Positions 1 through 64,000 of a DNA stretch of 64,000 nucleotides are shown one piece after another. Position numbers and translations under genes: made by a program. Source of the DNA: Deltaproteobacteria bacterium (lineage in GTDB: Bacteria > Desulfobacterota > DSM-4660 > Desulfatiglandales > HGW-15); contig JAFDEF010000004.1 in the NCBI GenBank assembly GCA_019310485.1, positions 35,890-99,889 on the forward strand. Reading direction: 5' to 3'. The notes under the pieces are model-generated. The model did not search any database. It was not told where the DNA came from and saw only the letters and a list, made by a program, of their open reading frames with translations. The first letter of the stretch is position 1. Every line of letters begins with the position of its first letter.

Positions 1-687
1 TGTTACGTAATGAGCATAAAGTGCACCCCCAAGGGCGGCGAGAGCTGCTGAAAGCACAAAGACTTTGATCTTGTACCTGGCTACAGGGACTCCCATGGTC
101 TCGGCTGCATCTTCGCTCCGTTTTAAGGCCTGAAGTGCCCTTCCCACCCTTGAATTAGCGAGATTGATCAAGAAAATCACGGCACCTATAACAACCAGCC
201 ACACAAAAACATAATAGCTGGTGTCGGTATCAAGGACCAATCCTCCGAGGCTGAAAGTGGGGATCCCCACAAGCCCGGAAGGGCCGCCCGTGAGACTGCC
301 CCATTCTTTGAAAACAATACTTACGATCTCTCCAAACCCAAGAGTTGCCATGGCCAAATAGTGCCCTTTTAATTTCAGGGCGGGAATACCTAATATAAGC
401 GCTATGGCGCAAGCCAACAACACGGCCAGGACTACTGTAACACACGGGCTCCATCCAGTTTGTATTGAGAGTACTCCCGAGGTGTATGCGCCAATACCGT
501 AAAAGGCTGCCTGGCACAGGGACAGCTGGCCTGCGAAACCAATGAGCATGGTAAGCCCAAGGGCTACAAGAACATGAATCCCGACGAAGATCATCAAGGT
601 CTGGTAGTATAAATTGCGCTCCACCAGAGGGAACAAGAAAAGGGCTACGGCAAGGAACACCAGCATGTATAGGTTGTTCTTCGTCAT
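1..687 (-). CDS. Branched-chain-amino-acid-type ABC transporter permease, LivM-like (3' end runs off the window)
   Basis: Own reverse translation from ATG at 687 gives MTKNNLYMLVFLAVALFLFPLVERNLYYQTLMIFVGIHVLV..., a polytopic hydrophobic LivM-like protein. The start abuts the TAA stop of the upstream LivH-type gene. Absent from the ORF track because it is open at the window edge. Confidence 0.75.
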   Translation of the reverse strand, partial: MTKNNLYMLVFLAVALFLFPLVERNLYYQTLMIFVGIHVLVALGLTMLIGFAGQLSLCQAAFYGIGAYTSGVLSIQTGWSPCVTVVLAVLLACAIALILGIPALKLKGHYLAMATLGFGEIVSIVFKEWGSLTGGPSGLVGIPTFSLGGLVLDTDTSYYVFVWLVVIGAVIFLINLANSRVGRALQALKRSEDAAETMGVPVARYKIKVFVLSAALAALGGALYAHYVT

Positions 688-1566
688 TTATTCCACTTCG
701 TATTTTCCAAGAATTCCTCCCGGCCGTACAAATAGAACCAGGAGCATGATGAGAAAGGCAAACGCATCCTTGTACCCTGAGGAAATAAAACCCGCAGCAA
801 AGGATTCCACTATGCCAATAGCAAGGCCTGCCACTACAGCGCCGAAAGAGTTTCCCACTCCCCCGACAATCGCCGCGGAGAAACCTTTAATGCCCAGCAT
901 GGCACCCCTGTCGTATTCCATCAGCGTAATTGGAGTAATGATTGCACCTGCCACGGCGCCTATTGCGGCACTCATGGCAAAGCTCAGGGTTACCATCATT
1001 TTCACGTTAATTCCCATGCAGCTGGCGGCGTCACGGTTAATGGCACATGCCCTCAGAGCTTTCCCGGCCATGGTGAATTTGAAAAAATACGTAAGGAGTA
1101 ACACTACAAGCAGCGTCAGTCCTATCACCCAGAGAATCTGGGGCACAATAACGGCTCCGGCTATATGTATTGGTTTTGCATGGGTGAAAGGCTCAAGGGG
1201 ATGAGAGTCCTTGCCCCAGGTTATCATTGCAAGGCCCTTGAGGATGATGGACACCGCTATTGTGATCAGAATCATGGTCACAAGCGAAGGGTTTTTCAGT
1301 GTGCTGATGGTCAGTCTCTCAAACAGAATACCCACCACAGTGACGAGACCAACGGAGAGGAAGAAAGAGAGGAACATGCTCATGCCAAAGGTGGAATGAA
1401 ACATGATCATGGCCATACCACCAATCATGACAAATTCGCCCTGGGCAAAATTGAGCACATCCGTGGCATTGTATATGATATTGAAGCCTACGGCTACCAT
1501 GGCATAAATGCTGCCAACAGTTATTCCGGTCAAAAGCAATTGAAGACATTGGGCCGAAAGAGTCAA
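688..1566 (-). CDS. Branched-chain-amino-acid-type ABC transporter permease, LivH-like
   Basis: 292-aa ORF. N-terminus LLLTGITVGSIYAMVAVGFNIIYNATDVLNFAQGEF is the typical LivH/BPD_transp_2 signature. Hydrophobic throughout. Confidence 0.9.
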   Translation of the reverse strand: MTLSAQCLQLLLTGITVGSIYAMVAVGFNIIYNATDVLNFAQGEFVMIGGMAMIMFHSTFGMSMFLSFFLSVGLVTVVGILFERLTISTLKNPSLVTMILITIAVSIILKGLAMITWGKDSHPLEPFTHAKPIHIAGAVIVPQILWVIGLTLLVVLLLTYFFKFTMAGKALRACAINRDAASCMGINVKMMVTLSFAMSAAIGAVAGAIITPITLMEYDRGAMLGIKGFSAAIVGGVGNSFGAVVAGLAIGIVESFAAGFISSGYKDAFAFLIMLLVLFVRPGGILGKYEVE

Positions 1567-1617
1567 ATTAGAAACCCCTCTTGCAAAGGAAATGTAGCGG
1601 GCTCAGAGCCCGTATGT

Positions 1618-2754
1618 TCATTTTTCAACCACAGATGGATCCTGAACCCTTACCGGTTTTGCCTGTTTTCCGTATCCAAGAAACTGATCCATGAACACGA
1701 TAAAAGGTGTAAGGATATTCCTTTCAGCAAAGACCCTGACCATCCGATGAAGGAAGTTATTCGGCTTGTTCCACGGGCAGACCCTCACACAAACCGAGCA
1801 GTGGGTACCGTTCTTAACCCACCAATCGAAACATTTCATGGCATGGATCGGCCATTTCAGCATGCCGGGTGAATTGGAAACATCCCAAGCTTTATCTGTT
1901 CTTTCCCCTGTCATAAGAGCGCGGCTGGGGCAATACTTTGCGCACAGCTTACATTTCTCGCAAAATTTCTGGACTCCTATGTCCACGGGAGAATCCGGAA
2001 TCAAGGGCAGGTCGGTAAACACCTTGCTGATTCTAACTCTTGGCCCGAACTCCCTGGTGATAAGCTGTCCGCTTCGTCCCATCTCTCCCAGTCCTGCATC
2101 CACGGCCATGGGAATACTTATTCCGAGCTCATTAACTGCAGGAATGGCCTTGAACCCCAGCTCTGCAATAAAGGTGGCAAGGGAGCTGGCACACCAGGCG
2201 GCTTTCGAGTAACCGATGTCGGTTTCAGCCTCCACGTTCGGGGTGTACCGCATACCTTCATAATGCATTTCGCTGGCCAGCACAATCACCATCTTGTACT
2301 CGGGAGGGATTTCAATGGGGTCCCCGTCCCCGGCTGCATTCGTATACATCGCGTTGTGCAGGCCCCAGTGAGTGTAAATCCACAGAGGGTTTAACTTTGC
2401 AATACCCACAAGGTCTGCACCGATCCACAGCGCCGCCTCCTTGATAATCCTGGACATGGCCTGAGGATCGGGGTCTTTAAGCCTGTATTTCTTGTTGTAA
2501 ATGGGAGAAGTCTCTCTTGCCAGCGCGTTTTTCCTTAACAGATAGTCAACAGTACGCCCGGATACCCATCGTGCATGATCCAGGATCGTTTTTCCGGGAA
2601 TTTGCTTTGCGATATTCTCAACACTTCTTTTATGCATAAGGGTGTACTTGTCTGCTTCAACCGCGCCGCGGCTGAAACCCGTGTTGCGCTCGTCAAAACG
2701 GACAAGTTCCCCGGTAATATATTTTTTGTAAGTCGGTTCTTTTACTTTTCTCAT
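1618..2754 (-). CDS. Reductive dehalogenase (RdhA) family homologue, cytoplasmic type (no TAT signal), paralogue 1
   Basis: 378 aa. C-terminal FCEKCKLCAKYCP ... C-x12-CSVCVRVCPWNK matches the RdhA two-cluster pattern, in which the second cluster has one distant Cys. The N-terminus MRKVKEPTYKKYITGELVRFDER lacks an RRxFLK twin-arginine motif. No RdhB-like anchor gene is adjacent. Confidence 0.75.
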   Translation of the reverse strand: MRKVKEPTYKKYITGELVRFDERNTGFSRGAVEADKYTLMHKRSVENIAKQIPGKTILDHARWVSGRTVDYLLRKNALARETSPIYNKKYRLKDPDPQAMSRIIKEAALWIGADLVGIAKLNPLWIYTHWGLHNAMYTNAAGDGDPIEIPPEYKMVIVLASEMHYEGMRYTPNVEAETDIGYSKAAWCASSLATFIAELGFKAIPAVNELGISIPMAVDAGLGEMGRSGQLITREFGPRVRISKVFTDLPLIPDSPVDIGVQKFCEKCKLCAKYCPSRALMTGERTDKAWDVSNSPGMLKWPIHAMKCFDWWVKNGTHCSVCVRVCPWNKPNNFLHRMVRVFAERNILTPFIVFMDQFLGYGKQAKPVRVQDPSVVEK

Positions 2755-2900
2755 AGAAAATGATCTTCCGAGTTAAAGGTCTCCTGATCCAATTTTATTC
2801 ACCAGGCACTGCAAGAAAGCCGATCTCCGCGCACAGAGATCGGCTTCCACCTCTCACATACCCGGGGAGTTAAATCCCCTTGCCAAAATTCTAACCGGAC

Positions 2901-4052
2901 CTACTCCAGCAATTTCCAGTTTCCATTGACCACTTTAACCATCACCACGGATTCTTTTGTCAGGCCATTGTGGTTGGTGGGGGAGTAATTGTAAGTGCCG
3001 ACCACGCCAACAAAGTTTTTGAGATTTTCGATATAGTCCCTGATCTTGGCTCGATCAGGCCCCACAGCCTTCAGGGCACTGATAGCAATCCTTATGGCAT
3101 CATGAGCGTTACCGCCGAACTTGCTCACATCGTGCTTGAACCTAGACTCGTAAGCTTTCTTGTATTTCATCAGGATCGGCTTTTGAGGATCTGAATCAGG
3201 GAGCTGGTCAGCGACGATCAATTTTGGAGAAGGGAAGATGATTCCCTCCCCTGCTTTTCCCGTCATTTGGAGAAATTTTTTCGATGCAGCGCCATGGCTC
3301 TGGTATAAGGGTATTTTCATTGCCAGCTGCTTCCAGTTCTTTGTCACTATTGCTTCCGTGGGACCAACCGTCCAGCAGATCAGGGCCTGAGCATCAGTTC
3401 TCTGGATTCGCGTCAACTGAGCGGTCATGTCGGAGTCTTTTGGACCAAATTTCTCATCAGCCACCACCTGGATTCCAAACTTGGGTGCCACCGCGATCAG
3501 TTGTTCCCGGCCACTGTCCCCAAAGCCGTTTGAGACAGTGATAATCCCTACCCTTTTGATGCCGACCTTGGTCATGTACTGGTAAATCCTGGTTACGACG
3601 TTGGTATCGGTCTGAACGGTGTTAAAAACCCATTTCTTTGGTGGCTGCACAATCTTTCTGCTTGCGCCAAGAGCTATGTGGGGAATTTTTGCCTTTTGCA
3701 CAATAGGAATCACTGCCAGCGCGGATCCGCTCGACATGGGCCCAAGAATGATGGACACCCTATCCTTTTTGATCAGTTTCTGCGCCAGGGTAACCGCCCG
3801 GGTGGGTTTACCCTCTGTATCATAGACGATCAGCTTGATAGGGTGGCCGTTTATGCCTCCGGCCTTGTTGACTTCATCTGCAATCATCACAAAAGTGTTT
3901 TTCCCGGGCTCCCCTAGAAAAGAAAGGCCTCCGGTAACTTCCATGATTGCTCCAATCCTGTAAGGCTGTGCAGCCATACTCGGCGGCACCAAGAAGCAAA
4001 ATGCCGCAAGCAGCGCAATCCCCATTGCCAGGTATCGTTGAATTGCTTTCAT
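2901..4052 (-). CDS. Periplasmic substrate-binding protein, LivK/type-I (Peripla_BP_6-like)
   Basis: ORF 2901..4103. I prefer the internal ATG at 4052 (MKAIQRYLAMGIALLAAFCFLVPPSMAAQPYRIGA), which has a signal peptide and is preceded by GGAGAGGAGG. Body has typical LivK-like motifs (GGINGHPIKLIVYDTEGKP). Confidence 0.85.
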   Translation of the reverse strand: MKAIQRYLAMGIALLAAFCFLVPPSMAAQPYRIGAIMEVTGGLSFLGEPGKNTFVMIADEVNKAGGINGHPIKLIVYDTEGKPTRAVTLAQKLIKKDRVSIILGPMSSGSALAVIPIVQKAKIPHIALGASRKIVQPPKKWVFNTVQTDTNVVTRIYQYMTKVGIKRVGIITVSNGFGDSGREQLIAVAPKFGIQVVADEKFGPKDSDMTAQLTRIQRTDAQALICWTVGPTEAIVTKNWKQLAMKIPLYQSHGAASKKFLQMTGKAGEGIIFPSPKLIVADQLPDSDPQKPILMKYKKAYESRFKHDVSKFGGNAHDAIRIAISALKAVGPDRAKIRDYIENLKNFVGVVGTYNYSPTNHNGLTKESVVMVKVVNGNWKLLE

Positions 4053-4278
4053 AAATTTCCTCCTCTCCCTGATTGTATTGTTTGTTTCGGCGAATGCTAT
4101 CATATTTACTAGGGAATAAACCTTACCCTTTTGGCGGTAATTCTAGTTGCCAGCCCTACCTCTAGGGAAGCACAACAGGCTTGCGGACCGACTCCCAAGG
4201 CAAAAGGCTGCCTCCTTGTTGTTTCGTGGCTCATAGAGAGCTTTTTATAAATAAAAAGTAGCCTGAGTCAAGGTTTTT

Positions 4279-4296
4279 TTCACATTTTTCACATTT
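4279..4296. promoter_or_regulatory. Tandem 9-bp direct repeat TTCACATTT x2 in a divergent promoter region (candidate operator)
   Basis: Read directly: ttcacattt ttcacattt. It lies between the SBP gene (-) and the first XRE/cupin regulator (+). Function not established. Confidence 0.25.
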
Positions 4297-4367
4297 GGCT
4301 TGCTTTTTTTAAAAAATATTCAATAATATGAACACCCCCGGGTGAATCTAGCACTGGAGAGGCTCCC

Positions 4368-4955
4368 ATGTTGATGGTAAAAATTGGGACGAGAATAAAA
4401 GAAAATCGGTGGCGACAGGGTCTAACACTTAAGGATCTTTCAGAAAGATCAGGCCTTTCGGTGGGTCTTTTGAGTCAGATTGAGCGTGGAATTTCCTCCT
4501 CCAGCATCCGCAACATACAGAAGATTGTGAAAGGACTTGGTATCAGTTTTGCCAGTCTGTTTGATGACACTGATCCAGGTGAAAACGGTGCTCAGATGCA
4601 CCAAACATCCAGGAAAGGGATCCAAATTTCGGTCGTACGCGGTAAAAAGAGGAAAAAACTTCTCATGCCCTTTGGGGGTTTTATGGAGCTTCTCGCACCG
4701 GTTCACAATCACAAGATGGAATTTATCTTCCTTCGCTATCCGGTAGGAGCCAAAGTGAAGGAGCCATTTTCCCATGAAGGAGAAGAATGCGGTCTTGTAT
4801 TGAAGGGAAAACTTAAGGCTATTGTCGGTGATCAAGAATTCATCCTTGAGGCTGGTGACAGCATCTACTTTGACAGTACTATTCCTCACCGATGGGAGAA
4901 TATGGCCAAAACTGAAACCACGTTCATCTCAGCCCTCACACCCCCCTCATTGTAA
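4368..4955 (+). CDS. XRE-family HTH + C-terminal cupin transcriptional regulator (copy 1)
   Basis: 195 aa. The N-terminus ...RQGLTLKDLSERSGLSVGLLSQIERG is an HTH_3 motif. The C-terminal GDSIYFDSTIPHRWEN is a cupin motif. GGAGAGG lies upstream of the ATG. Confidence 0.85.
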   Translation: MLMVKIGTRIKENRWRQGLTLKDLSERSGLSVGLLSQIERGISSSSIRNIQKIVKGLGISFASLFDDTDPGENGAQMHQTSRKGIQISVVRGKKRKKLLMPFGGFMELLAPVHNHKMEFIFLRYPVGAKVKEPFSHEGEECGLVLKGKLKAIVGDQEFILEAGDSIYFDSTIPHRWENMAKTETTFISALTPPSL

Positions 4956-4985
4956 TCTCCGGGAGAGCCTTCCCTTTGTTTTTAG

Positions 4986-5014
4986 TTGACAAGTGGTTTA
5001 CTTTTGTTTACTAA
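4986..5014 (+). promoter_or_regulatory. Sigma70-like promoter candidate (TTGACA-17-TACTAA) with GTTTACT / TACTAA short direct repeats
   Basis: TTGACA at 4986-4991, a 17-nt spacer, then TACTAA at 5009-5014. GTTTACT occurs twice and TACTAA is tandemly repeated. Lies just upstream of the second regulator. Confidence 0.35.
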
Positions 5015-5054
5015 TACTAACCGATTTCAGGGTACTACCAGGGCCCTTTTGCAC

Positions 5055-5624
5055 ATGGAAAAAGAAATACAAAAAAGAATAAAGATGTATAGAAAAGACC
5101 GGGGCCTTACCCTTAGAGAGCTGGCTGAAAGGGCTGGGTGTACGCACTCCTATATTTCTCAGGTGGAAAAGGGAAAAAGTGTTCCATCTCTATCCATGGT
5201 GGGAAAACTTGCTTCCGCCCTTGAAGTTAGCGTGGTGGACCTTCTTAACGGTCTGCCGGGGGTAGAAGACAAAGGCGAATGGTATCTGAGCAAAAATGAT
5301 CGAAAAACAATAAATTATCCTGACGGCAAAGTTTCAAGCCAACTTCTGGTACCCCGGATTACAACCAGAAAGATGGAACCATTGATAAGTACAATAAAGC
5401 CTGGGGGCAGCTCTGATGCTGCCGAGGGGATGAATCACCCCCCTGGGACCGAGGAGTTTGTTTTCTTGATAAAAGGAGAGCTTGATTTTGCCGTAAACGG
5501 AAAGGAGATTCACCTAAAGGAGGGTGATACTCTCAGTTTTGACGGAAATCTGCCGCATAGCTGGGTGAACAGCAGCGGCAAAACAGCGGTGGTCCTTTTT
5601 GTGTTTACTCCACCCATATGGTGA
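5055..5624 (+). CDS. XRE-family HTH + cupin transcriptional regulator (copy 2)
   Basis: ORF 4986..5624. I prefer the ATG at 5055 (MEKEIQKRIKMYRKDRGLTLRELAERAGCTHSYISQVEKG). The C-terminus has a cupin motif (GDTLSFDGNLPHSWVN). Confidence 0.85.
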   Translation: MEKEIQKRIKMYRKDRGLTLRELAERAGCTHSYISQVEKGKSVPSLSMVGKLASALEVSVVDLLNGLPGVEDKGEWYLSKNDRKTINYPDGKVSSQLLVPRITTRKMEPLISTIKPGGSSDAAEGMNHPPGTEEFVFLIKGELDFAVNGKEIHLKEGDTLSFDGNLPHSWVNSSGKTAVVLFVFTPPIW

Positions 5625-5657
5625 GATGTGACCGGAAACAGAGGGGTAGAAGAAGTT

Positions 5658-8030
5658 ATGGAACAAAGAGTATTTTCGACCATAGGCAAGGTAACCAGAC
5701 GCAAGGAAGGGATAGCTCGGGTAACAGGAAAGGAAGTTTTTTCCTCAGATGTGACACTTCCAGGCATGCTGTTTGCGAGAGTACTCAGGAGCCCTTATCC
5801 GCATGCAAAGGTCCTTTCAGTGGACACGGAGGAAGCGGAGAAGATGGGCGCGATCTGTGTTACGCCCGATGAGGTACCCCAGATTCGCTATAACGAGAGG
5901 CAGGTAAGCATTCCTTCAAAGACCTACCGCGACAGGACCGTGTTGCCAGAGGTGGTCAGGCATGTGGGTGAAGGCGTTGTTGGAGTGGCAGCCAGGACGG
6001 AAGCGCTTGCCGAGGAGGCGGTCAGGCGAGTTAAGGTTGAATGGGAAAGACTGCCTGCCGTTTTTGATCCCTTTGAGGCAATGAAAGAGGGGGCCCCTGC
6101 TGTCCATGAGGATGTAATGCTGGGGGATGTCAGGCTTCCTATTAAGAACAACATTGCCTGTGTGCGGGAAGTCAGCGAAGGGGATATTGAAGAAGGCTTT
6201 AGCATCGCTGATTTCATTGTGGAGGAGGAATTTCGAACAGGGAGAGCCTATCACACGCAGCTTGAAACCAAGGCGGTAGTCTGCCGCCCTGAACCTGACG
6301 GCGGCATCACCGTGTGGCCGACTGCCCAGTCCATCCATAACACAAGACAGCTCCTTGGTAGAATCTTCGATATCCCTTTGAGTAAAGTGAATGTCGTAAG
6401 AGTCCCTATTGGGGGTGCTTTTGGATCAAGTATTCAGATGAACACTGCTGTTGCCGTTTGCGCGGCTCTAGCACTCAAGGCAAAGAGGCCGGTAAAGCTT
6501 TGCCTGACCCGCGAAGAGGACATGTATGATCACTGCAAGTACCCCTCAATCATTAGGCTTAAATACGGGATCAAGAAAGACGGGACTATAACCGCAGGCG
6601 AGATGCAGACCGTTGTTGATATAGGGGCACATAATATTCAGGCATATCCGCTGCTGGGATGTATGGCAGGATGGTTTGTTTCTCTTTACAGAATGCCTCA
6701 CATGCACTTTCACGGGACGGCTGTTTATACAAACAAAGCGCCCGCATGCGCGATGCAGGGATACGGAAACCCACAGGTTTCTTTTGCAGTTGAAAGCATG
6801 ATGGATATCCTTGCAGAGAAGGTGGGCATGGACCCTGTTGATCTTCGCCTGAAAAACTATGTGGGACTTGGAGAAACATTCTGGGGCCAGGGACCCACGG
6901 TGCGATCCATCATCCGTAGCTGCGGGGTGGAGGAGATGCTTTCAAAGGGGAAAGAAAAGATAGGATGGGACAAACGGGGAAAGCCTGAAGAAAAAAGAGG
7001 AAGGTATCGCCGCGGTATTGGCGTGGGCAGGAGCTTTCATACTTCGGGAACAGGCGCTCCCATGCCCGGAGAGGTCATTGATTATTCCACGGCAATGGTA
7101 AAAGTTAATGAAGATGGCTCGGTTGATTACCTGACCGCTCTTATGTGTCACGGGGGCGGAACTCTTGAGGCAGGTGCAAAGATTGTCGCAGAGGTGATGG
7201 GTGTGCCGCTTGACAAAGTTGGGATTTCACCATCCGATACCAGGAGCACGGGGTATGATGTTTGTACCCATGCTACGCGAGGGGTTTACTGCGGAGGGGC
7301 TGCAATAAAGAAGGCGGCGGAGTCGGCAAAAAAGATCCTGCTGGAGTTTGCTTCCCGGCTGCTGGAAGTTAATCCGGATGCGCTTCAAATAAGGCCTGAC
7401 GAAGAGCTGGGCCAGGGAGTGATATTTCTTGAGGGTGCGAAAGACAAAGCCATAACAGTGGGGGAAGTGGCAAAGACCGCCCAGTTGAAGGGCTGGGGTA
7501 CAGCCATAGCTGTAGAAAGCCACAGGCAGGTGAACTGCCCCCCATGCTTTGTCACTAACTTTATAGAAGTGGAGGTGGATACTGAAACAGGGAACGTAAG
7601 GCCAACCAGGGCCGTGGCCGCCGTGGATGCTGGAACGGTCATTAACCCTGACCTGGCTGCCGGTCAACTGGAAGGGGGACTCTGCCGCGGGATTGGTCTG
7701 GCTCTTCTCGAGGATACTGACTATGACAGGGATACAGGAGAGCTCACGTGCGGCGCCAGCCTGGTAGACTATAAGACATATACTGCTGTTGACATGCCTT
7801 TTGTGGATGATCTTGAAGCCTTTTTTGCCAATACATATGAGCCTTCAGGTCCTTTTGGGGCAAAAGGTGTGGGGGAGGCTGCCAACAACTGTACTGCCGG
7901 CACAGTGGCCAATGCCGTTTACAATGCAATTGGGATTCGTTTCAAAGAAGCACCCATCACGCCGGAAAAGGTTTTAAAAGCCTTGAAAGAAAATGGCGCA
8001 GCAAAAAGGAGAGCTGAAAGAAATGATTAA
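5658..8030 (+). CDS. Xanthine dehydrogenase/aldehyde oxidase-family molybdopterin-binding large subunit (L1)
   Basis: About 790 aa. N-terminal a/b-hammerhead-like region (GKVTRRKEGIARVTGKEVFSSDVTLPGMLFARVLRSPYPHAKV). Also GGAFGS and a C-terminal GAKGVGEA motif. The ATG at 5658 follows GAGGGG; an alternative start at 5628 is possible. Confidence 0.9.
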   Translation: MEQRVFSTIGKVTRRKEGIARVTGKEVFSSDVTLPGMLFARVLRSPYPHAKVLSVDTEEAEKMGAICVTPDEVPQIRYNERQVSIPSKTYRDRTVLPEVVRHVGEGVVGVAARTEALAEEAVRRVKVEWERLPAVFDPFEAMKEGAPAVHEDVMLGDVRLPIKNNIACVREVSEGDIEEGFSIADFIVEEEFRTGRAYHTQLETKAVVCRPEPDGGITVWPTAQSIHNTRQLLGRIFDIPLSKVNVVRVPIGGAFGSSIQMNTAVAVCAALALKAKRPVKLCLTREEDMYDHCKYPSIIRLKYGIKKDGTITAGEMQTVVDIGAHNIQAYPLLGCMAGWFVSLYRMPHMHFHGTAVYTNKAPACAMQGYGNPQVSFAVESMMDILAEKVGMDPVDLRLKNYVGLGETFWGQGPTVRSIIRSCGVEEMLSKGKEKIGWDKRGKPEEKRGRYRRGIGVGRSFHTSGTGAPMPGEVIDYSTAMVKVNEDGSVDYLTALMCHGGGTLEAGAKIVAEVMGVPLDKVGISPSDTRSTGYDVCTHATRGVYCGGAAIKKAAESAKKILLEFASRLLEVNPDALQIRPDEELGQGVIFLEGAKDKAITVGEVAKTAQLKGWGTAIAVESHRQVNCPPCFVTNFIEVEVDTETGNVRPTRAVAAVDAGTVINPDLAAGQLEGGLCRGIGLALLEDTDYDRDTGELTCGASLVDYKTYTAVDMPFVDDLEAFFANTYEPSGPFGAKGVGEAANNCTAGTVANAVYNAIGIRFKEAPITPEKVLKALKENGAAKRRAERND

Positions 8031-8907
8031 CACCAGGATACTGACTCAAGAATTTGACTATTTTGCTCCTGAGTCAATAAAGCAGGTTGTTGAGCTGCTG
8101 GAAAGGCACGGAGAAGGGGCCAGGGTCATCGCAGGGGGGACAGACCTTATTAACCAGATGAAAGAGGAAAAGATGTCCCCCTCCTGCCTTGTAAACATCA
8201 TGAATGTTAAGGGCCTGCGCTACATCAAAGAGGATGAGGGACTTAGAATAGGAGCAGCAACAAAGCTCCGAGATGTGAGGGCTTACTGCTTTAAAAGCCG
8301 CTATGTTGCCCTATACGAGGCCATTTCCTCTTTAGGGAAGCCCCAGGTGTGGAATATGGGAACCATTGGGGGGAACCTCTGTAACGCCTCTCCTGCTGCT
8401 GACACTGCACCACCCCTGCTGGTTTTCAAAGCCCGTGTAAAACTTGTAGGCAAGGACGGAGAAAGGGAACTTTTGCTGGAGGATTTCTTTACAGGCGTTA
8501 ATAGCACTGTACTGCAGCCCACTGAATTGATGGTGGAAATTCACCTGGACCCTCCAGGTGATGGTGCGGGCAATGCTTTCCTGAAAGTAGCCAGGGTCGG
8601 AGCCGACATATCCAAGGTCAGCTGCGCGGTTTTTTTGAAAAGGCAGGGCCGGACTTGCACGGAGTGCAGGGTCGCCCTCGGTGCAGTAGCGCCTGTGCCT
8701 ATGAGGGTGAAGGTGGTCGAGGAAATGATTGAGGGTCGAGAAATTGAGGAATCTTTAGTGGCAAAGGCTAGCGAGATTGTTTCAGAGGAAGTTAAGCCGA
8801 TTGACGATATCAGGTCAAGTGCAGAGTACAGGAGACAAGTTGCCGCAGTGACTTTCAGGGATGTATTTTGGAAAGCCTGGGATCGGGCAATTGGAGGGAA
8901 AAATTGA
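8023..8907 (+). CDS. FAD-binding medium subunit of Mo-hydroxylase (CoxM/XdhB-like, M1)
   Basis: ARVIAGGTDLINQMK and GTIGGNLCNASPAADTAPPLL are the FAD_binding_5 signatures. The ATG at 8023 overlaps the L1 stop by 8 nt (ATGATTAA). Confidence 0.9.
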   Translation: MINTRILTQEFDYFAPESIKQVVELLERHGEGARVIAGGTDLINQMKEEKMSPSCLVNIMNVKGLRYIKEDEGLRIGAATKLRDVRAYCFKSRYVALYEAISSLGKPQVWNMGTIGGNLCNASPAADTAPPLLVFKARVKLVGKDGERELLLEDFFTGVNSTVLQPTELMVEIHLDPPGDGAGNAFLKVARVGADISKVSCAVFLKRQGRTCTECRVALGAVAPVPMRVKVVEEMIEGREIEESLVAKASEIVSEEVKPIDDIRSSAEYRRQVAAVTFRDVFWKAWDRAIGGKN

Positions 8908-9371
8908 ACAAGCGAAAAGTAACCTTCACTGTAAATGGAGAGAGACATGAGCTCGTGGTTGAGCCTAATGAGCTTTTGCTCAATGTGCTTAGAGAAAAGC
9001 TGGGGCTAACCGGAACAAAGTATGCCTGCGGCAAGGGCCAGTGCGGGGCTTGCACCGTTTTGGTTAATGGGGAATCTTTCTTAAGCTGCTTGACGCTGGC
9101 AGTTGCTGTTGATGGGGCGGAGATCCGTACAATAGAAGGCGTGGCTGAACCAGACGGCACTCTTGACCCAATTCAGGAGGCTTTTCTTGACAGCAGCGCT
9201 ATTCAATGTGGTTTTTGTACGCCGGGGATGGTCCTAATGGGCAGAGAGCTCCTGAATAGAAATCCGCGAGCCACAGAGGAAGAAATCAGAGAGCAGATCA
9301 AGGGCAACCTGTGCCGGTGCACTGGTTATTTTAGCATTGTCAGAGCCATAAAAAGCTGCTGCGAAAAATAA
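8904..9371 (+). CDS. [2Fe-2S] small subunit of Mo-hydroxylase (CoxS/XdhC-type, S1)
   Basis: CGKGQCGACTVLVNG plus CGFCTPGMV...CRCTGY are the two 2Fe-2S motifs. The likely TTG start at 8904 follows GGAGGG and overlaps the M1 stop (TTGA). The ORF-track ATG at 8868 is an alternative. Confidence 0.88.
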   Translation: MNKRKVTFTVNGERHELVVEPNELLLNVLREKLGLTGTKYACGKGQCGACTVLVNGESFLSCLTLAVAVDGAEIRTIEGVAEPDGTLDPIQEAFLDSSAIQCGFCTPGMVLMGRELLNRNPRATEEEIREQIKGNLCRCTGYFSIVRAIKSCCEK

Positions 9372-9397
9372 CTGTGATTGGAAGTGCACAATATTTA

Positions 9398-9474
9398 GGG
9401 GGGAAGGCAATGGATTTAGTGGTCAGCAGCCAGGGAGACTCGGAGCAGAAGAAATGCCCTTCCCCATTTTTATT
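9398..9474 (+). terminator. Possible terminator-like structure between the two Mo-hydroxylase gene sets
   Basis: GGGGGGAAGGCA (9398-9409) can pair with TGCCCTTCCCC (9455-9465), giving 10 bp with one bulge, followed by ATTTTTATT. The 45-nt loop is atypical. Confidence 0.25.
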
Positions 9475-9536
9475 GAGCTATTAGCAGCTATGATGTATAG
9501 GGCTTTTTTCCGGCGTTGAAAGGAGAAACCGCTAAA

Positions 9537-10421
9537 ATGATTGAGGCAGAGTACGTGGCCCCTTCAAATCTTGGGGAACTTTTTAAGTCCATTGAAGGCA
9601 GGGCCGAAAGGGTAAAATTTGTTGCAGGCTGCACAAACGTGTTGCCCGACTTGCGAGCGCAAAATCCAGCCCCGATGCTTTTGGTTGATTTAACCGGAAT
9701 AGAGGAGCTGCGCCGAATAGAAGAAAACAACGGTGTAATTTCCATAGGCTCACTGGCCACAATGACTGAACTCGCCGCATCTGAGATCATCAGGACCCAT
9801 GGCCCGATTCTCGCCTCAGCCGCAAGGGCCTTGGGCAACCCGCTGACGCGAAACAGGGCAACCATTGGTGGAAATATTGCAGATGCATCTCCTGCAGCTG
9901 ATACTGCGCCCCCACTGCTTGCCCTTGAAGCAACGATCCATACTGAGGGAGCCAGCCATGCAAAAAGGGAAATCCCTGTGGAGGAATTTTTCATTGGCCC
10001 CAACCAGACCGTGCTGAACCAGGGGGAACTTATTACACGGATCACTTTCCCAATACCAAAAGACCCCTCTGCCTCCAGCCATATCAAATTCGGCCTCAGA
10101 AATGCGATGGCTATCTCAGTGGTATCAGTGGCTGTTGTACTTGAAATGCAGGGGAATTTGTGCCATAGGGCACGAATTGCCCTGGGATCAGTGGCACCTA
10201 AGCCGATTCGAGCTTATCTGACAGAAAAAGAACTGGAGGGGAGAAAGATCACTGAGGAAGTTCTTGAAAGCTGCGCGGAAGTTGTTAAGAAGGAGATTTC
10301 TCCAATAACTGATATACGTGCTTCCGCACAGTACAGAGAGCATGTTACCGGCGTGCTTCTTAAGAGGGCACTTTGGCAAGCCGCCAGAGAAGGAGAGAAT
10401 AGTACAAATGGCAACATATAA
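9537..10421 (+). CDS. FAD-binding medium subunit of Mo-hydroxylase (M2)
   Basis: VKFVAGCTNVLPDLR and ATIGGNIADASPAADTAPPLL motifs. The ATG at 9537 is preceded by AAAGGAGA. Confidence 0.9.
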   Translation: MIEAEYVAPSNLGELFKSIEGRAERVKFVAGCTNVLPDLRAQNPAPMLLVDLTGIEELRRIEENNGVISIGSLATMTELAASEIIRTHGPILASAARALGNPLTRNRATIGGNIADASPAADTAPPLLALEATIHTEGASHAKREIPVEEFFIGPNQTVLNQGELITRITFPIPKDPSASSHIKFGLRNAMAISVVSVAVVLEMQGNLCHRARIALGSVAPKPIRAYLTEKELEGRKITEEVLESCAEVVKKEISPITDIRASAQYREHVTGVLLKRALWQAAREGENSTNGNI

Positions 10422-10881
10422 ACTTGAACTTAAGTTGAACGGAGAAAAGCTTAGTGCGCAGGTCCTTGCCCATGAAAACCTTTTGAGTGTAATGAGGAAC
10501 AAGCTTGGAGCCAAGGAAGTAAAGAACGGTTGCAATAAGGGAGACTGTGGAGCATGCGCCGTGCTGCTGGACGGGAAAGCTGTAAATGCCTGTCTTACGC
10601 TTGCCTTGCAGGCCAATGGCAAAGAAGTGACCACGGTCAAAGGTATAGGAACAGAGGATCAGCCCCATCCCCTTCAAGAAAGCTTTGTGAGGCACGGCGC
10701 CATACAGTGCGGATTTTGCACTCCCGGTATGATAGTCTCCTCCAAAGCGCTTCTTGACACGATTCCAAACCCGGACAGGAGGCAAATCAGGGAGGGGATT
10801 TCAGGAAACCTATGCAGATGCACCGGTTATAACAAAATTGTGGAAGCCATCGAGGATGCTGCTCTTAAAAGGAAATCATAA
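10408..10881 (+). CDS. [2Fe-2S] small subunit of Mo-hydroxylase (S2)
   Basis: MATYKLELKLNGEK..., CNKGDCGACAVLLDG, CGFCTPGMI, CRCTGY. The ATG at 10408 overlaps the M2 3' end by 14 nt. Confidence 0.9.
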   Translation: MATYKLELKLNGEKLSAQVLAHENLLSVMRNKLGAKEVKNGCNKGDCGACAVLLDGKAVNACLTLALQANGKEVTTVKGIGTEDQPHPLQESFVRHGAIQCGFCTPGMIVSSKALLDTIPNPDRRQIREGISGNLCRCTGYNKIVEAIEDAALKRKS

Positions 10882-10899
10882 ACTAAGCGGAGATAAGAC

Positions 10900-13212
10900 G
10901 TGAAAAAGGATCCAAAAGACCAACTATCAAATTATGAGTACCAGTTTATAGGCAAGCCTGTGCCCCGCCATGATGCATGGGACAAGGTTTTTGGCAGGAC
11001 GAAGTATGCAGATGATTTTGATATGCCTGGCATGCTTTTTGGGAAGGTACTTAGAAGTTCTTATCCAGCTGCAAAGATCCTTTCTATCGATACTTCCGGG
11101 GCGGAAAAGATGCCCGGAGTGGCCGCAGTTTTGACGGCAAAGGACGTTCCCAACAATGAGACAGTTACTCGATTTGGCCAGACTCACCAAGTAGGAGGAT
11201 TTGAAGGCCTGTACAGGGTTCTAGCAGATAAGAAAGTAAGGTTCATGGGAGAGGCAGTGGCGCTGGTGGCTGCGGAGACTGAGGAGATTGCCGAAGAGGC
11301 TCTGGCGCGTATCAAAGTGGAATACGAGCAGTTGCCAGGAGTATTTGATCCGCTGGAAGCAATGAATCCAGATGCATATCAGGTGGGGGAGGGAGACAGC
11401 AACATTATCTGCAACTACCAGGTCAGAAAAGGAGATGTGAAAGAGGGATTTTCCCGTTCGCATGTTGTTGTTGAGAATACCTACAGGGTCCCCTTTGTTG
11501 AACATGCTTTCTTGGAGCCTGAATCAGGAATCGCCTGGATTGATGATAGCGAGATCATCACTATCCGTGTCTCCACCCAGGTAATCGAGCATTTTAGAGA
11601 CGTGGCGGATGTGCTTGGGATCCCACACAACAAGGTGAGGGTGATTGCCCCGATGGTGGGAGGAGGGTTTGGTAGCAAGGAAGACATCACGGTTGAGACC
11701 TTTTTGGCGCTTCTAACCTGGAAAACCGGTAAGCCTGTGAAAATGACGTGGACAAGAGAGGGGTCAATAATCTCCTCCAGCAAGCGGCATCCTTACGTCA
11801 TGAAATACAAAACAGGAGCAACAAGGGACGGCAAGTTGATGGCTATGGAGGCGCAGTTGATCTCAGATGCCGGAGCGCATGTTTATTTAAGCCCCTGGGT
11901 TCTCCTTTATTCTACTGTTGATGCCACGGGCCCCTACGATATTCCCAATGTCAAAGTAGATTCTTACACCGTGCTTACGAACAATACTTTCACGAGCGCA
12001 AATCGAGGCTTTGGCGCTCCACAGGTCTGCTTTGCTTATGAATCTCAGATGGATGAGCTGGCCAGGAGATTAAGCCTCTCCCCGCTTGAAATACGCAAGA
12101 GGAATTATCTCCGAAAAGGGGATGCGCTGGCCACAGGTAGGGTGCTGGAATACGGAGTTGAGACGGAAAAAACCGCGATAAAAGCACTTGAGGCCCTTGG
12201 GGAACCTTCGATGCCTTCGTCTCCCACGGAGAAAATCGGCCAGGGCCTGGCATCCGGCATGATGAGTTACGGCAGGATGACTTTTCTTCACGACACTTCG
12301 CGATCTTACGTTGGGATAGAACTGGATGGAAGCGTTACTGTCAGGTGCGGGGTGCAGGATATCGGGGGCGGCCAGGCATCATCTCTGGCATCCATTGCCG
12401 CTGAAATTCTTGGTGTACCCATGGAAGAGATCAAGGTGTTTATTGGGGATACAGCGCTCACTCCAATAGCAGGAACGACGACGGCCACAAGGATGCTTTA
12501 CATGTCCGGGAACGCCACCCTTAAGGCCGCCACGGAAGTTAAGAAAAGTCTTTTGCCCAAGGCAGCGGAAATGCTGGAGGCCAGTCCTGAGGACCTGGTT
12601 TTCAGAGACAAGAAGGTTTTTGTAAGAGGAGCGCCTGCAAGGGCTATACCGCTTGCAGATGTGGTAAAAGCCTGTGCCGCAGATGGAGTGCAGCTTTACA
12701 ATGTAGCTCAGTTTAATGCGCCGTTTAGAGAGCTGATTGACTTTAAAACGGGTCAGGGCCAGGTTTTCCCTGATTTTACATTTGGATCCCATGCCGTGGA
12801 AGTGGCTGTTGATACCGAGACAGGGAAAGTGAGGGTGCTAAAGCTGGTAGCGTGCTACGATGTGGGCCAGGCTATTAACCCCCTTAGTGCTGAGGGGCAG
12901 ATTGAAGGAGGTGCCCTTTATGGTCTTGGGTATGCCCTCACAGAGGAAGTGATCCTGGACAAAGGCATCACGCTCACCCCTTCGTTTTCCGAGTACCTGG
13001 TTCCCACATCAGTGGACGCACCTCATGTCAAAACAATCATGCTGGAGTCAAGGGATGGAGCAGGACCTTTTGGTGCAAAAGGAATAGGGGAACCATCGTG
13101 CAACTCCATTGCACCCGCAGTGGCTAATGCAGTGGCCAATGCCATAGGAGCAAGGATTTTGGACCTTCCCCTGACGCCTGAAAAGATACTCAGGTCCCTG
13201 CAGAAGCTCTGA
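10900..13212 (+). CDS. Xanthine dehydrogenase-family molybdopterin-binding large subunit (L2), xanthine-dehydrogenase-like active-site residues
   Basis: 770 aa with a GTG start. It carries GGGFGSKE, NRGFGAPQ and GAKGIGEP. From memory these align with bovine XDH GGGFGGKE(Glu802), FR(880)GFGGPQ and the catalytic Glu1261 motif. Confidence 0.9.
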   Translation: MKKDPKDQLSNYEYQFIGKPVPRHDAWDKVFGRTKYADDFDMPGMLFGKVLRSSYPAAKILSIDTSGAEKMPGVAAVLTAKDVPNNETVTRFGQTHQVGGFEGLYRVLADKKVRFMGEAVALVAAETEEIAEEALARIKVEYEQLPGVFDPLEAMNPDAYQVGEGDSNIICNYQVRKGDVKEGFSRSHVVVENTYRVPFVEHAFLEPESGIAWIDDSEIITIRVSTQVIEHFRDVADVLGIPHNKVRVIAPMVGGGFGSKEDITVETFLALLTWKTGKPVKMTWTREGSIISSSKRHPYVMKYKTGATRDGKLMAMEAQLISDAGAHVYLSPWVLLYSTVDATGPYDIPNVKVDSYTVLTNNTFTSANRGFGAPQVCFAYESQMDELARRLSLSPLEIRKRNYLRKGDALATGRVLEYGVETEKTAIKALEALGEPSMPSSPTEKIGQGLASGMMSYGRMTFLHDTSRSYVGIELDGSVTVRCGVQDIGGGQASSLASIAAEILGVPMEEIKVFIGDTALTPIAGTTTATRMLYMSGNATLKAATEVKKSLLPKAAEMLEASPEDLVFRDKKVFVRGAPARAIPLADVVKACAADGVQLYNVAQFNAPFRELIDFKTGQGQVFPDFTFGSHAVEVAVDTETGKVRVLKLVACYDVGQAINPLSAEGQIEGGALYGLGYALTEEVILDKGITLTPSFSEYLVPTSVDAPHVKTIMLESRDGAGPFGAKGIGEPSCNSIAPAVANAVANAIGARILDLPLTPEKILRSLQKL

Positions 13213-13238
13213 ACGATTTAGCCTGAAGGGGGTTAGAT

Positions 13239-14183
13239 ATGAAGTCAAGTTTGACCGTCTTGGCTATAGGCGGTAATTCTCTAATAAAGGACAGGAAAAG
13301 CGTTGCCCTCCAGGACCAGTACGAGGCAGTCAAGGAAACAACTCGGTATATTGCAGACCTTATTGAAAACGATCTTAATATTGTGATAACTCATGGAAAT
13401 GGCCCCCAGGTGGGTTTTATTTACAGGAGGGGAGAACTGGCTCAACATGAGCTACCGCTGATACCTCTGGATATCTGTGGTGCAGATACCCAGGGGGCTA
13501 TTGGCTACATGATTGAGAAAGCGCTTCTAAACGAACTTCGCAAAAGAGGAGTTGAAAAAAGAATTACTGCTCTGGTAACAATGACCCTTGTTGACAGGGA
13601 TGACAGCTCTTTTCAAAACCCAACAAAGCCGATCGGGTCCTTTATGCCAAGGGAAAAGGCGCTTGCCAACAAGGAGCAGTTTGGGTGGGATATAGCGGAG
13701 GATGCAGGCAGAGGCTTCAGGCGTGTTGTGCCTTCCCCGATCCCCAGAAAAATAATAGAACTGGATGCTATTAAAACCCTTCTTGAAAAAAACTATGTTG
13801 TAATTGCTGCCGGGGGTGGCGGGATCCCTGTAATCAAAAATGACGCAGGGGATCTTGAGGCTGTAGAAGCTGTTATTGATAAAGACCTGGGGTCTTCTCT
13901 TCTGGCCAGAAACCTGGGTGCTGATACGTTCATAATTTCAACCTCGATTGATGCGGCATACCTTAATTTCGGACAGGAAAACCAAGAGCCCCTCAGGCAT
14001 GCCACACTTTCGGACATGAAGGAATATCTTGAGCAGGGACATTTCAAGCCCGGCTCCATGAAGCCGAAGGTCGAATCAATCGTTCAGTTCCTTGAAGGTG
14101 GTGGGAAAAGGGCGATTATCACTTTACCTGAAAACCTGCTAAAGGCGGTGAACGGGGAGTGCGGAACAACGATCACGGCTTAG
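13239..14183 (+). CDS. arcC: Carbamate kinase
   Basis: 314 aa. VLAIGGNSL... and ITHGNGPQVG are amino-acid-kinase-fold carbamate kinase signatures. AAGGGGIPV is also present. Confidence 0.9.
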   Translation: MKSSLTVLAIGGNSLIKDRKSVALQDQYEAVKETTRYIADLIENDLNIVITHGNGPQVGFIYRRGELAQHELPLIPLDICGADTQGAIGYMIEKALLNELRKRGVEKRITALVTMTLVDRDDSSFQNPTKPIGSFMPREKALANKEQFGWDIAEDAGRGFRRVVPSPIPRKIIELDAIKTLLEKNYVVIAAGGGGIPVIKNDAGDLEAVEAVIDKDLGSSLLARNLGADTFIISTSIDAAYLNFGQENQEPLRHATLSDMKEYLEQGHFKPGSMKPKVESIVQFLEGGGKRAIITLPENLLKAVNGECGTTITA

Positions 14184-14231
14184 AAGTGACAAATACATAT
14201 GTGAACGGGTTGAGAGAGAAAGGAGCGAAAA

Positions 14232-15158
14232 ATGGGGTTTGAAGGAAGAGACATTCTTTCAACAGAGGATTTTACCAAGGATGAGATTCTGGAAATCATG
14301 GAAGTGAGTGCCAGGATGGAGGAACTGGCCAGAACAAAAGGCGTCTCCAACCTCCTCTCAGACAAGATTGTGGCAGTAATCTTTTTAGAACCTTCCACCC
14401 GTACCAGGCTTTCATTTGAAACAGCGATCAGGAGGCTTGGCGCAGGATGCATCACTGTGGCGGATGCAAAAACATCTTCAGCAGCCAAGGGTGAGACCCT
14501 TGCCGATACCGCCCGTACTATAGAAGGCTACGTGGACTGCATAATCGTGCGCCAGCCAATGATTGGGGGGGCCAAGTTGATGGCTGACGCTGTGAGTGTT
14601 CCTGTAATAAATGGAGGGGATGGCCCGGGCCAGCACCCAACCCAGGCACTCCTGGATCTTTATACGATTAAGAAAGAGACAGGCAGGCTTGAGCAGCTCA
14701 AGGTGGCAATGGTGGGTGATCTAAAGTATGGAAGAACCGTTCACTCACTTTCCTATGCGCTAGCCCCTTTTTTGCCGGAAAGATATATCTTTTGTGCTCC
14801 AGATGCCTTGCAAATGCCCAAAAATATTGTTGCGGACATGAAAGCAAAAGGTATCACCTGCCAGCAAACTTCCGGGCTTGAAGATGCCCTCGAGGCTGAC
14901 ATTCTTTACATGACGCGCATTCAAAGAGAACGTTTTGATAACCCGGCAGACTATGAGAAACTCAAGGGAAGCTACATCCTGACCCGCGAGATATTGGAAA
15001 AAGGCAACAAAGAGATCACCGTCATGCATCCCCTGCCAAGAGTGGATGAAATAAGCACGGATGTTGACGACCTACCCAATGCAGCCTATTTCAGGCAAGC
15101 CCATAACGGTGTGTTTCTGAGAATGGCTCTCCTGGCAATGATTATGGGCAGAGCATAG
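14232..15158 (+). CDS. pyrB: Aspartate-carbamoyltransferase-type (PyrB-like) transcarbamylase
   Basis: 308 aa with STRTR, HPTQ and HPLPRVDEI motifs. HPLPR is the ATCase type rather than the OTCase HCLP type. No pyrI or pyrC is adjacent; it sits directly after carbamate kinase. Confidence 0.75.
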   Translation: MGFEGRDILSTEDFTKDEILEIMEVSARMEELARTKGVSNLLSDKIVAVIFLEPSTRTRLSFETAIRRLGAGCITVADAKTSSAAKGETLADTARTIEGYVDCIIVRQPMIGGAKLMADAVSVPVINGGDGPGQHPTQALLDLYTIKKETGRLEQLKVAMVGDLKYGRTVHSLSYALAPFLPERYIFCAPDALQMPKNIVADMKAKGITCQQTSGLEDALEADILYMTRIQRERFDNPADYEKLKGSYILTREILEKGNKEITVMHPLPRVDEISTDVDDLPNAAYFRQAHNGVFLRMALLAMIMGRA

Positions 15159-15267
15159 AAGCGCATTTCAGCAAAGTTTATCCTTACCATTTTTCCGCTA
15201 CCGGAAGTAAGCCTCGCAGCCACTTTGGGCGTGGGAAAGAAAATTTGCGAAAAAAGGCAATTTTTTG

Positions 15268-15297
15268 TTGACAAAGATATATCATATATCATATATT
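15268..15297 (+). promoter_or_regulatory. Sigma70-like promoter candidate in an AT-rich repeat tract upstream of the GntR gene
   Basis: TTGACA at 15268-15273, then about 18 nt, then TATATT at about 15292-15297. It is embedded in atatcatatatcatatattatatt (iterated ATATCAT). Confidence 0.4.
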
Positions 15298-15396
15298 ATA
15301 TTTTGTATATTAAGAAATTTTTTCTCCAAGACCTATTATGGTGATATTATATGAAATAATCCTTTGGTCAGATCTTATTCAGTTTAGGGGTTTGCT

Positions 15397-16110
15397 ATGC
15401 AAAGTACCTTAAGAAACACTTCATTGACTACCGGTCTTGCGGTGAGCGGACAGCCGAAGCTTTACAAACAGATCTGGAAAGCGATTGCAGAAGGAATTAA
15501 GGAGGACATCATAAGTGGATATTACCGACCAGGAGACCGTCTTGTAGAGGCTGAATTGGCAGCCAAATATGATTCAAGCAAGACACCGGTGAAGGAGGCA
15601 CTGCGATATCTAAACGGCATCGGTTTCGTTGAGGTTGTGCCTTACAAAGGTGCGATTGTTACGAAAATGGACAAGAACGATGTTATCAGCCTTTACAAAA
15701 TTCAAAGCGTTTTAGAGGCATTGGCGGCGCGTGAGGCCCTTCCGAATCTTGGTAAAGCAGACTACGACAAAATGGAGACATATGCAGGCCTGCTAGAAAA
15801 TTACTACCGAGAGGGCAAGAAGGACAAATATGAGAAGGCTAACCTTATGTTTCATTCTGTTGTGTGGGGAGGTCTTGATAACAGAAACTTAATTGATCTA
15901 ATTATTACTATCCGGGAGAAGCTTCAGAGATATCGCCCAATAACTAGACGCTATCCGGAAAAATTCAAGGAGCTTGTCGCTGAGCATCGAAAAATGATTC
16001 ACGTTCTGAAAGAAAAGGACGTCAATAGGGCTGAGAAAATGGTCCGGAGACATTATGAAAAAAACGCTGAGATAATTGTCAGTATCTTGGAAAGGGAAGA
16101 TGGGTTTTAA
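15397..16110 (+). CDS. GntR-family transcriptional regulator (FadR/FCD-type C-terminal domain)
   Basis: 237 aa. YRPGDRLVEAELAAKYDSSKTPVKEALRYLNGIGFVEVVPYKGAIV is the GntR winged HTH. The C-terminus is helical. Confidence 0.85.
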   Translation: MQSTLRNTSLTTGLAVSGQPKLYKQIWKAIAEGIKEDIISGYYRPGDRLVEAELAAKYDSSKTPVKEALRYLNGIGFVEVVPYKGAIVTKMDKNDVISLYKIQSVLEALAAREALPNLGKADYDKMETYAGLLENYYREGKKDKYEKANLMFHSVVWGGLDNRNLIDLIITIREKLQRYRPITRRYPEKFKELVAEHRKMIHVLKEKDVNRAEKMVRRHYEKNAEIIVSILEREDGF

Positions 16111-16272
16111 AGATTCAAGGAGAGAGCTCTTTTTGCCTGTGTACTCTTTTGAAAGCCAGCCACAATTTTTTCTCTCTGCACTCATCAGTGCTGAAAGGAT
16201 ATGGATAAAGCTGTAAGGGAAGTGTAGGAAATTGAAATCAAAAATCATTTTTTCCAAAAGGAGGGAACGGAG

Positions 16273-17907
16273 ATGCGAAAGGGGACTATTTTCTTTGGAG
16301 TGGCTTTAGCATGGGGCTTTATTTTAGCATTCGTCCTCGGACTAGTGATGCCAACAGCAGCCCAAGGGAAAGAGCCTGTTGTTCTCAAAGCTTGGGCCCT
16401 GACCTATCCTGAACCCGTGGAAATCTGGCGAGTTTTGAGTGACGATTTAAGGGAATTGGGTATCCAGGTAAAATTGCGAAACGGTTCCATTGGTGAGTGG
16501 GTGGGGGACATCATTCGAAAAGAGAATCCCTACCACCTTGTCACCATGACTTGGTCGGGGTCGCCCGAGCGGATAGAGCCTTCTTGGTTCCTAACAGAAT
16601 TTTTCCACTCCAGCAGGATTGAAAGAGGGCGAAATTATGGCAATTATGTGAGTAAGAAGTTTGACGCTTTGATGAAAACTCAGTTGAGGGAAATGGATCC
16701 TGAAAAAAGAAAGCAATTGCTTTGGAAGGCCCAGGAAATTATCAACCGAGACAATGCCTTTTTCCCCATCTATCATCACGATATGATTCAAGCTTACAAT
16801 TGCGATAGAATTGAAGGCGTGATTCCGACGATGGGATCCTGCATCGGGTGGCCTTACAATCCTTGGACCTTTTTTAGGGCTAGGCCAAAAGGCAAGATCC
16901 GGGAACCCCGAGTTGTTAACAGAAAAGACCTGATGTCCACGAATCCTTTTGCGGCTCAAGAGGCCCAAACAATGGGCTGGATGAGGCTCATTTATGATAC
17001 GTTTGCCAAACGAGACAAGGATTCTAAGTTGATACCATGGGCGGCCGAATCTTGGAACATTGTTGACGATACCACGGTCGACATTGTTCTAAGGGATGGC
17101 ATGAGGTTTCATGATGGTAAGCTGGTCACCGTAGAGGATGCAAAATTTACCTTTGATTATATTATGAAATGGAAATTTCCTATGTTTTCTGCTGATTGGC
17201 GCAATATTGAGCATGTGGAGATTAGAGATGGGCGGACGCTGCGGTTCAAGTTGAAAAGTCCTTACGCACCCTTTGTCGCGAATATCTTGTTGAACACCTT
17301 CATCATACCCAAGCACATATGGAAAGATATCCCTAGTTCTGTTGGTGTGGCAAACCCAATGGACTGGCCCAATCCCACGCCGATTGGCAGTGGCCCTTAC
17401 CAGTTGGTGGAGTGGAAGAAGAAAGAGTACTTTCATCTAAAGGCAAACAAGAATCATTTTATCAAACCTAATTTTGATGGATTGTACTATCTGGTCGTCC
17501 CTACTACTGAAGGGATGATAGCTATGCTTGAAAAGCAACAGGCTGAAATTTATGGATTTGCCCTTGATGCGGTTCAGGCAAACAAGCTTGATGCTCTTCC
17601 CTATTTAAAAACGGTTAGAGTACCAAATCATTCAATAACAGAAATACGGCCAAATTTCAAGATGAGACCCACGAGCGACCCCAGTTTCAGGCGGGCCTTC
17701 CAATATGCTATTAACAGAAAAGGATTGTTGGACATTGTATACCAGGGCCAAGGGGTGGTAGCACACAATACGCCAATTATTCCCATCAATAAACCATGGA
17801 GCAATCCCAACGTACCATCCATTAAATTTGATCTGGGCAAGGCGACACAGATCCTTAAAGAAGCGGGCTATACATGGGATTCGAAGGGACGTTTGTGTTA
17901 CCCATAG
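16273..17907 (+). CDS. Family-5 (DppA/OppA/NikA-type) ABC substrate-binding protein, apparently circularly permuted
   Basis: 544 aa with signal peptide MRKGTIFFGVALAWGFILAFVLGLVMPTAAQG. Residues about 33-205 resemble the C-terminal third of canonical family-5 SBPs. Residues about 215-544 resemble the N-terminal two thirds (see finding). Confidence 0.8.
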   Translation: MRKGTIFFGVALAWGFILAFVLGLVMPTAAQGKEPVVLKAWALTYPEPVEIWRVLSDDLRELGIQVKLRNGSIGEWVGDIIRKENPYHLVTMTWSGSPERIEPSWFLTEFFHSSRIERGRNYGNYVSKKFDALMKTQLREMDPEKRKQLLWKAQEIINRDNAFFPIYHHDMIQAYNCDRIEGVIPTMGSCIGWPYNPWTFFRARPKGKIREPRVVNRKDLMSTNPFAAQEAQTMGWMRLIYDTFAKRDKDSKLIPWAAESWNIVDDTTVDIVLRDGMRFHDGKLVTVEDAKFTFDYIMKWKFPMFSADWRNIEHVEIRDGRTLRFKLKSPYAPFVANILLNTFIIPKHIWKDIPSSVGVANPMDWPNPTPIGSGPYQLVEWKKKEYFHLKANKNHFIKPNFDGLYYLVVPTTEGMIAMLEKQQAEIYGFALDAVQANKLDALPYLKTVRVPNHSITEIRPNFKMRPTSDPSFRRAFQYAINRKGLLDIVYQGQGVVAHNTPIIPINKPWSNPNVPSIKFDLGKATQILKEAGYTWDSKGRLCYP

Positions 17908-17929
17908 TATATGTGTATATAGTATGTAG

Positions 17930-17958
17930 TTGTCGAGGACGCCTTGCGTCCTCGACAA
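17930..17958 (+). promoter_or_regulatory. Strong intercistronic stem-loop after the SBP gene (13-bp stem)
   Basis: TTGTCGAGGACGC ctt GCGTCCTCGACAA read directly. There is no clear U-tract. It could be an mRNA-stability element or partial terminator that raises SBP:permease stoichiometry. Confidence 0.5.
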
Positions 17959-18063
17959 TTGTTGCGTACTGCCATCAGCAGCGAATAAAGGGGCTCTACT
18001 CCCCATAGCCAATCAAGCCCTAGGACCGTCCTGGGGAGGGGCGTTTCCGTCCGCTTAGGTCGC

Positions 18064-18933
18064 ATGGAAATGGGAGTTTGGAAACGGAATTTAAAGTTAA
18101 TATTACATAACCCGATGGGTATGTTTGGGGTTGCGACTCTTTCGACATTCGCGTTGCTTGCCATTTTTGCCCCCCTTATCATGCCCTATGATCCCATGAA
18201 GTGCCAATACATTGACGGGGAGCTGGCAAGGCTGCAGCCTCCCAGTATGCACTTCTTGTTGGGCACAACCCATTTTGGCCGGGACGTTTTGAGCCAAGTG
18301 ATTATTGGCTCGAGGGTGGCTTTGATTGTAGGATCACTGGCGGCTATTTTTCTTACTTTTATTGGAACTAATATCGGTTTGGTCGCTGGCTATTGTGGTG
18401 GTCGCGTAGACAGCTTGCTTATGCGGCTCACAGACATTGCTTTTGGGATCCCTTTCATCCCCTTTGCTTTTCTTCTGATTGCTTTGGTAGGCCCTTCGAT
18501 CTGGAATATTATTATCGTGATATCCTTTCTCATGTGGCGGACCACAGCAAGGGTGATCCGTTCTCAAGTCCTGAGTTTGAAGGAGCGACCCTTTATTACA
18601 GCTGCAAAGGTAAGCGGGGCTAGTCACTTGAGGATTATGTATGTTCACATCTTGCCCAATGTATTACCTATGTCTTTCTTATATATCGCCCTGGGGATTG
18701 CCTGGTCCACGTTATCTGAGGCAAGTCTAAGCTTTTTGGGTATAGGGGATCCTAGGATGATCAGCTGGGGGCAAATGCTTTATTATGCCTTTATTACCGG
18801 ATCCGCGCGTACTGCTTGGTGGTACGTATTACCTCCCGGAATTTGTATAGCTCTCTTCGTGATATCGGCCTTCATGGTGGGGCAGGCTTACGAAGAAGTT
18901 GTGAACCCCCGATTGAGAAAAAGAAATTCCTAA
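18064..18933 (+). CDS. Dpp/Opp/Nik-type ABC permease (DppC/OppC-like)
   Basis: 289 aa. N-terminal OppC_N-like segment followed by a BPD_transp_1 core (RLTDIAFGIPFIPFAFLLIALVGPS...PFITAAKVSGAS). Confidence 0.9.
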   Translation: MEMGVWKRNLKLILHNPMGMFGVATLSTFALLAIFAPLIMPYDPMKCQYIDGELARLQPPSMHFLLGTTHFGRDVLSQVIIGSRVALIVGSLAAIFLTFIGTNIGLVAGYCGGRVDSLLMRLTDIAFGIPFIPFAFLLIALVGPSIWNIIIVISFLMWRTTARVIRSQVLSLKERPFITAAKVSGASHLRIMYVHILPNVLPMSFLYIALGIAWSTLSEASLSFLGIGDPRMISWGQMLYYAFITGSARTAWWYVLPPGICIALFVISAFMVGQAYEEVVNPRLRKRNS

Positions 18934-18935
18934 GC

Positions 18936-19985
18936 ATGCAAGCAGCGATCGAAAATGAAAACGAGATGCTTTTACAGGTCGATGACCTGAAAGTGGATTA
19001 CCAAATGGAGGGAGCGGTAGGCAGGGCAGTGGATGGGGTTTCCTTTGCCCTACGAAAAGGGGAGTGTATCGGCCTGGTTGGGGAATCAGGCTCAGGCAAG
19101 AGCACAATTGCCAAGGCAATTCTCAAATTACTTCCTTCCAATGGTGCACTGGCTGGGGGAAGAGTTATTCTCAAGGGCAGAGATATAAGCCATTTTACGG
19201 AAGAGGAGATGGATGCCATCCGTTGGGCAGAGATCTCACTGGTGCCACAGAGTGCCATGAACGCCTTGAATCCTGTTCAACGAATATCCAGCCAGATGGT
19301 AGAGACGTTCCTGGCTCATCAGGCTAAGGCCGATTCCAGAAAGACCTTACTGGATAAATGTCAGCAGCTTTTTGAAATGGTTGGTCTGAGTAGAAATCGG
19401 ATTTTTGATTATCCACACCAGTTCAGCGGCGGAATGAGACAAAGAGCCACTATCGCTATGGCTATTGCCCTTGAGCCATCTGTGGTAATTGCCGATGAGC
19501 CAACCACAGCCCTAGATGTCATTATGCAGGCCCAAATCATTAATTTGCTGAAATCCTTGAGTGAAGATAAGGGAGTTTCCATTATTCTGATTACCCATGA
19601 TATATCCATTGTTGCCCAGATATGTCAAAGGGTTGGGGTTATGTATGCAGGGCGTCTTGTGGAATCCGGTGACATCTTGAAGGTATTTAATAATCCTTTT
19701 CATCCGTATACGATGGGTTTGAAGGCCGCCTTTCCTACGATCAAGGAACTGAAAAAGACCCTCATCTCTATTCCGGGAAGTCCTCCCTTATTGACTAAAC
19801 GGCTAGAAGGCTGCTGCTTTTCGGATAGATGCCCCTTTTCTATTGAGCAATGCCAGAGGGTAATCCCGCACACCGTTACAATTAGAGAAGACCACTATGT
19901 GGCATGCCACCGTATTGAATATGCGGAGCGCTTCAGAAAAGAAATTATCGATATTTTTGGAACCAGGGTCAGGGGCCAGTCGTAA
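18936..19985 (+). CDS. Dpp/Opp-type ABC ATPase (DppD/OppD-like)
   Basis: ATG at 18936, immediately after the permease stop. Walker A GESGSGKST, signature FSGGMRQR, Walker B VVIADEPTTALD, and a C-terminal oligo_HPY-type extension. Confidence 0.9.
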   Translation: MQAAIENENEMLLQVDDLKVDYQMEGAVGRAVDGVSFALRKGECIGLVGESGSGKSTIAKAILKLLPSNGALAGGRVILKGRDISHFTEEEMDAIRWAEISLVPQSAMNALNPVQRISSQMVETFLAHQAKADSRKTLLDKCQQLFEMVGLSRNRIFDYPHQFSGGMRQRATIAMAIALEPSVVIADEPTTALDVIMQAQIINLLKSLSEDKGVSIILITHDISIVAQICQRVGVMYAGRLVESGDILKVFNNPFHPYTMGLKAAFPTIKELKKTLISIPGSPPLLTKRLEGCCFSDRCPFSIEQCQRVIPHTVTIREDHYVACHRIEYAERFRKEIIDIFGTRVRGQS

Positions 19986-20974
19986 TGATTGAGGTGAAGG
20001 ATCTTCAAAAGTCTTTTGCTGTGAAAGAAACTTTTTTCAGTGCTTTTACTTCACTTCTCAAAAAAAAAGAGAAACGGATAAGGGCGGTAAATGGCATTTC
20101 TTTTAGCATCCATGCTGGTGAGATCATGGGGGTGGCAGGGGAGAGTGGCTGTGGAAAAACAACCACTGCCATGCTACTCCTTGGTTTGTATCGTCCTTCG
20201 GGAGGAAAAGTGCTTTTTGAAGGGATGGATATTTCCTCTCTGAAAGGAACAGAACTAAGATATTTTCGCAGAAAGGCACAGCTCATTTTTCAGGATCCTT
20301 ATGAGTCGCTAAATCCCAGGTTCACTGTGTACCGAACTATTGAAGAACCATTAATCGTAAATCGCCTTCGACGCAAAAGCGAACGCAGAGAAAAGATCAT
20401 GAAAGCTATGGAAAAGGCTAAATTAATGCCTTTGGAGGCTTTTTGCGATAAATACCCGCACGAACTGAGTGGCGGCGAACGGCAAAGGGTGTGCATTGCC
20501 AGAGCAATTGTCCTGGAGCCCGTTCTTCTGATTGCGGATGAAGCCACTTCTATGCTGGATGTATCCATCCGGGCCGGTATCTTGGAAATTATTAAGGAGC
20601 TAACAGAAGAAATGAAAATGGCTACGCTTTATATTTCTCATGATATGTCTCTTTTGGGAAGTATATGCGACAAGATTGGAATAATGTACGCGGGGGAGAT
20701 AGTGGAAATTGGAAGGTCTGAAGATATTATCCAATCTCCCTTGCACCCCTATACCAGAGCTTTAATTGAAGCAGTTCCAGTTCCTGAATTTCGGCGGGCT
20801 AAACTCAAACTGAAAGCCATTGCCGGGGAGCCACCGGATTTGGTTAATCTCCCCAGAGGATGCAGTTTTCGACTGAGGTGCGAAAGGGCTATTAAGGCTT
20901 GCCGGACATCAAGGCCAAAGCTTTTCGAGGTGAAACAAGGTCACTTTGTGGCCTGCCATCAGGTGGGAGACTAA
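19985..20974 (+). CDS. Dpp/Opp-type ABC ATPase (DppF/OppF-like)
   Basis: TAATG stop/start overlap with the previous gene. GESGCGKTT, LSGGERQR, LLIADEATSMLD. Confidence 0.9.
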   Translation: MIEVKDLQKSFAVKETFFSAFTSLLKKKEKRIRAVNGISFSIHAGEIMGVAGESGCGKTTTAMLLLGLYRPSGGKVLFEGMDISSLKGTELRYFRRKAQLIFQDPYESLNPRFTVYRTIEEPLIVNRLRRKSERREKIMKAMEKAKLMPLEAFCDKYPHELSGGERQRVCIARAIVLEPVLLIADEATSMLDVSIRAGILEIIKELTEEMKMATLYISHDMSLLGSICDKIGIMYAGEIVEIGRSEDIIQSPLHPYTRALIEAVPVPEFRRAKLKLKAIAGEPPDLVNLPRGCSFRLRCERAIKACRTSRPKLFEVKQGHFVACHQVGD

Positions 20975-20976
20975 TC

Positions 20977-21948
20977 TTGGAGAGGAGATATATCGCAAGT
21001 CGGATAGCTCAAACCATCATTACGCTTTACGCGGTATTAACGCTGATGTGGGTCCTGTTTCGTCTTGTCCCCGGAGATCCTACAGCTATGTTCTTAAGCG
21101 GCCGATTGTCACCTGAAGATGTTGAGGCTATAAGAAAATTATGGGGGCTCGATCAGCCTTTACACGTCCAATATTTCAAATATATGAAAAATCTTTCCAT
21201 GGGTGATCTGGGAATATCCTTTTCCTACCGGGAGCCAGTGCTTAAGGTGATGCTTCCAGCCCTTTTCAATACATTAATTCTCATGATTCCTTCTATATTG
21301 ATGGCCATTGTAGTTGGCACTCTCATGGGCACCAATCTGGGATGGAAGAGGGGAAGCGCACGCGAGAGAATAGGGGTGGTGCTGTCCTTGTTTGTGCGGT
21401 CTTTTCCTGTGTTCCTAACCGGTATTATTGTTTTAATGATCTTTGTCCATCTGCTTGGGTGGTTTCCATTGGGAGGGATGAGGACCATTGGCGCATTTGG
21501 TCTTTCATGGTGGGAGCGATTTCTGGATGTGAGCCATCATTTGGCTTTACCCTTTGGGGTTGCATTTCTTTACTATGTTGGGGATGTCGTGGTTATATCA
21601 AGAACGAGCATGTTAGAAATGATAGGAGAAGAATTTCTCCAATTTGCCAAAGCACGAGGTCTATCCGACAAAAAGGTTAAAAAGATTGCAATGCGCAATG
21701 CCATTATCCCTGTTATTACTTACTCCACAATACTCATTGGTTTTGCTTTTGGTGGGCAGGTTTTGCTCGAAGTTGTCTTTGCTTGGCCGGGGGTTGGACG
21801 GCTAATGGTGAATTCCGTTCAGATACACGATTACCCGGTTGCTCAGGCAGCCTTTTTTCTCATGGCTACCGCCGTCATTATTGCCAATTTGCTGGTCGAC
21901 TTTTCTTATGGCTATCTTGATCCGCGGATTTCAATCCAAAAGCGCTAG
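20977..21948 (+). CDS. Dpp/Opp/Nik-type ABC permease (DppB/OppB-like)
   Basis: ORF 20899..21948. I prefer the in-frame TTG at 20977, after AGGTGGGAG (LERRYIASRIAQTIITLYAVLTLMWVLFRLVPGDP, the typical DppB N-terminus). Confidence 0.85.
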   Translation: MERRYIASRIAQTIITLYAVLTLMWVLFRLVPGDPTAMFLSGRLSPEDVEAIRKLWGLDQPLHVQYFKYMKNLSMGDLGISFSYREPVLKVMLPALFNTLILMIPSILMAIVVGTLMGTNLGWKRGSARERIGVVLSLFVRSFPVFLTGIIVLMIFVHLLGWFPLGGMRTIGAFGLSWWERFLDVSHHLALPFGVAFLYYVGDVVVISRTSMLEMIGEEFLQFAKARGLSDKKVKKIAMRNAIIPVITYSTILIGFAFGGQVLLEVVFAWPGVGRLMVNSVQIHDYPVAQAAFFLMATAVIIANLLVDFSYGYLDPRISIQKR

Positions 21949-21959
21949 CAGAAAAGGGA

Positions 21960-21980
21960 TTTGGGCCGCAAGGGCCCAAA
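21960..21980 (+). promoter_or_regulatory. Intercistronic GC-rich hairpin between the permease and the rdhA-like gene
   Basis: TTTGGGCC gcaag GGCCCAAA (8-bp stem), followed by GAGGAAG and the ATG at 21995. Confidence 0.4.
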
Positions 21981-21994
21981 GTAGAGGAAGCAAA

Positions 21995-23179
21995 ATGAAG
22001 AAGTTATCTCAACCCTATTACAAGAAATATATTACAAGCGAATTGAAACGTTTTGATGAAAGGCACACCGGATTCAGTCGAGCTGCTAAGCAGGGGGATA
22101 GGTATACGCAGATCTACAAAAACGGTGTCAAGAATATTGCAAGAAAGGAGCTCGGCAAGACCATCTTCGACCATTCCATGGCGGTGGCGTCAAAGAGCGT
22201 CGACCAAATCCTCCGTAAAACCGCTTATGCTAGGGAAGCAGTTCCGGCACAAAATAGAACTTTCCGCTTAAGGGATCCTGACCCTGTGGCCATGAGCAGG
22301 ATTGTCAAAGATGCGGGAAAGTGGTTCGGTGCTGATCTAGTAGGCGTGACCAAGCTCAATCGCTTATGGGTTTACACCCACTGGGGACTCCACAATGTTC
22401 GTTACACCAACGCGGCAAAAGAGGGAGACCCTGTGGATATTCCTTCACAGTATAAAAACGTTATAGTTATGGTTCACGAGATGGATTATGACGCGCTGGC
22501 CCGCAGTCCCCATCGAGAGCCCGCAACAAACATGGGGTATTCGCGGATGGCGTGGACAGCGACCATGCTAGCTACCTTCATCGGGGAACTTGGGTATGTT
22601 GCGATTCCATCAGGCAACGAGTTGGGGATCAATATCCCTTTTGCTGTGGATGCTGGATTGGGGGAAATGGGCCGTAACGGGCTTCTCATCACACGGGAGT
22701 TCGGACCGAGGGTGCGTATCAGCAAGGTTTTCACTGACCTGCCTCTAGCGCCCGATGCTCCCATTGACATCGGTGTTCAACGGTTTTGCGAGAAGTGTGG
22801 GCGTTGTGCCGAATCATGCCCTAGCCGAGCTATCATGTCCGGCGAAAGAACGGATAAGGCATGGGATGAGTCCAATTCGGAAGGTCTCCTTAAGTGGCCT
22901 GTTCGGGCTATGCGGTGTTTTGAATGGTGGGTGAAAAACGGCGGGGGATGTTCCGTGTGCATCCGGGTCTGTCCGTGGAATAAGCGTAACAACTTGATAC
23001 ACAAGTGCGTCAGGCAATTTGCGGAAAGGGATCTTTTCATCAAGCTTATCGTCCAGTTGGACAAGCTTGTAGGATTTGGTCGACAACGAAAAGAGCCGGG
23101 CTACGCCACTTGGCAGGATCCGTCTGTGACGCAGACAGGTCCCTCCCCAGAGAATGTTTTAGATGCCCATGGGTCATGA
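21995..23179 (+). CDS. Reductive dehalogenase (RdhA) family homologue, cytoplasmic type, paralogue 2
   Basis: ORF 21839..23179. I prefer the ATG at 21995 (MKKLSQPYYKKYITSELKRFDERHTGFSR), collinear with paralogue 1. FCEKCGRCAESCP ... CSVCIRVCPWNK. No TAT motif. Confidence 0.75.
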   Translation: MKKLSQPYYKKYITSELKRFDERHTGFSRAAKQGDRYTQIYKNGVKNIARKELGKTIFDHSMAVASKSVDQILRKTAYAREAVPAQNRTFRLRDPDPVAMSRIVKDAGKWFGADLVGVTKLNRLWVYTHWGLHNVRYTNAAKEGDPVDIPSQYKNVIVMVHEMDYDALARSPHREPATNMGYSRMAWTATMLATFIGELGYVAIPSGNELGINIPFAVDAGLGEMGRNGLLITREFGPRVRISKVFTDLPLAPDAPIDIGVQRFCEKCGRCAESCPSRAIMSGERTDKAWDESNSEGLLKWPVRAMRCFEWWVKNGGGCSVCIRVCPWNKRNNLIHKCVRQFAERDLFIKLIVQLDKLVGFGRQRKEPGYATWQDPSVTQTGPSPENVLDAHGS

Positions 23180-23309
23180 TGGGGGCCGAAAACCCAGGCT
23201 GACACTCGAATTTGAAAGAAAAGTTCTATGCCTGCAGAAAAACGTGGAATGAAGTATGATCTGGAGATTGACCTCGGATACCGATGATTATGAAAAGGAG
23301 AATATTATA

Positions 23310-24722
23310 ATGGAAAACAAAACAATTTTGTTGAAGGACGCGGACTTTGTGGTTAGGTACTCTTCCAGAGTAGATGCGTTCGCATCAGTGGTTATTCAAG
23401 GAAACTTGATCATCGAAGTGGGTGACAGCGAGGATCTCAAAGAGAAGTATCAATATGACGAGGTATACGATTGCAAGGGAAAGGTAGTCTTGCCAGGTTT
23501 AATTAACTCTCATACCCACTGTAATGAAACCATGATGAGAGGCTTGGGGCACCAGCTTAAGTTCCACGACTGGGTAGATAACGTTATCCTTCCCATCGGT
23601 GCCGCCATGGAAAACATGGATGAAAATTTGTATACATGTCTTGCCCAGATGACAGCCATGGAGGCGGTGGCCAGTGGTACCACGTCCATCATTGAACACA
23701 GTGTCAATTTTGGGAAAAGGCATGTATACACCATAGCGACAGCGTTGCAGGATTTTGGAATCAGAGGGGCTGTGGCCAAAGGGGCAGAGGATTTTTCGCC
23801 TCTGGACAGGGGCCACGTGGGCTCCATAGAGGAGGAGATCAGGGAGACGCAGGGATTCTTGGAGAGATGGAAAGTCCAGGGGAATGGCCTCATCAAGGCA
23901 TGGGTAGGGCCTTCGGGGATTGAGGGGAAGACCACGGGGGGATGTACTGGAGATCTGCTGAAGGAGCTTAAAAAGCTGGCGGATTCCTATGACACGCGGT
24001 ACCATACTCATTTAGCTGGAAATATCTGGGAGGTCGAGAATATTCGTAGGGAAAAAGGGATGGCCGGGAGTGTGGCCTTTGCAGATTCGCTGGGCATCCT
24101 GGATGAGAAGACTTCGCTTGCACACTGTATTTGGGTAAGTCATGGAGAGGATGAAATCCTAAGAAGGGCAAAGCCTCAGATTTGTCATTGTCCAAGCTGC
24201 AATCAAATCAATGGCCTTGGCATCATCCCATTGGTCGAGCTGCGCAAGCAGGGAACAGTTTGTGCAATTGGTACAGATGGGGCGCCCCAGAATGACTCCT
24301 TGGACATGTTTAGAGAGATGAGGCAGGCGGTCCTTTTGCAGAAGATCCGTGCCCTGGATCCAGACATCATGGGGCATCTTGATGCCTTTCAGATGGCTAC
24401 AGAGTCGGGCGCAAAGGTGCTAGGGATAGAAAACCTTGGCAAGATCGAACCGGGATATTTGGCCGATATCATTATCATCCAGCGTAAGGGAAACCTATTT
24501 CTTACGCCCATGTACGATCCTATCGATACCTTGGTCTATGCAGGCTCTGGAGGAAGAGACGTTGCCATGACAATGGTTAACGGCAGAGTGCTTTACAAAG
24601 ATGGGCAATTTAGGACGGTTGATGCGGAAAAGGTTATCTCCACGCTGAAGGAGGCAAGTAGCCTAATGCCGGTACCAGGGGATAGGTTTTCCTGTATTTA
24701 CAGCCCTGGGGCCGTGTTGTAG
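23310..24722 (+). CDS. Amidohydrolase-superfamily enzyme (ATZ/TRZ - SsnA - nucleobase deaminase-like)
   Basis: ATG at 23310 after AAAAGGAG. PGLINSHTHCNE (HxH metal ligands), YHTHLAG, HCIW, AIGTDGAPQND (Asp ligand). Confidence 0.8.
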   Translation: MENKTILLKDADFVVRYSSRVDAFASVVIQGNLIIEVGDSEDLKEKYQYDEVYDCKGKVVLPGLINSHTHCNETMMRGLGHQLKFHDWVDNVILPIGAAMENMDENLYTCLAQMTAMEAVASGTTSIIEHSVNFGKRHVYTIATALQDFGIRGAVAKGAEDFSPLDRGHVGSIEEEIRETQGFLERWKVQGNGLIKAWVGPSGIEGKTTGGCTGDLLKELKKLADSYDTRYHTHLAGNIWEVENIRREKGMAGSVAFADSLGILDEKTSLAHCIWVSHGEDEILRRAKPQICHCPSCNQINGLGIIPLVELRKQGTVCAIGTDGAPQNDSLDMFREMRQAVLLQKIRALDPDIMGHLDAFQMATESGAKVLGIENLGKIEPGYLADIIIIQRKGNLFLTPMYDPIDTLVYAGSGGRDVAMTMVNGRVLYKDGQFRTVDAEKVISTLKEASSLMPVPGDRFSCIYSPGAVL

Positions 24723-24980
24723 GCGAATGAGGGAAGCCCTGATAGGTATTGCCTTCAAAATCGGTTGGGATGAGATAGTTGTTGTCATTCAGTGTGATTC
24801 TGATAGCTTGAAGTTGACTGAGATCTCCCATCGGATCAGGCCATGAGGTCTTAACCCCGTTGTTGTCCACGCGGGCTTGAAGATCGAACTCCAGACGCAA
24901 GGCCAAGAAGCTGCCTACAATATGCCCTATACCGGACTCATCGCAGTGATGATAAATGGGGCGAACCTTCAGGATGGAAA

Positions 24981-26207
24981 GTGCTTTCTTTTCAGGAAGT
25001 CTCGGCCCTACCCCTGGTGGAGAATCCTGAAAAAAAAGTGAACAGGGCGCTGGATAACCCTATTGGTTCAGAGAAAATTGAAGAAATGGCCAGGCCGGGA
25101 ATGAAGGCCGTGGTGCTTTTCGATGACTGGCAGCGTCCCACCCCGGCTTACCTTGTTTTCCCCGAAATCCTTGGCAGGTTGAATGGGGCGGGGATACCTG
25201 ACAGCGACGTTACAGCGATCTGTGCACTTGAAACTCATCCGCCAATGTCACGCGAGGATATCCGCCGAAAAATAGGTAGAGTTTCTTACGAACGCCTCTT
25301 CCCACGGATTTTTAACCACGATGCTCGTTCTCCAGAAAACGTGGCCGTCGGCAAAAGTTCTTACGGCACCTTTGTCAGGGTTAACCCCTATGTCTTTGAG
25401 TCCGATTTAAGAATAGGTATCGGGACATGTGTTCCGCATCCCTGGGCTGGATTCGGAGGTGGCACAAAGCTTGTGATGCCTGGAGTTTGTGGGCAGGATA
25501 CAATAGCGCAGCACCACCTCAAATGGCTTCAGACCGGGGAAATAGGACCCGGGCGCATAGAGGGGAATCGGTTCCTGGAAGAACAGGAGGAAATAGCGGA
25601 AATAGTTGGCTTCGATTTCAAGATCGACTTCATTTTGAATGATGAGAAAGAGCCGGTAAAGATTTTTGCCGGAAATCCTGTAGAGGAACACAAAAAGGCA
25701 GCCATAGAGAGCTTGGAGTGCTGCAAGATTGATATTTCCGGCCAAAGCGATGTGAGCATTACTTCTGCATTTCCGCTCGAGAAGGGGTTACAATCTCTGA
25801 AAGGCCTGGGAACAGCAGTTAGGGCTACTAAAGTTGGAGGATACATTATCTGGATGGCGCCTCAGGAAGATGGGGAGAGATTGATTCCCATATGGGAAGA
25901 AGTGGCCAGTAAGAAGTCTGCCGCAGAGTACATGGAAGATCTTTTGTCAGGGAACTATCCACCAAAATGTGAACCACTTGGCATAAGCCTTTTAATTACT
26001 ATTCATTACCTGAAACAGATAACTAAGAAATTTTCGAGGATAGTACACGTTACCAAAGGTATCCCCATAAGGCTTGTTGAGGCAATGGGATTTTCATATG
26101 CAACTAGTATCGAAGAAGCGATCGATATTGTTCAAAAGGAAGTTCCTGAAGGTAATGTTTCAATTTTTCCTTCTGGTGGCAGCGTCTTCCCAGTCCTGAG
26201 CGATTAA
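24981..26207 (+). CDS. LarA-family (lactate racemase-like, nickel-pincer-nucleotide-dependent) racemase/epimerase homologue
   Basis: 408 aa. LDNPIGSEKIEEMARPG, FDDWQRPTP, ALETHPP and PHPWAGFGGGTKLVMPG align (from memory) with L. plantarum LarA LDNPIGSDKLEELARGK / SDHTRP / GFHRP(His108) / SHFFAGFSGGRK(His174, Lys184). GTG start. About 23 aa shorter at the N-terminus than that reference. Confidence 0.7.
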   Translation: MLSFQEVSALPLVENPEKKVNRALDNPIGSEKIEEMARPGMKAVVLFDDWQRPTPAYLVFPEILGRLNGAGIPDSDVTAICALETHPPMSREDIRRKIGRVSYERLFPRIFNHDARSPENVAVGKSSYGTFVRVNPYVFESDLRIGIGTCVPHPWAGFGGGTKLVMPGVCGQDTIAQHHLKWLQTGEIGPGRIEGNRFLEEQEEIAEIVGFDFKIDFILNDEKEPVKIFAGNPVEEHKKAAIESLECCKIDISGQSDVSITSAFPLEKGLQSLKGLGTAVRATKVGGYIIWMAPQEDGERLIPIWEEVASKKSAAEYMEDLLSGNYPPKCEPLGISLLITIHYLKQITKKFSRIVHVTKGIPIRLVEAMGFSYATSIEEAIDIVQKEVPEGNVSIFPSGGSVFPVLSD

Positions 26208-26466
26208 TCGCTTTGAGCGGTGGTATAGTCAAATAGCTCACAATCGGAAGAAAACAATAGTTTCACCTGAAAGGATGCTTATTACTCCATGACCTCATTT
26301 TATCCGTCAGGCTATATGACTTGGAAAGTGAGCCCCTCACGACCCATTTCCTCTAAGAAGTCTCCAATTTTCCTTCCATGAGCAGAGCTTGTTTTGACAT
26401 TTGGCACCGTCTTCTTTATATTCAAAATATTCAGGATTATTGAACATACTGTCCTTGAGGTTTGGT

Positions 26467-27018
26467 ATGAATGATAAATTGATCTGGGTGGATTTAGAGA
26501 TGACGGGCCTTGATCCTGAAAAGGGCCACATACTTGAAATAGCAAGCATTGTAACAGACAGCGATCTGGAGATTATTGCAGAAGGGCCAAACCTCGCAAT
26601 AAACTACCCGGAAGAAATTGTTCGTTCCATGGATGAGTGGAGCAAATCCCACCATGGGGCATCCGGTCTTGTAGACAGGGTCAAAAGCTCGCACTACGAT
26701 TGCAAAAAGGCGGAAGAAGTTACCCTCCGTTTCTTGTCCCAGTATTGCAAGAGGGGGGAATCACCACTTTGCGGAAATTCCGTATGGCAGGATCGACGGT
26801 TCCTTGTAAAGCACATGCCGCGCCTGGAAAGCTTTCTTCATTACAGGAATATTGATGTAAGCACAATCAAGGAACTGGTTCGAAGATGGTATCCTTCCCT
26901 CCCGGCTTATGAGAAAAGAAAAGCACACCTTGCCCTTAGCGACATTAAGGAATCCATAAACGAGCTGAGATACTATCGGGAAACAGTGTTTGTTGGCGGA
27001 ATAACGTTGAAATGCTGA
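26467..27018 (+). CDS. orn: Oligoribonuclease
   Basis: MNDKLIWVDLEMTGLDPEKGHILEIASIVTD..., a DEDDh exonuclease with H-x4-D (AHLALSDIKESI). About 183 aa from the ATG at 26467. Confidence 0.9.
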   Translation: MNDKLIWVDLEMTGLDPEKGHILEIASIVTDSDLEIIAEGPNLAINYPEEIVRSMDEWSKSHHGASGLVDRVKSSHYDCKKAEEVTLRFLSQYCKRGESPLCGNSVWQDRRFLVKHMPRLESFLHYRNIDVSTIKELVRRWYPSLPAYEKRKAHLALSDIKESINELRYYRETVFVGGITLKC

Positions 27019-27106
27019 GAAAAAGTTCAAAGCCAGGCCCCAGACTGAACAGCCTTGCGCCGGATGCTTTCCCGGTTTTGAGGTCCTGCCCATATTAAAG
27101 GGGCGC

Positions 27107-28585
27107 CTATTTTTCCCCTTTGGGCGTCTGCTTTTCGGGTTTGGTCACCTTTCCGGTAGTAAGATATTCGTGGATACTTTTTGCAGCCACCTTTCCGGCG
27201 CCCATGGCGGAGATCACCGTGGCTGCACCGGTTACAATATCCCCACCTGCAAACACTCCCTTTTTCGAGGTTTCAAGAGTATCCGGATCACACTCAAGTG
27301 TGCCCCAGCGTGTGGTCTTGAGATCAGGGGTAGTCATGGGAATAAGCGGGTTTGGGCGGTTTCCGAGAGCAGGGACCACAGTATCACAATCAATAATGAA
27401 CTCACTTCCCTTGATGGGTATGGGCCTGCGGCGACCCGAGGCGTCCGGCTCACCCAGCTTCATCTTTATGCATTCTATTGATTTAACCTTCCCTTTCTCG
27501 TCCCCTATGATGCGCACTGGATTTGTGAGAATCTTAATCTGCACGCCCTCTTCTTCTGCGTGGTGTATTTCCTCTGCACGGGCAGGCATTTCTGCCCGGC
27601 TTCGGCGGTAGACAATTATGGATTCAGCACCGAGGCGGAGAGCTGTGCGCGCTGAATCCATTGCCACGTTGCCGCCGCCGATTGTGATCACTTTCTTGCT
27701 TCTTATGGGGGCTGTCCCGTACTCGGGAAATCTGAAAGCCTTCATCAGGTTTGACCTTGTGAGGTACTCGTTGGCTGAGTATACACCAACAAGGTTTTCC
27801 CCGGGAATGTTCATGAAAATGGGCAGACCGGCCCCTGTACCAATAAATACTGCGTCAAACCCGTTTCTTAGAAGTTCATCAACAGTGTTTGCTTTGCCAA
27901 CCACGTAGTCGGTTTTTATCTCCACGCCGAGCTTTCTAAGGTAGTCTACTTCAAATCTCACAATCTCCTTGGGAAGCCGGAACTCGGGAATGCCGTATAC
28001 AAGTACCCCGCCCGGTTCATGAAGAGCCTCAAAAATCGTGACCTGGTGGCCGAGCTTGATAAGATCACCTGCCACTGTCAAACCCGCAGGCCCTGCGCCA
28101 ATGACCGCCACCTTTTTACCTGTGGGCTTGGAGATATCGGGCAGCTTGATTTTGCCGGCTGATCGTTCGAAGTCTGCTGCAAACCGCTCCAGCCGCCCGA
28201 TTGCAACCGGTTCACCCTTCTTTCCCAAGATGCACTTTGACTCGCACTGCGACTCTTGGGGACAAACACGGCCGGTAACAGCAGGAAGCGAATTCTGCTC
28301 CTTAAGTTTCCAGGCTGCCTCTATAAACTTCCCCTCCTCGATAAGTTTAATAAACTCAGGTATTCTTATGTTTACAGGACAGCCGGTCATGCAAAGAGGC
28401 TTCTTGCATTTGAGGCAGCGCTTTGCCTCGGTCAATGCAAGTTCTTCAGTGAAGCCGTAAGGCACTTCTTCAAAATTGTGTCTTCGCCTTCGTGGATCTT
28501 GCTCCGGCATTTTTTGCCGTGGAATTTTTTTTCTCTCTTTTGGGTCCATCTCTATTCCTGATTTGAAAGCGGTGTTAGAAGTCAA
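27107..28585 (-). CDS. NfnB / GltD-type NADPH-dependent FAD + 2x[4Fe-4S] oxidoreductase subunit
   Basis: 492 aa. EAKRCLKCKKPLCMTGCPV...TGRVCPQESQCESKCILG (GltD N-terminal clusters), VAVIGAGPAGLT, GGGNVAMD. It lies downstream of a protein carrying an NfnA domain. Confidence 0.85.
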   Translation of the reverse strand: MTSNTAFKSGIEMDPKERKKIPRQKMPEQDPRRRRHNFEEVPYGFTEELALTEAKRCLKCKKPLCMTGCPVNIRIPEFIKLIEEGKFIEAAWKLKEQNSLPAVTGRVCPQESQCESKCILGKKGEPVAIGRLERFAADFERSAGKIKLPDISKPTGKKVAVIGAGPAGLTVAGDLIKLGHQVTIFEALHEPGGVLVYGIPEFRLPKEIVRFEVDYLRKLGVEIKTDYVVGKANTVDELLRNGFDAVFIGTGAGLPIFMNIPGENLVGVYSANEYLTRSNLMKAFRFPEYGTAPIRSKKVITIGGGNVAMDSARTALRLGAESIIVYRRSRAEMPARAEEIHHAEEEGVQIKILTNPVRIIGDEKGKVKSIECIKMKLGEPDASGRRRPIPIKGSEFIIDCDTVVPALGNRPNPLIPMTTPDLKTTRWGTLECDPDTLETSKKGVFAGGDIVTGAATVISAMGAGKVAAKSIHEYLTTGKVTKPEKQTPKGEK

Positions 28586-28637
28586 CTGTTTCCATACAGA
28601 TTAGGCCCTTGCTTTTTGGACTTAGAGCTCGCTTTGC

Positions 28638-31163
28638 CTATCCTTTTGCTGTCAGGCAAGCATGGCCCGGCTCATGCATGGGGACAGGCTCCTGAGGCAT
28701 AGCCTCAATTTCTTCCGTTTTAAAGGCAGCCTGTCTTTGCATCAATTCGATCCAGTTGATTTTCAGTCCGTCAAGAAAGGGACCGTCGACGCAGGCAAAT
28801 TTCGTTGCTTCACCCACGCTGACTCTACACGCCCCGCACATGCCCGTGCCGTCAAGCATTAGAGGGTTCATGGCAGTCTGTGTGGGGATTCCATGTTTTT
28901 TAGCAAGCTCGGAGACAAGCATCATCATGAAAGTGCATCCAATGACATATGCCTGGTCTATCTTTTCCCCTCTTTGGATTAACATTTCAATAGCCTCTTG
29001 AACTCCCCCTTTCAATCCCTCTGAGCCGTCCTTGGTGACAATAACCAGTTCGTCACAGTTTGCCGATAGCCTGTCTTTCCAGTGAAGAAGGTAATGACTT
29101 GCAGCTTCCTCTATACATATGACCCTGTTGCCGGCCTGCTTCATGGCCCTGGCGATTGGGAGCATGGCTCCCACACCGTAACACCCTCCTGCGCAAACAA
29201 CCGTGCCGTATTTCTTGACATCAACGGGCTTGCCCAGTGGTCCTGTCAGGTGGGCTAGGTATTCTCCAGCACGGGTATTGGCAAGCTCGCGGCTTGACCT
29301 GCCGAGTTCCAAGGTGACCAGCGTGATTGTGCCGCTTTTGCGGTCAAAGTCGGATATGGTGTAAGGAATGCGCTCGGAGGTCCTGCCCACCATGGCAATG
29401 ACAAACTGTCCTGGTTGACATTTTTGGGCTATGACAGGTGCCTGGATAGTAACCATATGAGTATTTGGAACAATTTCAATTTTTTCAATTATTCGAAAAG
29501 GAGTTTCTTCGGCCTCCTCGCGCTCTTTTTTCTTTTCAATTTCCTCTGGGGGCATGAAAGCCTCCAATGCGCAAACGAGATCGCTCAAACGGTGACCGCG
29601 ATAGAATTGAGGAAGTGAGTCCACATGCTCAAGAGGAGATGGCTCTGGAGACAAAGGGGGTTCTTGGTCAATCGCCTTTCTTTTTTTCATTTCCTTCAAG
29701 ATTCCCCCTGTGGTCCTGAACCCGAATCCGGAAACCCCCATCTTTTTTGCTATGTCACAAACTATTTTCCAGTCAGGAAAGAGATTTTCCGGCGGGGTAG
29801 CTGCTGCTTTCAGGGTTTTCACTTTGCCCTGGGAGTTAAGGAAAGTTCCGTCTGTTTCAGCAAGGGCAGCAGCTGCCAGGAAGACATCAGCCGTTTTCTC
29901 CAGTCGTGACGGGAACAAATCGGCTACAATAATTGCCTCTAGCTTTTCAATTGAAATCGGGTCAATAAAATCACCCAGCGAGTAAAGGGCCTTAATTTTT
30001 CCCCTGTTTATTGCGTCGAGTACTGAAGCAGGCTGGATGAGTAATTTATCGCCATTAGCAGTGGCCAGGGCGAAGTTATCTGATTTCATTACCTCTTTTG
30101 TGAATTTCTTAAGAATGTATATCTCCTCTCTTGTGGCCCCTGAATGAGCAATAAGAGCAAATTGATCCCCTCTGTAAGCCTCAAGGATCCCGGCTGCCCG
30201 CTCAACCGCTTCTTTATAAGAAGCCTCTATGAGCCCATCTTCGATCCGAACCTGGTGTGAAAGTCGCCTTGCGGGATTGTTTAGAAGTTGGGGAAGCACA
30301 AAACGCCCTATTGCGCAGATCCTGGCTTCCCTGGAAAAAGCGCTCATGCTTGCGCCAATGGCTTTGCCATCCTTGATTTTGAAATTAAGCGAGCAGCCAA
30401 GTGGGCAAACCACGCATGTGGATTCTTGGACCCAGTCAGGAGCCCCATACCATTTGGCAAACCTGTCGGACATTGCCCCGGTAGGGCAGATGTCGACACA
30501 TGCCCCGCAAAAACGGCAATCTGTGTCCGTGTGGGGCCTGTTGAAAGCTGTGCCTATGCGGGCGTCTTTACCACGGTTAATAAAATCAATTGTGCCCTTT
30601 TCGTGGATCTTTTCGCAAATGCGGGCGCACCGGCCGCAAAGGATGCACAGGTTGTAGTCCCTGTCCATAAAGGGATCAATTTGCTCAACTTCGAGGTTTT
30701 TGTAAATGATTGGAACTTCCAGGTCATTAATTTCGTATTCATCGGCAAGCATTCTAAGCTCGCATGTGTCCCTGTTGCTGCAAAAAACGCACCGGGTCAC
30801 CTTTCCGGCTTTGAAGGAGCGGGGACGGTATTTTTCGCACGACTCGCGATGAAGACACACAAAGCAAGGGCTGGTATGGCCGCTTAGCATCAGTTTTATG
30901 ACGTTTTTTCGCAACTCTATGATTTCAGGTGATACAGTCTTTACGACCATGCCTTCAGCAGCGGGAGTCGTGCAGGACGTAGGATATCCACGCATTCCCT
31001 CGATTTCCACAATACATAACCGACACGCCCCATATGGCTCAAGGGCAGGGTGGGCACAAAGGGTGGGGATCTTGATACCTGCCTTTTGCGCGGCCTCAAG
31101 TACGGTGTCTCCTTCCTTGGCTTTTACCTTTCGGCCTTCTATAGTCAATTGAATCTCGGTCAT
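28638..31163 (-). CDS. Fusion protein: NuoG/HydA-N-terminal-like Fe-S module + truncated molybdopterin-oxidoreductase-like domain + C-terminal NfnA/PyrK-like FAD/[2Fe-2S] domain
   Basis: 841 aa. The N-terminal 2Fe-2S region is CAHPALEPYGACRLCIVEI...C. HTSPCFVCLHRESC is an H-x3-C-x2-C-x5-C motif. CILCGRCARIC and CRFCGACVDICP are further clusters, and CVVCPLGCSL is a Mo-bisPGD-type 4Fe-4S motif. An acidic linker follows. The C-terminal ...GGCYGVGAM...MLDGTGMCGACRVSVGEATKFACVDGPF is the NfnA/PyrK signature. Confidence 0.8.
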   Translation of the reverse strand: MTEIQLTIEGRKVKAKEGDTVLEAAQKAGIKIPTLCAHPALEPYGACRLCIVEIEGMRGYPTSCTTPAAEGMVVKTVSPEIIELRKNVIKLMLSGHTSPCFVCLHRESCEKYRPRSFKAGKVTRCVFCSNRDTCELRMLADEYEINDLEVPIIYKNLEVEQIDPFMDRDYNLCILCGRCARICEKIHEKGTIDFINRGKDARIGTAFNRPHTDTDCRFCGACVDICPTGAMSDRFAKWYGAPDWVQESTCVVCPLGCSLNFKIKDGKAIGASMSAFSREARICAIGRFVLPQLLNNPARRLSHQVRIEDGLIEASYKEAVERAAGILEAYRGDQFALIAHSGATREEIYILKKFTKEVMKSDNFALATANGDKLLIQPASVLDAINRGKIKALYSLGDFIDPISIEKLEAIIVADLFPSRLEKTADVFLAAAALAETDGTFLNSQGKVKTLKAAATPPENLFPDWKIVCDIAKKMGVSGFGFRTTGGILKEMKKRKAIDQEPPLSPEPSPLEHVDSLPQFYRGHRLSDLVCALEAFMPPEEIEKKKEREEAEETPFRIIEKIEIVPNTHMVTIQAPVIAQKCQPGQFVIAMVGRTSERIPYTISDFDRKSGTITLVTLELGRSSRELANTRAGEYLAHLTGPLGKPVDVKKYGTVVCAGGCYGVGAMLPIARAMKQAGNRVICIEEAASHYLLHWKDRLSANCDELVIVTKDGSEGLKGGVQEAIEMLIQRGEKIDQAYVIGCTFMMMLVSELAKKHGIPTQTAMNPLMLDGTGMCGACRVSVGEATKFACVDGPFLDGLKINWIELMQRQAAFKTEEIEAMPQEPVPMHEPGHACLTAKG

Positions 31164-31216
31164 AGCCCCTCATTCCTTTTAACTTGATAGCTTCCCACGG
31201 CTTGCTGCAGGAAGCT

Positions 31217-34200
31217 TCATTGCATCTCGAATTGAGTTTCCAGATCACATCTCAAGCATCTTTTGGCTTCCAGCATGGCCTGCTCTTCGGAAAGACTTTC
31301 TTCAACTTCTTCAAAGCTTTTGATGCGGTCATTTCTGTCCTTGCGAGGTATCTGTGGCCTTGCAAGTTGTTCAATTTCCTCATCCGTTAGCTCGACCGGT
31401 GGCACATATTCTGCGGGCCGAACGGGCTTGTAGTGCCGTACGACGGGGTTTCCCCTGAGATACTGGTGAATCCCTTTTGCCGCAAGCTTTCCGTGAAAGA
31501 TGGCTGTTACAACGTTTAGTGGACCGGTCACCACATCACCGCCGGCGAAGACGCCCTTTCTGTCACAGAGGTCTGTCTCTTCATCGACCACTATGGTTCC
31601 TTGTCTGCTAACTTTTAAGCCAGCGTCCTTTGAAAAGCTCAGATCAGATGTCTGACCGATGGCGACAATAACATTATCACATCCTACCATAAACTCGGAC
31701 CCAGGAATTGGCAACGGCCTTCGCCTGCCGCTTGCATCGGGCTCCCCTAGTTCCATCTTGATGCACTCTATGCCCCTGATTCCGTTCCCTTCAGGAACGA
31801 CTCGTTTGGGGGCGGTGAGGAACCTGACATCGATCCCTTCCTCCTCAAGCTGTTCCAGTTCTTCGGGCAGGGCTGGCATTTCTTCAAAGGAGCGTCTGTA
31901 AAGAATAAACACGCTTTTTACGCCAAGTCGAATAGCACATCGGGCAGAGTCAATGGCCACGTTGCCGCCGCCGACCACCGCCACCCTTTCTCCCAGATTG
32001 GGTTTTTTATTGAGATTGACATCCCTAAGGAACCTAACCCCTGGAATAACGGCCGGATTGTCAGCCCCCTCAATGGCTAGTTCCAAGGCCTTATGCGAGC
32101 CCGTCGCAATGAATACGGCTTTGTAAGCCTGATTGAAAAGATCTTCAATCGTGAAGTCTTTACCCAGTGTTTGATTTGCCCTTATCTCAACGCCGGTCTT
32201 TTTGATGTAATCTATTTCATAGTCAAGCACATCACGCGGCAGCCGGTATTCGGGGATGCCCACCGCTAGCATTCCTCCTAGGATAGGAAGGGCCTCGAAA
32301 ATGGTACATTGGTAGCCGGTTAGGGTGAGAAAATATGCGGCTGAAAGCCCTGCAGGTCCTGAGCCTATGATTGCTATTTTTTCTTTATACTTGGCTTCGG
32401 CCTTTCTGGGCTTGATGCCCTTTTTCATTTCATAATCCGCGGCAAAGCGCTTGAGAGCGCGGATTGCGATTGGATCACCATGCTTTCCAGCCTCACATTT
32501 TGTCTCGCAAGGGTGTGGGCAAACTCGTCCACATATGCCTGGAAGTGGATTCTCCTTGCGGATGACCCTGATAGCATCATCGAACTTTCCTTGCGCGATG
32601 TAGCCCACATAACAGGGTACATCCTGGTTTATGGGGCATGTATACTGGCATGGAGATGAAATGAGCCCTTTGCAAACGACGGCATCGCATGTTTTCCTTT
32701 TCAGGTGGTCTTCAAATTCATCTTTGAAATAGCGCAGCGCACTCAACACTGGGTTCGGAAGCGTCTGTCCAAGGCCGCACAAGGAACTTGATTGAACCGT
32801 ATGGCAAAGCTTTTCGAGTTTACCAATGTAACTCATATCGCCTTTGCCCTCAGTAATTTCAGTGACCATCCTTAGCAAGTGCTGAGAGCCCATCCTGCAA
32901 GGGACACACTTTCCACATGATTCAGTATGGGTGAATCCTAGAAAGTATTTGACAACATCCACTATGCAGGAATCCTCATCCATCACGATCATTCCGCCTG
33001 AGCCCATAATGGATCCAGCTTTGGCAAGTTCTTCATAGTCCACTCTTAAATTTGATAGTTCCGCGGGGATGCAACCGCCAGAAGGCCCCCCTGTTTGGAC
33101 AGCTTTGAATTTTTTGTGGTCTGGAATGCCCCCTCCGATATTGAATATGATATCTTCTATGCTGATGCCCATGGGGACCTCGATCAGGCCTGTACGATTG
33201 ATTTTGCCAGCCAAGGCAAAGGTCTTAGTGCCCTTGCTTGTTTCAGTGCCATAGGAGGCGAACCATTCGGGCCCTTTGTTCATGATTTCGGAGACGTTAG
33301 CAAGTGTTTCGACATTGTTAATATTCGTAGGTTTACCGTGAAGGCCGGCTTGGGCAGGGAAGGGCGGACGTGGCCTAGGCATTCCCCTTTTTCCTTCAAT
33401 AGAAGCCATAAGAGCCGTCTCCTCACCGCAAACAAATGCTCCAGCCCCCATCTTGATTTTTATCTCAAGATTGAAATCCGATCCCATGATATTATTGCCT
33501 AAGAATCTCAATTGTCTCATTTGGTTAATTGCGTTCCGAATTCGTTCGATTGCAAGAGGATATTCAGCGCGAACATAAACAATAGCCTGGCTTGCCCCAA
33601 TTGCATAAGCCCCTATGGTCAGCCCTTCTAAGACGGCATGGGGGTCGCTTTCAAGCACTGCCCGATCCATAAATGCCCCCGGGTCTCCTTCGTCGGCATT
33701 GCAAATCATGTACTTTATGTCGCTCTTTGACTTTCGAGCAAAGCTCCACTTAAGACCGGTTGGGAAACCTGCACCACCACGTCCGCGCAGACCAGAGGCC
33801 TTTATCTTCTCAATTACTTCTTCTGGTTTCATCTTGAGGGCTTTGTAAAGACCAGAATATCCACCTCTGGCCACGTAGTGATATACATTAGATGGGTCTA
33901 TAAGACCCGCATTTCTCAACACAACTCGAACCTGTGGATTGATCATGGGGAGGTCAGTGAACTTAGGAAGACCTTCAATATCTATTTCTCCAAAGGAGCA
34001 CAAAGCGTATTCAAAGCAGGGGCTTCCATTAAGGATGAAACCCTCTATAAGTTCAGGAATCATATCCTCATTTACTCCTTGATAAAGGACACGCCTGCCG
34101 TCAGGAAGCCCTATTTCAATATTTGGCTCCGAATAGCACATTCCCAGGCAGCCCACTCCGACTATGTCCGCCTGAAGATTACGTTTTTCGAGCTCCTGGC

Positions 34201-34336
34201 TAAATCGATGCCAAGCTCGCATCGCACCAGCAGCTCTTCCACATGTCGCTTCTCCAACCAATATTCTGGGTTTTTCAATCTGGTTGAATTTTTCCCACAG
34301 AACCTTTGCTTTTTGTTGTATCTCTTCGAAATTCAT
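31217..34336 (-). CDS. Fusion protein: NuoF/HydB-like (FMN, NADH-binding) + GltD/NfnB-like (FAD, NADPH-binding) domains
   Basis: 1039 aa. GLRGRGGAGFPTGLKWSF is the 51-kDa FMN site, and ESCGKCVPCR is the N3 cluster. The GltD-like half is GICGRVCPHPCETKCEAG, IAIIGSGPAGLSAA and GGGNVAIDSAR. The N-terminus is a thioredoxin-like 2Fe-2S-type region. Confidence 0.8.
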   Translation of the reverse strand: MNFEEIQQKAKVLWEKFNQIEKPRILVGEATCGRAAGAMRAWHRFSQELEKRNLQADIVGVGCLGMCYSEPNIEIGLPDGRRVLYQGVNEDMIPELIEGFILNGSPCFEYALCSFGEIDIEGLPKFTDLPMINPQVRVVLRNAGLIDPSNVYHYVARGGYSGLYKALKMKPEEVIEKIKASGLRGRGGAGFPTGLKWSFARKSKSDIKYMICNADEGDPGAFMDRAVLESDPHAVLEGLTIGAYAIGASQAIVYVRAEYPLAIERIRNAINQMRQLRFLGNNIMGSDFNLEIKIKMGAGAFVCGEETALMASIEGKRGMPRPRPPFPAQAGLHGKPTNINNVETLANVSEIMNKGPEWFASYGTETSKGTKTFALAGKINRTGLIEVPMGISIEDIIFNIGGGIPDHKKFKAVQTGGPSGGCIPAELSNLRVDYEELAKAGSIMGSGGMIVMDEDSCIVDVVKYFLGFTHTESCGKCVPCRMGSQHLLRMVTEITEGKGDMSYIGKLEKLCHTVQSSSLCGLGQTLPNPVLSALRYFKDEFEDHLKRKTCDAVVCKGLISSPCQYTCPINQDVPCYVGYIAQGKFDDAIRVIRKENPLPGICGRVCPHPCETKCEAGKHGDPIAIRALKRFAADYEMKKGIKPRKAEAKYKEKIAIIGSGPAGLSAAYFLTLTGYQCTIFEALPILGGMLAVGIPEYRLPRDVLDYEIDYIKKTGVEIRANQTLGKDFTIEDLFNQAYKAVFIATGSHKALELAIEGADNPAVIPGVRFLRDVNLNKKPNLGERVAVVGGGNVAIDSARCAIRLGVKSVFILYRRSFEEMPALPEELEQLEEEGIDVRFLTAPKRVVPEGNGIRGIECIKMELGEPDASGRRRPLPIPGSEFMVGCDNVIVAIGQTSDLSFSKDAGLKVSRQGTIVVDEETDLCDRKGVFAGGDVVTGPLNVVTAIFHGKLAAKGIHQYLRGNPVVRHYKPVRPAEYVPPVELTDEEIEQLARPQIPRKDRNDRIKSFEEVEESLSEEQAMLEAKRCLRCDLETQFEMQ

Positions 34337-34782
34337 TCCATCTCCTTTAAGAGCTGCTTGGTTTTCTGTGGCGTCATCCTGCCGTAGACTATATCATCAA
34401 CCACCACTATCGGGGAGAGTGCGCAAGACCCAAAGCATGCCACGCGCTCCAGGCTGAACTTGTAATCAGGAGTGGTTTCTCCAGGTTTAATGCCTATATA
34501 TTTTACCACCTCATTCATGATCCTTTGGCCACCCCGAACGTGGCAGGCTGTCCCTTGGCACACACGGACGATGTGGTCACCGGGCCTTGTAAACCTAAAC
34601 TGGGTATAAAAGGTTGCCACTCCGTAAATGCTACTCTGCGAAACTCGCAGATACTCAGAGATTCCCTTTACAGCATCTTCTGAAATATATCCGAGTTTTC
34701 CCTGAACATCCTGGAGGATCGGTATGAGGCTGTCGCGACTCCGATCATAAGACTGAAGCACTGTCTGCAATTCCTGCGTCAT
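34333..34782 (-). CDS. NuoE/HydC-like thioredoxin-fold [2Fe-2S] subunit
   Basis: 149 aa. VCQGTACHVRG ... CFGSCALSPIVVVD is the classic NuoE motif. Its stop overlaps the NuoF-fusion start by 4 nt. Confidence 0.9.
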   Translation of the reverse strand: MTQELQTVLQSYDRSRDSLIPILQDVQGKLGYISEDAVKGISEYLRVSQSSIYGVATFYTQFRFTRPGDHIVRVCQGTACHVRGGQRIMNEVVKYIGIKPGETTPDYKFSLERVACFGSCALSPIVVVDDIVYGRMTPQKTKQLLKEME

Positions 34783-35025
34783 TTCTTAGACCACCTGTCC
34801 TCGTTTTCATATAAATTCCCATAGCTTACAGCACCAAACACGGCTGAACACAGATTTGAAGCTTCTAATTCTTAAAATCACCCGCATCGGGGGAGCCCTC
34901 CAAGGCTCCAGATCCGCGTGAATTTATAGAAATTACGCACTACCGCTGTCAAGAGAAAACTACGGGAAAAAAGCGGATAGTGAAAGGTTTAGCTTCAATG
35001 ATGAAAACCGGGCGCGGCAAAGAAA

Positions 35026-35952
35026 TCAGGAGATGCTTCTCTGAGCGTAAGTTTCCTGGAGGGTTTTAACAAGGTGGGTCAGGGTGGAATTCACTGGAGT
35101 GGCTATCCCCCGGGCTTTTCCCTCCCGCACAATGGCTCCATTGATGAACTCGATTTCCGTCATTTTTTTGTTGAGTACGTCCTGGAGCATTGAGGCCACA
35201 TTGCCTGAAGTAGCCTGGCATACTTCAATTACGCGCCCGAGAGGATCTGAATAGGGGAGAGTGATTCCCTTGGTGCGCGCCACGGAAACTGCTTCATTGA
35301 CAGCTTGTTCCATAATGATTCTTGTACCGCTAAATTTTGGCAGTAAGCCGTTCTTAAGCCCTGTTATGGCTGCCAGGGCATTAATGCCCACATTTATGAT
35401 CAATTTACCCCAGATGAGGTTCTCGACATCTTCAATTGCCTTTGTCACAAAGCCCGCCTTGTTAAAGGCGTTTACAATCTTAGCCACAGCATTATCAGGA
35501 CCGTTTACCGGCCCAATCATGGTTTCCCCCTGGCCTGCGTGCCTGATGCTCCCAGGCCCCAAAACAGTGGCCCCCTCTGCTGTGACACCCCCTAGAATCC
35601 TTTGTTCATTAAAGATCTCCTGCAATATCTCAATATTTCCCACCCCATTTTGTAAGGTGAGGATCCTTGCCTTGGGTTCTATCCACGGCCTGAGGATTTG
35701 GGCAGCAGCAAGGGTATCGTAAGATTTGACGCATATAAGAACCACATCTGGCACAAGGGGAGGCTTGCCGGTATTTGTGCGCACCTTTACCCGGTATTCT
35801 CCTGTGACACCTTCAACCCTGATGCCCTTCTTGTTTATCTCTAATGCTCGTTCTTCGTGCTTGTCCTGGAGCACGACCTCAAAGCCCGCCATCTTGAGGC
35901 GAGCGGCAAAAAGGCATCCCATGGCCCCAGGGCCAACAATCAAAAAACGCAT
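35026..35952 (-). CDS. panE: 2-dehydropantoate 2-reductase
   Basis: I prefer the ATG at 35952 (MRFLIVGPGAMGCLFAARL, a Rossmann motif). ApbA/PanE-like length, about 308 aa. Adjacent to panB. Confidence 0.8.
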   Translation of the reverse strand: MRFLIVGPGAMGCLFAARLKMAGFEVVLQDKHEERALEINKKGIRVEGVTGEYRVKVRTNTGKPPLVPDVVLICVKSYDTLAAAQILRPWIEPKARILTLQNGVGNIEILQEIFNEQRILGGVTAEGATVLGPGSIRHAGQGETMIGPVNGPDNAVAKIVNAFNKAGFVTKAIEDVENLIWGKLIINVGINALAAITGLKNGLLPKFSGTRIIMEQAVNEAVSVARTKGITLPYSDPLGRVIEVCQATSGNVASMLQDVLNKKMTEIEFINGAIVREGKARGIATPVNSTLTHLVKTLQETYAQRSIS

Positions 35953-36049
35953 TTTCTTATCCCCTGTGTTGACCACATGGTTGTTCGTGCCTCTCCCCTT
36001 GAGCATGTTGCCAGGGGGCAAAAGGGAGGCGGGAGCGGGGCAAGTACAA

Positions 36050-36883
36050 TTAGATTTTTTCCGCCTCCTCCTGGCTCATGGAAAAAGTGTGCTCCGGCCC
36101 AGGGAAGGCGCCCGTTTCCAGATCGTTTTTATATTGGACCAGCGCTTCCTTTATCATGGGAGACAGATTAATATATTGCTTCACAAATTTCGGGGTGAAC
36201 CTTTCGAAAAGCCCCACCACGTCATGGTAAACCAGCACTTGGCCGTCGCAATCTTTTCCTCCGCCTATGCCGATTGTGGGGATCTTCAGCTCTTTTGTAA
36301 TGCGGGCTGCCAGAAGATCGGGAATGCATTCCATCACCACCATAAAAGCACCGGCCTGTTCTAGGTCCTTTGCTGACTGAACGAGCTTTCTAGCACTCTC
36401 AGCGTCTTTCCCTTGCACCTTGAAACCGCTCAGCATGGTGGCTGTTTGAGGTGTAAGCCCGATATGGGCGCAAACCGGTATACCGGCTTTTACAATTGCG
36501 CTTACGGTGGGAGCCACCTCGCTCCCCCCCTCAAGCTTTACTGAATCACAACCTGCTTCCTTGATGAATCTGCCGGCATTTTGAACAGCCTGTTCAAGAC
36601 TCACCTGGTAAGACATAAAAGGCATGTCTCCAATAACGAAGCTGCCTTTGACCGCCCGGCATACGGCTTTGCAATGGTGAATCATATCATCCATCGTGAC
36701 AGGCACTGTTGAGTCATATCCCAGCACCACCATACCGAGGGAATCTCCGACAAGTATGGTGTCAATCCCGGCTTCATCCACCAGCCTCGCTGTTGGATAG
36801 TCATATGCTGTCATCATGGAGATCTTTTGCCCCAATTCCTTTTTCTGAAGTAATTCCCCGATTGTGACCTTTTTTCTATCCAT
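36050..36883 (-). CDS. panB: 3-methyl-2-oxobutanoate hydroxymethyltransferase
   Basis: ATG at 36883 preceded by AGGAGG. MMTAYDYPTARLVDEAGIDTILVGDSLGMVVLGY is the canonical PanB signature. Confidence 0.92.
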   Translation of the reverse strand: MDRKKVTIGELLQKKELGQKISMMTAYDYPTARLVDEAGIDTILVGDSLGMVVLGYDSTVPVTMDDMIHHCKAVCRAVKGSFVIGDMPFMSYQVSLEQAVQNAGRFIKEAGCDSVKLEGGSEVAPTVSAIVKAGIPVCAHIGLTPQTATMLSGFKVQGKDAESARKLVQSAKDLEQAGAFMVVMECIPDLLAARITKELKIPTIGIGGGKDCDGQVLVYHDVVGLFERFTPKFVKQYINLSPMIKEALVQYKNDLETGAFPGPEHTFSMSQEEAEKI

Positions 36884-37168
36884 AATAGCCTCCTGGTCGC
36901 GCTCTAGGATGCGCAATTTGCTTGACTAAAAAGAATCTGTGCTTTTCATGCAAGACCAAAATCCCCTATATCTAAGGCTGATATCCAAGTCAACTAAAAC
37001 CTAAACTAAGCGTTTCAAATTTCGGCAAGTAAAACCAATTCCCCCTGATCTACCATCAAGCCAGTATGATCTATTTTCCTGGGCTTTGAACAAGCTGCAG
37101 GCGGGTAAAGAGATTTTGCCCAGGGTTTAAGGTTTATGCGCTTTTGGGCTGTTCAGGCGAAGCACGAT

Positions 37169-38320
37169 CTATACCAGCTCAGCATAATGAGCATTTAGCG
37201 CTCTTCGGCTTAAAAGCACGGCCAAAAAGCCGGCCAGGGCTATAAGTGGAAAGAGAAATAGGGAGATTTCAAAAGAGGAGTACCTTGAAATCACGGAAAG
37301 TGCCAGAGGGATAAGAATCCCGCCACTGGGCAGGGCCAGTTTTATAATGCCTAGCACTGTGCCGGCCATGCTTTTGTATAAAATCCCGGCAAGAGCGATC
37401 AATAGGGGAAAAAGCGCTGACACTGTGAGCCCGGAAAGGAGCACCATGGCATAAGTGAGGGGTGCTGATTTTATCAAAAAGAGGCCCGTCAAAAAAAGCG
37501 TTGCCAGGCCGAAGAGAAGGATAATCAGGTCCAGTATCTTTTCTCTCCTGGCAACAAAACCGGCGCAGAGCCTTCCAAGCCCAATTCCGGAGAGAAAAAT
37601 TATAAGACCTATTTTTGAAGTGACCTGTGTCAAGCCTCTCAGCTCCATCAGAAAAGTGGTCATTATACCTATTATGCATGTCTCCAGGCCGATCGCACAA
37701 ACAGTTGCAAAATAAAAGACAAGGACTATTTTTTGCCGCTTGAGGAATCTAAATCGCTCATAGAATCCCTCGGATGTTTTTTGTGTTCCCTTGATTCTCG
37801 TTAGGCCAAAGATAAACGCAAGGCAAAGCACTATTATCCCTGATCTAATCATGCTTTGTCGCCAGTTCATTTGCAAGAAAACAAGATATAAGGTTATCAT
37901 GAGACAGCCGAAGGTCACGAAAAAGTGATTTATGTTAATGAAAAGACTTTCCTTTCCCTCGTGGAGATCAAGAAGCATCGGGTCGGTTACTCCTTCGTAG
38001 GTGCCGATTCCAGCGCCAATAAAAAACATGATAAAGAGGTTCAAATAAAACGACTGCCTTAAATAGAAGCAAAAAAAGGAAACTGCCAGAATAAAGCTCC
38101 CGATAAACAGGATCCTAGGCTTGTCAAAGGTGTCGGCAAGTGATCCCGAAATAGTAACCGAGAGCAAGAAACCGATGTTTTGAATCGAGATAAGCAAACC
38201 GATCTGGAAGGGGGTCAGGCCTATGTTGCGTGCGGCCGCACCCACGATTGTAATTCCAACCCCGAGGAAAAACATGGACAAGAACGACATTACCGTCAGT
38301 AACATTGTGCTGGCGAGCAT
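37169..38320 (-). CDS. MFS transporter (12-TM type), substrate unknown
   Basis: ORF 37169..38344. I prefer the ATG at 38320, after GGAGGAA. Hydrophobic repeats, with a DTFDKPR-type loop between TM2 and TM3. Confidence 0.8.
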   Translation of the reverse strand: MLASTMLLTVMSFLSMFFLGVGITIVGAAARNIGLTPFQIGLLISIQNIGFLLSVTISGSLADTFDKPRILFIGSFILAVSFFCFYLRQSFYLNLFIMFFIGAGIGTYEGVTDPMLLDLHEGKESLFININHFFVTFGCLMITLYLVFLQMNWRQSMIRSGIIVLCLAFIFGLTRIKGTQKTSEGFYERFRFLKRQKIVLVFYFATVCAIGLETCIIGIMTTFLMELRGLTQVTSKIGLIIFLSGIGLGRLCAGFVARREKILDLIILLFGLATLFLTGLFLIKSAPLTYAMVLLSGLTVSALFPLLIALAGILYKSMAGTVLGIIKLALPSGGILIPLALSVISRYSSFEISLFLFPLIALAGFLAVLLSRRALNAHYAELV

Positions 38321-38536
38321 ACAATTTCCTCCAATGTCCACCATTCATATCAAAACAGGTACAAAAAGCAAACTGTTATGAAGTCCAGAGCCCTGTAAGA
38401 CTCGATAATGACCTTGACAATTTCTATATTATTAACTAATTGGCGGTGTAGTCTCTGGTCGAATTAGGTAGCCCGGCCCTCAATGCAATAAACAGGGTGA
38501 GGGTATGAAAGAAAGCCGGGTGATTCCTTTTGAATT

Positions 38537-40213
38537 ATGCCACAAGAAATGAAGGGAAAATCTATGGACGTCTCAGTGAGCCCTGAGGGTGAAAAGTTTG
38601 AGCTTCCGAAGGAAGAAGACTATGCAAGGGAGTACGAAAGGCTACGATCTATTGCAAAAGAGGAGAGAGAGAAAGGGCGGGAAATTGTTGTGGTAATGGG
38701 CTTGGGGTTCGTGGGCGCCGTGATGGCTGCCGTGGTGGCCGACACGGTGGATCCTGGCAGTGGAAAGCCAAGCAAGTACGTGATCGGAATGCAAAGGCCC
38801 AGCCCGAGGAGCTTCTGGAAAATTCCCCTTCTAAACAGGGGGCTCTCGCCGGTGAAGGCCGAGGATCCAGAGGTTGCCCCGATGATAGAGCGCTGTGTAA
38901 AGGATAAAAAGACGCTAACTGCCACTTACACCTATGATGCCCTAAAACTGGCCGATCTTCTCATTGTGGATGTTCAATGTGACTTTTTGAAACAAGAGCT
39001 TGGAAACTTGAGAAGCGGCCACGCAGACATAAGCGCACTGGAGACGAGTTTCAAAGTCATAGGGGAAAAAATTAGGCCTGAGTGCCTGGTCCTGATAGAG
39101 ACTACGGTTCCTCCGGGAACCACTGAATATGTTGCTTATCCACTCATTAAGAAAGGCTTCAAGAAAAGAGGCATCAAAGAGGAGCCGCTAATAGCGCACA
39201 GTTTTGAAAGGGTTATGCCAGGAAGGGAATATGTGAAGTCCGTCAGGGATTTCTGGCGTGTTTGCAGCGGTATAAATGAGGAGAGCACAGAAAAGGTGAC
39301 TCGCTTTCTCTCAGAAGTCATAAACGTAGATCAATATCCACTAACAGTTCTTGAGAGGCCTATAGAGAGCGAAACGTGCAAAATAGTTGAAAACAGTTAC
39401 CGGGCTACGATCCTGGCATTCTTGAATGAGTGGAGCCTATTTGCGGAGACAAACGGAGTAGATCTGATTAAGGTGGTCAATGCAATCAAAATGCGTCCCA
39501 CCCACAGCAACATTATCTTCCCGGGGCCGGGTATTGGAGGGTACTGTCTTCCGAAGGACGGGGGCTTAGGTCTTTGGGCTTACCGGCACCTTCTGGGGTT
39601 TGACAACGAGATATTCAGGATTACGCCTGAGGCAATTAATATTAATGATACTAGGGCATTGCATGCAGCCCAGCTTGTCCGGGATGCGATGAGGAACATG
39701 GGCCGGATCGTGGCTGCATCGCAGATCACTGTTCTCGGGGCATCTTATAGGGAAGGTGTTGGAGACACCCGCTATAGCGGATCAGAAATTATTGTTCGAA
39801 AACTGACTGAAATGGGAGCAGAGGTCAAGGCCCATGACCCGTATGTGGAACACTGGTGGGAGCTTGAAAAGCAGGATACATACCCTGCTGCGGGAACTAG
39901 CTGGAAACGTTTCTTTCGCAACCAGGAGCATCTTTCGGAATTCCGGATGACACACGATCTGGCGGACGCTCTGAAAGACTCAGATGCAATCGTTTTTGCT
40001 GTGCGGCACAGCGAATACCTTAATCTGGATCCCGATGAGGTGGTTAAGATGGCAGGGGACAGGGTCGCAATTGTAGACTGCTTCGGGATATTCGAGGATT
40101 GGAAGATAGAAAGGTATTTTGAGCTTGGATGCGAGGTGAAAGGCCTGGGACGGGGGCACATCAACAGGATAAAAGACAGGGTCCGCAAAAGGAAACTGGG
40201 CGAGGAATCCTGA
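38537..40213 (+). CDS. UDP-glucose/GDP-mannose dehydrogenase-family nucleotide-sugar dehydrogenase with N- and C-terminal extensions
   Basis: 558 aa. Rossmann VVVMGLGFVGAVMAAVVAD and catalytic-Cys motif GPGIGGYCLPKDG. The start is uncertain; an ATG at 38564 has a better SD (GAAGGGA). Confidence 0.8.
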   Translation: MPQEMKGKSMDVSVSPEGEKFELPKEEDYAREYERLRSIAKEEREKGREIVVVMGLGFVGAVMAAVVADTVDPGSGKPSKYVIGMQRPSPRSFWKIPLLNRGLSPVKAEDPEVAPMIERCVKDKKTLTATYTYDALKLADLLIVDVQCDFLKQELGNLRSGHADISALETSFKVIGEKIRPECLVLIETTVPPGTTEYVAYPLIKKGFKKRGIKEEPLIAHSFERVMPGREYVKSVRDFWRVCSGINEESTEKVTRFLSEVINVDQYPLTVLERPIESETCKIVENSYRATILAFLNEWSLFAETNGVDLIKVVNAIKMRPTHSNIIFPGPGIGGYCLPKDGGLGLWAYRHLLGFDNEIFRITPEAININDTRALHAAQLVRDAMRNMGRIVAASQITVLGASYREGVGDTRYSGSEIIVRKLTEMGAEVKAHDPYVEHWWELEKQDTYPAAGTSWKRFFRNQEHLSEFRMTHDLADALKDSDAIVFAVRHSEYLNLDPDEVVKMAGDRVAIVDCFGIFEDWKIERYFELGCEVKGLGRGHINRIKDRVRKRKLGEES

Positions 40214-40434
40214 GCATCTTTTCTTGACTTTGCCACTTTTCCAAGCTAAAGTTGAGGCACTTGCAGGAAGCAGCTTCCCGGTTTTGACGCAGCATTGCCG
40301 CTGCCTGGCATTAACTCTTTTCTGACAATGTTTGTTTTTCAAAGGGGTGTGGCCGTTCAAGGACAAGCTCGGAATTGCCATGCGGTTTAGAGCGGCCAAC
40401 AAGGTGTAAATACCTATCAAGAAAGGAGGAAGTT

Positions 40435-41658
40435 ATGAAGAAGGCCATCATTATCTTGAGTGTTCTGATCTTCTCGTTTGGATTTGTTTCAGGTGCGCTT
40501 GCACAAGAGGTGAGGGTAGGAACTCTTCTGGCTCACACGGGCCCACTAAAGGAGTTTGGCCCTGCCATCCAGAACGGAGTTGTTCTTGCTGTAAAGCAAA
40601 TGGCTGCTGCCGGCTTTAACATCAAGCTCATACACGAGGACAGCGAGACATCGGCGATTCCGGCCACCAATGCAGCCAAGAAGCTGGTTGAAGTGGACAG
40701 GGTGGTGGCTATCATAGGTGCACTTGCTAGTGGCGTGACTGTACCAGTGGCAGAGTCCGTGACCTGCTCTGACGGCGTGATTCTCATGTCGCCTGCTTCA
40801 ACATCGCCCCTGATCACAGTTCTTCCCGCAGACCAGGGAAGGGATTATCTGTTCAGAACCTGCCCTTCGGACGCATTGCAAGGGGTCATTGCAGGCAAGT
40901 TAGCGGCAAGCTACAACAAGACGGCATCAGTGCTTTATGTAAATAATCCTTATGGGCAGGGTCTGGCCCAGCAGTTCAAGAGGTCCTTTGAAAAGCGGCG
41001 CGGAAAAGTGCTTGCCATGGTTCCCCACGACGAGAAGGCTGCCGAGTCCTACACCGCAGAACTTAAGAAAGCTCTTGCAGGAAATCCAGACCGGCTTTGC
41101 GCGTTCAGCTACCCGGAACATGCCAAGGTATACTTGAAGGAAGCAATAGAGTTCTTCCACTATAGAAGGTTCCTGTTTTGCGACGGCACCAAATCAAATG
41201 ACATTATTAAAGCTGTGGGGGCAAGGAATCTTGAAGGCCAAATGGGAACAGCGCCGGGAAGCGCAGGAGGGGAGCCCTACGTAATTTTCAGTGCGGACTA
41301 CAAGGTGGAGTTCGGAACATTGCCTCCTCTTCCCTTTATTACTAATGCCTATGACGGAATGGCTGTCATAGGGCTGGCTGCCTATGCGGCCAAAGTCAAG
41401 GGACTTCCACTGACTGCAAAAAATATCAGGGATAATTTACGGTATGTGGCGAATCCTCCGGGCGTTGTTGTCAAACCAGGTGAATTTAAGAAGGCCTTTG
41501 AGTTGCTTGACAAGGGTAAAGAGATCAACTATGAGGGCGCTGCAGGCTCGGTCAATTTCGATAAGAACGGAGACGTCATAACACCCATCGAGGTCTGGAA
41601 ATACCACAAGGGTAAAATCGTGACCGTCAGGGTGGAATACGAGGTGCCCAAGGAATAA
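40435..41658 (+). CDS. Periplasmic substrate-binding protein, LivK/type-I
   Basis: ATG at 40435 after AAAGGAGGA. Signal peptide MKKAIIILSVLIFSFGFVSGALAQE. Peripla_BP_6-like body. Confidence 0.85.
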   Translation: MKKAIIILSVLIFSFGFVSGALAQEVRVGTLLAHTGPLKEFGPAIQNGVVLAVKQMAAAGFNIKLIHEDSETSAIPATNAAKKLVEVDRVVAIIGALASGVTVPVAESVTCSDGVILMSPASTSPLITVLPADQGRDYLFRTCPSDALQGVIAGKLAASYNKTASVLYVNNPYGQGLAQQFKRSFEKRRGKVLAMVPHDEKAAESYTAELKKALAGNPDRLCAFSYPEHAKVYLKEAIEFFHYRRFLFCDGTKSNDIIKAVGARNLEGQMGTAPGSAGGEPYVIFSADYKVEFGTLPPLPFITNAYDGMAVIGLAAYAAKVKGLPLTAKNIRDNLRYVANPPGVVVKPGEFKKAFELLDKGKEINYEGAAGSVNFDKNGDVITPIEVWKYHKGKIVTVRVEYEVPKE

Positions 41659-41686
41659 AAGTCTAGGCGCTCATAATTTAACAAGC

Positions 41687-41716
41687 AAAAAGGGAGCTCT
41701 TGTAAGCTCCCTTTTT
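41687..41716. terminator. Bidirectional rho-independent terminator between convergent genes
   Basis: AAAAAGGGAGCT cttgta AGCTCCCTTTTT is a perfect 12-bp stem flanked by A-run and T-run. Confidence 0.8.
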
Positions 41717-41762
41717 GTGGTGGGCAAGGAGACGCATGGGGTACCGGGAAAGGGGGGATAGG

Positions 41763-42734
41763 CTATTCTTCAAGTAATTTAGATACCCGTTTTTCCTCTC
41801 CCAGCATGCCTTGAGGTCTGTATATTAAGATAATTTCCAGGAGAATCCCTATTAAAAGGAAACGAATGTAAGGGGCCCTGGCCTTCAGCGTGTAAGGCAG
41901 AAGATCAGTCATGAAACTCGTTCCTATCCATATGCCCCATATCACATAAGCCCCGAGGATGGCTCCCTTGTTGTTGCCGCTTCCCCCTGCCATCAACATT
42001 ACCCAAATAATAAAGGTGCCGTAAAGCGGCGTGAAGACATCCGGAGAAATGGACTTGGTATAATGGGCATACAGGGCACCTCCAACTCCCATCACCATGG
42101 AGCCAAAAATAAGGGATTGCATTTTGAAGTGAAAAATATCTTTTCCACTCATGGAAGCGGATATCTCATCTTCCCTGATTGCCCTCAGTACCCTCCCCCA
42201 GGGAGATCGGATGGCCCGTTCGATAAGCAGGTAGATGAAGAGCATAATGATCACTACAACTATCAGATAGATATAATTGTAGTGCTTGGCGCTAACAATT
42301 CCCTGCAAAGGCTGGGGCAGACCCATGAGGCCTCTTGGTCCATTGGCCAGCCAGTGCTCGTTGTTAAAAATCAGCCTGAAGGTTTCAGCAATACCAAGGG
42401 TTGCAATAGCAAGGTAATCCTCCCTGAGCTTAAGGGTAGGAATGCCGATCAGAAAGCCTATGATTCCGCATACCGCGGCAGCACCCAGCAGCCCGACCAC
42501 GAAAGGCAGATTAAGCCCGAAGATTTGATTAACATACTGGGCGTAGATTCCGGTTGGTTTCGGGGTTGTAAGCATAGCCGAAGTGTAGGCGCCCACGCAG
42601 AAAAAACCAGCGATTCCTATATTAAAAAGGCCCGTATAACCCCACTGGATGTTTAGTCCCAGGCAAAACACGGCATATATGCTGGCCATGATTGCCAGGG
42701 AGACCAGGTATGCAATAAAGCCCCCCAGTTCCAT
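41763..42734 (-). CDS. Branched-chain-amino-acid-type ABC permease, LivM-like
   Basis: 323 aa, a polytopic BPD_transp_2-type protein (GYTGLFNIGIAGFFCVGAYTSA). Confidence 0.9.
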   Translation of the reverse strand: MELGGFIAYLVSLAIMASIYAVFCLGLNIQWGYTGLFNIGIAGFFCVGAYTSAMLTTPKPTGIYAQYVNQIFGLNLPFVVGLLGAAAVCGIIGFLIGIPTLKLREDYLAIATLGIAETFRLIFNNEHWLANGPRGLMGLPQPLQGIVSAKHYNYIYLIVVVIIMLFIYLLIERAIRSPWGRVLRAIREDEISASMSGKDIFHFKMQSLIFGSMVMGVGGALYAHYTKSISPDVFTPLYGTFIIWVMLMAGGSGNNKGAILGAYVIWGIWIGTSFMTDLLPYTLKARAPYIRFLLIGILLEIILIYRPQGMLGEEKRVSKLLEE

Positions 42735-43654
42735 TATGCGCTCTTACCTCCGAATATGCCTCTCGGCCTAACCAAAAGTATAATAATCATGATAATGAAG
42801 GCCACAGCGGGCTTGTAAGTTGGCATTAGAAAGGCCGTTGAAACCTGCTGGGCCACCCCTATGATCAGGCCCCCGAGCAGCGCACCGTATATATTCCCAA
42901 TGGTACCAAGGATTGCGGCTGCAAACAGGGGAATGAGAAAGTTCCACCCCATTGAGGGTTGCAATTGAACGTCTATTCCGTAAAGAATGCCCCCGGCAGC
43001 AGCCAGGGCTCCGCCTATCCCCCACGTCCATATAATGATTCGCTCTGTGTCAATGCCTGAAACCAGGGCCAACTGCATGTTGTCGGCAGTTGCCCTCATT
43101 GCCTTTCCCATTTTTGTGCTCTGCAAGAAAAGGTGCAGAAAAATAATAAGGGAGAAAGCTATGATAACAATCAAAACCTGGTCTGGCCTGATTTTGATTC
43201 CAAGAGGAAGATCCATGGCAGGGCGAAGCATGCCGGGCCTGTAAAATAAGGAATCAGCTCCCCACACGATAAGGATGACCATCCGTAAAATAAAAGCTGC
43301 ACCCAAGGAGGACATGGCGAAAATTACCGCCCCGCTTCCCTTTGAGCGAAGTTTTCTGTACAAAATGCGATCAAAGATAATCGCCACGCATGCCACTGCC
43401 ACCATGGAGATAGGGAAAGCGATCAGCATACGCCACCCAAAAGAAAAAGGCCCGAAGTTGGTATCGGGGATGCCCACCCATGCAAGGAAATCGGTTACCA
43501 CAAACAAGGCCACGTAAGCGCCGGCGGACATCAAATCTCCATGGGCAAAATTAGCGAACCGGATAATCCCGTACACCAGCGTCAGGCCGATCGCGCCTAA
43601 AGCGATGATACTACCAAGCACAATCCCATAGGTAATGAGTTCCGGCATTCTCAC
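42734..43654 (-). CDS. Branched-chain-amino-acid-type ABC permease, LivH-like
   Basis: 306 aa. GLTLVYGIIRFANFAHGDLMSAGAY is the LivH N-terminal signature. Confidence 0.9.
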   Translation of the reverse strand: MRMPELITYGIVLGSIIALGAIGLTLVYGIIRFANFAHGDLMSAGAYVALFVVTDFLAWVGIPDTNFGPFSFGWRMLIAFPISMVAVACVAIIFDRILYRKLRSKGSGAVIFAMSSLGAAFILRMVILIVWGADSLFYRPGMLRPAMDLPLGIKIRPDQVLIVIIAFSLIIFLHLFLQSTKMGKAMRATADNMQLALVSGIDTERIIIWTWGIGGALAAAGGILYGIDVQLQPSMGWNFLIPLFAAAILGTIGNIYGALLGGLIIGVAQQVSTAFLMPTYKPAVAFIIMIIILLVRPRGIFGGKSA

Positions 43655-44355
43655 CCCCCCAAATACAGGCGGCCGATTTCTTCATCCGCCAGCAGGACCT
43701 CTCCTTTGTCATCCATCACGTTCCTACCCATGGCAAGCACGTAGGCATGGTGGGCCATTTTTAGAGCCTCCCTGGCATTTTGTTCCACGATCACTATGAC
43801 CACTCCTGTGGCATTGATTTCTTTGACCTTTTCAAAGATGTCTGCCACAAGCAGTGGAGCGAGTCCGGCAGAAGGTTCGTCCAGGAGAAGAACCTGGGGG
43901 TCCAGCATCAGGGCTCTTCCCATGGCAACCATCTGTCTTTGGCCTCCAGAAAGTTGCCCGGCCTTATCCTTTTTGCGCTCTCTCATCACCGGGAATAGAT
44001 CATAGACTTCCTCAAGTCTCTGGCTGAAGTCGTCGGTTCTGATAAAGGCACCCATCTCCAGGTTTTCCTGAATGGTGAGAGAGGGGAATACATTGTCTAC
44101 CTGGGGCACATAGCTGATGCCTTTTCTGGCTATTCTGTCAGGCTTGAGGCCGGTAATATCTTCGTCGTTCAGGATTATTTTTCCCTGGTGGGGTTTCAGG
44201 AGACCGAAGATTGCTTTCAACAAGGTTGACTTTCCGGCACCGTTTGGGCCGATAATAGAGACGATTTCTCCGGATTTGGCCTCCATGCTTACGCCGTGAA
44301 GTATGTCTACGGCAGTGTATCCTACAGTAACATTTTCCACTTTCAGAACGATCAT
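43651..44355 (-). CDS. ABC ATPase, LivF-like
   Basis: 234 aa. GPNGAGKSTLLK, LSGGQRQMVAMGRAL, LLLDEPSAGLAP. Confidence 0.9.
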   Translation of the reverse strand: MIVLKVENVTVGYTAVDILHGVSMEAKSGEIVSIIGPNGAGKSTLLKAIFGLLKPHQGKIILNDEDITGLKPDRIARKGISYVPQVDNVFPSLTIQENLEMGAFIRTDDFSQRLEEVYDLFPVMRERKKDKAGQLSGGQRQMVAMGRALMLDPQVLLLDEPSAGLAPLLVADIFEKVKEINATGVVIVIVEQNAREALKMAHHAYVLAMGRNVMDDKGEVLLADEEIGRLYLGG

Positions 44356-45128
44356 CTATACTGTCCGCCCAGGTAAGCCTCTAGAACCTTTTTGTTTCTC
44401 TTGATTTCTTCAGGTGTTCCTTCAGCCAGTTTCTTGCCTTCGCTCATCACAATCACCGGGTTGCAGAGATTCATGACAAGATCCATGTCATGCTCGATCA
44501 ACAGAAATGTTATGCTTTTTTCTTCGCAAAGTTTCCTTATGTTATCAATAAGCTTGCCCATCAAGGTGCGGTTTACCCCTGCTCCCGGCTCGTCAAGGAG
44601 AACCATCCTGGGATCAGCCATCATGCTTCTGGCAAGTTCAAGAAGCTTTTTTTGTCCTCCAGATAGTGAGCCCGCATACTCGTCTTTGAGATCAATAAGT
44701 TCGACAAATTCAAGAACTTCGAGTGCTTTTTCCTTGATGGCTTTCTCCTGCTTTTTGACCGCTCCTTGTCGGAACCAAGTATTCCAGATCTTTTCTCCAA
44801 CCTGGTGCTCGGGTATAAGCATCAGGTTTTCAAGAACAGTCATTTGGGCGAATTCACGTGTGATCTGAAATGTCCGGTAGATTTTCTTCTTAAATATGTG
44901 GTGTGGAGGCAGCCCGTTTATTTCCTCCCCCTGGAAAAATATCTTGCCCTTGTCCGGCTTGTAGTGACCCGTAATGACATTAAAAAGAGTTGTTTTTCCG
45001 GCTCCGTTAGGGCCAATTAGGCCTGTAATTGAACCCTCTTTCACATCCAGGGAGCAATTGCAAACGGCCATAAGGCCCCCGAAACTTTTGTCAACTTCCT
45101 TTATTTCAAGCATGCTTTTTTCTGCCAT
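44352..45128 (-). CDS. ABC ATPase, LivG-like
   Basis: GPNGAGKTTLFN, LSGGQKKLLELARSM, VLLDEPGAGVN, and a C-terminal BCA_ABC_TP_C-like tail (EAYLGG). The start is ambiguous: TTG at 45140 or ATG at 45128. Confidence 0.9.
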   Translation of the reverse strand: MAEKSMLEIKEVDKSFGGLMAVCNCSLDVKEGSITGLIGPNGAGKTTLFNVITGHYKPDKGKIFFQGEEINGLPPHHIFKKKIYRTFQITREFAQMTVLENLMLIPEHQVGEKIWNTWFRQGAVKKQEKAIKEKALEVLEFVELIDLKDEYAGSLSGGQKKLLELARSMMADPRMVLLDEPGAGVNRTLMGKLIDNIRKLCEEKSITFLLIEHDMDLVMNLCNPVIVMSEGKKLAEGTPEEIKRNKKVLEAYLGGQYR

Positions 45129-45345
45129 CGCTACATCCAAGTACTATAAGAACCATGAAAAGCAACCTGTTAACTCTACCACCTACAAGCCCGTACCCAG
45201 AACCCGGCCCTCTGTCGGAAAACAGTATTTCGGCCACTTGCGCGAGAATAAAGGAAAATAAGAGTGGGTGTCAAGTTCCCATTTCGACACTAAAAACCAG
45301 AACCACTCGCGCAGGCTCGTACCCACTGATCAATTTCCATGGTTC

Positions 45346-45522
45346 CTAGTCCACAAGATAATCTTTGAGTTTTTCCTGAAGGGAGTCAGGCCATTCATCG
45401 CTGTAAAGGAAGGCCTTTATCTCCTCTCTGGAAAGTGACTGTACTATTTCTGCGGGTAACTTTCTTAGAGCTTCGAGTTTCCTTTGATCAGGTGGTTGCT
45501 CGGATGATCCTTTTTTCTCCAT
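45346..45522 (-). CDS. Small hypothetical protein (58 aa), below the ORF-track cutoff
   Basis: Own translation: MEKKGSSEQPPDQRKLEALRKLPAEIVQSLSREEIKAFLYSDEWPDSLQEKLKDYLVD. The ATG is preceded by AAAGGAGAG at good spacing. No family recognised. Confidence 0.5.
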   Translation of the reverse strand: MEKKGSSEQPPDQRKLEALRKLPAEIVQSLSREEIKAFLYSDEWPDSLQEKLKDYLVD

Positions 45523-45618
45523 TCGGTCTCTCCTTTTTGCCTACCATTACACATTGCTTAACGATATTCAACCCTACCATAAAACTCTTCACACACTGCC
45601 TGATTGAGCCAATACTGA

Positions 45619-46352
45619 GCACGACCCACAGAATCTACCAGTGCCCGGGTGGCATGGAAACTCAAGAAAATGGGATATTCGAAAATATATTGCCTCAAGG
45701 GGGGCTTCAGGGAATGGGTCAAGTCGGGATTTCCGGTAGAAGAAAAGTGGACCATAAGAAAGGAATGCGTTACCTGCCACAGTGAGGTAACCCCAGCCAT
45801 TGTGTGAGACTGGAAGCTGAGCGAGCACAGCAAGTACGAGGTAACATGTTCTGTATGCCACGGGGAAAAGCACTCGACCGAAGAAGACGTTGAAAAAGCT
45901 CAGCCCGTGACACCGGATCGATGTGCCATGTGCCACCAGGTGCAGGGAGATCAATTTAAGGCCGGAAAACATGCCCCAGCATGGTCGTCAATGAAAGCAA
46001 TGCCCACGGCTCACTGGCAGCCTATGGCCATGATGGAGGGAATGAAGGGGTGCGGGAGGACGGGGATGGTAAATAAAGTTTTTTTCCGCTTTTTCGCACG
46101 GGGTTCAATGCCCCGTGCGAAATTCCACAGGGTTTACTCACATTTCACGACGCGCCCTCGCCCATAGAAATCAAGCTTTTCCTGATGTTCTCGAAATACC
46201 GGATGCGCACTTTCCAGGGCACTTTTCATGCTAATCCAGATTATGCCTTCTGGTATGGCTGGAGCAAGATGGTGCAAGTGCTGACTGAAATCAGGGCAAT
46301 GGCTGAAGACCTGCGCCAAAAAGCACGCGCTAAGAAAAAAGCCGCTCAATAA
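45619..46352 (+). pseudogene. Decayed rhodanese-domain / multihaem cytochrome c gene remnant
   Basis: One frame reads ...VAWKLKKMGYSKIYCLKGGFREWVKSGFPVEEKWTIRKECVTCH SEVTPAIV-TGA-DWKLSEHSKYEVTCSVCHGEKH...DRCAMCHQVQGDQFKAGKH...GMKGCG. That gives three CxxCH haem motifs (45766, 45847, 45922) with an in-frame TGA at 45805. Upstream stops lie at 45601 and 45616, and there is no signal peptide. Similarity is lost at about 46060, where the repeat copy sits. A C-terminal piece continues in another frame (...TFHANPDYAFWYGWSKMVQVL...AAQ*). Confidence 0.6.
46086..46139 (+). repeat. Dispersed short repeat, copy 1 (contains 9-bp-stem hairpin CGCACGGGG/CCCCGTGCG)
   Basis: ccgctttttcgcacggggttcaatgCCCCGTGCGAAATTCCACAGGGtttactc. 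Its 26-nt stretch AATGCCCCGTGCGAAATTCCACAGGG is identical, in reverse complement, to 58400-58425. Confidence 0.8.
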
Positions 46353-46375
46353 AAGGGCACTGCCAGAGGGGAAAC

Positions 46376-48241
46376 CTAAGGATCGCGGGCGTATCCTTTA
46401 GAGGGGACCGCTAAACTCAGGTATCGCTCATTTTCCCTGAACATGAGCCTTTTATCTACCATCATGCTGAGAAAAGACAGGATCTTATCTTCGCCAAATG
46501 CAGGAAAGGCTTCCACTATGCTGCGAAGCGGCCTGTTTTGCTGACAGAAAAGATAGATCTTTCGTGAACTCCCCTTCAGGCGATGGTTTAGGTCATCCTC
46601 CCCGAGACGCCGCTCACGTATGATCAAGAAATCACCTCCGTCCTGGTAGGAGAGGATGGGTTCGCTTCTTGGCGATTGGTGAAGCTCTCTGTATTGGTTT
46701 TCCCACCTCGCGACGGCTTCTTTGACAGGCTGCCATAAGTGTTTCTGGTCTCTTATCCCTCCATGGTAGCCTTGCATCATGAGCTTCAGCTTCCTGAGAA
46801 CAGCCCCGGGAAAAAGATAGCTGTAGAAAGGATGGTTGCCCGTTCTCTTGATACCAAAGCCTTTTGGGTTGTGCCAAACCGGGCTGCCATACCCCAACCA
46901 GAAAGGAGTTGGCTTGAGGGGCTGAAACGGCATGGCGAACTCCAGGTTGGCCAGGGTATCTGCCACGTCACTTTGCTCGCTTCCAGGGAAATGGAGGATA
47001 AGGTTGGAGACAAGGCCTGGGAAACCAGGGGTCTCGCAATTCTTCATAATTTCCAGGTTCTCTATTGCCGTGGTGCCCTTGTTGAGTTTCTTGAGTAACG
47101 GGGTGCTCAAGGCTTCTATTCCCACCTGGATGTACCTCATGCCAGCGCTTGCCATGGTTGCCAGTTCTTCTCTTGACGTTGAGGCGCGCACTTCTGCAAA
47201 GAGCCGAAACTCTTTTCCCGGCGAAGCCAGTTTTTTAAAAAAGGATGTCAAGTCTTTGTTGGGCAACAGGTTATCCATGAAAGACAGGGAAAGTGTCTCG
47301 TATTTCTCAGAAAGTAACCTGATCTCTGAGAGCATTTTCTCGGGTGACTTGGCCCTGTAACCATTCCACTGGATATTAAGATTGCAGAACGCACACCCCC
47401 GCCCCTTTTTGCTTGAGTGCTTGCGCCACCAGCATCCCCTTGACATTTCAACCGGAATCTTTGGGAAAAAACGCTTTTTAGGGCTGAACGAATTAAGAAG
47501 CTGAAAGTAGTCGCTGTAGTCAGGAACAGGAAGGACATCGAGATCCGGCACCTGGGAAAATGCCTCGGAGGCTTTGCCCCTGTACCCTGCCCTGCTCATG
47601 AGCCCCGAAATGAGCCCAACTTCTTCATTCTGCCTATCGCTGAGCAAGAGTCTGCAAAGCTTTGCGAGCGGCACTTCTCCTTCGCCGCTAACTGCGAAAT
47701 CGATTTCAGGAAAAGTGTTCAGCAGGCTGAGCCCCATTTCTCCTGAGCATGCAGAACCGCCAACTACAATTTTCAGATCAGGTGCTCTTTGCTTTATCTC
47801 GTGGATGAAGAAAAGAGTGCTGGTGAGCTGGCTGAAGTTTATTGAAAAACCAGCGACATGGTATGCTGCCCAGTCCTTTTCATCCACAATGGTGTCTGTT
47901 ACGCTTTTAAGCGTTTGACATACCTTTTCCAGTCTGATTTCTCTATCTTGAAAAACACCCCTTGCATGCCGGCTCCAGAAGCGACTTATGGTATCCAGCC
48001 TTTCAGGATAAAGCAGTGCAGCATAGGGTGCCTCTGAAAGCCATGATCTTTCCGATATTTGTGCATAAAGCCCGTAGCCAAGGGCCGCCGCCACCTGAAG
48101 GTAAACATGATGGGTATCCACCTCTGCCTTGGGCACCTCCCGGCCAAGATATGCCTTAAGTGCTCCAAGTTGAATGGAAGGCCTGTTAAAAAGGGGCCAT
48201 GGTGTGGAGATAAGTGCTATTCGAAGACCCACGTGGTTCAC
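46376..48241 (-). CDS. B12-binding-domain radical SAM enzyme, resembles the RiPP-maturation radical SAM C-methyltransferase family
   Basis: 621 aa with a GTG start. N-terminal RIALISTPWPLFNRPSIQLGALKAYL and KIVVGGSACSG form the B12-like domain. The only cluster-type motif is SRGCWWRKHSSKKGRGCAFCNL (C-x12-C-x2-C). A C-terminal winged-helix-like tail is present. Family assignment is from memory of TIGR03975-like proteins. Confidence 0.7.
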   Translation of the reverse strand: MNHVGLRIALISTPWPLFNRPSIQLGALKAYLGREVPKAEVDTHHVYLQVAAALGYGLYAQISERSWLSEAPYAALLYPERLDTISRFWSRHARGVFQDREIRLEKVCQTLKSVTDTIVDEKDWAAYHVAGFSINFSQLTSTLFFIHEIKQRAPDLKIVVGGSACSGEMGLSLLNTFPEIDFAVSGEGEVPLAKLCRLLLSDRQNEEVGLISGLMSRAGYRGKASEAFSQVPDLDVLPVPDYSDYFQLLNSFSPKKRFFPKIPVEMSRGCWWRKHSSKKGRGCAFCNLNIQWNGYRAKSPEKMLSEIRLLSEKYETLSLSFMDNLLPNKDLTSFFKKLASPGKEFRLFAEVRASTSREELATMASAGMRYIQVGIEALSTPLLKKLNKGTTAIENLEIMKNCETPGFPGLVSNLILHFPGSEQSDVADTLANLEFAMPFQPLKPTPFWLGYGSPVWHNPKGFGIKRTGNHPFYSYLFPGAVLRKLKLMMQGYHGGIRDQKHLWQPVKEAVARWENQYRELHQSPRSEPILSYQDGGDFLIIRERRLGEDDLNHRLKGSSRKIYLFCQQNRPLRSIVEAFPAFGEDKILSFLSMMVDKRLMFRENERYLSLAVPSKGYARDP

Positions 48242-48348
48242 TTATTTTCTGGCAGTGTTTTCTTGTCCTTAAGGGGCACAGTTTTTGTCGCCAGATCCTT
48301 TGCATGTTTATAGTTAATAAGACGCTGGAGCATAATTTTTGGGGCCAT
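48238..48348 (-). CDS. Candidate 36-codon ORF translationally coupled to the radical SAM gene (possible precursor/partner peptide)
   Basis: Own translation: MAPKIMLQRLINYKHAKDLATKTVPLKDKKTLPENK. Its TGA overlaps the GTG start of the radical SAM gene (GTGA). No convincing SD. An overlapping alternative 18-codon ORF, MARALTCYGPKNYAPASY, lies at 48314..48370. Confidence 0.25.
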   Translation of the reverse strand: MAPKIMLQRLINYKHAKDLATKTVPLKDKKTLPENK

Positions 48349-48514
48349 AACAGGTCAGGGCCCGAGCCATGTCCCCACCCCGAGCATACCCGATAGTCCG
48401 CTTCTGCAAGAGCTTTTACACCCTGAAGCAGCGCGGCCAGTTCATGGCTGGCACAGGCACCGCTCTATTGTGCAGATCATTTAATCTCAATTAATAGGGT
48501 GTCAAGTTTTTTGT

Positions 48515-48569
48515 GAGCTTTTTGACACCGCGTTTGATGCAGCGTGCAAAATTCCAGGTGAGTCTACTC
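48515..48569 (+). repeat. Dispersed short repeat, diverged copy 3 (overlaps the LysM gene stop codon)
   Basis: gagctttttgacaccgcgtttgatgcagcGTGCAAAATTCCAggtgagtctactc is collinear with copy 1, about 70% identical by eye. A bulged hairpin sits at the equivalent position. Confidence 0.55.
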
Positions 48570-50345
48570 GATTGTCTGAGGGGAAGGACTAAGGCTCAGG
48601 ACATGGTAGCTTTTTTGTGACAGAAATCCGGCCACACCCTCGGGCAAGTCGAGCTTGGTTGCAAAGATATCCTCGCCCCGGGAGTCTCGGAACGTGATTC
48701 CGGAGATCCTTAGCGTAATGTTCCTAGATGCTTCCCTGTTTGCAGCAAGAAATACGTGTGGGTCTGCATCAAAAGGTACCCCCAGAAAAGTTAAGATCTT
48801 GAATAATATCAACAAAGGATTCTTTTCTCCGGCAAGAGCCAGAACATAAAAGCCGTGATCCTTTAAAAGTGAGGTGATTTCCTGACCGAGGCCCGAAATA
48901 TCAACGATGCTTTCTCTGCCCCCAATTCTAAGGAAGAAGTCAGCCCTCACAATCAGGTTATAGTCCCTTTTTTGATCCCTGTAGATTGGTATTTCCACGT
49001 CCTTGTTATATGACTGGCCGACAAGACTTAACACGTTTTCAACAAGTTCCCTTACGCCGGCTCCTGGTTTGATCAAATCCACTTTAAAGGAAGCTTGGGT
49101 CGGCGATTCGTTTTTTGGTGGGGGGTATTCAACGACCTTTATCCCGGAAGCTGCCAGAAAGTTCTTTACTCCATCCGGAGTCTTTCCTTCTCCTGGTTTA
49201 AGGAGCGTGAGTGAAACAGTCTCCTCTTCCTTGCCTGAGAGCGATGAAGGGCGCTTGAAAATCCAATCAGCCGTTATTTTCACCGGAATATCCCCCTCCA
49301 GTTCCAGGGGCTCTTCACTCGTGCTTACCTGGCGATACTCACAAAGGGGAAGAACTTCATCCAGCGCATCCCTCAGGTCTTCGTTTTTGCTGAGATGGAC
49401 GATCCGGTAGTTTTTCCAGCTTGAGGTGATCAGGTCGCTCATTCTTTCAGGCAGAGCATTTGACAGATCTACAATCACTCGGATGCCGCTTGACAGGTTA
49501 AGTACCGGGAAAGAATCAGCTTTTAGTCTTATTTGGCCTCCGGATTTCAAGGGAATGAAATGCTCACCTGAGTCCACCCATTCTTCTCCAACCATGGAGA
49601 ACACTTCTCCGAGCTGATGCCTCAGAGATTCCAGAGTTTGGCTCAGCACTTTGCCTTCAGGTTTGATGGTTTTCTTGGGCTTAACAGGGAGCCTAACTAC
49701 CTGGGGAGAATAAATAGGAAGCCGTACAACCTGACCCGGGTGGATAAGGTTAATATCTTCTATGTTGGGATTCAGCTTTGCAAGCAGGGCCAGGTACTCG
49801 TCTGTAATTTTTTCCGGGGGCATTTTGTACTTCTCAAGGACCACCTTTGTCAGGCTGTCTCCCTTCTTGACAGTGTAGTTTTCAAGCTTCACATTTTTCA
49901 GCTCTTCAAGACTGGTAATGGCCTCGGGAGCCTTTTGAGTCGCGGTCGGCACTCCTTTGATAGGCGCAATTGTCAGTGGAATCAGGATCTTTTCACCCGG
50001 ATAGATGAGATCGAGATTGGTGAGAGACTTGTTGAGCCTTTTTAGAACAGCCAAGAGTTCGGCAAGATTTCGCTTTTGGAGCAGCCCTCTTTCCCTGAAA
50101 AGCTGCCAGATGCGATCCCCTTTCTGAACAGTGTAAAGCTCTGTCAGTACCTTCTTGTTGTCAACCTTCTGTATTCTTTTGTCCGCCTCGGCTTCTTTCA
50201 CCAGCGAGATAGAATAAGTCTGTTCCTGATTTTCTGTTTCCGCGGAAAGGATATTATCTGGCACGAGGAAATGGAGAAGAAGTACGAGAACGAAACAGAA
50301 AACGATGTTTTTCAGTTTGTATTTCAATTTTTTCCTGGCGGACAA
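48564..50345 (-). CDS. Membrane-anchored/secreted protein with two LysM domains and a large uncharacterised C-terminal region
   Basis: 593 aa with a TTG start. N-terminal hydrophobic anchor IVFCFVLVLLLHFLV. LysM motifs YTVQKGDRIWQLF...IYPGEKILIP and YTVKKGDSLTKVV...IHPGQVVRLP. Confidence 0.75.
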   Translation of the reverse strand: MSARKKLKYKLKNIVFCFVLVLLLHFLVPDNILSAETENQEQTYSISLVKEAEADKRIQKVDNKKVLTELYTVQKGDRIWQLFRERGLLQKRNLAELLAVLKRLNKSLTNLDLIYPGEKILIPLTIAPIKGVPTATQKAPEAITSLEELKNVKLENYTVKKGDSLTKVVLEKYKMPPEKITDEYLALLAKLNPNIEDINLIHPGQVVRLPIYSPQVVRLPVKPKKTIKPEGKVLSQTLESLRHQLGEVFSMVGEEWVDSGEHFIPLKSGGQIRLKADSFPVLNLSSGIRVIVDLSNALPERMSDLITSSWKNYRIVHLSKNEDLRDALDEVLPLCEYRQVSTSEEPLELEGDIPVKITADWIFKRPSSLSGKEEETVSLTLLKPGEGKTPDGVKNFLAASGIKVVEYPPPKNESPTQASFKVDLIKPGAGVRELVENVLSLVGQSYNKDVEIPIYRDQKRDYNLIVRADFFLRIGGRESIVDISGLGQEITSLLKDHGFYVLALAGEKNPLLILFKILTFLGVPFDADPHVFLAANREASRNITLRISGITFRDSRGEDIFATKLDLPEGVAGFLSQKSYHVLSLSPSPQTIE

Positions 50346-50658
50346 AATAATTTAGGTTATTTTAAATAGCTAATCAAAATAATGTCAATATTTTTCTAAA
50401 TTGTAACTATCCACTTTACCAGAAACGCTCAGTTATATCTTTAGAGCTAACTCCTTGTAATTTAAAGTGATTCTCTTGGGGCTTCTTTTTTGGAGCTATT
50501 GGCGATCTCGGGGAATCCTTCTAAGATAGTACCAGATATTGGCAGGCGTGAACCTTGAGAACACATCATATAGTATTTATTCTTTACAAACAGGTGAGAA
50601 TCTGGTACAAATTCAATGATCTACTTGTTCTCAGAAAGCCTCAGGAGGGGAGGTTTCC

Positions 50659-53600
50659 ATGAACATCAAGAAAGTCAGCATGCTGGGGTTCAAGTCGTTT
50701 ATGGAACGGCTTGAGATTCATTTTCCGGCAGGAATCAGTGCTATTGTAGGTCCAAACGGGTGCGGAAAGAGCAATATTGTAGACGCCATCAGGTGGGCCA
50801 TGGGAGAGCAAAGCGCCAAGTTATTAAGGGGTAGGTGCATGGAAGATGTGATCTTCAATGGTTCCAACACGCACAAGCCCTTTGGTATGGCAGAAGTCTC
50901 CATTGTTTTTGAGAATGGCAATGGCTCTTTTCCTCAGCAATTCGCAAATGAGACCGAGGTTTCTGTTACAAGGCGTCTGTACCGCTCAGGAGAAAGCGAG
51001 TATTTGATCAACGGTGTTCCCTGCAGGCTGAAAGATATTCAGGAAATGTTCATGGACACCGGTCTTGGAAACAGGGCTTACTCAATTATCGGTCAGGGTC
51101 AGATTACCTCGATCATAGAGCAAAAACCCGAAGACACCCGGGCTATGCTTGAAGAAGCTGCAGGTGTGACCAAGTACAAGAAAAAGGTTGAAGAATCCCG
51201 CAGAAAGATAGAAGCAACGAAAGCAAATCTTCAGCGTCTTGAAGACATACTGGCAGAAGTTCAAAGACAAATGAGGTCGCTTAAAAGACAGGCCGCTAAG
51301 GCCAGGCGCTACAAGGCCATTGGAAAGGAAATTAAGCGGCTTGAGCTGATAATTCACAGCAACACTTATCATGAGCTCAAGAAGGAGTCAGGTTACAGAA
51401 TCAAATCCACTGAAGATCTTGTTAATGAAGAGATATCACGTGCCACTGAAATTTCTAAGATCCAGGCTCTCATTGAGAACATGAACCTGGAGCTCGAAGA
51501 AAGAGACAGAAAACTTTCCCTGCTAAGACAGGACTATCTCCGGGCCAAGGAAAAGCTAGGGAAAAAAGAGACTGCCCTGGAATCAATGGCAGCGGAAAAA
51601 AGGATGCAGGAACAACTGGAGAAGCGTCTTGAGAAGGAGAAAGAGGAACTCCGAGAAAGGGTTAAAGAGCTCGAGAAAGAAAAAGAAGAGCTTTTGGGGA
51701 AAATTGAGGAAGCCAAGAAGGCTGCAAGCGCTCTCGAAGGGGAGGTAGAGCTTCAGGCAACAAGGGTCAAGAACAGGCAAGAATTACTAAAGCAGGTAAG
51801 AGAAGCATACGATGAGGCTAGAAACAGAGTCAACTCAGGGGCTTCCAGGGAAAGCAGCCTGGCTCAGGAATCAAGCTACCTCAGCAAGAGAATCCAAGAG
51901 ATTACGGACAGCAAGTCCAGACTTGAGAGAGAAAGAGAAGGGGTTCGGCTGAAAATTGGGAGAATCCTGCAGGCTTCGGAAAGAGCGCGAGATCTGAGGG
52001 AAGCACTTGCCCGGAATTTTGAGGAAATAGAAGAGCGCATTGTGCATGAAAACGAGACCATGAATACTCTTGCAGAACGCCTGGAGGAGCTTCAAGCAGA
52101 ATTCAAGAGTATAGAAGCACAGCTAAATACAGATCAGACAAGACTGGCCAGCCTGCATTCGTTGATAGAAAACTTTGAAGGATATAAAACCGGGGTCCGG
52201 GCAATTATGAAAGCCAATGACCTGGAGCCCAAGCGGACAGGACGAATTATGGGGCTGGTGGCTGATATCATAGATGTTGATCCCAAATACGAGCTGGCAG
52301 TTGAAGCTGTACTGGCCGATAAGCTCCAATATGTAATTGTGGAAACCCAGGAGGACGGCAAAGAGGCAATTGACTACCTGAAGCTCCGAGCCAGAGGGAG
52401 AAGCAGTTTTGTTCCCGTCAAAGACATTAATTGCGCTAATGGTGCCGGCAGTCAGAACGGTTTTCCTCTTTTGAAAGATTTTGTGAGAGTGAAAAGCCCT
52501 TACAGGCCCCTGGTTGACGTTCTTTTGGGTAATGCAGCGGTTGTTGAAGATCTGAGCAAGGCCATTTCTGCATGGGCTGAAAACGGGAAGGACCAGTGCC
52601 TTGTTACCCCCGAAGGAGATATTGTGGAAAAGAGCGGTATTCTGAGCGGTGGGAAGGTGGCTCATACATCGCATGGAATTCTGGCAAGAAAAAGGGAGAT
52701 CAAACATCTTCAAGAAAAGGTGTCCCGGCAAAAGACAGAAATGGAGGAGCTGAAACAAAAGCTTGAAGCTCTGAGTGCCGAAAAGGAAAAAGTGAAAGAA
52801 AAGCTGGAAAGTCTTGTGGATGAGAAATTTGAGTGCCAGGAAAAGATTAATGATGTTGACAAACGTAACTTTCAGCTGGGGCATGAAATTGACCAACTCG
52901 AAAAGCTTTCTGAGAGGATATCACAGGAAATTAAACAAAAGGAAAAAGAGCATAAAAGGCAGGCAGAGGCGCTGAACAAAGTGGAATCAGAGCTGGTTCT
53001 GTGTCAGGAAAGGAAAAAGCAAGAAGAAATCTATCTTCGCGAAAAAGAGACTGAGCTTAAGGAAACGGAAAAAGAATTTGAACAATACCGCGGTGAGCTT
53101 GCAAAACTTGAAATGGATCTCGGCCTTCTAAGGGAGGGGCGGAGAGGTCTGCTGAGGGAAGTTGAAAGGATTGAGGATTTTGGAAGAGAGGCTCAAAAGC
53201 GATCCAGGAGAATAGATGAAGACATTGTGAGGACAAGGGAAAAACAGCAATACTATGTAATGCAAAAGGAGAGCATGGAAGAGGAATTGGAAGAGTTGCG
53301 CGACAGGTTGCTTCGCTCTGAGAAGACGTTGAGTATGGCTGACCAAGAACGCAACGAATTCCGCAACAAAATCCTCGAAAAGGAAAGGCAGACCGATGCG
53401 CTCCGAAAGGAGTTGGAATCCCTAAGGGAAGAGATCCACAATGCAAAGATGGAACAATCAGAGATAAGTTTCAAAATGGATGGTCTGGTTGAAATAGTGA
53501 AGGAGAAATACAACGAAGACCTGGCTCAAATATACAAGGATTACCTGGTGGAGGATTTTTCAGCCCCTGACGCCAAGGAGAAGCTTGAACACCAGAGGAG

Positions 53601-54222
53601 GTTAAGAGAAAAGCTCGGTGAAGTAAACTTAACTGCAATCCAGGAGCACGAAGCATTGAAAGAGAGACACGCATTCATCACCGAGCAGAGGCAAGACCTG
53701 CTGGATTCGATTGATTCACTTAACGAGGCAATCAGAAAGATTAACAAAACCTCTCTTGAAAAATTTATGGACACCTTCAGGAAAGTTGACGAGAAGCTCA
53801 AGGTGGTCTTCCCAATTCTTTTTAACGGCGGCACGGCTGGACTAAAACTAATGGATGAGTCAAGGCCCCTCGAGAGCGGGGTGTTGGTCCAGGTGCAACC
53901 TCCTGGCAAGCGCCTGAGCCATATGGGACTGCTCTCAGGGGGGGAAAAGGCTCTGGTGGCAATGGCGCTTCTCTTCGCCATTTACCTGATAAAGCCAAGC
54001 CCGTTCTGTCTGCTCGATGAAGTTGATGCCCCTCTTGACGATGCCAATATTGATCGATTTAACGAACTGCTCAAAGAGATAAAGAAGTACTCCCAGATTA
54101 TCCTAATTACCCACAACAGGCGCTCTATGGAAATCGTAGACAGGCTGTTCGGGGTGACGATGGAGAAGAAGGGAGTGTCGAAAATGGTATCCGTCAATCT
54201 TGAGGGAGTCAGAAACAACTAA
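50659..54222 (+). CDS. smc: Chromosome segregation protein SMC
   Basis: 1187 aa. FKSF...GPNGCGKSNIVDAIRWAMGE, long coiled coils, a hinge, and C-terminal LSGGEKALVAMALLFAIY...LDEVDAPLD. Confidence 0.95.
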   Translation: MNIKKVSMLGFKSFMERLEIHFPAGISAIVGPNGCGKSNIVDAIRWAMGEQSAKLLRGRCMEDVIFNGSNTHKPFGMAEVSIVFENGNGSFPQQFANETEVSVTRRLYRSGESEYLINGVPCRLKDIQEMFMDTGLGNRAYSIIGQGQITSIIEQKPEDTRAMLEEAAGVTKYKKKVEESRRKIEATKANLQRLEDILAEVQRQMRSLKRQAAKARRYKAIGKEIKRLELIIHSNTYHELKKESGYRIKSTEDLVNEEISRATEISKIQALIENMNLELEERDRKLSLLRQDYLRAKEKLGKKETALESMAAEKRMQEQLEKRLEKEKEELRERVKELEKEKEELLGKIEEAKKAASALEGEVELQATRVKNRQELLKQVREAYDEARNRVNSGASRESSLAQESSYLSKRIQEITDSKSRLEREREGVRLKIGRILQASERARDLREALARNFEEIEERIVHENETMNTLAERLEELQAEFKSIEAQLNTDQTRLASLHSLIENFEGYKTGVRAIMKANDLEPKRTGRIMGLVADIIDVDPKYELAVEAVLADKLQYVIVETQEDGKEAIDYLKLRARGRSSFVPVKDINCANGAGSQNGFPLLKDFVRVKSPYRPLVDVLLGNAAVVEDLSKAISAWAENGKDQCLVTPEGDIVEKSGILSGGKVAHTSHGILARKREIKHLQEKVSRQKTEMEELKQKLEALSAEKEKVKEKLESLVDEKFECQEKINDVDKRNFQLGHEIDQLEKLSERISQEIKQKEKEHKRQAEALNKVESELVLCQERKKQEEIYLREKETELKETEKEFEQYRGELAKLEMDLGLLREGRRGLLREVERIEDFGREAQKRSRRIDEDIVRTREKQQYYVMQKESMEEELEELRDRLLRSEKTLSMADQERNEFRNKILEKERQTDALRKELESLREEIHNAKMEQSEISFKMDGLVEIVKEKYNEDLAQIYKDYLVEDFSAPDAKEKLEHQRRLREKLGEVNLTAIQEHEALKERHAFITEQRQDLLDSIDSLNEAIRKINKTSLEKFMDTFRKVDEKLKVVFPILFNGGTAGLKLMDESRPLESGVLVQVQPPGKRLSHMGLLSGGEKALVAMALLFAIYLIKPSPFCLLDEVDAPLDDANIDRFNELLKEIKKYSQIILITHNRRSMEIVDRLFGVTMEKKGVSKMVSVNLEGVRNN

Positions 54223-54404
54223 CACATTTTCCTTCCATGAATGCTTCTTTTCATCATGTGTGCATCTGCTTGTGCCACGGATCCACCTAAGCTCCTGATT
54301 TGCTAACTGCTGCGAAAAATTTCTAATCTCTGAAGATAGAACTTGCCATTGCCCAGCAACTGCTTATATATGGTAGCAACTTGGCAGTTGATGGAGAGAT
54401 GGAG

Positions 54405-55367
54405 ATGGTTAGGTTTTTTCGCAGAAAAGAGAAAAAGGTTGAAAAAGGAGACAATAACTTTCTCACAAGATTAAAGCAGGGCCTTTCCAAAACGCGGTCT
54501 GGATTTGCAGGAAGGTTGGACCGCACTCTTTTCGGCAAAAAGGAAATAAATGCTGAAATGCTGGAGGAACTTGAAGAGATTCTTTTCACCTCTGATCTCG
54601 GTGTTTCCACCACACAGGCGCTGATAGAGATCGTTCAACAGGGAGTTGAGAGAAAAGAGCTCAACAGCCCGGAAAAGCTCAGAGAAGCCTTGAAAGAACA
54701 TATTCTCTCTTTTCTCGGGGTGCCTGATGTAGACCACGGAGCCCCTGCCCCGGGAGAACCGCTGGTTATTATGGTTATCGGGGTAAACGGGGTCGGGAAG
54801 ACCACAACCATAGGAAAGGTGGCACACCAGTTTCGGCAAGAGGGCAAAAAGGTGATGCTTGTCGCGGCAGATACCTTCAGGGCTGCTGCTATCGAACAGC
54901 TCCAGATTTGGGGGGAAAGAGTTGATGCTGAGGTTATCAAGCAGAAGCAAGGGGCTGATCCTTCAGCGGTTGTTTTCGACGCCCTTTCTGCTGCCCTGGC
55001 CAGGCAAGTAGATGTTGTAATTATTGATACGGCAGGAAGACTTCACACAAAGACTAACCTCATGGACGAACTCGAAAAAATATCCCGTATCGCGGGGCGC
55101 AAGGTCCAGGGGGCGCCTCACGATGTTTGGCTGGTTCTGGATGCAACCACAGGCCAGAATGCCATTTCACAGGCTGAAATGTTTCACAAGGCTCTGGGAG
55201 TTACAGGTATTATTCTAACCAAGCTGGATGGAACGGCAAAAGGTGGTATTGTGGTTGGCATCTCCCACCAGCTAAAACTGCCCATAAAGTTTATCGGTAT
55301 CGGGGAAAAAATTGATGACCTGCGGCCTTTTAATGCCGGGGATTTTGTAGAAGCGATTTTCGGCTGA
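54405..55367 (+). CDS. ftsY: Signal recognition particle receptor FtsY
   Basis: GVNGVGKTTTIGK, DTAGRLH, TKLDGTAKGG. The start is ATG at 54405, 6 nt after GGAGAG; 54399 and 54381 are alternatives. Confidence 0.93.
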   Translation: MVRFFRRKEKKVEKGDNNFLTRLKQGLSKTRSGFAGRLDRTLFGKKEINAEMLEELEEILFTSDLGVSTTQALIEIVQQGVERKELNSPEKLREALKEHILSFLGVPDVDHGAPAPGEPLVIMVIGVNGVGKTTTIGKVAHQFRQEGKKVMLVAADTFRAAAIEQLQIWGERVDAEVIKQKQGADPSAVVFDALSAALARQVDVVIIDTAGRLHTKTNLMDELEKISRIAGRKVQGAPHDVWLVLDATTGQNAISQAEMFHKALGVTGIILTKLDGTAKGGIVVGISHQLKLPIKFIGIGEKIDDLRPFNAGDFVEAIFG

Positions 55368-55385
55368 GGCCAAGTCCTCAGCTTT
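55363..55385. terminator. Hairpin between convergent ftsY and glmM (terminator candidate)
   Basis: GCTGAGG ccaagt CCTCAGC followed by TTT. It overlaps the ftsY stop codon. Confidence 0.35.
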
Positions 55386-55393
55386 AGGCATAC

Positions 55394-56743
55394 TTAGCCA
55401 AGAGAGGTTTTTATTGTTTCCGCAATCCTGGCACAAAGATCCTCCGCCATATCCTGTGTCGGTGCTTCAACCATTATGCGACACAGATCCTGTGTGCCGG
55501 AATAGCGCACCAGTACCCTTCCCCGATCACCCAGTTTTTTTTCTGCTTCCCTGATAATTCTTGAAACCCGGGGAAAAGAGGAAAGCTCTTCCTTTCTCTT
55601 GACAGGTACGTTTATAAGTGCTTGGGGATAAATTTCCATAATATCCACCAATTCCGATAGCGGCTTGTTCTCAAACAACATGGCAGCAATCAACTGGAGA
55701 GCTGAAAGGATACCATCCCCGGTGGTGTGGTGGTTGAGAAAAATAATGTGACCGGATTCTTCGCCTCCAATAACTGCCCCCAGCCGCTTCATATCCTCCA
55801 GAACATAGCGATCGCCGACATTGGAGGGATGGTAGTTCAGGCCAAGTTTCCCACACGCAATCCTCAGGCCCAGATTGCTCATCACCGTGCCTATAACCAG
55901 ATTATTTTTGAGCTTGCCAAGTTTCTTGAGCGCGTTTGCGCATATAATAAGAGTCTGGTCACCTGTCACTCTTCGCCCTCTCTCATCAACGGCAATCAGC
56001 CGGTCGCCATCCCCGTCAAAGGCCAGGCCCAGTGAAGCTCCTGTTTGCACCACTCTTTCTTCCAGATCCCCGGTGTGCAACGATCCACACTGATCATTTA
56101 TGTTGATTCCATTGGGTTGATTGTGGATGACTTCTGTCCTTGCCCCAAGTTCAACAAAAACTTCAGGTGCAACTCTATGAGTCGCTCCGTTTGCCGTGTC
56201 AAGCACTACCTTGATGTTGTCCATGGAGCAACCGGCAGGAAAACTTCTCTTGAGGAAATCAATATAGCGATCCTGGGAATCCCTCATTTCAATCTGGCGA
56301 CCTATCTCTGGGGGGGGAACAAATGCTTGTTTAGGCGTGTCGTTCAAGATAAGATCCTCAAGGTGTTCTTCTTCTTGCTCGCTCAGCTTAAATCCATCAC
56401 CTTTGAAGAACTTGATTCCATTGTCCTGAAAGGGGTTATGGGAGGCTGAAATCATTATTCCCATTCCTAAGGCAAGGCTCTTTGTGAGGAATGCAACGCC
56501 GGGGGTAGGTAGAATCCCCGCTAGAAGAGTGTCACAACCCATGGAGGTAATGCCCGCGATAAGTGCACTTTGAAGCATGGGGCCGGAGATCCGGGTATCT
56601 CTTCCAATTATCACGGGCCCGGGGCCGTCTTTGTCTTTTCTGGCTTGAGCTATGGCCTGTCCCACAGAGAGGACGGTGTGTGCATCCATTGGAAAGCGGT
56701 TTGCTTCTCCTCGAATGCCGTCTGTTCCGAATAGCTTACCCAT
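55394..56743 (-). CDS. glmM: Phosphoglucosamine mutase
   Basis: 449 aa. MGKLFGTDGIRGEAN and the active-site GIMISASHNPFQDNGIKFF. Confidence 0.93.
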   Translation of the reverse strand: MGKLFGTDGIRGEANRFPMDAHTVLSVGQAIAQARKDKDGPGPVIIGRDTRISGPMLQSALIAGITSMGCDTLLAGILPTPGVAFLTKSLALGMGIMISASHNPFQDNGIKFFKGDGFKLSEQEEEHLEDLILNDTPKQAFVPPPEIGRQIEMRDSQDRYIDFLKRSFPAGCSMDNIKVVLDTANGATHRVAPEVFVELGARTEVIHNQPNGININDQCGSLHTGDLEERVVQTGASLGLAFDGDGDRLIAVDERGRRVTGDQTLIICANALKKLGKLKNNLVIGTVMSNLGLRIACGKLGLNYHPSNVGDRYVLEDMKRLGAVIGGEESGHIIFLNHHTTGDGILSALQLIAAMLFENKPLSELVDIMEIYPQALINVPVKRKEELSSFPRVSRIIREAEKKLGDRGRVLVRYSGTQDLCRIMVEAPTQDMAEDLCARIAETIKTSLG

Positions 56744-56844
56744 TGGTTATCTCCAGAGCAGCGGCGGCAAAGCGCCGCAGCAGAGTATTGGGGGCGGATA
56801 ACTTTTCAGGCTCTCAGAAGACATCGATTTGCACTGCGGGTTCC

Positions 56845-58101
56845 TTATATCTTAAACAGGCGCATTGACGGAAACGTAGAATCAACTCTCCGGCAGAGCT
56901 CGTCAACGACTTGCTGGAGCCAGCGGGTTCCAGCCATTGAAGCAGAGTCGGGCAAAGTCTGGATGACCACAAGGTAGTCGGCATTGCTTGATGGCATATG
57001 AGCTTCCAGTTGGCTCAAAAAGTTTTCTCGGAGTTCCTTGACCTGAGCTGTGTCAATCAGATCAGATAAAAACATATCGCATACCCCGGAGGCTTTTTGC
57101 TGAAATTCCTTTTTTCTTGCTGCTGCCTGTCCTCTGGCGGGGTGGTTTTTAAGTGAAGCAGGCATCTTTTCAGCCATAGCCTTAAGTCGAGCAGTGCGCT
57201 CCTTCTTGGCCATGTAAAGTTTTTCCATGGCTCCTTCGTAGAGCATTGTTCCCGTGGCATCGCGGGTAAAGAAAAGTTTGCGCACGTATTTGTACCACTG
57301 CTCCAATGCTACCAGGTTAGCAAGATAGAACATATTGTTTCTCACCACCCTGGAAAGCGATGTGTACTGGTAGGGAGTATAGTCGGTGACAAGTCCTTTG
57401 TAGGATTTACCCACAATAAACTTGTTGTCTTCAACGCTGTCGTTTCGCAGGATGGTGCCGGCAGCAACAACGTTGCCGTAACCCAGTCTAAGAGGGCCCA
57501 CCATTCCGCCCTGTCCACCCAGGAAAATGGGTGGTTGGTTCACCATGACGCCCCGGGGCACGTCACCGATCAGGGAGGGAGTTGCTTTATCCCCGTCAGG
57601 GGTGAAATTAAAATGAATGTAAGAGCTTCCCACCTCACTATGATTGCGAGGGCCTCTTCCCCCTGCCATAAGGCAGTCACAGAAATTAACAAGGCTTCCA
57701 ATTGTGACAAAAGGGAAAAGGATGGTTTGCTTTAACGCCACGCAGTGTGCGCCCCTTGCCTGCTCTTCCAGCAGGCACCCTTCGCGAACATGAGCGCCCA
57801 GGCCCATGCTGGATTTTTCGAGAAAAACAGACTCCTTGAAAAACCCTCCCTTTAGCTCGACCCCCGGCCCTATCTGGCAGTTCTCAATAGTGACCGGGCC
57901 CTCATAGCCAATTCTGACATCTCTTGCAATGAGCGTTTTCTCACCGTATATGCGGCATCCTGGAAAAATCTTGACTCCATTGCCTGAGATGCGGCTCACA
58001 TCGACCTCTTTTCCGATATCCAGCGTCAGTGGGTTGGGAATATCCACACCTTTTTGAATCAGGTTTTGGATGATGTCCCGGCTTCTGGGGTTGAGTTCCA
58101 C
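56845..58101 (-). CDS. Left-handed beta-helix (hexapeptide-repeat) protein with C-terminal helical domain; GlmU-acetyltransferase-domain-like
   Basis: 418 aa, with a GTG start after GGAGAG. It has iterated short beta-helix-like turns (GVKIFPGCRIYG, VRIGYEGPVTIENCQIGPGVELKG, LGGQGGMVGPLRLGYGNVVAAGTIL), then about 170 aa of helical, Lys/Ala-rich sequence. It lies directly upstream of glmM on the same strand. Confidence 0.5.
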   Translation of the reverse strand: MELNPRSRDIIQNLIQKGVDIPNPLTLDIGKEVDVSRISGNGVKIFPGCRIYGEKTLIARDVRIGYEGPVTIENCQIGPGVELKGGFFKESVFLEKSSMGLGAHVREGCLLEEQARGAHCVALKQTILFPFVTIGSLVNFCDCLMAGGRGPRNHSEVGSSYIHFNFTPDGDKATPSLIGDVPRGVMVNQPPIFLGGQGGMVGPLRLGYGNVVAAGTILRNDSVEDNKFIVGKSYKGLVTDYTPYQYTSLSRVVRNNMFYLANLVALEQWYKYVRKLFFTRDATGTMLYEGAMEKLYMAKKERTARLKAMAEKMPASLKNHPARGQAAARKKEFQQKASGVCDMFLSDLIDTAQVKELRENFLSQLEAHMPSSNADYLVVIQTLPDSASMAGTRWLQQVVDELCRRVDSTFPSMRLFKI

Positions 58102-58353
58102 TGTGCTCTCCGAAAAATATATTCGAATGGACTTTACTGAGACTTTTGCCTCTTGTCAACCATACCCACAAGGAAGCAGGCACTTCAACTAGTAGCATCA
58201 TCCTCACCCTTTGCCGTTGCGGCGTAGCTCTAATTACGCCTCGCTCTTAAGGATTTCGGATGCCTTGCATATCAACATTTTCCAACAGCCTCCCATGAAT
58301 CCAGTTTTCCAACCGGCTGCTAGTACAAGTTTTTTGACAATATTTGAATATGT

Positions 58354-58381
58354 TTGCTAACGCCCTTCAATTATGTATAAT
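58354..58381 (+). promoter_or_regulatory. Sigma70-like promoter candidate (TTGCTA-16-TATAAT, TG immediately upstream of -10)
   Basis: TTGCTA at 58354-58359 and TATAAT at 58376-58381. It would give a leader of about 75 nt containing repeat copy 2 before the MFS gene. Confidence 0.45.
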
Positions 58382-58393
58382 AGAGTACTCGAC

Positions 58394-58443
58394 AGTAAGC
58401 CCTGTGGAATTTCGCACGGGGCATTCCTACGGGGTAAAAGCGA
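58394..58443 (-). repeat. Dispersed short repeat, copy 2 (inverted relative to copy 1)
   Basis: The plus strand reads agtaagCCCTGTGGAATTTCGCACGGGGCATTcctacggggtaaaagcg. 31 of 32 nt match the reverse complement of copy 1 across the core. Confidence 0.8.
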
Positions 58444-58464
58444 ATCCAGGGAGTTTTGGACAAT

Positions 58465-59916
58465 ATGCAACCGGAGGGCGAATACAAGTCAAAGTGGGTT
58501 ATTCTGGGCGCCGTTATGACAGGCGTTATAATGGGCCCTATTGACGGAAGCATTGTGAACGTCGTTCTTCCCACGATTGCCAGAGACTTTCACTCCGACT
58601 ACTCCATAGCTCAGTGGGTGCCCACCATCTATCTCCTGGCTGTATGCTCATTTATCCTTGTATACGGCCGGCTGGGCGACATGCTGGGCTATAAGAGGAT
58701 ATTTCTTACAGGCCTGGGGTGTTTTGCTTTAGCTTCGTTTCTGTGCGGTTTTTCGCAGAGTATCTTGATGCTCATAGTATTCAGAGCAATACAGGGCCTT
58801 GCAGTAGCCATGCAGATGGCCCTAGGTCTGGCAATAGTGACTTCGGCTTTCCCGGCAGCTGAGCGAGGCAAGGCTATCGGCATTTACGGTACGGCGATTG
58901 CCGTGGGATTGATGCTGGGCCCGGTGCTTGGAGGGGTGATAGCCGCCTACCTTAACTGGCGCTATGTATTTTTCCTTAACATTCCAATAGCTGCCATAGC
59001 TCTGATATGGGGTTCAAGAGTAATACCCCCTGGGGTCAAGAAACCTGGCCAACATCTCGATCTTTATGGGGCAGTGCTGGCCTTTGTTTCCCTTTTCAGC
59101 ATCATTCTTTTTGCCAACCGGGGCAAGGAGTGGGGATGGTTGTCGCTGAGGTGCATAGTTCTCTTGGTCTTGGCATTGGTCTTCGCCGCATTGTTTATCT
59201 TTGTGGAGCGCAAATTGGGCCAACCAATGCTGGACCTTTCCATTTTCAAAAGCCGCCGCTTTAGTTTTGCCAGTCTGGGTGCCTTGGGAAGCTTCATGGC
59301 GCTATATACGCTTGTTTTTCTCACGCCTTGGTATATGGCAGATGCTCTGAACAAAGATGTGATGACAGTGGGTTTAGTAATGATCGCTTTACCGGGAGTG
59401 ACCTTGGTGGTTGGGCCTTTGAGCGGGGCCTTATCAGACCATATCGGGGTCAGGGGCCTTGCCTTTTGCGGGATGCTTATCCATGCCGCAGGCCTGGTTC
59501 TTCTCAGCCAGCTCGATGCCTCTTCACAAAACTTTGATATTGCGTGGCGTCTGGCTGTTTGTGGACTAGGATCGGGAATGTTTCAGAGCCCAACCAACAG
59601 TGCCATCATGGGAAGTGTCCCTCCCTGGCATCGAGGCATTGCTTCCAGCATGCTGGCCGTGATGAGAAATACGGGCATGGCGTTTGGAATAGCAATCGCA
59701 GGGGCAATAGTTTATAACCTGGCTCCGGCCACAACTTTAGGTCACAGCGGTCTTTTTACAGGCCCTGATTTGGATCAATTCTTAAATGGGCTCCACTGGG
59801 CATATATCGGGGGAGCCGTTCTGGCAATACTCTCAGCTCTCAGCGCCATCTCTGCCAAAGGACGGCAAGAACCAGTGTCTCACCAAGCTCATGCCCCATC
59901 GGATGTGGCAAGCTAG
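58465..59916 (+). CDS. MFS transporter, DHA2 (EmrB/QacA-like, 14-TM) family
   Basis: About 483 aa. WVILGAVMTGVIMGPIDGSIVNVVLPTIARDF and GRLGDMLGYKRIFLTG are DHA2-type motifs. ATG at 58465; TTG at 58456 is an alternative. Confidence 0.85.
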   Translation: MQPEGEYKSKWVILGAVMTGVIMGPIDGSIVNVVLPTIARDFHSDYSIAQWVPTIYLLAVCSFILVYGRLGDMLGYKRIFLTGLGCFALASFLCGFSQSILMLIVFRAIQGLAVAMQMALGLAIVTSAFPAAERGKAIGIYGTAIAVGLMLGPVLGGVIAAYLNWRYVFFLNIPIAAIALIWGSRVIPPGVKKPGQHLDLYGAVLAFVSLFSIILFANRGKEWGWLSLRCIVLLVLALVFAALFIFVERKLGQPMLDLSIFKSRRFSFASLGALGSFMALYTLVFLTPWYMADALNKDVMTVGLVMIALPGVTLVVGPLSGALSDHIGVRGLAFCGMLIHAAGLVLLSQLDASSQNFDIAWRLAVCGLGSGMFQSPTNSAIMGSVPPWHRGIASSMLAVMRNTGMAFGIAIAGAIVYNLAPATTLGHSGLFTGPDLDQFLNGLHWAYIGGAVLAILSALSAISAKGRQEPVSHQAHAPSDVAS

Positions 59917-60003
59917 AAAAGTGATGGTACATTGCTCAACACAGGAGAGGACGTGACGGTGTACGTTGGCTGGGGTCACACGTGCGAATAGCCCAAGGTC
60001 AGT

Positions 60004-60798
60004 TCATATCCCGAGGTATCCCAGACTGGCTGAGATATCTTCGCAGGCTTTCTTTAAAAGACGAACAAAATTTTCCACGCCGTTTTCATCGTTCCGCCTG
60101 CTTAAAGGAAGCGCAATACCCAGTGCGGCTATAACATGGCGAGAATAATCACGTATTGGAGCGGCAATACCCATAACAGCTTCCACAGCTTCTTCCCGTT
60201 CCACCACGTAGCCATCCTTGCGAATTTGCTCAAGCCGCAAACTGAATGCGTTTTGATCTGTAATGGAAAAAGGCGTGTATGGCTGAAGCGGTTCTTTCTC
60301 AAGGATCCTTTTTGCTTCTCCGGGCTCGAGGTGGGCCATCAAAACCATGCCCAGCATCCCGTAGTGAAGGGGTCTCCTCCACCCTATGTCAGAAGAAATC
60401 CTGATCATTCCGCGGCCCTCGCGCTTGTCCACATAGACAAGCTGATCATCCATCATTGTCCCGAGAAGCACCGTGGCCCCTGTCTGACTTTGAATCCATG
60501 ACATAGGCGAGGCTGCTGCACGGCGCAAGGAAAAAGAGGAAAATACAATGCCGCCCAGTTCAAAAAGGCGAAGGCCAAGATGGTAGTGTCCTGTGCTTGG
60601 TTCTTTTTGAAGGTAGCCCCGCGAGGCAAGATTAGAGATAAGGCGCTTCGCTGTTGTTTTGTTTAGCCCGGTTTTCTTCACCAGTTCCGAAAAACTCATT
60701 TCCCTGTTTTGGAAGCTAAATGCATCCAGAATATCAAGGGCTCTTTCGAGCGATCTAACCCTGTAGTTTCCTTGCCGTTCCTTTTCAAGTGCTCTCAT
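60004..60798 (-). CDS. IclR-family transcriptional regulator
   Basis: 264 aa. The N-terminal winged HTH is RSLERALDILDAFSFQNREMSFSELVKKTGLNKTTAKRLISNL. The C-terminus is an IclR effector domain. Confidence 0.88.
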   Translation of the reverse strand: MRALEKERQGNYRVRSLERALDILDAFSFQNREMSFSELVKKTGLNKTTAKRLISNLASRGYLQKEPSTGHYHLGLRLFELGGIVFSSFSLRRAAASPMSWIQSQTGATVLLGTMMDDQLVYVDKREGRGMIRISSDIGWRRPLHYGMLGMVLMAHLEPGEAKRILEKEPLQPYTPFSITDQNAFSLRLEQIRKDGYVVEREEAVEAVMGIAAPIRDYSRHVIAALGIALPLSRRNDENGVENFVRLLKKACEDISASLGYLGI

Positions 60799-60851
60799 GA
60801 GGTATCTTTCTTGCCCTATTTCTATCGGCTGATAAGGCCGGATGCCAAATG

Positions 60852-62459
60852 CTACTTGCGGTAACGCTCACGGCTTTCATCATTTTGAGCCAGTTCAGCC
60901 AGACCGCCTTTGCCAAACTTGTTTAACTTTACCCCACCTGAAAGCCTCGGAAATTCTTTCATGACGCACAGCTCGTCAGGGAGTTTATGAGCTGCGAGTT
61001 TTTCTTCAAGAAACGACCGAATCTCTCCCAATGAAACACTCTGTCCGCTTCTGGGTATAATGCATGCACAGATACTTTCACCCAAAACCGGATTAGGGGT
61101 TGCCACCACACAAACCTCCTGTACTTTGGGGTGCTCCACCAGCAGGGATTCCAGTTCATGAGGATAGATCTTGAACCCTCCCCTGTTTATCAGGTCTTTT
61201 GTCCGGCCATATATCTTGAAGTAGTTCCCTTCCTGCCTTGAGACGAGGTCCCCCATATAAAGCCATCCGTCTATAATTTGCTTGCTTGTTTCTTCAGGGT
61301 TGTTCCAGTAACCTTTCATCACATGCCACCCGGAAACAGCAAGTTCGCCGATCTCTCCATCAGGCACTTCCTCGTGCGTTGCGGGATCCGCGACCTTTGC
61401 CCTGGTGTCTTCGACCGGCTTTCCTATGTAGTTTTCTCTTATCTCCAGGGGCGAGGGATATGGGCATATGATACCAAGACCGGGACCGACTTCCGAAGCG
61501 CCCCAGAAAGAAGTTAAATACACGCCCATTTCCTTTTCTACCTGTGTAATCAGTCCCTCGGGGGCGATCTGTCCTGCTATCAATCCCGCCCTTAGAGAGC
61601 TCAGGTCATATTTTTTTCTCCGCGGATGATTTAGCTCAAGTATATAGTGAACAGGGGCGGCGAGTTGCAAGGTGACCTTTTCTTTTTCAATAAGCTGAAA
61701 TGCCTTTTCAACCTCGAATTTCTCCATTAGCACAAGCCTGGATTTAAGCAGCAGGGGCTGAATCAGAATGGCTCCACACCCATAGGAATGGCTCATAGGA
61801 AGAACTGCAATAAAAACATCCTCTGATGTAGCCAGCACGCCTTTGGAGTATTGAAATGCGCCCCTGCAAGCCCCGTAGTGAGTGATCATTGCCCCTTTCG
61901 GCTTTCCTGTTGTTCCCGACGTGTAAATCAACATCGCCAGGTCTTCCTTTGGGTCAATCGCAGGAAATGTTACGTCCGTCCGGTGCCCGTGTTCCAGCAA
62001 CTCATTAAGAGAATAAACAAAATTGCTTTTTTCTTTTCCCACGCAGATGACTGCTTCGAGATCAGGCAGGGATGGTTTTAATGCCATCACAGCATTAAGG
62101 TAGTTGTAACCCTCCCATTCTTCAAAAATAATAACGCCCTTGCTGCCTGAGTTTTTCAGAATAAATTGTGCCTCGGCTTTTCGGTAGTGAGGATTAACCC
62201 AGGTCACGATGACCCCAAGTTTCTGGAGCGCATAAAAGGAAACCATAAGTTCGACGGAATTTTTCATATATATCGCGACACGGTCTCCTTTGCGGAAGCC
62301 AAGCCCCGAAAGACTGGATGCAAAGGAATTTGCCATGTCATTCAGTTCCCTGTAAGTGAGGCTTTGAGCTTCTTCAATGACCCCAATTTTATCGGGGACC
62401 AGCTCAGCCGCCCTTTCAAGCACGCCTCCAACAGATAGCCTATTGAACATTTCTTTCAT
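60852..62459 (-). CDS. AMP-dependent acyl-CoA synthetase/ligase (class I adenylate-forming)
   Basis: 535 aa. IYTSGTTGKPKGAMITH (A3/P-loop motif), YGCGA, GWLYMGDL, GRTKDLINRGGFKIYP. Confidence 0.88.
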   Translation of the reverse strand: MKEMFNRLSVGGVLERAAELVPDKIGVIEEAQSLTYRELNDMANSFASSLSGLGFRKGDRVAIYMKNSVELMVSFYALQKLGVIVTWVNPHYRKAEAQFILKNSGSKGVIIFEEWEGYNYLNAVMALKPSLPDLEAVICVGKEKSNFVYSLNELLEHGHRTDVTFPAIDPKEDLAMLIYTSGTTGKPKGAMITHYGACRGAFQYSKGVLATSEDVFIAVLPMSHSYGCGAILIQPLLLKSRLVLMEKFEVEKAFQLIEKEKVTLQLAAPVHYILELNHPRRKKYDLSSLRAGLIAGQIAPEGLITQVEKEMGVYLTSFWGASEVGPGLGIICPYPSPLEIRENYIGKPVEDTRAKVADPATHEEVPDGEIGELAVSGWHVMKGYWNNPEETSKQIIDGWLYMGDLVSRQEGNYFKIYGRTKDLINRGGFKIYPHELESLLVEHPKVQEVCVVATPNPVLGESICACIIPRSGQSVSLGEIRSFLEEKLAAHKLPDELCVMKEFPRLSGGVKLNKFGKGGLAELAQNDESRERYRK

Positions 62460-62572
62460 CTCAACCCCTTCGCCATCGTTTTATATGTTCTGGCAAGTAC
62501 CAAAACCCCTTTCCCCCCAGAGCAAATAGTGCTTGTTGAAGCCGGGGCCATAGGAAAACATGTTTTCGCACC

Positions 62573-62589
62573 ATGAAACCAGCTTTCAT
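62573..62589. promoter_or_regulatory. Inverted repeat ATGAAA-N5-TTTCAT at the predicted ligase transcription start (operator candidate)
   Basis: atgaaaccagctttcat read directly. It lies just downstream of the -10 candidate of the ligase promoter. Confidence 0.3.
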
Positions 62590-62596
62590 ATCATGC

Positions 62597-62625
62597 AGCA
62601 TAATTTCGTCACAAAAAGATGTCAA
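62597..62625 (-). promoter_or_regulatory. Sigma70-like promoter candidate for the acyl-CoA ligase gene (TTGACA-17-TATGCT)
   Basis: On the minus strand, TTGACA lies at 62625-62620 and TATGCT at 62602-62597. Confidence 0.4.
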
Positions 62626-62937
62626 CGCAAAACCATCAAAGGCCAGCTAGGTTCTTCTAGAAGTTCCGCCAATACTATCCTTGACATGCATCCGGCATGC
62701 TGTTAGAAAAACTGAAAACGGGGTTCGCAGTGCGAAACGAACTTTAGGTAACTTCTTTTTGTTAGAGAAAACTAAGCTTTGTGATATAGATATGACTCAA
62801 CTAGGCAGGTGTGGTGAGAATGGTAACAAAACCCAAATCCCAAGGCAATTAACTACCCCGCCGCAAGCGGACGGGGTATCAATCGGAAATTTTCTTAACA
62901 CCCAAAGGGGCGGGGAATTGAACCATCGTCCGTCTCT

Positions 62938-62953
62938 GGCGGATTAATCCGCC
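62938..62953. repeat. Perfect 16-bp palindrome GGCGGATTAATCCGCC followed by a third GGCGGAT half-site (62957-62963)
   Basis: Read directly in the 650-bp divergent intergenic region between the ligase (-) and the SDR (+). Confidence 0.6.
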
Positions 62954-63112
62954 TCCGGCGGATAAAAAGGAATGAGAAGAGCTCATTCGAGGGTCTTGCA
63001 AGCGCCAATAAATAGGGGCGAGTGTTTGAATCGCAATTGAAATGGAAAAGCTTCCACATGCCTGCACAAGCATCAATCATGAGCAACGTTTGGGAGCTTG
63101 TGGAATAGTGAG

Positions 63113-63874
63113 ATGAGAATCAAAGGCAGTAACATCCTTGTAACAGGCGGGGCGGGCAGTTTCGGCCGGGCTTTCAGCTTTGACCTGGCCTCGTGCGGTG
63201 CAAGGATTTTTTCCTGCGATATAGACGCGGAAGCGCTGGCAGGGATTAGAGATGAGGCGCAGTCTCAAGGACTAGGCATAGAAACATTCCAGGCTGACAT
63301 CAGTAAGGAAAATCAGGTTGAGGGGCTCTTTAATAAAATCGTGGAACAATTTGGCCCCCTGGATGTTTTGATCAATAATGCAGGAGTTGCAGAGGATGGG
63401 CTTCTTATCAAGAAGGAGAACGGAGGATACCGAAAATTTTCTTTCTCACAATGGAAAAAAGGGGTTGATATAAACCTGAACGGTGTCTTTCTTTGTGCAA
63501 GGGAAGCAGCTTTTCACATGATTCGGCAGGGTAGCGGAGGCCTTATAATAAACATTTCTTCGGTTTCCAGGCACGGAAGTTTCATCCAGTCCAATTATTC
63601 AGCCACAAAGGCCGCTGTTGTTGCACTCAGCGTTGTCTGGGCTAAGGAGCTATCCGGGTACGGTATCCGTTCGGTGGCGATCGCCCCCGGATATATTGAT
63701 ACTCCGCTTACAAGGAAAATCCCTGAAAAGGTAAGGCAAAAGATCGTTTTCGAGCAGATTCCCCAAAAGCGGATGGGCAATGTGAGCGAAGTCGCGCACG
63801 CGATTCGTTTTGCAATAGAAAATGATTACTTGAACGGCCGGGTTATTGACCTTGACGGTGGTCTGAGAATATAG
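63113..63874 (+). CDS. Short-chain dehydrogenase/reductase (FabG / 3-hydroxyacyl-CoA dehydrogenase-like)
   Basis: MRIKGSNILVTGGAGSFGRA, NNAG, S...YSATK catalytic tetrad motif. ATG at 63113 within ORF 63098..63874. Confidence 0.88.
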   Translation: MRIKGSNILVTGGAGSFGRAFSFDLASCGARIFSCDIDAEALAGIRDEAQSQGLGIETFQADISKENQVEGLFNKIVEQFGPLDVLINNAGVAEDGLLIKKENGGYRKFSFSQWKKGVDINLNGVFLCAREAAFHMIRQGSGGLIINISSVSRHGSFIQSNYSATKAAVVALSVVWAKELSGYGIRSVAIAPGYIDTPLTRKIPEKVRQKIVFEQIPQKRMGNVSEVAHAIRFAIENDYLNGRVIDLDGGLRI

Positions 63875-63927
63875 TCCAGCGATCGGCCTACCAATGTTAG
63901 AATTATGTTTAGAAGGTGGTGGAGAAG

Positions 63928-64000
63928 ATGCAAAATACAAAAGAGATCCTTACTGATTGCACTCTTTGTTACCATAGCTGTGGTTGCAGAGTGAGTCTCG
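63928..64000 (+). CDS. Molybdopterin-oxidoreductase-family protein, N-terminal 4Fe-4S domain only (5' partial, runs off the window)
   Basis: Own translation from the ATG at 63928, after GGTGGTGGAG: MQNTKEILTDCTLCYHSCGCRVSL. The C-x2-C-x3-C pattern is typical of the Mo-bisPGD enzyme N-terminus. Only 24 codons are visible. Confidence 0.45.
   Translation, partial: MQNTKEILTDCTLCYHSCGCRVSL

Follow-up and report, generated by a model that had tools for sequence, protein, structure and literature searches.

The left-hand part of the 64,000-nucleotide stretch of a Deltaproteobacteria bacterium genome analyzed here (contig JAFDEF010000004.1; “the window”) appears not to be one purine pathway but to have been pieced together from at least three gene blocks, each inherited on its own, around an ordinary pyrB. 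The best explanation, which we hold tentatively, has accessory catabolic modules set on either side of a true pyrB as a mosaic, within a housekeeping arg/pyr backbone and with a possible ATP-yielding core that would end in N-carbamoyl-aspartate. All genes listed in the original prediction were found in place by ORF calls, Pfam and NCBIfam, including the divergent Liv-type importer carrying the first RdhA-like gene on the left (minus-strand genes, 1 to 4103):

1 to 1566, minus strand, Liv-type ABC permeases (LivM-like, partial, 1-687; LivH-like, 688-1566; Pfam BPD_transp_2)
1618 to 2754, minus strand, RdhA-like 1, 378 aa (TIGR02486, 217 bits versus a cutoff of 160)
2901 to 4103, minus strand, Liv-type periplasmic substrate-binding protein (Pfam Peripla_BP_6, 201 bits)
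4368 to 5624, plus strand, two XRE-HTH/cupin regulators (4368-4955 and ~5055-5624; Pfam HTH_3 and Cupin_2)
5628 to 9371, plus strand, Mo-hydroxylase 1, XDH family, order L-M-S (L 5628-8030, M 7993-8907, S ~8904-9371; Pfam domains)
9537 to 13212, plus strand, Mo-hydroxylase 2, XDH family, order M-S-L (M ~9537-10421, S ~10408-10881, L 10900-13212; Pfam domains)
13239 to 14183, plus strand, carbamate kinase, ArcC (TIGR00746, 365 bits versus 358; NF009007, 392 versus 266)
14232 to 15158, plus strand, aspartate carbamoyltransferase (ATCase) catalytic chain, PyrB (TIGR00670, 371 bits versus 237)
15397 to 16110, plus strand, GntR/FCD regulator, first gene of the strain-variable block (Pfam)
16273 to 21948, plus strand, five-gene Opp/Dpp-type ABC importer (binding protein 16273-17907, OppC 18064-18933, OppD ~18936-19985, OppF 19985-20974, OppB ~20983-21948; Pfam, NCBIfam)
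~21995 to 23179, plus strand, RdhA-like 2, ~394 aa, cytoplasmic (TIGR02486, 225 bits)
23256 to 24722, plus strand, amidohydrolase of the TRZ/ATZ-deaminase group, COG0402-like (Pfam Amidohydro_1)
24981 to 26207, plus strand, LarA-like nickel-pincer 2-hydroxyacid racemase homologue (Pfam Lar_N and LarA_C)
26464 to 27018, plus strand, oligoribonuclease, orn, the right-hand backbone gene bounding the region (Pfam RNase_T)

The backbone has the order argH-argF-argG-cyclic amidohydrolase-pyrE-pyrB-orn, with the flank left of the window supplied by locus L002, and its pyrE scores above the curated cutoff. The same order is uninterrupted in L102 (argH-argF-argG-amidohydrolase, 448 aa-pyrE-pyrB-orn), whose proteins are 67 to 81% identical to those flanking the studied region and in which orn lies directly 3' of pyrB. 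The remaining genes form two insertions in this backbone: block A (Liv importer with RdhA-like 1, two XRE/cupin regulators, two Mo-hydroxylases and ArcC) and block B (GntR, Opp-type importer, RdhA-like 2, amidohydrolase and LarA). Block B (11.3 kb, window positions 15151 to 26472, GntR to LarA) is missing from L087, a 98 to 99% identical strain aligning with window positions 11766 to 15150 and 26473 to 28039, with 762 bp between the two matches; orn follows pyrB there after 762 bp. L104 carries an insertion at another point of this backbone, a block that also contains LarA but differs from block B. The predicted single island is contradicted by the near-identical strain L087 and by the uninterrupted backbone of L102. 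Base-composition anomalies, flanking repeats, tRNA genes and Rfam matches were not found for the region.

The plus-strand run was predicted to have short or overlapping junctions, which is accurate for the genes but only in part for the junctions, as gaps of 239 nt before GntR, 163 nt before and 157 nt after the Opp binding protein gene, and 259 nt before LarA interrupt it. The top sigma-70-like match of the region (11/12 positions, 15268 to 15297) lies in the gap upstream of GntR, and the sizeable gaps together with this promoter-like site therefore make at least three transcription units likely.

Such an architecture could also arise if the arg/pyr backbone were a plasticity hot spot gathering unrelated accessory operons (an importer with a dehalogenase, Mo-hydroxylases for an aromatic or heterocyclic substrate, and a peptide-type importer operon), with no metabolite shared between modules, PyrB purely biosynthetic, and ArcC feeding carbamoyl phosphate to PyrB and ArgF or serving another pathway. 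This is somewhat doubtful. The intact L102 backbone, the L104 insertion, the presence or absence of the GntR-to-LarA module between near-identical strains, a canonical PyrB, three separate regulator sets with intergenic gaps, and the varying contexts of RdhA-like 1 and LarA-like homologues all suit it, but gene linkages kept across genomes do not.

One of these linkages is an operon of Mo-hydroxylase 1 (L-M-S) with PyrB, which recurs in Spirochaetota and other genomes (L086, L103, L109, L088, L089 and L096; L subunits 58 to 59% and PyrB 72 to 74% identical to the window proteins). The Mo-hydroxylase 1 genes are directly upstream of PyrB in L086, L103, L109 and L096, and in L086 the two overlap by 4 nt (stop/start). 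In L101, XdhC and MocA-like genes precede pyrB. Carbamate kinase adjoins or is near PyrB in three lineages, represented by the window and L087, by L007, and by L109; ArcC adjoins PyrB in L087 and L007, in the latter despite a different upstream gene, while the kinase of L109 is near PyrB. Rearranged but still linked sets are MoH1-MoH2-...-Liv/RdhA1-ArcC-PyrB in L007 and GntR, Opp binding protein, amidohydrolase, XRE1 and Liv-RdhA1 in L019, where Liv-RdhA1 and the XRE1 orthologue (71% identity) are likewise transcribed divergently. Mo-hydroxylase 2 has orthologues in L005 (82%), L007 (81%), L105 (73%) and L086 (54%), and in L105 it occurs together with LarA; LarA is near an RdhA-like gene in L016. 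Another organism, L108, has kept Opp-RdhA2-amidohydrolase, with OppC, OppD, OppF and OppB 70 to 83% identical to the window proteins in unchanged order. The amidohydrolase has orthologues (73 to 74% identity) downstream of RdhA2 in L108 and downstream of the GntR and Opp binding-protein genes in L019. The persistence of gene pairs, including pairs from different modules (L007, L019 and L105), despite rearranged order (L007, L005, L019, L105, L108, L016, L086, L103 and L109) argues for functional coupling of Mo-hydroxylases, carbamate kinase and carbamoyltransferase and of RdhA-like 2 with the amidohydrolase. Conserved synteny of the predicted gene combination exists for several pairs in rearranged order, but not as one island. 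Loci sharing the RdhA-like 1 linkage are close relatives (74 to 80% identity), and part of the synteny may therefore be inherited rather than selected.

PyrB is 50% identical to its E. coli counterpart, with all 14 active-site residues conserved and the aspartate-binding residues intact, but 27% identical to YgeW; it was correctly predicted as PyrB type rather than YgeW type. It is a canonical ATCase belonging to the conserved arg/pyr backbone, and its orthologues in L084, L101 and L102 (72 to 80% identity) accompany pyrC and pyrE without Mo-hydroxylase subunit genes. In the window, pyrB, the Mo-hydroxylase genes and ArcC probably share a transcript. For a true ATCase, the catabolic product, if any, would be N-carbamoyl-aspartate, which is evidence against the known purine route. 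A ring-opening enzyme yielding carbamoyl-aspartate is absent inside the island; the closest candidate is the backbone gene for a 449-aa hydantoinase/dihydroorotase-like protein, which may be no more than the dihydroorotase of the cell. A fully biosynthetic-looking PyrB counts against a catabolic mosaic, as the insertions may have landed beside it by chance, and ArcC could supply carbamoyl phosphate for biosynthesis. To our knowledge, aspartate carbamoyltransferase does not act catabolically.

Another reading would have the Mo-hydroxylase(s) and carbamate kinase serving pyrimidine supply rather than catabolism, for example, through salvage of a partly oxidized pyrimidine into the de novo pathway or through balancing purine breakdown and pyrimidine synthesis, with ArcC providing carbamoyl phosphate for ATCase. 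Orthology of PyrB with housekeeping pyrB, neighbors that depend on carbamoyl phosphate or belong to the pyrimidine pathway (pyrE, the dihydroorotase-like gene and argF/argG), and XdhC and MocA-like genes directly upstream of pyrB, amidohydrolase and pyrE in L101 favor such biosynthetic coupling, and PMC6022934 discusses anabolic carbamate kinases for some archaea. The IclR and XRE/cupin regulators beside importer genes are, conversely, typical of catabolic operons. Carbamate kinase normally runs toward ATP, and we know of no XDH-family enzyme in pyrimidine synthesis. We regard such biosynthetic coupling of the Mo-hydroxylases and carbamate kinase as very unlikely.

The original prediction interpreted the region as a single dedicated anaerobic purine/urate-like island with the logic of E. 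coli ygeV-ygfT/xdh, RdhA and LarA being new steps. The 2,8-dioxopurine (reductive urate) cluster of E. coli, also found in gut Clostridia, comprises xdhD, ygfK, ssnA, hyuA, ygeY, ygeW, yqeA and ygeX. Both systems have an XDH-family Mo enzyme for an N-heterocycle and a similar kinase (ArcC is 44% identical to YqeA), and in the route proposed here, a carbamoyltransferase and carbamate kinase would likewise draw energy from a ureido intermediate. YgeW and YqeA have been shown to form ATP in this way in the 2,8-dioxopurine pathway, with 2,3-diureidopropanoate as the YgeW substrate (bioRxiv 10.1101/2025.04.24.650524). That compound is not expected to fit the intact aspartate-binding residues of the true ATCase that replaces YgeW. 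NCBIfam scores and comparison with the E. coli proteins indicated that YgfK/UacX, HyuA, YgeY, YgeX, YgeW and SsnA, the last a marker of the E. coli/gut-anaerobe urate pathway, are absent from the island. With YgfK, HyuA, YgeY, YgeX and YgeW missing, the island is not the known 2,8-dioxopurine pathway. It further contains ABC importers, two separate three-subunit hydroxylases, and homologues of RdhA and LarA.

Mo-hydroxylase 2 L (motifs GGGFGSKE, NRGFG and GIGE) keeps what we take to be the purine-binding Glu and Arg positions of xanthine dehydrogenase (bovine numbering), whereas Mo-hydroxylase 1 L has Gln in place of the substrate-binding Arg, and neither L subunit reaches any of the curated cutoffs for xanthine dehydrogenase. 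The nearest solved relatives of the amidohydrolase (3hpa and 7ww2) include 8-oxoguanine deaminase (7ww2), whose product is urate, but the protein is below the cutoff of every NCBIfam equivalog (SsnA, 206 bits versus 444) and is 24% identical to SsnA, equal to its identity to GuaD. The families were otherwise as predicted (Pfam, NCBIfam), but the SsnA-type label was too specific for this deaminase-like protein. Since the RdhA-like 2-amidohydrolase-LarA segment is also dispensable in the sister strain, a dedicated purine island is unlikely; the XDH-family enzymes and YqeA-like kinase of the E. coli logic stand, but its defining urate-pathway genes do not. Another parallel is arginine deiminase-type substrate-level phosphorylation (catabolic ornithine carbamoyltransferase and carbamate kinase), in which transcarbamylase and carbamate kinase likewise adjoin in one operon and phosphorolysis of an N-carbamoyl amino acid would precede ATP synthesis, although the transferase here is aspartate specific and seemingly an orthologue of housekeeping pyrB rather than a dedicated catabolic paralogue.

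Both RdhA-like proteins (63% identical to each other; RdhA-like 1 is 100% identical to P0012) are true members of the RdhA family and PceA-like, retaining the catalytic Tyr/Asn/Arg. As predicted, both are without a twin-arginine signal. Neither has an RdhB gene next to it. PceA of Sulfurospirillum multivorans, a respiratory enzyme, is the closest solved relative by sequence (RdhA-like 2, E = 1e-58), sharing two 4Fe-4S motifs and identical residues at Tyr246, Asn272 and Arg305. The AlphaFold model of RdhA-like 2 (pLDDT 88.6) best matches RdhA structures, with PceA (TM 0.72) just behind the respiratory RdhA 8q4h_A (TMq 0.76); QueG reaches TM 0.39, and the suggested QueG-like role is not favored. 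Unlike PceA, the window proteins are cytoplasmic, lack a TAT signal and membrane anchor gene, are ~60 to 80 residues shorter, and are encoded in importer operons rather than rdhAB operons. They resemble the “simplified cytosolic” RdhA-like proteins (~395 aa, Desulfobacterota and Chloroflexota) described in PMC12219181 in length class, occurrence in Desulfobacterota, and lack of TAT, RdhB, vestigial cobalamin domain and reductase domain; that survey reports no biochemical characterization of the type. The survey's passages on ABC transporters and gene neighborhoods contain neither embedding in Liv- or Opp-type importer operons nor pairing with a deaminase-type amidohydrolase.

RdhA-like 1, a cytoplasmic “simplified” homologue, lies between binding-protein and permease genes; two Liv ATPase genes are beyond the left window edge, and the rest of the operon is seen in L002 to L004, which are 99 to 100% identical to the Liv part of the window. 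At least 10 more loci, spread over many lineages, carry an RdhA-like gene within a Liv-type ABC operon. In the wider family, the recurrent neighbor is an ABC importer, and Mo-hydroxylase, ArcC, PyrB and LarA neighbors are rare. The RdhA-like 1 orthologue of L008 (74% identity) has an unrelated gene context, and LarA homologue neighborhoods are varied; both observations, like the absence of the third module from L087, count against the mosaic as a functional whole.

The predicted LarA homologue is present with Lar_N and LarA_C domains, as in the nickel-pincer malate/lactate racemases LarA and Mar2. Malate racemase Mar2 is its nearest solved structure (E = 4e-42), and the cofactor-binding His/Lys/His and the Arg align, but the protein is below every curated subfamily cutoff (235 bits versus 500), and its reading frame is ~21 N-terminal residues shorter than its homologues. 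larBCE genes were not identified among the annotated window ORFs (annotated up to ~43.7 kb).

The favored mosaic would comprise three modules. In the first, a Liv-type ABC importer with a cytoplasmic corrinoid/Fe-S RdhA in its operon would take up a polar substrate, from which RdhA would reductively strip a halogen or similar leaving group. The second (two XRE/cupin regulators, two XDH-family molybdenum hydroxylases and carbamate kinase, with read-through into pyrB) would place water-derived oxygen on a heterocycle with an N-C-N unit. Ring opening by a cyclic amidohydrolase would give N-carbamoyl-L-aspartate, from which phosphorolytic ATCase and carbamate kinase would release aspartate, CO2 and NH3 and make one ATP. 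The third (GntR, Opp-type importer, RdhA-like 2, deaminase-type amidohydrolase and LarA-like racemase), a separately inherited, strain-variable operon, would pre-process a second imported substrate by dehalogenation and then hydrolytic deamination. The analysis shows which genes and families are present, the backbone with its insertions, the indel between strains, and the linkages kept across genomes; the direction of ATCase and carbamate kinase, all substrates, and metabolite flow between modules are inferred. Genome comparison points to two conserved features of the region: molybdenum hydroxylase genes in one operon with pyrB and carbamate kinase, and genes for cytoplasmic dehalogenase-like proteins placed within operons for nutrient importers.

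The gene list of the original prediction was confirmed by ORF listing, translation and searches against Pfam and NCBIfam. In window positions, the features are as follows:

1 to 687 (partial) and 688 to 1566, minus strand: Liv-type permease genes, at the left window edge
1618 to 2754, minus strand: RdhA-like 1 (RdhA1), assigned with Pfam and NCBIfam
2901 to 4103, minus strand: Liv-type binding protein, assigned with Pfam
upstream of MoH1, plus strand: two XRE/cupin regulators
5628 to 9371, plus strand: Mo-hydroxylase 1 (MoH1), three-subunit XDH-family enzyme, subunit order L-M-S
about 9537 to 13212, plus strand: Mo-hydroxylase 2 (MoH2), three-subunit XDH-family enzyme, subunit order M-S-L
13239 to 14183, plus strand: carbamate kinase (ArcC)
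14232 to 15158, plus strand: PyrB
between PyrB and RdhA2, plus strand: GntR/FCD regulator, then a five-gene Opp-type importer
about 21995 to 23179, plus strand: RdhA-like 2 (RdhA2)
23256 to 24722, plus strand: amidohydrolase
24981 to 26207, plus strand: LarA-like gene
26464 to 27018: oligoribonuclease gene orn, following the LarA-like gene

The short or overlapping junctions originally described throughout are interrupted by gaps of 239 nt before GntR and 259 nt before the LarA-like gene, and the best promoter-like match of the region lies inside the former. Base composition is uniform across the region, in which no tRNA genes were found; nor were flanking repeats found around it, so that there is no sign of site-specific integration. 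An Rfam scan of the whole window returned zero matches and therefore no riboswitch clue to a ligand.

RdhA1 is 100% identical to a protein of the Deltaproteobacteria metagenome-assembled genome (MAG) GCA_029932405.1, and three loci, from this organism or strains close to it, share 99.4 to 99.7% identity with the window where they overlap it. They place two Liv ATPase genes, pyrE, a gene for a 449-aa amidohydrolase, argG, argF and argH to the left of the window. The flanking pyrE scores above its curated cutoff; the 449-aa protein is hydantoinase/dihydroorotase-like, and both the dihydroorotase and hydantoinase models score it just under their cutoffs. In L102, a locus from a more distant relative with proteins 67 to 81% identical to those of the window flanks, the order argH-argF-argG-amidohydrolase-pyrE-pyrB-orn is uninterrupted, and the window is thus that backbone with two insertions. 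Block A, between pyrE and pyrB, comprises RdhA1 with its Liv importer, the two XRE regulators, the two hydroxylases and ArcC, and block B, between pyrB and orn, runs from GntR through LarA. The 5.7-kb metagenome contig L087 matches window positions 11766 to 15150 at 97.8% and 26473 to 28039 at 99.2%; just 762 bp (L087 3386 to 4147), unrelated to window positions 15151 to 26472, separate the two matches, so the 11.3-kb block B is missing from a near-identical (98 to 99%) strain. The junction falls in the last pyrB codons, the PyrB C termini of the two strains differ (308 and 310 aa), and neither repeats nor an integrase gene were seen at the block B junctions. The same arg/pyr backbone in L104 carries a different block with LarA, inserted at another position. 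The original prediction of a single anaerobic degradation island for purine-like N-heterocycles is not supported by this comparison: with a backbone, insertions and a strain-variable block B, the region is not one co-inherited island.

The expectation of a PyrB-type rather than YgeW-type transcarbamylase was upheld. The protein exceeds the aspartate transcarbamylase (ATCase) equivalog cutoff (TIGR00670, 371 bits versus 237), the NCBIfam models for OTCase and YgeW fall far under their cutoffs (46 to 51 bits versus 453 to 500 for YgeW), and identity is 50% to E. coli PyrB and 27% to YgeW. All 14 residues binding carbamoyl phosphate and aspartate, which we take to be S52, T53, R54, T55, S80, K84, R105, H134, Q137, R167, R229, Q231, P266 and L267 of E. 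coli ATCase, are identical in the window PyrB and its homologues in L007, L084, L086, L102, L103 and L109. ArcC scores above the carbamate kinase cutoffs (TIGR00746, 364.7 bits versus 358.25; NF009007, 392 versus 266) and is 44% identical to E. coli YqeA.

PyrB homologues with 70 to 82% identity occur in Deltaproteobacteria and Spirochaetota. On a Spirochaetaceae chromosome (L086), an orthologue of MoH1 (L-M-S; L subunit 59% identical) ends 4 nt inside the PyrB start, and an orthologue of MoH2 (M-S-L, 54% identical) is divergent from MoH1-PyrB. The arrangement IclR-MoH1(L-M-S)-PyrB is present in L103 and L109, and the MoH1-PyrB junction is also found in the fragments L088, L089 and L096, which were recovered together with L087 in a metagenome scan with PyrB as sole query (14 loci, mostly distant ATCases). 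An XdhC gene and a MocA-like gene stand ahead of pyrB, an amidohydrolase gene and pyrE in L101. Carbamate kinase adjoins PyrB in the window, L087 and L007, and in L109 a distance of 4 kb separates PyrB from a gene that exceeds the carbamate kinase cutoff.

The best explanation for an operon of hydroxylase and ATCase that recurs across phyla, and has carbamate kinase close by in three lineages, is a putative catabolic core. The hydroxylases would put water-derived oxygen on an N-C-N heterocycle, a cyclic amidohydrolase would open the ring to give N-carbamoyl-L-aspartate, and ATCase would run phosphorolytically, after which carbamate kinase would make ATP. To our knowledge, ATCase is regarded as strictly biosynthetic, and a purely biosynthetic pyrB that merely lies beside inserted genes remains a serious rival, because the window ATCase looks orthologous to the housekeeping enzyme. 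In L084 and L102, pyrC and pyrE accompany pyrB and genes related to Mo-hydroxylases are absent, which also favors this rival.

Both hydroxylase L subunits score below every equivalog cutoff (best, xanthine dehydrogenase, 544 bits versus 784). Among solved structures, 4-hydroxybenzoyl-CoA reductase is nearest to both, joined in the case of MoH2 by nicotinate dehydrogenase. The L subunit of MoH2 retains the motifs KE, RGFG and GxGE, whereas that of MoH1 shows SI and QGYG instead. In a motif alignment, MoH2 orthologues keep GGGFG(S/G)KE, (N/F)RGFG and GxGE, at positions presumably equivalent to Glu802, Arg880 and Glu1261 of bovine XDH, from which we also take the residue roles, namely substrate binding by a Glu and the Arg and catalysis by a further Glu. 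MoH1 orthologues instead show S/G-I and MQGYG; Gln takes the place of the Arg, which is also the case in E. coli XdhD.

The E. coli ygeV-ygfT region was retrieved and compared directly with the island proteins by BLASTP. The published 2,8-dioxopurine pathway comprises XdhD, YgfK, SsnA, HyuA, YgeY, YgeW, YqeA and YgeX, with SsnA as its marker gene and 2,3-diureidopropanoate as the substrate of YgeW (bioRxiv 10.1101/2025.04.24.650524). HyuA, YgeY and YgeX had zero matches among all island proteins. The pathway and the window have only an XDH-family enzyme and carbamate kinase in common, and they would be alike in leading from a ureido compound through carbamoyl phosphate to ATP; unlike the 2,8-dioxopurine cluster, the window island lacks SsnA, YgeW, YgfK/UacX, HyuA, YgeY and YgeX. 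The proposed ygeV-ygfT/xdh logic would therefore hold as a general carbamoyl-phosphate/ATP logic but not as a pathway, for which SsnA, YgeW, HyuA, YgeY and YgeX were not matched.

The GltD-like genes resembling YgfK and YgfT are outside the island, on the opposite strand past orn, among large Nfn/NuoF/GltD-type Fe-S flavoprotein genes that are followed by panE and panB. The GltD-like and NuoF/NuoG-like genes at 27 to 34 kb were considered as a YgfK equivalent and rejected, since they lie past orn on the other strand and stay next to orn in the strain without block B, and hence without the GntR-to-LarA genes. These three large genes (27107 to 34336, minus strand) encode a 492-aa GltD/NfnB-like protein, an 841-aa protein that joins a NuoG-like N terminus to a PyrK-like domain, and a 1039-aa fusion of NuoF and GltD, which look like an electron-bifurcating complex.

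The two RdhA-like proteins share 63% identity. Both exceed the curated RdhA cutoff (TIGR02486; 217 bits for RdhA1 and 225 for RdhA2 versus 160.35), and their Fe-S motifs match the Fer4_16 domain (Pfam) and provide for two clusters. RdhA2 aligns with PceA of Sulfurospirillum (E = 1e-58), with identical residues at PceA positions Tyr246, Asn272 and Arg305 (4uqu); the corresponding Y184, N210 and R243 are invariant in a 31-member family alignment. The AlphaFold model of RdhA2 (pLDDT 88.6) has respiratory RdhA structures as its top fold matches (8q4h_A, E = 1e-29), with TMq values of 0.72 for PceA, 0.68 for the catabolic NpRdhA and 0.39 for QueG. The QueG model, too, gives just 53 to 55 bits (cutoff, 200), so that a QueG-like role, suggested earlier by analogy, is less likely in view of the profile scores as well as the fold. 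No twin-arginine motif is present in the N termini MRKVKEPTYKKY and MKKLSQPYYKKY, as had been predicted for these two RdhA-family proteins, and no rdhB membrane-anchor gene lies beside the genes, whose neighbors are ABC transporter genes. Both proteins thus lack the TAT signal and adjacent rdhB of the organohalide respiration type.

Marine Desulfobacterota and Chloroflexota have an abundance of “simplified cytosolic” RdhA homologues. RdhA1 and RdhA2 fit this type, of about 395 aa, as outlined in a survey that reports it for Desulfobacterota and Chloroflexota and mentions no biochemical characterization (PMC12219181).

In 79 genome loci of the RdhA-like family, Mo-hydroxylase, ArcC, PyrB and LarA genes are rare neighbors; an ABC importer is the neighbor that recurs. 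Conserved synteny was found in part: MoH1-PyrB, ArcC-PyrB and Opp-RdhA2-amidohydrolase recur. The RdhA-like gene closes a Liv-type operon in L009, L012 to L014, L016, L018, L025 and L047 (at about 10001 in most) and adjoins one in L001, L052 and others; one RdhA1 orthologue (74% identity) is in an unrelated context. L108 keeps the window order OppC-OppD-OppF-OppB-RdhA2-amidohydrolase at 70 to 83% identity. The RdhA homologues would most likely remove halogens reductively, in the cytoplasm, from imported polar compounds, and in the case of RdhA2 the amidohydrolase of the same operon would then most likely deaminate the product hydrolytically. No relevant paper turned up in a literature search on halogenated amino acids as substrates of reductive dehalogenases.

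Several further observations concern these genes and importers. Many Desulfobacterota and Syntrophorhabdales MAGs share the operon order binding protein-LivH-LivM-ATPase-ATPase-RdhA, with very short gaps. In L001 (4788 to 12641), an RdhA-like gene encoding a protein 66% identical to RdhA2 lies directly behind a complete F420 set (cofD, cofC, cofE, cofG and cofH), with luciferase-like oxidoreductase genes also upstream and an M20 peptidase gene and Liv importer after it. The window holds a second Liv-type ABC importer (40375 to 45140) without an attached RdhA-like gene; its binding-protein gene is on the plus strand and two confirmed permease genes are on the minus strand, and two unannotated minus-strand ORFs (43651 to 45140) occupy the expected ATPase position. 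In a protein search, RdhA1 and LarA had identical matches on a 128-kb JGI contig (P0012 and P0241) and RdhA2 (21995 to 23179) had no match of >70%, although its gene lies between the other two in the window; RdhA2 may not be represented in the clustered database, or gene calling may have differed.

The amidohydrolase belongs to the TRZ/ATZ-deaminase group, with all curated models below cutoff. The label “SsnA type” proved too specific: the SsnA models give 206 bits versus 444 (NF005540) and 188 versus 455.5 (TIGR03314), and the protein is 24% identical to both E. coli SsnA and guanine deaminase (GuaD). Among solved structures, it is closest to 3hpa and to the 8-oxoguanine deaminase 7ww2. The LarA-like protein is indeed a nickel-pincer LarA homologue, with Lar_N and LarA_C both above Pfam cutoffs (158 and 35 bits) and the cofactor-binding His/Lys/His aligned with malate racemase Mar2 (E = 4e-42). 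It falls outside the characterized substrate subfamilies (best, LarAH6 malate racemase, 235 bits versus 500). Its ORF opens at GTG, about 21 N-terminal residues short of homologues of 427 to 430 aa; similarity runs on upstream in frame (PSGWK), with no ATG, GTG or TTG there (24723 to 25000). An unusual start codon, a shortened functional protein or early gene decay could account for this. The Opp-type binding protein (16273 to 17907) looks circularly permuted: residues 60 to 169 correspond to the C-terminal part of OppA (profile positions 410 to 511 of 543) and residues 252 to 539 to the first 284 of 368 SBP_bac_5 positions, where the protein stops. A 71% identical homologue in L019 shares the N-terminal layout.

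The products of the Liv-RdhA1 genes (module 1) and the GntR-to-LarA genes (module 3) may feed the hydroxylases. In favor of such a feeding role, the genes remain clustered, though rearranged, in L007, L019 and L105. L007, a locus on a 334-kb contig with proteins 74 to 81% identical to those of the window, has the content of the window in a changed order, all on one strand: MoH1-MoH2, a DMSO-reductase-family enzyme, an MtaA-like methyltransferase, Liv binding protein-RdhA1-LivHM-ATPases, ArcC and PyrB. In L019, GntR and a truncated Opp binding protein are linked to the amidohydrolase, to XRE1 and to Liv-RdhA1; a LarA homologue (60% identical) lies 9 kb from a MoH2 orthologue (73% identical) in L105, and another (44% identical) is near an RdhA-like gene in L016. 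MoH2 is followed by the Liv binding protein and RdhA1 in L005. Against an obligatory link stand the loss of block B at the strain level and the variability of gene contexts. Other LarA homologues have differing contexts. The two intervening enzymes of L007 (5311 to 8580) are a 738-aa molybdoenzyme and a 340-aa MtaA/CmuA-like corrinoid methyltransferase, and a URO-D-family gene lies near the MoH1-PyrB operon of L103.

From evidence that is comparative-genomic throughout, we rate the region as possible carbamoyl-phosphate-coupled heterocycle catabolism combined with cytoplasmic RdhA homologues. A more specific reading, which we consider rather unlikely, is an undescribed anaerobic ATP-yielding pathway in which one or both Mo-hydroxylases would convert an N-C-N heterocycle to a cyclic ureide and onward to N-carbamoyl-L-aspartate, which reverse ATCase and carbamate kinase would turn into aspartate plus ATP. 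Candidate substrates would be imidazole-4-acetate (giving hydantoin-5-acetate) or a partly deoxygenated orotate-type pyrimidine carboxylate, and importer-coupled cytoplasmic RdhA would supply feed by stripping halogens from natural organohalide precursors. Formation of imidazole-acetate from histidine by the divergent operon of L103 (decarboxylase, aminotransferase, symporter and aldehyde oxidoreductase) was considered and is unsupported; the decarboxylase is not histidine-decarboxylase-like, its best models being diaminobutyrate decarboxylase and PanP, far below cutoff. The literature searched held no relevant description of the gene combination or of a link between Mo-hydroxylase and ATCase or carbamoyl-aspartate.

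Importer-embedded RdhA, in one case paired with a deaminase-type amidohydrolase, provides a concrete, testable idea of function, namely action on imported polar organohalides (amino acid-, peptide- or nucleobase-like) rather than in respiration, and bears on how natural halogen cycling is read from metagenomes. Carbamoyl-phosphate-based energy conservation occurs with arginine, by the allantoin/oxalurate route and with urate. If catabolic, the conserved Mo-hydroxylase-ATCase-carbamate kinase operon would represent a fourth kind and point to a further heterocycle eaten by sediment anaerobes, and the undescribed pathway, if true, would give ATCase its first catabolic role.

Follow-up and report, generated by a model that had tools for sequence, protein, structure and literature searches.

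The window, which is the whole stretch of 64,000 nucleotides analysed here, opens with four genes that read on the minus strand in the order SBP, RdhA (reductive dehalogenase family), LivH-type and LivM-type permease, separated by intergenic gaps of 146, 51 and 0 nt. An ORF check agreed to the base with the coordinates, order and gaps that the preliminary description had given for them. The region contains the following features:

1..687, minus strand: LivM-type permease gene, cut by the window edge (BPD_transp_2, E 1.1e-34)
688..1566, minus strand: LivH-type permease gene with a TTG start (BPD_transp_2, E 2.9e-40)
1618..2754, minus strand: RdhA paralogue 1, 378 aa (TIGR02486 RDH)
2811..2848, minus strand: strong, GC-rich hairpin of the 146-nt spacer between SBP and rdhA, with UUUCUU as its tail, either terminator-like or a stabiliser of the mRNA
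2901..4052, minus strand: SBP gene (Peripla_BP_6, E 6e-59), HAAT (Liv-type) family, with Sec signal peptide
4244..4271, minus strand: promoter-like site 5′ of the SBP gene (TTGACT at 4271-4266, 16-nt spacer, TATAAA at 4249-4244)
4368..5624, plus strand: two tandem XRE-HTH/cupin regulator genes (HTH_3 and Cupin_2 in each), divergent from the SBP gene

The mechanical ORF of the SBP reaches 4103; the ATG at 4052 is preceded by GGAGAGGAGG and yields a Sec-type signal peptide. The promoter-like site is a pattern match made by eye, which the consensus scan omitted (the final base of the -10 element is A). The tandem regulators are candidate regulators of the operon, and a similar regulator is found divergent from an rdhA at another locus (L133). 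On the window's own metagenome contig (L090), which is 100% identical to the window, the operon continues with the full livM (317 aa) followed by livG and livF. The HAAT importer set is thus complete in one gene string, comprising the Peripla_BP_6 SBP, two BPD_transp_2 permeases and, on L090, the LivG/LivF-type ATPases. In GC and GC3, rdhA does not differ from the SBP, livH and livM genes, which argues that rdhA is an old resident and rules out a recent horizontal insertion. A mobile-element or island setting was likewise rejected, the remainder of the window being housekeeping (pantothenate synthesis, FtsY, SMC, GlmM). Large NuoF/GltD/NuoG-like fusion proteins are encoded at 27107-34336.

The assignment of paralogue 1 to the RdhA family, already made in the preliminary description, is borne out by the NCBIfam model TIGR02486 (216.8 bits, cut-off 160.35, profile positions 3-314 of 314) and by the presence of both Fe-S motifs. 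The first (CxxCxxCxxxCP) consists of C265/C268/C271/C275-P276 and the second (CxxCxxxCP with a distal Cys) of C308 and C319/C322/C326-P327; all of these cysteines are invariant across 27 clade members. Matches to solved dehalogenases are strong (PceA 4uqu, E 1.5e-58; 8q4h, E 5.7e-56). In the HMMER alignment, Y182, N208 and R241 align with Y246, N272 and R305 of PceA, its active-site Tyr with the partner Asn and Arg; all clade members have Y182 and N208, and R241 is conserved in at least 90%. The AF2 model (pLDDT 74.7) predicts a nitroreductase-like cobalamin-binding core fold, and with it Foldseek retrieved 8q4h and 4ur3 at TMq 0.68-0.74, NpRdhA at about 0.65 and QueG at 0.36. Epoxyqueuosine reductase QueG was rejected as the identity, since the match to TIGR00276 (52.6 bits, ferredoxin part only) is far under the cut-off of 200 and the TM score is 0.36.

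A second rdhA lies further into the window, again next to an importer:

16273..21948, plus strand: Opp/Dpp-type ABC importer (SBP_bac_5, OppC, OppD, OppF, OppB; Pfam matches)
21995..23179, plus strand: RdhA paralogue 2, 394 aa (Fer4_16 and Fer4_7), 63% identical to paralogue 1
23256..24722, plus strand: amidohydrolase of the deaminase/chlorohydrolase (TRZ/ATZ, SsnA) group (Amidohydro_1, E 1e-55), directly after paralogue 2

Paralogue 2 starts 46 nt past the end of the OppB-type permease gene (21948), so that the recurrence of the importer theme noted earlier stands. None of the first 89 loci held a close orthologue of paralogue 2 (identity above 63%); a second protein search found one. This closest relative (P0046, 70%) repeats the OppCDFB-rdhA-amidohydrolase order, and in locus L135 the order around paralogue 2 is conserved, including the place of the amidohydrolase. 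Every NCBIfam match of the amidohydrolase is under its cut-off.

Neither RdhA shows signs of export or of a membrane anchor. For paralogue 1 we found no RR motif, no match to TIGR01409 and no hydrophobic or transmembrane segment (maximal 19-residue hydropathy 1.28); its ORF is stop-bounded at the 5′ end, which makes an upstream extension impossible. A scan of positions 1-6000 and 20000-26500 revealed no small ORF with at least two TM-like segments that could be an rdhB, and no rdhB is adjacent in the gaps flanking the two rdhA genes (146, 51, 46 and 76 nt). The cytoplasmic location proposed earlier from the lack of TAT signal and RdhB therefore holds for both paralogues by motif, hydropathy and ORF scan, and judged from its sequence paralogue 1 is probably a cytoplasmic, B12-type protein of the reductive dehalogenase family.

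The linkage between rdhA and the importer is conserved. In all 12 SBP homologues of at least 63% identity with readable downstream DNA, rdhA is located between the SBP gene and livH, and the order SBP-rdhA-livHMGF is kept in every readable orthologous operon; one variant locus has rdhA just upstream instead. Homologues at 41-58% identity all lack it (12 of 12). The comparative search for SBP-rdhA-livHM arrangements suggested in the preliminary description thus came out in favour of the linkage, with rdhA missing from distant Liv operons only. A Liv permease gene lies within 5 kb in 12 of the 17 RdhA clade loci versus 5 of 62 distant relatives (p = 5e-7). Moreover, members of the clade occur with at least three SBP groups that are unrelated to one another (about 25% mutual identity), and the genes stand in three different orders, a pattern that speaks for selection of the pairing more than once. 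The arrangement is found in many uncultured sediment bacteria, is far commoner than expected by chance and is not a chance association. Many of the SBP-rdhA-livH loci come from related uncultured Desulfobacterota.

Neighbours of other clade members include aminotransferases, urocanase, MttB/URO-D methyltransferase-like genes, Mo-oxidoreductases and xanthine-dehydrogenase-family (XDH) genes. This mixture indicates no single substrate class, not even a clearly halogenated one. Many clade rdhA genes are followed by catabolic genes on the same strand (aminotransferase, urocanase, amidohydrolase). In at least two loci (L001 and L098) the operon is accompanied by genes for an XDH-family protein, carbamate kinase and ATCase. 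We did not take these genes as proof of a halogenated purine or pyrimidine substrate: the ATCase scores as an ordinary pyrB, and pyrE adjoins the operon. This pairing may be biosynthetic or simple synteny.

The SBP points to the class of compound that is imported. Its best solved relatives are 3sg0, 4dqd, CouP (4jb0) and 7ylt (E 5e-44 to 9e-39); branched-chain amino-acid binders, as deposited, do not appear before E 1e-23 (3td9), and LivJ and LivK of E. coli are absent from its matches to solved structures. CouP is a ferulate binder (PMC3610893), and the accession 7ylt appears in a paper on IadK2, a binder of indole-acetate (PMC10374108). With 65.7 bits the SBP is far below the cut-off of 477 of the LivJ-type model NF011933, and its nearest solved relatives bind aromatic acids; we therefore rejected a strict branched-chain amino-acid transporter LivJHMGF. 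The earlier label "Liv-type" is correct for the transporter family (HAAT) and misleading if read as branched-chain amino-acid transport. RdhA-less relatives of the SBP adjoin genes for IorAB, PaaK-type (phenylacetate-CoA-ligase-type) ligases and an ACT protein. In alignments at about 30% identity, ring-contact positions of CouP switch in the RdhA-linked SBPs only (Q305 to K, E50 to G/A, H309 to N/D); the SBP of the window has K for Q305, G for E50, N for H309 and P for the carboxylate-binding R197. The absence of rdhA coincides exactly with the change of pocket residues. Taken from these comparisons, it is likely that the SBP binds an aromatic acid.

The hairpin in the SBP-rdhA spacer has a free energy of -25.5 kcal/mol, and the whole spacer folds at z = -3.5. 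Strong hairpins of unrelated sequence are present in 12 of the 13 listed spacers of the SBP-rdhA-liv architecture (about 10 distinct sequences), the exception being L134. Because this terminator-like element sits in the 146-nt gap, co-transcription of rdhA with the SBP gene is putative; transcripts of rdhA may be much scarcer than those of the SBP gene, or may begin at a start of their own. A consensus scan between hairpin and rdhA showed no promoter-like site. The 51-nt rdhA-livH spacer holds no significant hairpin (z = -0.8), and Rfam searches (gathering thresholds over the whole window, E up to 1 for positions 1-5000) matched no known RNA, riboswitches included, in the 5′ leader or in the spacers. 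Most likely, the hairpin 3′ of the SBP gene would set a high ratio of SBP to enzyme and permeases rather than isolate rdhA.

We propose that SBP-rdhA-livH-livM-livG-livF is a six-gene operon that couples the uptake of a halogenated aromatic or heteroaromatic acid to its dehalogenation in the cytoplasm, a reading to which we give a probability of roughly 0.55. The compound captured by the periplasmic SBP would be a carboxylic acid of this kind (examples are the halogenated hydroxyphenyl and indolyl derivatives of acetate, pyruvate and propionate), which the LivHMGF-type translocator would import at the expense of ATP. The soluble RdhA, with B12 and two [4Fe-4S] clusters, would then strip the halogen reductively with low-potential cytoplasmic electrons (from ferredoxin or flavodoxin), and the dehalogenated aryl acid would enter aromatic catabolism or amino-acid metabolism. 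Paralogue 2 would do the same job for a different compound, with import by the Opp-type system and the product passed to the adjoining amidohydrolase. Within this reading the identities of the genes, the lack of export signals and the conserved linkage are shown, and co-transcription, electron donor, dehalogenation as the reaction and class of substrate are inferred. The claim of the preliminary description that RdhA acts on the imported compound is not one that sequence can prove; it is supported by the comparative linkage, which fits it.

With the same chemistry, the imported organohalide might be used to dispose of electrons in the cytoplasm (facilitated fermentation or redox balancing) instead of as a carbon or nitrogen source, with energy possibly conserved through ferredoxin-dependent complexes. 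An earlier paper (PMC4959651) put forward such a role for RdhAs without TAT signal in marine anaerobes, and the NuoF/GltD/NuoG-like fusions could handle low-potential electrons. However, ATP-driven import would be costly for mere electron disposal, and the same-strand catabolic enzymes directly after many clade rdhA genes fit further use of the product; we regard this variant as unlikely. We judge it just as improbable that this large clade of importer-linked RdhA-like proteins of about 380 aa consists of B12-dependent reductases without any dehalogenase activity, which would act on imported metabolites, aromatic or N-heterocyclic, and take off another leaving group such as hydroxyl, thiol or ammonium. 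Reduction of substrates that bear no halogen is within the reach of the fold, as QueG shows, and most of the gene contexts (hut-like genes, aminotransferases, MttB/URO-D, XDH-family, carbamate kinase) belong to the ordinary catabolism of nitrogen compounds and contain nothing specific for halogens; on the other side stand the conserved PceA-aligned Tyr/Asn/Arg positions, scores far over the RDH and far under the QueG cut-off, and the closest structures to the model, which are true dehalogenases. Were it true, Co(I)/Fe-S cleavage of carbon-heteroatom bonds would be a routine step of anaerobic nitrogen-compound catabolism and a new type of reaction for the RdhA/QueG superfamily. That rdhA is an independently transcribed passenger of the Liv operon, kept through close kinship of the genomes, would agree with the terminator-like hairpin in front of it and with the many loci from related Desulfobacterota, but it is highly improbable given the strong enrichment, the recurrence with unrelated SBP groups in different gene orders and with the Opp-type importer, and the loss of rdhA exactly where the SBP pocket changes.

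Orphan rdhA genes without TAT signal and RdhB, first met in metagenomes and single-cell genomes, number in the thousands in marine and freshwater sediments, and short cytosolic RdhAs as such are already known. Our full-text literature search, the coverage of which is incomplete, returned no paper on a link between RdhA and ABC importers. In the importer-linked clade each enzyme is paired with a soluble, easily expressed SBP, which makes the substrate question directly testable and gives a practical handle for learning which natural compound this family of orphan dehalogenases acts on. Should the ligands prove to be halogenated aryl acids or derivatives of amino acids, anaerobes would have, in uptake-coupled dehalogenation, a route dedicated to freeing natural organic matter from bromine, iodine or chlorine before they use it. 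Such a route would have a bearing on halide release in early diagenesis and would offer compact, single-subunit, oxygen-sensitive dehalogenases for biocatalysis.

Among known systems, the respiratory RdhAs, such as the PceA proteins from Sulfurospirillum multivorans (4uqu) and from the RDH complex of Desulfitobacterium (8q4h), are closest in sequence and, according to the model, in fold (TM about 0.7). Paralogue 1 shares with respiratory PceA the two Fe-S motifs and the aligned Tyr, Asn and Arg and differs in the absence of TAT signal, RdhB partner and membrane link. Its N-terminus is about 90-120 residues shorter and bears a conserved 90-residue segment specific for the clade. Unlike PceA, it must work in the cytoplasm because it is encoded inside an importer operon. 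NpRdhA (4ras, 6zy1) and BhbA are catabolic, self-sufficient, cytoplasmic and non-respiratory enzymes that act on halogenated aromatic acids (3,5-dibromo-4-hydroxybenzoate), and their logic, a dehalogenation that opens further catabolism, is the one proposed here. These oxygen-tolerant proteins from aerobes have about 700 aa, with a vestigial duplication of the B12 domain at the N-terminus and an NAD(P)H-ferredoxin reductase at the C-terminus. Paralogue 1 aligns to NpRdhA (E 6.5e-26) only over about residues 347-606 of the 704-residue 4ras chain and, with 378 aa, has neither the vestigial B12-like domain nor the NAD(P)H reductase module, which rules out this self-sufficient catabolic type. We know of no embedding of NpRdhA or BhbA in an importer operon.

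RdhA-like proteins of a "simplified cytosolic type" have been described from Desulfobacterota and Chloroflexota (PMC12219181), and TAT-less rdhA genes from Desulfatiglans and marine Dehalococcoidia (PMC6129605, PMC4959651). They resemble paralogue 1 in size (about 395 aa), in the lack of TAT signal, TM segments and RdhB, and in phyla and habitats, a likeness that does not imply membership of the same group. In contrast to the ABC importer operons found here, their reported neighbours are IclR/MarR regulators, beta-oxidation or galactose genes, or "few syntenic genes", and none of these papers describes a conserved place within importer operons. For the transporter, CouPSTU of Rhodopseudomonas palustris (PMC3610893) and the IadK2 system of Variovorax (PMC10374108) belong to the same family, have the same gene set and provide the nearest solved relatives of the SBP. 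In their operons the SBP gene and the permease genes are not separated by an enzyme gene, whereas rdhA occupies this very place in the operon described here.

The RdhA-like gene (RdhA, reductive-dehalogenase-family protein) lies on the minus strand between the gene for the substrate-binding protein (SBP) and the permease genes of a Liv-type ABC importer:

2901..4052, minus strand, SBP gene (Peripla_BP_6, E 6e-59)
1618..2754, minus strand, RdhA-like gene, 378 aa (paralogue 1)
688..1566, minus strand, LivH gene with a TTG start (BPD_transp_2 match)
1..687, minus strand, LivM gene, cut by the window edge (BPD_transp_2 match)

An ORF and Pfam-domain check showed that the preliminary description had given the positions of these four genes and the gaps of 146, 51 and 0 nt between SBP, rdhA, livH and livM exactly, and its observation that rdhA is embedded in a Liv-type operon is confirmed. 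Its interpretation, an enzyme acting on the imported compound, is supported with two corrections, which concern the substrate class and co-transcription. The SBP gene starts with the ATG at 4052, after GGAGAGGAGG, and the mechanical ORF extends to 4103; the N-terminus read from this ATG is a Sec-type signal peptide, ending SMA/AQ. On the window's own metagenome contig (L090, 100% identical), livM is complete (317 aa) and livG and livF come after it; a convergent pyrE-like gene marks the end of the operon. The full gene order is thus SBP-rdhA-livH-livM-livG-livF. Another Liv-type ABC system of the window (40375-45140), with its SBP gene on the plus strand and livM, livH, livF and livG on the opposite one, is without rdhA and provides an internal contrast.

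Paralogue 1 passes the NCBIfam reductive-dehalogenase model (216.8 bits, cut-off 160) and stays below the QueG model (52.6 bits, cut-off 200). Its best solved relatives are respiratory PceA enzymes (E 1.5e-58 and 5.7e-56), followed by the catabolic NpRdhA (E 6.5e-26) and QueG (E 5e-7). The AlphaFold2 model (mean pLDDT 74.7, pTM 0.78) gave TM scores of 0.68-0.74 for PceA, approximately 0.65 for NpRdhA and 0.36 for QueG. Residues Y182, N208 and R241 align to PceA Y246, N272 and R305, which we take to be the proton-donor tyrosine and its two partners as assigned in the PceA structure paper. Among 27 members of the clade of ~380-aa relatives, no variation occurs at Y182, N208 or any of the eight Fe-S cysteines, and very little at R241. 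Residues 1-90 are unrelated to PceA and strongly conserved inside the clade. Neither a twin-arginine motif nor a hydrophobic segment was found in paralogue 1, the ORF has no possible upstream extension, and no small membrane ORF resembling RdhB, the membrane-anchor partner, was found near either RdhA-like gene of the window, so the earlier claim that TAT signal and RdhB are lacking holds. Together with the dehalogenase-model match, these features make paralogue 1 a soluble, cytoplasmic member of the RdhA family. The same absences rule out a respiratory-class RdhA. With 378 aa, paralogue 1 also differs from the 700-aa self-sufficient RdhA class.

The preliminary description had named homologous Liv operons that lack the insertion, with rdhA elsewhere, as a refuting finding; to check this, the window's SBP was used to scan metagenomes, and genes were mapped on the 42 loci obtained. 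All 12 homologues at least 63% identical and with enough downstream DNA (L090-L092, L094-L101, L104) carry rdhA between SBP and livH, whereas livH directly follows the SBP gene, without rdhA, in 12 of 12 homologues at 41-58% identity. In L105, rdhA is located directly upstream of the SBP gene. Within one orthologous transporter lineage the insertion is thus a stable character, and the most closely related sister operons lack it. In GC and GC3, rdhA does not differ from the neighbouring genes, so it is an old resident.

The coupling was also followed from the enzyme side. The surroundings of clade members were read on long contigs, and Liv, Opp and other genes were mapped by tblastn on 89 loci. 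Relatives with at least 52% identity fall into a small set of recurring gene orders.

Gene orders around rdhA (relatives with at least 52% identity)
Order A: SBP, rdhA, livHMGF; window, L001, L010, L018, L134, L136
Order B: SBP-livHMGF, rdhA, aminotransferase or urocanase; L005, L006, L007, L013, L015, L017, L019
Order C: rdhA, SBP-livGFHM; L003
Order D: rdhA, aminotransferase, no importer nearby; L008, L009, L020

Of the loci at this identity, 12 of 17 have a Liv permease gene no more than 5 kb from rdhA, compared with 5 of 62 loci below 52% (Fisher p = 5e-7). Between orders A, B and C, the SBPs share only ~20-30% identity, so the enzyme clade has been joined to unrelated SBPs on more than one occasion. 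Four order-B loci (L005 11185-14295; L006 6755-8804; L013; L015) also contain a conserved 126-aa ORF without a family match and a hutU-type urocanase gene (423 bits, cut-off 375), located either in the interval from the Liv genes to rdhA or immediately behind rdhA. L005 has FTCD-like and amidohydrolase genes in addition, and no histidase gene is among those listed.

Paralogue 2 (21995..23179, plus strand), 63% identical to paralogue 1, begins 46 nt past the final gene of an Opp/Dpp-type importer, and an amidohydrolase gene comes next. Its closest database relative (P0046, 70% identity) lies in the same string, OppC-OppD-OppF-OppB-rdhA-amidohydrolase (L135), and the proposal that the theme recurs at paralogue 2 therefore holds. 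The Opp/Dpp-type SBP in the window (16273-17907, plus strand) looks rearranged: SBP_bac_5 matches only from residue 252 (profile 1-284), and residues 60-169 match the C-terminal OppA part (profile 410-511), which may reflect a circular permutation or domain swap. With their mechanical TTG starts, the plus-strand ORFs 18816-19985 and 20899-21948 reach 75-118 nt into the genes before them; as judged from the onset of homology, translation probably begins at internal positions, such as near 18966 and 20980.

The 146-nt SBP-rdhA spacer contains a hairpin at 2848-2811 (−25.5 kcal/mol) followed by UUUCUU. A strong hairpin (−21 to −42 kcal/mol) shortly after the SBP stop is present in 12 of the 13 listed order-A spacers, which represent about 10 distinct sequences (L092 and L094 are identical, as are L097 and L136). 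These hairpins are unrelated in sequence to each other and usually have no U-tract. Hairpins after the SBP gene are a common device of ABC operons, by which binding-protein mRNA is kept in excess over downstream genes, and on this general pattern the spacer hairpin would hold SBP mRNA above that of the genes behind it. It may be a real terminator. A scan revealed no promoter-like site between the hairpin and rdhA, and a pattern match gave a plausible one 5′ of the SBP gene (TTGACT-16-TATAAA, 4271-4244); the rdhA-livH spacer has no significant hairpin. Because the hairpin in the spacer is conserved, co-transcription of SBP and rdhA is unproven.

The label Liv denotes the transporter family and not the substrate. 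The window's SBP reaches 65.7 bits with the LivJ-type model (cut-off 477). Its nearest solved SBPs are 3sg0, 4dqd, 3ukj, 3tx6/4jb0, 3uk0 and 7ylt (E 5e-44 to 9e-39); the first match deposited as a branched-chain amino-acid binding protein is 3td9 (E 1e-23), and E. coli LivJ and LivK are not present among the solved-structure matches. Apart from 4jb0 and 7ylt, we take the nearest entries to be R. palustris aromatic-acid binders. Entry 4jb0 shows CouP from Rhodopseudomonas palustris in complex with ferulate (PMC3610893), and accession 7ylt appears in a paper on IadK2, an SBP specific for indole-3-acetate (PMC10374108). RdhA-less sister operons (L112, L113, L117, L118) are flanked by genes for indolepyruvate-type 2-oxoacid:ferredoxin oxidoreductase, PaaK-type (phenylacetate-CoA-ligase-like) proteins and an ACT-pair protein, a set known from anaerobes as an aryl-acid module. 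An aromatic acid is thus more likely as the substrate than a branched-chain amino acid. The SBPs were aligned to CouP (~30% identity) and compared at the residues in contact with the ring 4-OH and the 3-substituent.

Residues at CouP contact positions
Q305: K in 10 of 10 RdhA-linked SBPs; T, S or N in RdhA-less SBPs (V in L119, the most distant)
E50: G or A in RdhA-linked SBPs; E or Q in RdhA-less SBPs (Y in L119)
H309: N or D in RdhA-linked SBPs; H or Y in RdhA-less SBPs

The positive charge and space gained beside ring positions 3 and 4 would suit an ortho-halogenated phenolate, which we regard as a lead only. The SBPs of order B are similar to true amino-acid binders (8wch, 4n0q, LivJ) and their operons have aminotransferase genes 3′ of rdhA; these clade members probably see amino-acid-like substrates.

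Between the two paralogues are genes for two XRE/cupin regulators, two xanthine-dehydrogenase-family enzymes, carbamate kinase, an aspartate-carbamoyltransferase-like protein and a GntR regulator, parts of which accompany the operon in L001, L010, L096 and L098. The plus-strand stretches 5628-13212 and 13239-15158 hold two complete xanthine-dehydrogenase-family sets with differing subunit orders, then carbamate kinase and a pyrB-like carbamoyltransferase; this pair, or the carbamoyltransferase alone, is located 3′ of livF in L001 and L098. Genes for a cytoplasmic Mo-oxidoreductase (~700 aa, Fe4S4 type) and a URO-D-family protein lie directly 5′ of SBP-rdhA in four loci (L001 5422-8580; L094 436-3651; L104 1239-4395; L136 103-1121) and 3′ of rdhA in L133 (9198-12310); the pair is absent beside SBP-rdhA of the window. 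MttB/MtmB-type methyltransferase and corrinoid-protein genes adjoin clade members in L009 (7155-8633) and L134 (2828-7594), together with ornithine-cyclodeaminase-like genes, which ties the family to gene clusters for the catabolism of methylated amines or betaine. These neighbours (XDH-family, Mo-oxidoreductase, URO-D, methyltransferase) do not identify a substrate, and this is the main reason why a chemistry other than dehalogenation is kept as a live alternative for the clade. Elsewhere in the window (27107-34336, minus strand), three large redox proteins are encoded in a row: GltD/NfnB-like (492 aa), NuoG-like with a DHOD-B electron-transfer module (841 aa) and NuoF-like with a GltD-like module (1039 aa). 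Together they may constitute a complex for flavin-based electron bifurcation, and low-potential electrons could conceivably come from them.

With E ≤ 1e-20 as threshold, a protein search with paralogue 1 yielded 794 related sequences. Over 100 of these have a length of ~380 aa and an identity of 56% or higher; their main sources are uncultured 'Deltaproteobacteria', Desulfobacterota and Syntrophorhabdales. Clade proteins are labelled 'reductive dehalogenase' or, wrongly, 'epoxyqueuosine reductase' in the databases. Of the 80 fetched genome loci, only one is from a cultured organism, Desulfocarbo indianensis SCBM (L028, LBMP01000002.1); its TAT-less relative (47% identical) has no Liv genes nearby and falls outside the importer-linked clade, and the organism is a possible experimental entry point.

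rdhA genes without TAT signal and rdhB have been reported from marine anaerobes, with facilitated fermentation, detoxification and substrate unmasking as proposed roles (PMC4959651, PMC6129605). The name 'simplified cytosolic' was introduced in 2025 for an RdhA type of ~395 aa in Desulfobacterota and Chloroflexota, whose reported neighbours are IclR/MarR, beta-oxidation and galactose genes (PMC12219181). The kind of enzyme is therefore known. No description of a conserved rdhA position inside ABC importer operons was found in the searchable literature. New is the conserved physical coupling between rdhA and a dedicated importer, which occurs in several independent forms and gives a handle on the RdhA substrate.

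Follow-up and report, generated by a model that had tools for sequence, protein, structure and literature searches.

A recurring twin molybdenum-hydroxylase module in anaerobes suggests an undescribed oxygen-free breakdown route

Why would a bacterium encode two complete molybdenum hydroxylases of the xanthine dehydrogenase (XDH) family side by side, and on what might they act? The question is raised by a locus in a Deltaproteobacteria bacterium, which we analysed within a 64-kb stretch of DNA (the window). A first-pass annotation had read the pair as one purine-type hydroxylase plus one enzyme for a different substrate, with permuted subunit orders and the two large subunits at the outer ends.

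Structurally, much of that description holds. There are two complete sets, with all six open reading frames above the Pfam gathering scores at E-values of 1e-7 to 1e-80 (Table 1), and the permuted order is as described: set 1 (5658-9371) runs large-FAD-FeS and set 2 (9537-13212) FAD-FeS-large, with an intergenic gap of 165 nt between them. The three overlaps reported earlier are also there, namely 8 nt between L1 and M1 (ATG at 8023, stop at 8030), 4 nt between M1 and S1 (TTGA at 8904-8907, within which TTG is the S1 start codon) and 14 nt between M2 and S2 (ATG at 10408, TAA at 10421), and M2 has an AAGGAG ribosome-binding site 11 nt 5′ of its start. The L1 and M1 starts (ATG at 5658 and 8023) agree with the N-termini of orthologues; the automatic gene calls of sister contigs differ (GTG 5628 for L1, ATG 7993 for M1). 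Both small subunits contain the eight cysteines required for two [2Fe-2S] clusters (in S1 at 42, 47, 50, 62, 102, 105, 137 and 139). The medium subunits, each of 294 amino acids with six (M1) and three (M2) cysteines, lack a Fe-S insertion of the 4-hydroxybenzoyl-CoA reductase (4-HBCR) type, as judged from length, cysteine content and TIGR03195 score.

Table 1 Features of the twin hydroxylase locus and its flanks in the window.
Feature	Position	Strand	Evidence
Liv-type ABC substrate-binding protein (Peripla_BP_6), divergent from cluster	2901..4103	-	PF13458, 200.8 bits
Reg1, HTH_3 + cupin regulator, extra paralogue	4368..4955	+	PF01381 + PF07883
Reg2, HTH_3 + cupin regulator, PuuR-like	5055..5624	+	Pfam
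L1, large molybdopterin subunit, set 1	5658..8030	+	PF01315 + PF02738 + PF20256
M1, medium FAD-binding subunit, set 1	8023..8907	+	PF00941 + PF03450
S1, small 2x[2Fe-2S] subunit, set 1	8904..9371	+	PF00111 + PF01799
M2, medium FAD-binding subunit, set 2	9537..10421	+	PF00941 + PF03450
S2, small 2x[2Fe-2S] subunit, set 2	10408..10881	+	PF00111 + PF01799
L2, large molybdopterin subunit, set 2	10900..13212	+	Pfam PF01315 + PF02738 + PF20256
Carbamate kinase	13239..14183	+	TIGR00746 364.7 (cutoff 358.25); NF009007 391.9 (cutoff 266)
Aspartate carbamoyltransferase (ATCase) catalytic chain, PyrB-type, no PyrI	14232..15158	+	TIGR00670 370.9 (cutoff 236.95)

At the active sites, the motifs behind the purine assignment are all present (GGGFGSKE and NRGFGAPQ in L2, GGAFGSSI and MQGYGNPQ in L1, GAKG[VI]GE in both), and were placed against bovine XDH 736-1285, reconstructed from PDB alignments with a numbering that proved correct for all 12 of the known active-site residues used to validate it. 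The catalytic glutamate is kept in both proteins, as had been claimed: E740 of L1 and E731 of L2, invariant in their respective sets, align with bovine Glu1261 and with the Glu motif of NdhM, QorL and HcrA. Gln767 has equivalents in Q224 of L1 (Gln in 51 of 52 orthologues) and Q227 of L2 (32 of 32). The Glu of GGGFGSKE in L2 is, as proposed, the Glu802 equivalent (E261, 31 of 32 orthologues), a column filled by I259 in L1 (52 of 52). The NRGFGAPQ arginine had been equated with Arg880, but the alignment puts the (F/N)RGFG Arg at bovine Arg912 and locates Arg880 in SIMERALF, and gapless HMMER pairwise alignments (L2 with rat XDH, NdhL and D. gigas MOP; L1 with bovine XO) concur. The actual Arg880 column holds Tyr337 in L2 (32 of 32 orthologues) and Cys335 in L1 (40 Cys and 9 Val among 52), and since the Arg912 equivalent is common to nicotinate dehydrogenase, D. 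gigas MOP and 4-HBCR, it is no marker of purine specificity. At the purine-sandwich positions Phe914 and Phe1009, L2 has F371 and an invariant Arg459, and L1 has Y369 and Thr465. Each large subunit has a signature of its own: Q224, I259 (=E802), Q328, C335 (=R880), Q367 (=R912), H538 and E740 (=E1261) in L1 (40-52 of 52 orthologues), and E261 (=E802), Y337 (=R880), R369 (=R912), F371, R459 (=F1009), H464 (=L1014) and E731 in L2 (31-32 of 32), where Arg459 and His464 form an invariant pair in the substrate pocket. With mammalian and Rhodobacter XDH (1FO4, 1JRO), both enzymes share the three-module architecture, Glu1261 and Gln767, and L2 also Glu802, Arg912 and Phe914; however, Arg880 and Phe1009 are missing from both, Glu802 and Arg912 further from L1, and identity is 23-27%.

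The family models tell a similar story, with both large subunits missing every NCBIfam equivalog cutoff, those for XDH included: XdhA NF043082 (L1 491, L2 526; cutoff 780), PRK09970 (480, 509; 916), PucD TIGR03196 (344, 544; 783.65), XdhB TIGR02965 (226, 339; 849.5) and selenium-dependent XDH TIGR03311 (286, 523; 830.45). The view that the second enzyme keeps xanthine-type residues was not upheld: of the two residues cited, only the Glu is what it was taken for (Glu802), and the invariant Tyr at Arg880 and invariant Arg at Phe1009 set L2 apart from the xanthine type. Evolutionarily, L1 and L2 are old paralogues that share ~34% identity and fall into separate neighbour-joining clades; with their distinct invariant active-site signatures, they therefore do not belong to one substrate clade. 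The prediction of one purine enzyme plus one other thus stands for the two distinct specificity classes but not for the purine identity of set 2. Judged from sequence, neither appears to be a classical xanthine dehydrogenase: L1 belongs to an uncharacterised orthologous group, and L2 is nicotinate-dehydrogenase-like yet in an orthologous group of its own.

The closest solved relative of L2 is the selenium-dependent nicotinate dehydrogenase NdhFSLM of E. barkeri (PDB 3HRD; NdhL and NdhM, 320 and 224 bits), to which it is 42% identical in the catalytic region, versus 27% to bovine XDH. The two share the FAD-FeS-large order, the GGGFG-K, RGFG-PQ and GAKG-GEP motifs, the equivalent of NdhM Tyr13 and, in loci related to the window, the selenium-cofactor gene yqeB. 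They differ in that NdhFSLM is split into L and M, whereas L2 is a single fused polypeptide of 770 amino acids; in that position 802 is Leu in nicotinate dehydrogenase and Glu261 in L2; and in that NdhL has Arg319 at the Arg880 position, versus Tyr337 in L2, which has the Arg459/His464 pair. An assignment of L2 as an E. barkeri-type nicotinate dehydrogenase was rejected on its fused form, Tyr337, Glu261 and the identity of 42%; no nicotinate-fermentation genes lie nearby.

Do the two sets belong together? Across 61 non-redundant loci (labelled L007, L031 and so on), orthologues of both sets, 55-84% identical, occur in Desulfobacterota, Aminicenantes, Acidobacteriota, Thermoleophilia, Spirochaetota, Caldisericota and others; those of L2, 69-84% identical, are named only generically, and set 1 also reaches archaea, where it stands alone in most loci. 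The two sets occur together in 33 of the 61 loci, and in many anaerobes they travel as a module. Their internal orders (L-F-S and F-S-L) are kept and their relative position is variable: the outer placement of the large subunits holds for the window but is not a conserved trait, as set 2 lies 5′ of set 1 in at least nine loci (L007, L031, L039, L044, L057, L060, L072, L074 and L092), where the large subunits consequently face inward. YqeB, recognised by homology to the L007 protein, accompanies the hydroxylases in 13 of the 61 loci (308-322 in L007 and L092 against a TIGR03309 cutoff of 220), and YqeC, XdhC and MocA were found in L093; at least one of the two hydroxylases is probably selenium-dependent. 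The module also has a conserved regulator, Reg2, whose orthologues (48-71% identity) lie immediately 5′ of L1 in 21 of the 61 loci and whose start (ATG 5055) matches the L003 gene calls; Reg1 is just 26-43% identical to the regulators of related loci.

Downstream, the locus continues with carbamate kinase, which adjoins the tandem in 7 of the 61 loci, and ATCase, which adjoins set 1 in 15 (in Spirochaetota, Thermodesulfobacteriota, Thermoleophilia, a Desulfurococcaceae archaeon and the window). The window ATCase aligns with the solved enzymes of M. jannaschii (340 bits) and E. coli (PyrB, 294 bits), contains all the expected motifs (STRTR, HPTQ, KYGRTVHS, TRIQRER and HPLPRVDEI) and is by sequence indistinguishable from a biosynthetic PyrB; we propose that it runs phosphorolytically. 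An amidohydrolase, AmhB, occurs in eight of the 61 loci and never together with ATCase (38 loci, many of them short contigs, have neither), and racemases accompany AmhB in all eight loci and ATCase in none of 15. This exclusivity, with racemases tracking AmhB, is the pattern expected of alternative enzymes for one step and not of random neighbours, and the reductive urate pathway offers the same either/or choice, between the YgeW carbamoyltransferase and the UacY amidohydrolase (PMC12507026). A further amidohydrolase ("Hyd") is present in 15 loci; it is a TIGR02033 match and reaches 280 bits with D-hydantoinases versus 155 bits with dihydroorotases. The racemase belongs to the amino-acid/aspartate type (TIGR00035, 218 versus a cutoff of 93), an aspartase, AspA, is encoded in L007 (729, cutoff 681) with a 78%-identical homologue at the same position in L031, and in some loci the aspartase and the aspartate-racemase-type gene lie within the same operons as the hydroxylases. 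The 64-kb window itself, searched with tblastn, contains no hydantoinase, racemase, YqeB or arylacetate-forming genes, its module consisting of the regulators, the two hydroxylases, carbamate kinase and ATCase only. Together, the ATCase, aspartase, aspartate-racemase-type and D-hydantoinase neighbours point to a product with the carbon skeleton of aspartate.

From the gene context around these conserved sets, we infer one shared pathway, the direction of the carbamoyltransferase and the identity of the substrate, and tentatively posit, at somewhat less than an even chance, that the twin module is an anaerobic route in which two serial hydroxylations of one N-heteroaromatic carboxylate lead to a hydantoin, carbamoyl-aspartate and finally aspartate plus ATP. 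The two enzymes would hydroxylate the ring successively with water as the oxygen source. The likeliest substrate would be imidazole-4-acetate, formed from histidine or histamine; hydroxylated at C2 and C5, it would become 5-carboxymethylhydantoin (hydantoin-5-acetate), which the D-hydantoinase-type amidohydrolase of related loci, absent from the window, would open to N-carbamoyl-aspartate. In the window variant, ATCase would use phosphate to split N-carbamoyl-aspartate into aspartate and carbamoyl phosphate, from which carbamate kinase would form ATP, CO2 and NH3; in the other variant, AmhB, as the second amidohydrolase, and racemases would free aspartate by hydrolysis. Chemically, only an imidazole-acetate or orotate-type skeleton would be expected to yield an aspartate backbone bearing an N-C(=O)-N unit, and the imidazole route should need two hydroxylations and no reductase; no dihydroorotate dehydrogenase-type or other ring reductase was found in any annotated cluster. 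It also speaks for this route that L2 is closest to an enzyme of a heteroaromatic carboxylate, nicotinate, and has the invariant Arg459 and His464. A literature search found no characterised precedent for XDH-family hydroxylation of a simple imidazole ring.

Parts of this chemistry are familiar from other systems. In Pseudomonas, aerobic histamine and imidazole-acetate catabolism proceeds through imidazoleacetate monooxygenase to formiminoaspartate and aspartate, and so has the same proposed substrate, the same aspartate end product and an amine-aldehyde-acid front. That route depends on O2 and NADH, with ring opening after one oxygenation, whereas the proposed one would have two water-dependent molybdenum hydroxylations, a hydantoin intermediate and ATP recovered. 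Bacillus niacini provides a precedent for serial molybdenum hydroxylases on one ring, with sequential hydroxylation of nicotinate by two enzymes, and anaerobic indoleacetate degradation (iaa genes) starts with a molybdenum hydroxylase and a hydantoinase-like enzyme, a heteroaryl-acetate being hydroxylated first and its ring then opened by hydrolysis. The substrates, downstream enzymes and products of these two systems are unlike those of the proposed route.

Could the downstream genes instead be unrelated neighbours? The ATCase, carbamate kinase, OPRT (orotate phosphoribosyltransferase) and hydantoinase-like genes would then serve pyrimidine biosynthesis or salvage, and the hydroxylases would act on another N-heterocycle or an aldehyde (something nicotinate-like, for instance), possibly in two pathways. 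We consider this unlikely: every biosynthetic PyrB motif is present in the ATCase, nicotinate dehydrogenase is the nearest characterised relative of L2, ATCase and AmhB are both missing from 38 of the 61 loci and archaeal set-1 loci lack set 2, but ATCase lies beside set 1 in unrelated phyla, its exclusivity with AmhB is strict, racemases track AmhB, the aspartase and aspartate-racemase-type gene sit inside the same operons, and none of the E. barkeri nicotinate-fermentation genes were seen.

A pyrimidine-carboxylate substrate, which would share the final steps (ATCase, carbamate kinase, aspartase) with the imidazole-acetate route, seems quite unlikely. Here the hydroxylases would make orotate or an analogue from a less oxidised pyrimidine-4-carboxylate, and reduction, ring opening, ATCase and carbamate kinase would follow, as modelled on orotate fermentation by Clostridium oroticum (orotate to dihydroorotate to N-carbamoyl-aspartate), with OPRT salvaging some of the product. 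A PyrE-type OPRT (137.6 versus a cutoff of 106.8) does occur in five loci beside ATCase, carbamate kinase and Hyd, and is more in keeping with a pyrimidine link than with an imidazole one. However, dihydroorotate dehydrogenase and other ring reductases are absent from every annotated cluster, Hyd is much nearer to D-hydantoinases than to dihydroorotases, enzymatic L-dihydroorotate would need no racemases, the arylacetate-forming modules would be left unexplained, and partly oxidised pyrimidine-4-carboxylates have no natural source known to us.

The original suggestion, a xanthine or purine hydroxylase in set 2, with set 1 acting on another heterocycle or an intermediate of a purine-fermentation cluster that gains ATP via carbamate kinase, now looks very unlikely. 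L2 keeps the equivalents of Glu802, Phe914, Gln767 and Glu1261, pucD is its top NCBIfam model (543.6 bits), selenium-dependent purine hydroxylases are known and YqeB accompanies related loci, and carbamate kinase belongs to the known anaerobic purine pathway; yet the Arg880 and Phe1009 columns of L2 are an invariant Tyr and Arg, its scores fall more than 230 bits short of every XDH equivalog cutoff, and it is far closer to nicotinate dehydrogenase than to bovine XDH (42% versus 27%). Moreover, ATCase, aspartase and an aspartate-type racemase require the four-carbon skeleton of aspartate, which is unavailable from a purine and so counts against a purine-type set 2. The cluster also lacks SsnA, YgfK, YgeX, YgeY and the knotted YgeW, known from the reductive urate (2,8-dioxopurine) pathway, which comprises XdhD or XdhAC, YgfK, SsnA, HyuA, YgeY, YgeW or UacY, YqeA and YgeX (bioRxiv 10.1101/2025.04.24.650524; PMC12507026). 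With that pathway the module shares its logic: an XDH-family selenium-dependent enzyme acting on an N-heterocycle, cyclic amidohydrolases yielding ureido acids, and removal of the ureido group by carbamoyltransferase plus carbamate kinase (with ATP) or by an amidohydrolase. The large subunits differ (TIGR03313, 317-351 for L1 and L2 versus a cutoff of 1101.9), as does the end product, inferred here as aspartate versus 2,3-diaminopropionate. In the window, an amidohydrolase at 23256-24722 (205 versus 444 for SsnA) and the carbamoyltransferase (45-51 versus 453-500 for YgeW; a true ATCase, not knotted) also scored too low, and with YgeX and YgfK equivalents absent from the cluster, a 2,8-dioxopurine gene cluster was rejected.

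That the sets run in opposite directions, one hydroxylating and the other dehydroxylating so as to move an oxo group on the ring (compare 4-HBCR and XdhD/DOPDH), is just as improbable: HcrA of 4-HBCR is the best single-chain, full-length PDB match of L1 (295 bits) and L2 (383 bits), a reductive XDH-family step is established (urate to 2,8-dioxopurine) and L1 lacks the near-universal Arg912, but M1 and M2 lack the [4Fe-4S] insertion of HcrB (TIGR03195, 123 and 130 versus a cutoff of 404.55), both large subunits keep the catalytic Glu, and most loci have no neighbour supplying low-potential electrons. An identity as 4-HBCR itself (HcrABC, 1RM6; only 29-32% identical to L1 and L2) was rejected on the same medium-subunit scores, the missing insertion and TIGR03194 scores of 436 and 539 versus 994.55.

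For the imidazole-acetate route, related loci also encode enzymes that could lie at its front, in arylacetate-forming modules that adjoin the tandem in independent forms. L098 has a HisC-type aminotransferase (332, cutoff 277), IorA/IorB and an ADP-forming acyl-CoA synthetase, an arrangement seen in a single locus family; L007 has a class-III aminotransferase and an aldehyde:ferredoxin oxidoreductase (AOR), L044 and L097 an AOR, L096 a short fragment of one, and L008 a benzoylformate-decarboxylase-like TPP enzyme. Three unrelated types of aminotransferase occur near the tandem, and the Desulforhopalus aminotransferase and AOR genes could be part of a neighbouring operon. A 70%-identical orthologue of the Liv-type binding protein lies just 3′ of the tandem in L019, and Liv-type sets of binding protein, permease and ATPase flank it in L039, L072 and L092, a suggestive association by which this ABC transporter is possibly the substrate uptake system. 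The recurring module and its neighbours suggest an undescribed, oxygen-free breakdown route, the substrate of which is possibly imidazole-acetate derived from histidine or histamine.

Structurally, the tandem comprises two complete molybdenum hydroxylases: Pfam assignments recover the XDH-family three-module architecture twice over, as a large (L), an FAD (M) and a 2x[2Fe-2S] (S) subunit in each set, and S1 and S2 have eight cysteines each, enough for two [2Fe-2S] clusters. This anatomy, as proposed in the first-pass annotation, is borne out by ORF layout, junctions, Pfam and cysteine counts; its overlaps of 8, 4 and 14 nt were confirmed by direct reading of the junctions, and all the motifs that it quoted for L1 and L2 were found in the sequence. 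The starts of L1 (ATG 5658) and M1 (ATG 8023) are backed by orthologue N-termini, and automatic gene prediction called both genes longer on sister contigs. Set 2 has the same gene order as ndhFSLM, and set 1 that of E. coli xdhABC; the two orders reflect two different ancestries. In one related locus (L098, JGI 3300032020, positions 10001-12808), the set-2 small and large subunits are fused into a 935-aa protein with Fer2, Fer2_2 and Mo domains, a domain order like that of Desulfovibrio gigas aldehyde oxidoreductase. On another contig (L002, JGI 3300033149, positions 1-8854), identical otherwise, L1, M1 and the aspartate carbamoyltransferase (ATCase) gene are each split into two ORFs, probably through sequencing or assembly frameshifts rather than as pseudogenes.

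Coordinates of the tandem and its adjoining genes in the window
Feature	Position	Strand	Basis
HTH-cupin regulator, first	4368-4955	+	ORF layout
HTH-cupin regulator, second	5055-5624	+	ORF layout
L1	5658-8030	+	ORF layout, junction reading, Pfam
M1	8023-8907	+	ORF layout, junction reading, Pfam
S1	8904-9371	+	ORF layout, junction reading, Pfam
Gap between sets (165 nt)	9372-9536		
M2	9537-10421	+	ORF layout, junction reading, Pfam
S2	10408-10881	+	ORF layout, junction reading, Pfam
L2	10900-13212	+	ORF layout, junction reading, Pfam
Carbamate kinase	13239-14183	+	ORF layout
ATCase	14232-15158	+	ORF layout

Functionally, L2 alone had been credited with the xanthine-type residues Glu802 and Arg880 (bovine XDH numbering), with the caveat that these positions might be mis-assigned; the alignments show that the arginine was and the glutamate was not. 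Bovine XDH residues 736-1285 were rebuilt from PDB alignments, with Gln767, Glu802, Leu873, Ser876, Arg880, Arg912, Phe914, Phe1009, Thr1010, Val1011, Leu1014 and Glu1261 all on the right letters. Large subunits of set 1 (52) and set 2 (32) were aligned in MAFFT with bovine XDH, NdhL/NdhM, D. gigas MOP and HcrA, and gapless HMMER pairwise alignments were added (L2 against rat XDH, NdhL and MOP; L1 against bovine XO); at the disputed columns the multiple alignment and three independent gapless pairwise alignments give the same mapping. L2 Glu261 does align with Glu802, but the arginine of the (A/N)(F/M)RGFG motif is Arg912; Arg880 lies ~30 residues upstream, within SIMERALF, and its column holds Tyr337 in L2. 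The same columns identify MOP Arg501 and NdhL Arg319 as the Arg880 equivalents. Arg912 is common to nicotinate dehydrogenase (NDH), MOP and 4-HBCR, and is therefore uninformative on purines. The common equation of FRGFG with Arg880 is an error, one by which motif-based specificity calls can go astray.

Active-site positions of the two large subunits, with conservation among set-2 (of 32) and set-1 (of 52) sequences
Bovine XDH	L2	L1
Glu802	Glu261 (31/32)	Ile259 (52/52)
Leu873	Leu330 (31/32)	Gln328 (52/52)
Arg880	Tyr337 (32/32)	Cys335 (40 Cys, 9 Val of 52)
Arg912	Arg369	Gln367 (50/52)
Phe914	Phe371	Tyr369
Phe1009	Arg459 (32/32)	Thr465
Leu1014	His464 (32/32)	Ile474 (41/52)
Ala1078	Thr528 (32/32)	His538 (52/52)
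Glu1261	Glu731	Glu740

Evolutionarily, L1 and L2 share ~34% identity and belong to two distinct clades, and neither reaches the NCBIfam equivalog cutoffs (XDH types, 4-HBCR, CODH, PaoC and others). The nearest solved structure to L2 is E. barkeri NDH (NdhL 320 bits, NdhM 224 bits), with 42% identity in the catalytic region versus 27% to bovine XDH, whereas L1 is roughly equidistant from all (29-31% to NDH and HcrA, 23% to bovine XDH). Two different specificities, as first suggested for the pair, are thus retained, but L2 is not of purine type. L2 as a nicotinate dehydrogenase is ruled out by Tyr in place of Arg319, by its fused subunit and by the lack of adjoining nicotinate genes; L1 as a 4-HBCR-like enzyme is ruled out by scores far under the cutoffs and by the lack of the 4-HBCR Fe-S insertion in the medium subunits M1 and M2.

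The twin-hydroxylase module is widely conserved and uncharacterised, with many generically named orthologues of L1 and L2 at 55-84% identity. A scan of species-representative genomes placed L1 orthologues in Desulfobacterales, Desulfovibrionaceae, Burkholderiales, Aminicenantes, Acidobacteriota, Thermoleophilia, Pirellulales, Dehalococcoidia, Spirochaetota and Caldisericota, and, among archaea, in Hadarchaea, haloarchaea and Thermoprotei. Two carriers are cultured, Desulforhopalus singaporensis DSM 12130 (module on NZ_FNJI01000019.1, locus L043) and Natrarchaeobius oligotrophus; the window organism is known solely from metagenome contigs. Both sets occur together in 33 of the 61 non-redundant loci that underlie the locus counts here, many of these loci being short contigs. 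Most archaeal loci have set 1 alone, which is therefore able to work without set 2. The internal orders (large-FAD-FeS and FAD-FeS-large) are kept across loci while the mutual placement of the sets varies, so the large subunits at the outer ends, noted at first, are incidental. An 11-kb block (15397-26207) encoding a GntR regulator, an Opp/Nik-type ABC transporter, an RDH-like Fe-S protein, an ATZ/TRZ- or SsnA-like amidohydrolase and a LarA-family racemase appears to be an insertion that varies between strains; it is missing from sister contigs L001, L004 and L005 of the window organism, where ATCase is then directly followed by oligoribonuclease, and because of this absence we take the core to be the regulators, the two hydroxylases, carbamate kinase and ATCase.

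When the ORFs around the tandem were clustered and scanned for known families, recurring neighbours emerged: a Reg2-type HTH-cupin regulator (21 loci), a D-hydantoinase/dihydropyrimidinase-type amidohydrolase (15 loci; at the TIGR02033 cutoff, with 280 bits against solved D-hydantoinases versus 155 against dihydroorotases; one example is L010 20072-21421), bona fide ATCase (15), YqeB (13), AroM and/or an amino-acid (aspartate-type) racemase (10), AmhB, a second amidohydrolase (8), carbamate kinase (7) and PyrE-type OPRT (5). MocA-type cytidylyltransferases occur in L093, which also has YqeC and XdhC, and in five more loci, and aspartase is represented by an L007 protein above the aspA cutoff and a 78%-identical homologue in L031. 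ATCase and AmhB exclude each other, 15 loci having ATCase alone of the two, 8 having AmhB alone and none having both, and racemases accompany AmhB in 8/8 loci and ATCase in 0/15. Such exclusivity is expected for alternative decarbamoylations of one ureido acid, by phosphorolysis with ATP formation or by hydrolysis; the reductive urate pathway offers the same alternative, with YgeW or UacY (PMC12507026). Given that the window ATCase carries every PyrB substrate motif, and given the aspartase and aspartate-type racemase, N-carbamoyl-aspartate is the most likely ureido acid, though the window ATCase could be biosynthetic. Maleate isomerase is not a favoured reading of the Asp_Glu_race neighbour, as the L092 protein is recognised by models of amino-acid racemases (TIGR00035, CuyB) and the adjoining L007 lyase lies above the aspA cutoff but below that of fumC. 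Searching the whole window by tblastn with the hydantoinase, AmhB, racemase/AroM, OPRT, YqeB, aspartase, aminotransferase and aldehyde:ferredoxin oxidoreductase (AOR) of related loci gave no match.

Chemically, dihydroorotate and 5-carboxymethylhydantoin are the only rings hydrolysed to N-carbamoyl-aspartate. Two water-dependent hydroxylations of imidazole-4-acetate, at C2 and C5, would yield 5-carboxymethylhydantoin (hydantoin-5-acetate) with no reductase required, and would be carried out by sets 1 and 2, each presumed to run in the hydroxylating direction; D-hydantoinase would then open the ring to N-carbamoyl-aspartate, and the ureido group would be kept as ATP by a predicted catabolic ATCase and carbamate kinase. 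The arylacetate-forming modules adjoining the tandem differ from locus to locus: a HisC-type aminotransferase (above the TIGR01141 cutoff), indolepyruvate:ferredoxin oxidoreductase alpha/beta and an ADP-forming acyl-CoA synthetase in L098; a class-III aminotransferase, AOR and amino-acid permease in L007; AOR in L044 and L097, with a short AOR fragment in L096; and a benzoylformate-decarboxylase-like TPP enzyme in L008. Because these modules adjoin the tandem and no annotated cluster contains a ring reductase, gene context favours imidazole-4-acetate, derived from histidine or histamine, as the substrate; the OPRT neighbours, for their part, are more readily explained by a link to pyrimidines than by one to imidazole. 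Most likely, the conserved module supplies the first steps of a catabolic route that leads to N-carbamoyl-aspartate and, in the window organism, to ATP via ATCase and carbamate kinase. We posit only tentatively, as a rather unlikely reading, that it is the core of an undescribed O2-independent imidazole-4-acetate route, begun by two probably selenium-dependent Mo hydroxylases and running via hydantoin-5-acetate and N-carbamoyl-aspartate to ATP. That route would be widespread among anaerobes of sediments and the subsurface, reaching from Desulfobacterota to Aminicenantes, while archaea such as Hadarchaea have only set 1. A literature search found no description of this module or of such a pathway.

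At the RNA level, Rfam (gathering thresholds) returned no family in the whole window, including no Moco riboswitch, and promoter and terminator consensus matches across 4000-15500 were near shuffle expectation, with none inside the gap between the sets. Within this gap, 28 to 190 nt long across orthologous loci, lies a long but imperfect hairpin (GGGGAAGGCA...TGCCCTTCCCC) with a T-run after it. On folding, the gap did not exceed shuffled controls in stability (z = +1.6), which leaves no evidence for an attenuator or separate terminator.

Reductive-dehalogenase/QueG-like Fe-S proteins recur by the tandem (window 1618-2754, minus strand, and 21839-23179, plus strand, the latter scoring 224 against the TIGR02486 cutoff of 160; L098 2845-3984; L008 1-2252), with a 71%-identical orthologue immediately upstream of the L098 regulator and two relatives, 32-34% identical, in a marine Acidobacteria locus. 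A large flavin/Fe-S set (27107-34336, minus strand) encodes a GltD/NfnB-like protein (492 aa), a NuoG/HoxU-like N-terminus fused to a PyrK/SudB-like FAD/NAD domain (841 aa) and a NuoF-GltD fusion (1039 aa), followed in L001 by a NuoE-like thioredoxin-fold protein; it could form an Nfn/Hnd-like electron-bifurcating complex and might be a redox partner of the hydroxylases, and it is not kept in other lineages. A RiPP-maturation radical-SAM C-methyltransferase (46376-48241, minus strand; TIGR03975 score 396, cutoff 282) hints at a RiPP gene cluster close by. Immediately upstream of the hydroxylase module in a Desulfobacterales MAG (L010, GCA_964561845.1, 3137-7796) lies a diversity-generating-retroelement-like set with a reverse transcriptase (RVT_1), bAvd, an HRDC protein and two Peptidase_C14 and FGE-sulfatase-domain proteins, the last being likely retroelement targets.

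If the imidazole-4-acetate route is true, imidazole-acetate and histamine would gain their first anaerobic fate, a 'biosynthetic' ATCase would run backwards, and ATP would be conserved from a ureido intermediate in a second case after the 2,8-dioxopurine pathway; the xanthine-oxidase family would gain two new substrate classes, with Ile/Gln/Cys/Gln/His (L1) and Glu/Tyr/Arg/His (L2) signatures. The generic labels 'xanthine dehydrogenase family' and 'CO/xanthine dehydrogenase Mo-binding subunit' are all that these widespread proteins carry and, whatever their substrate, L1- and L2-type proteins are unsuitable as markers of purine catabolism in metagenomes.
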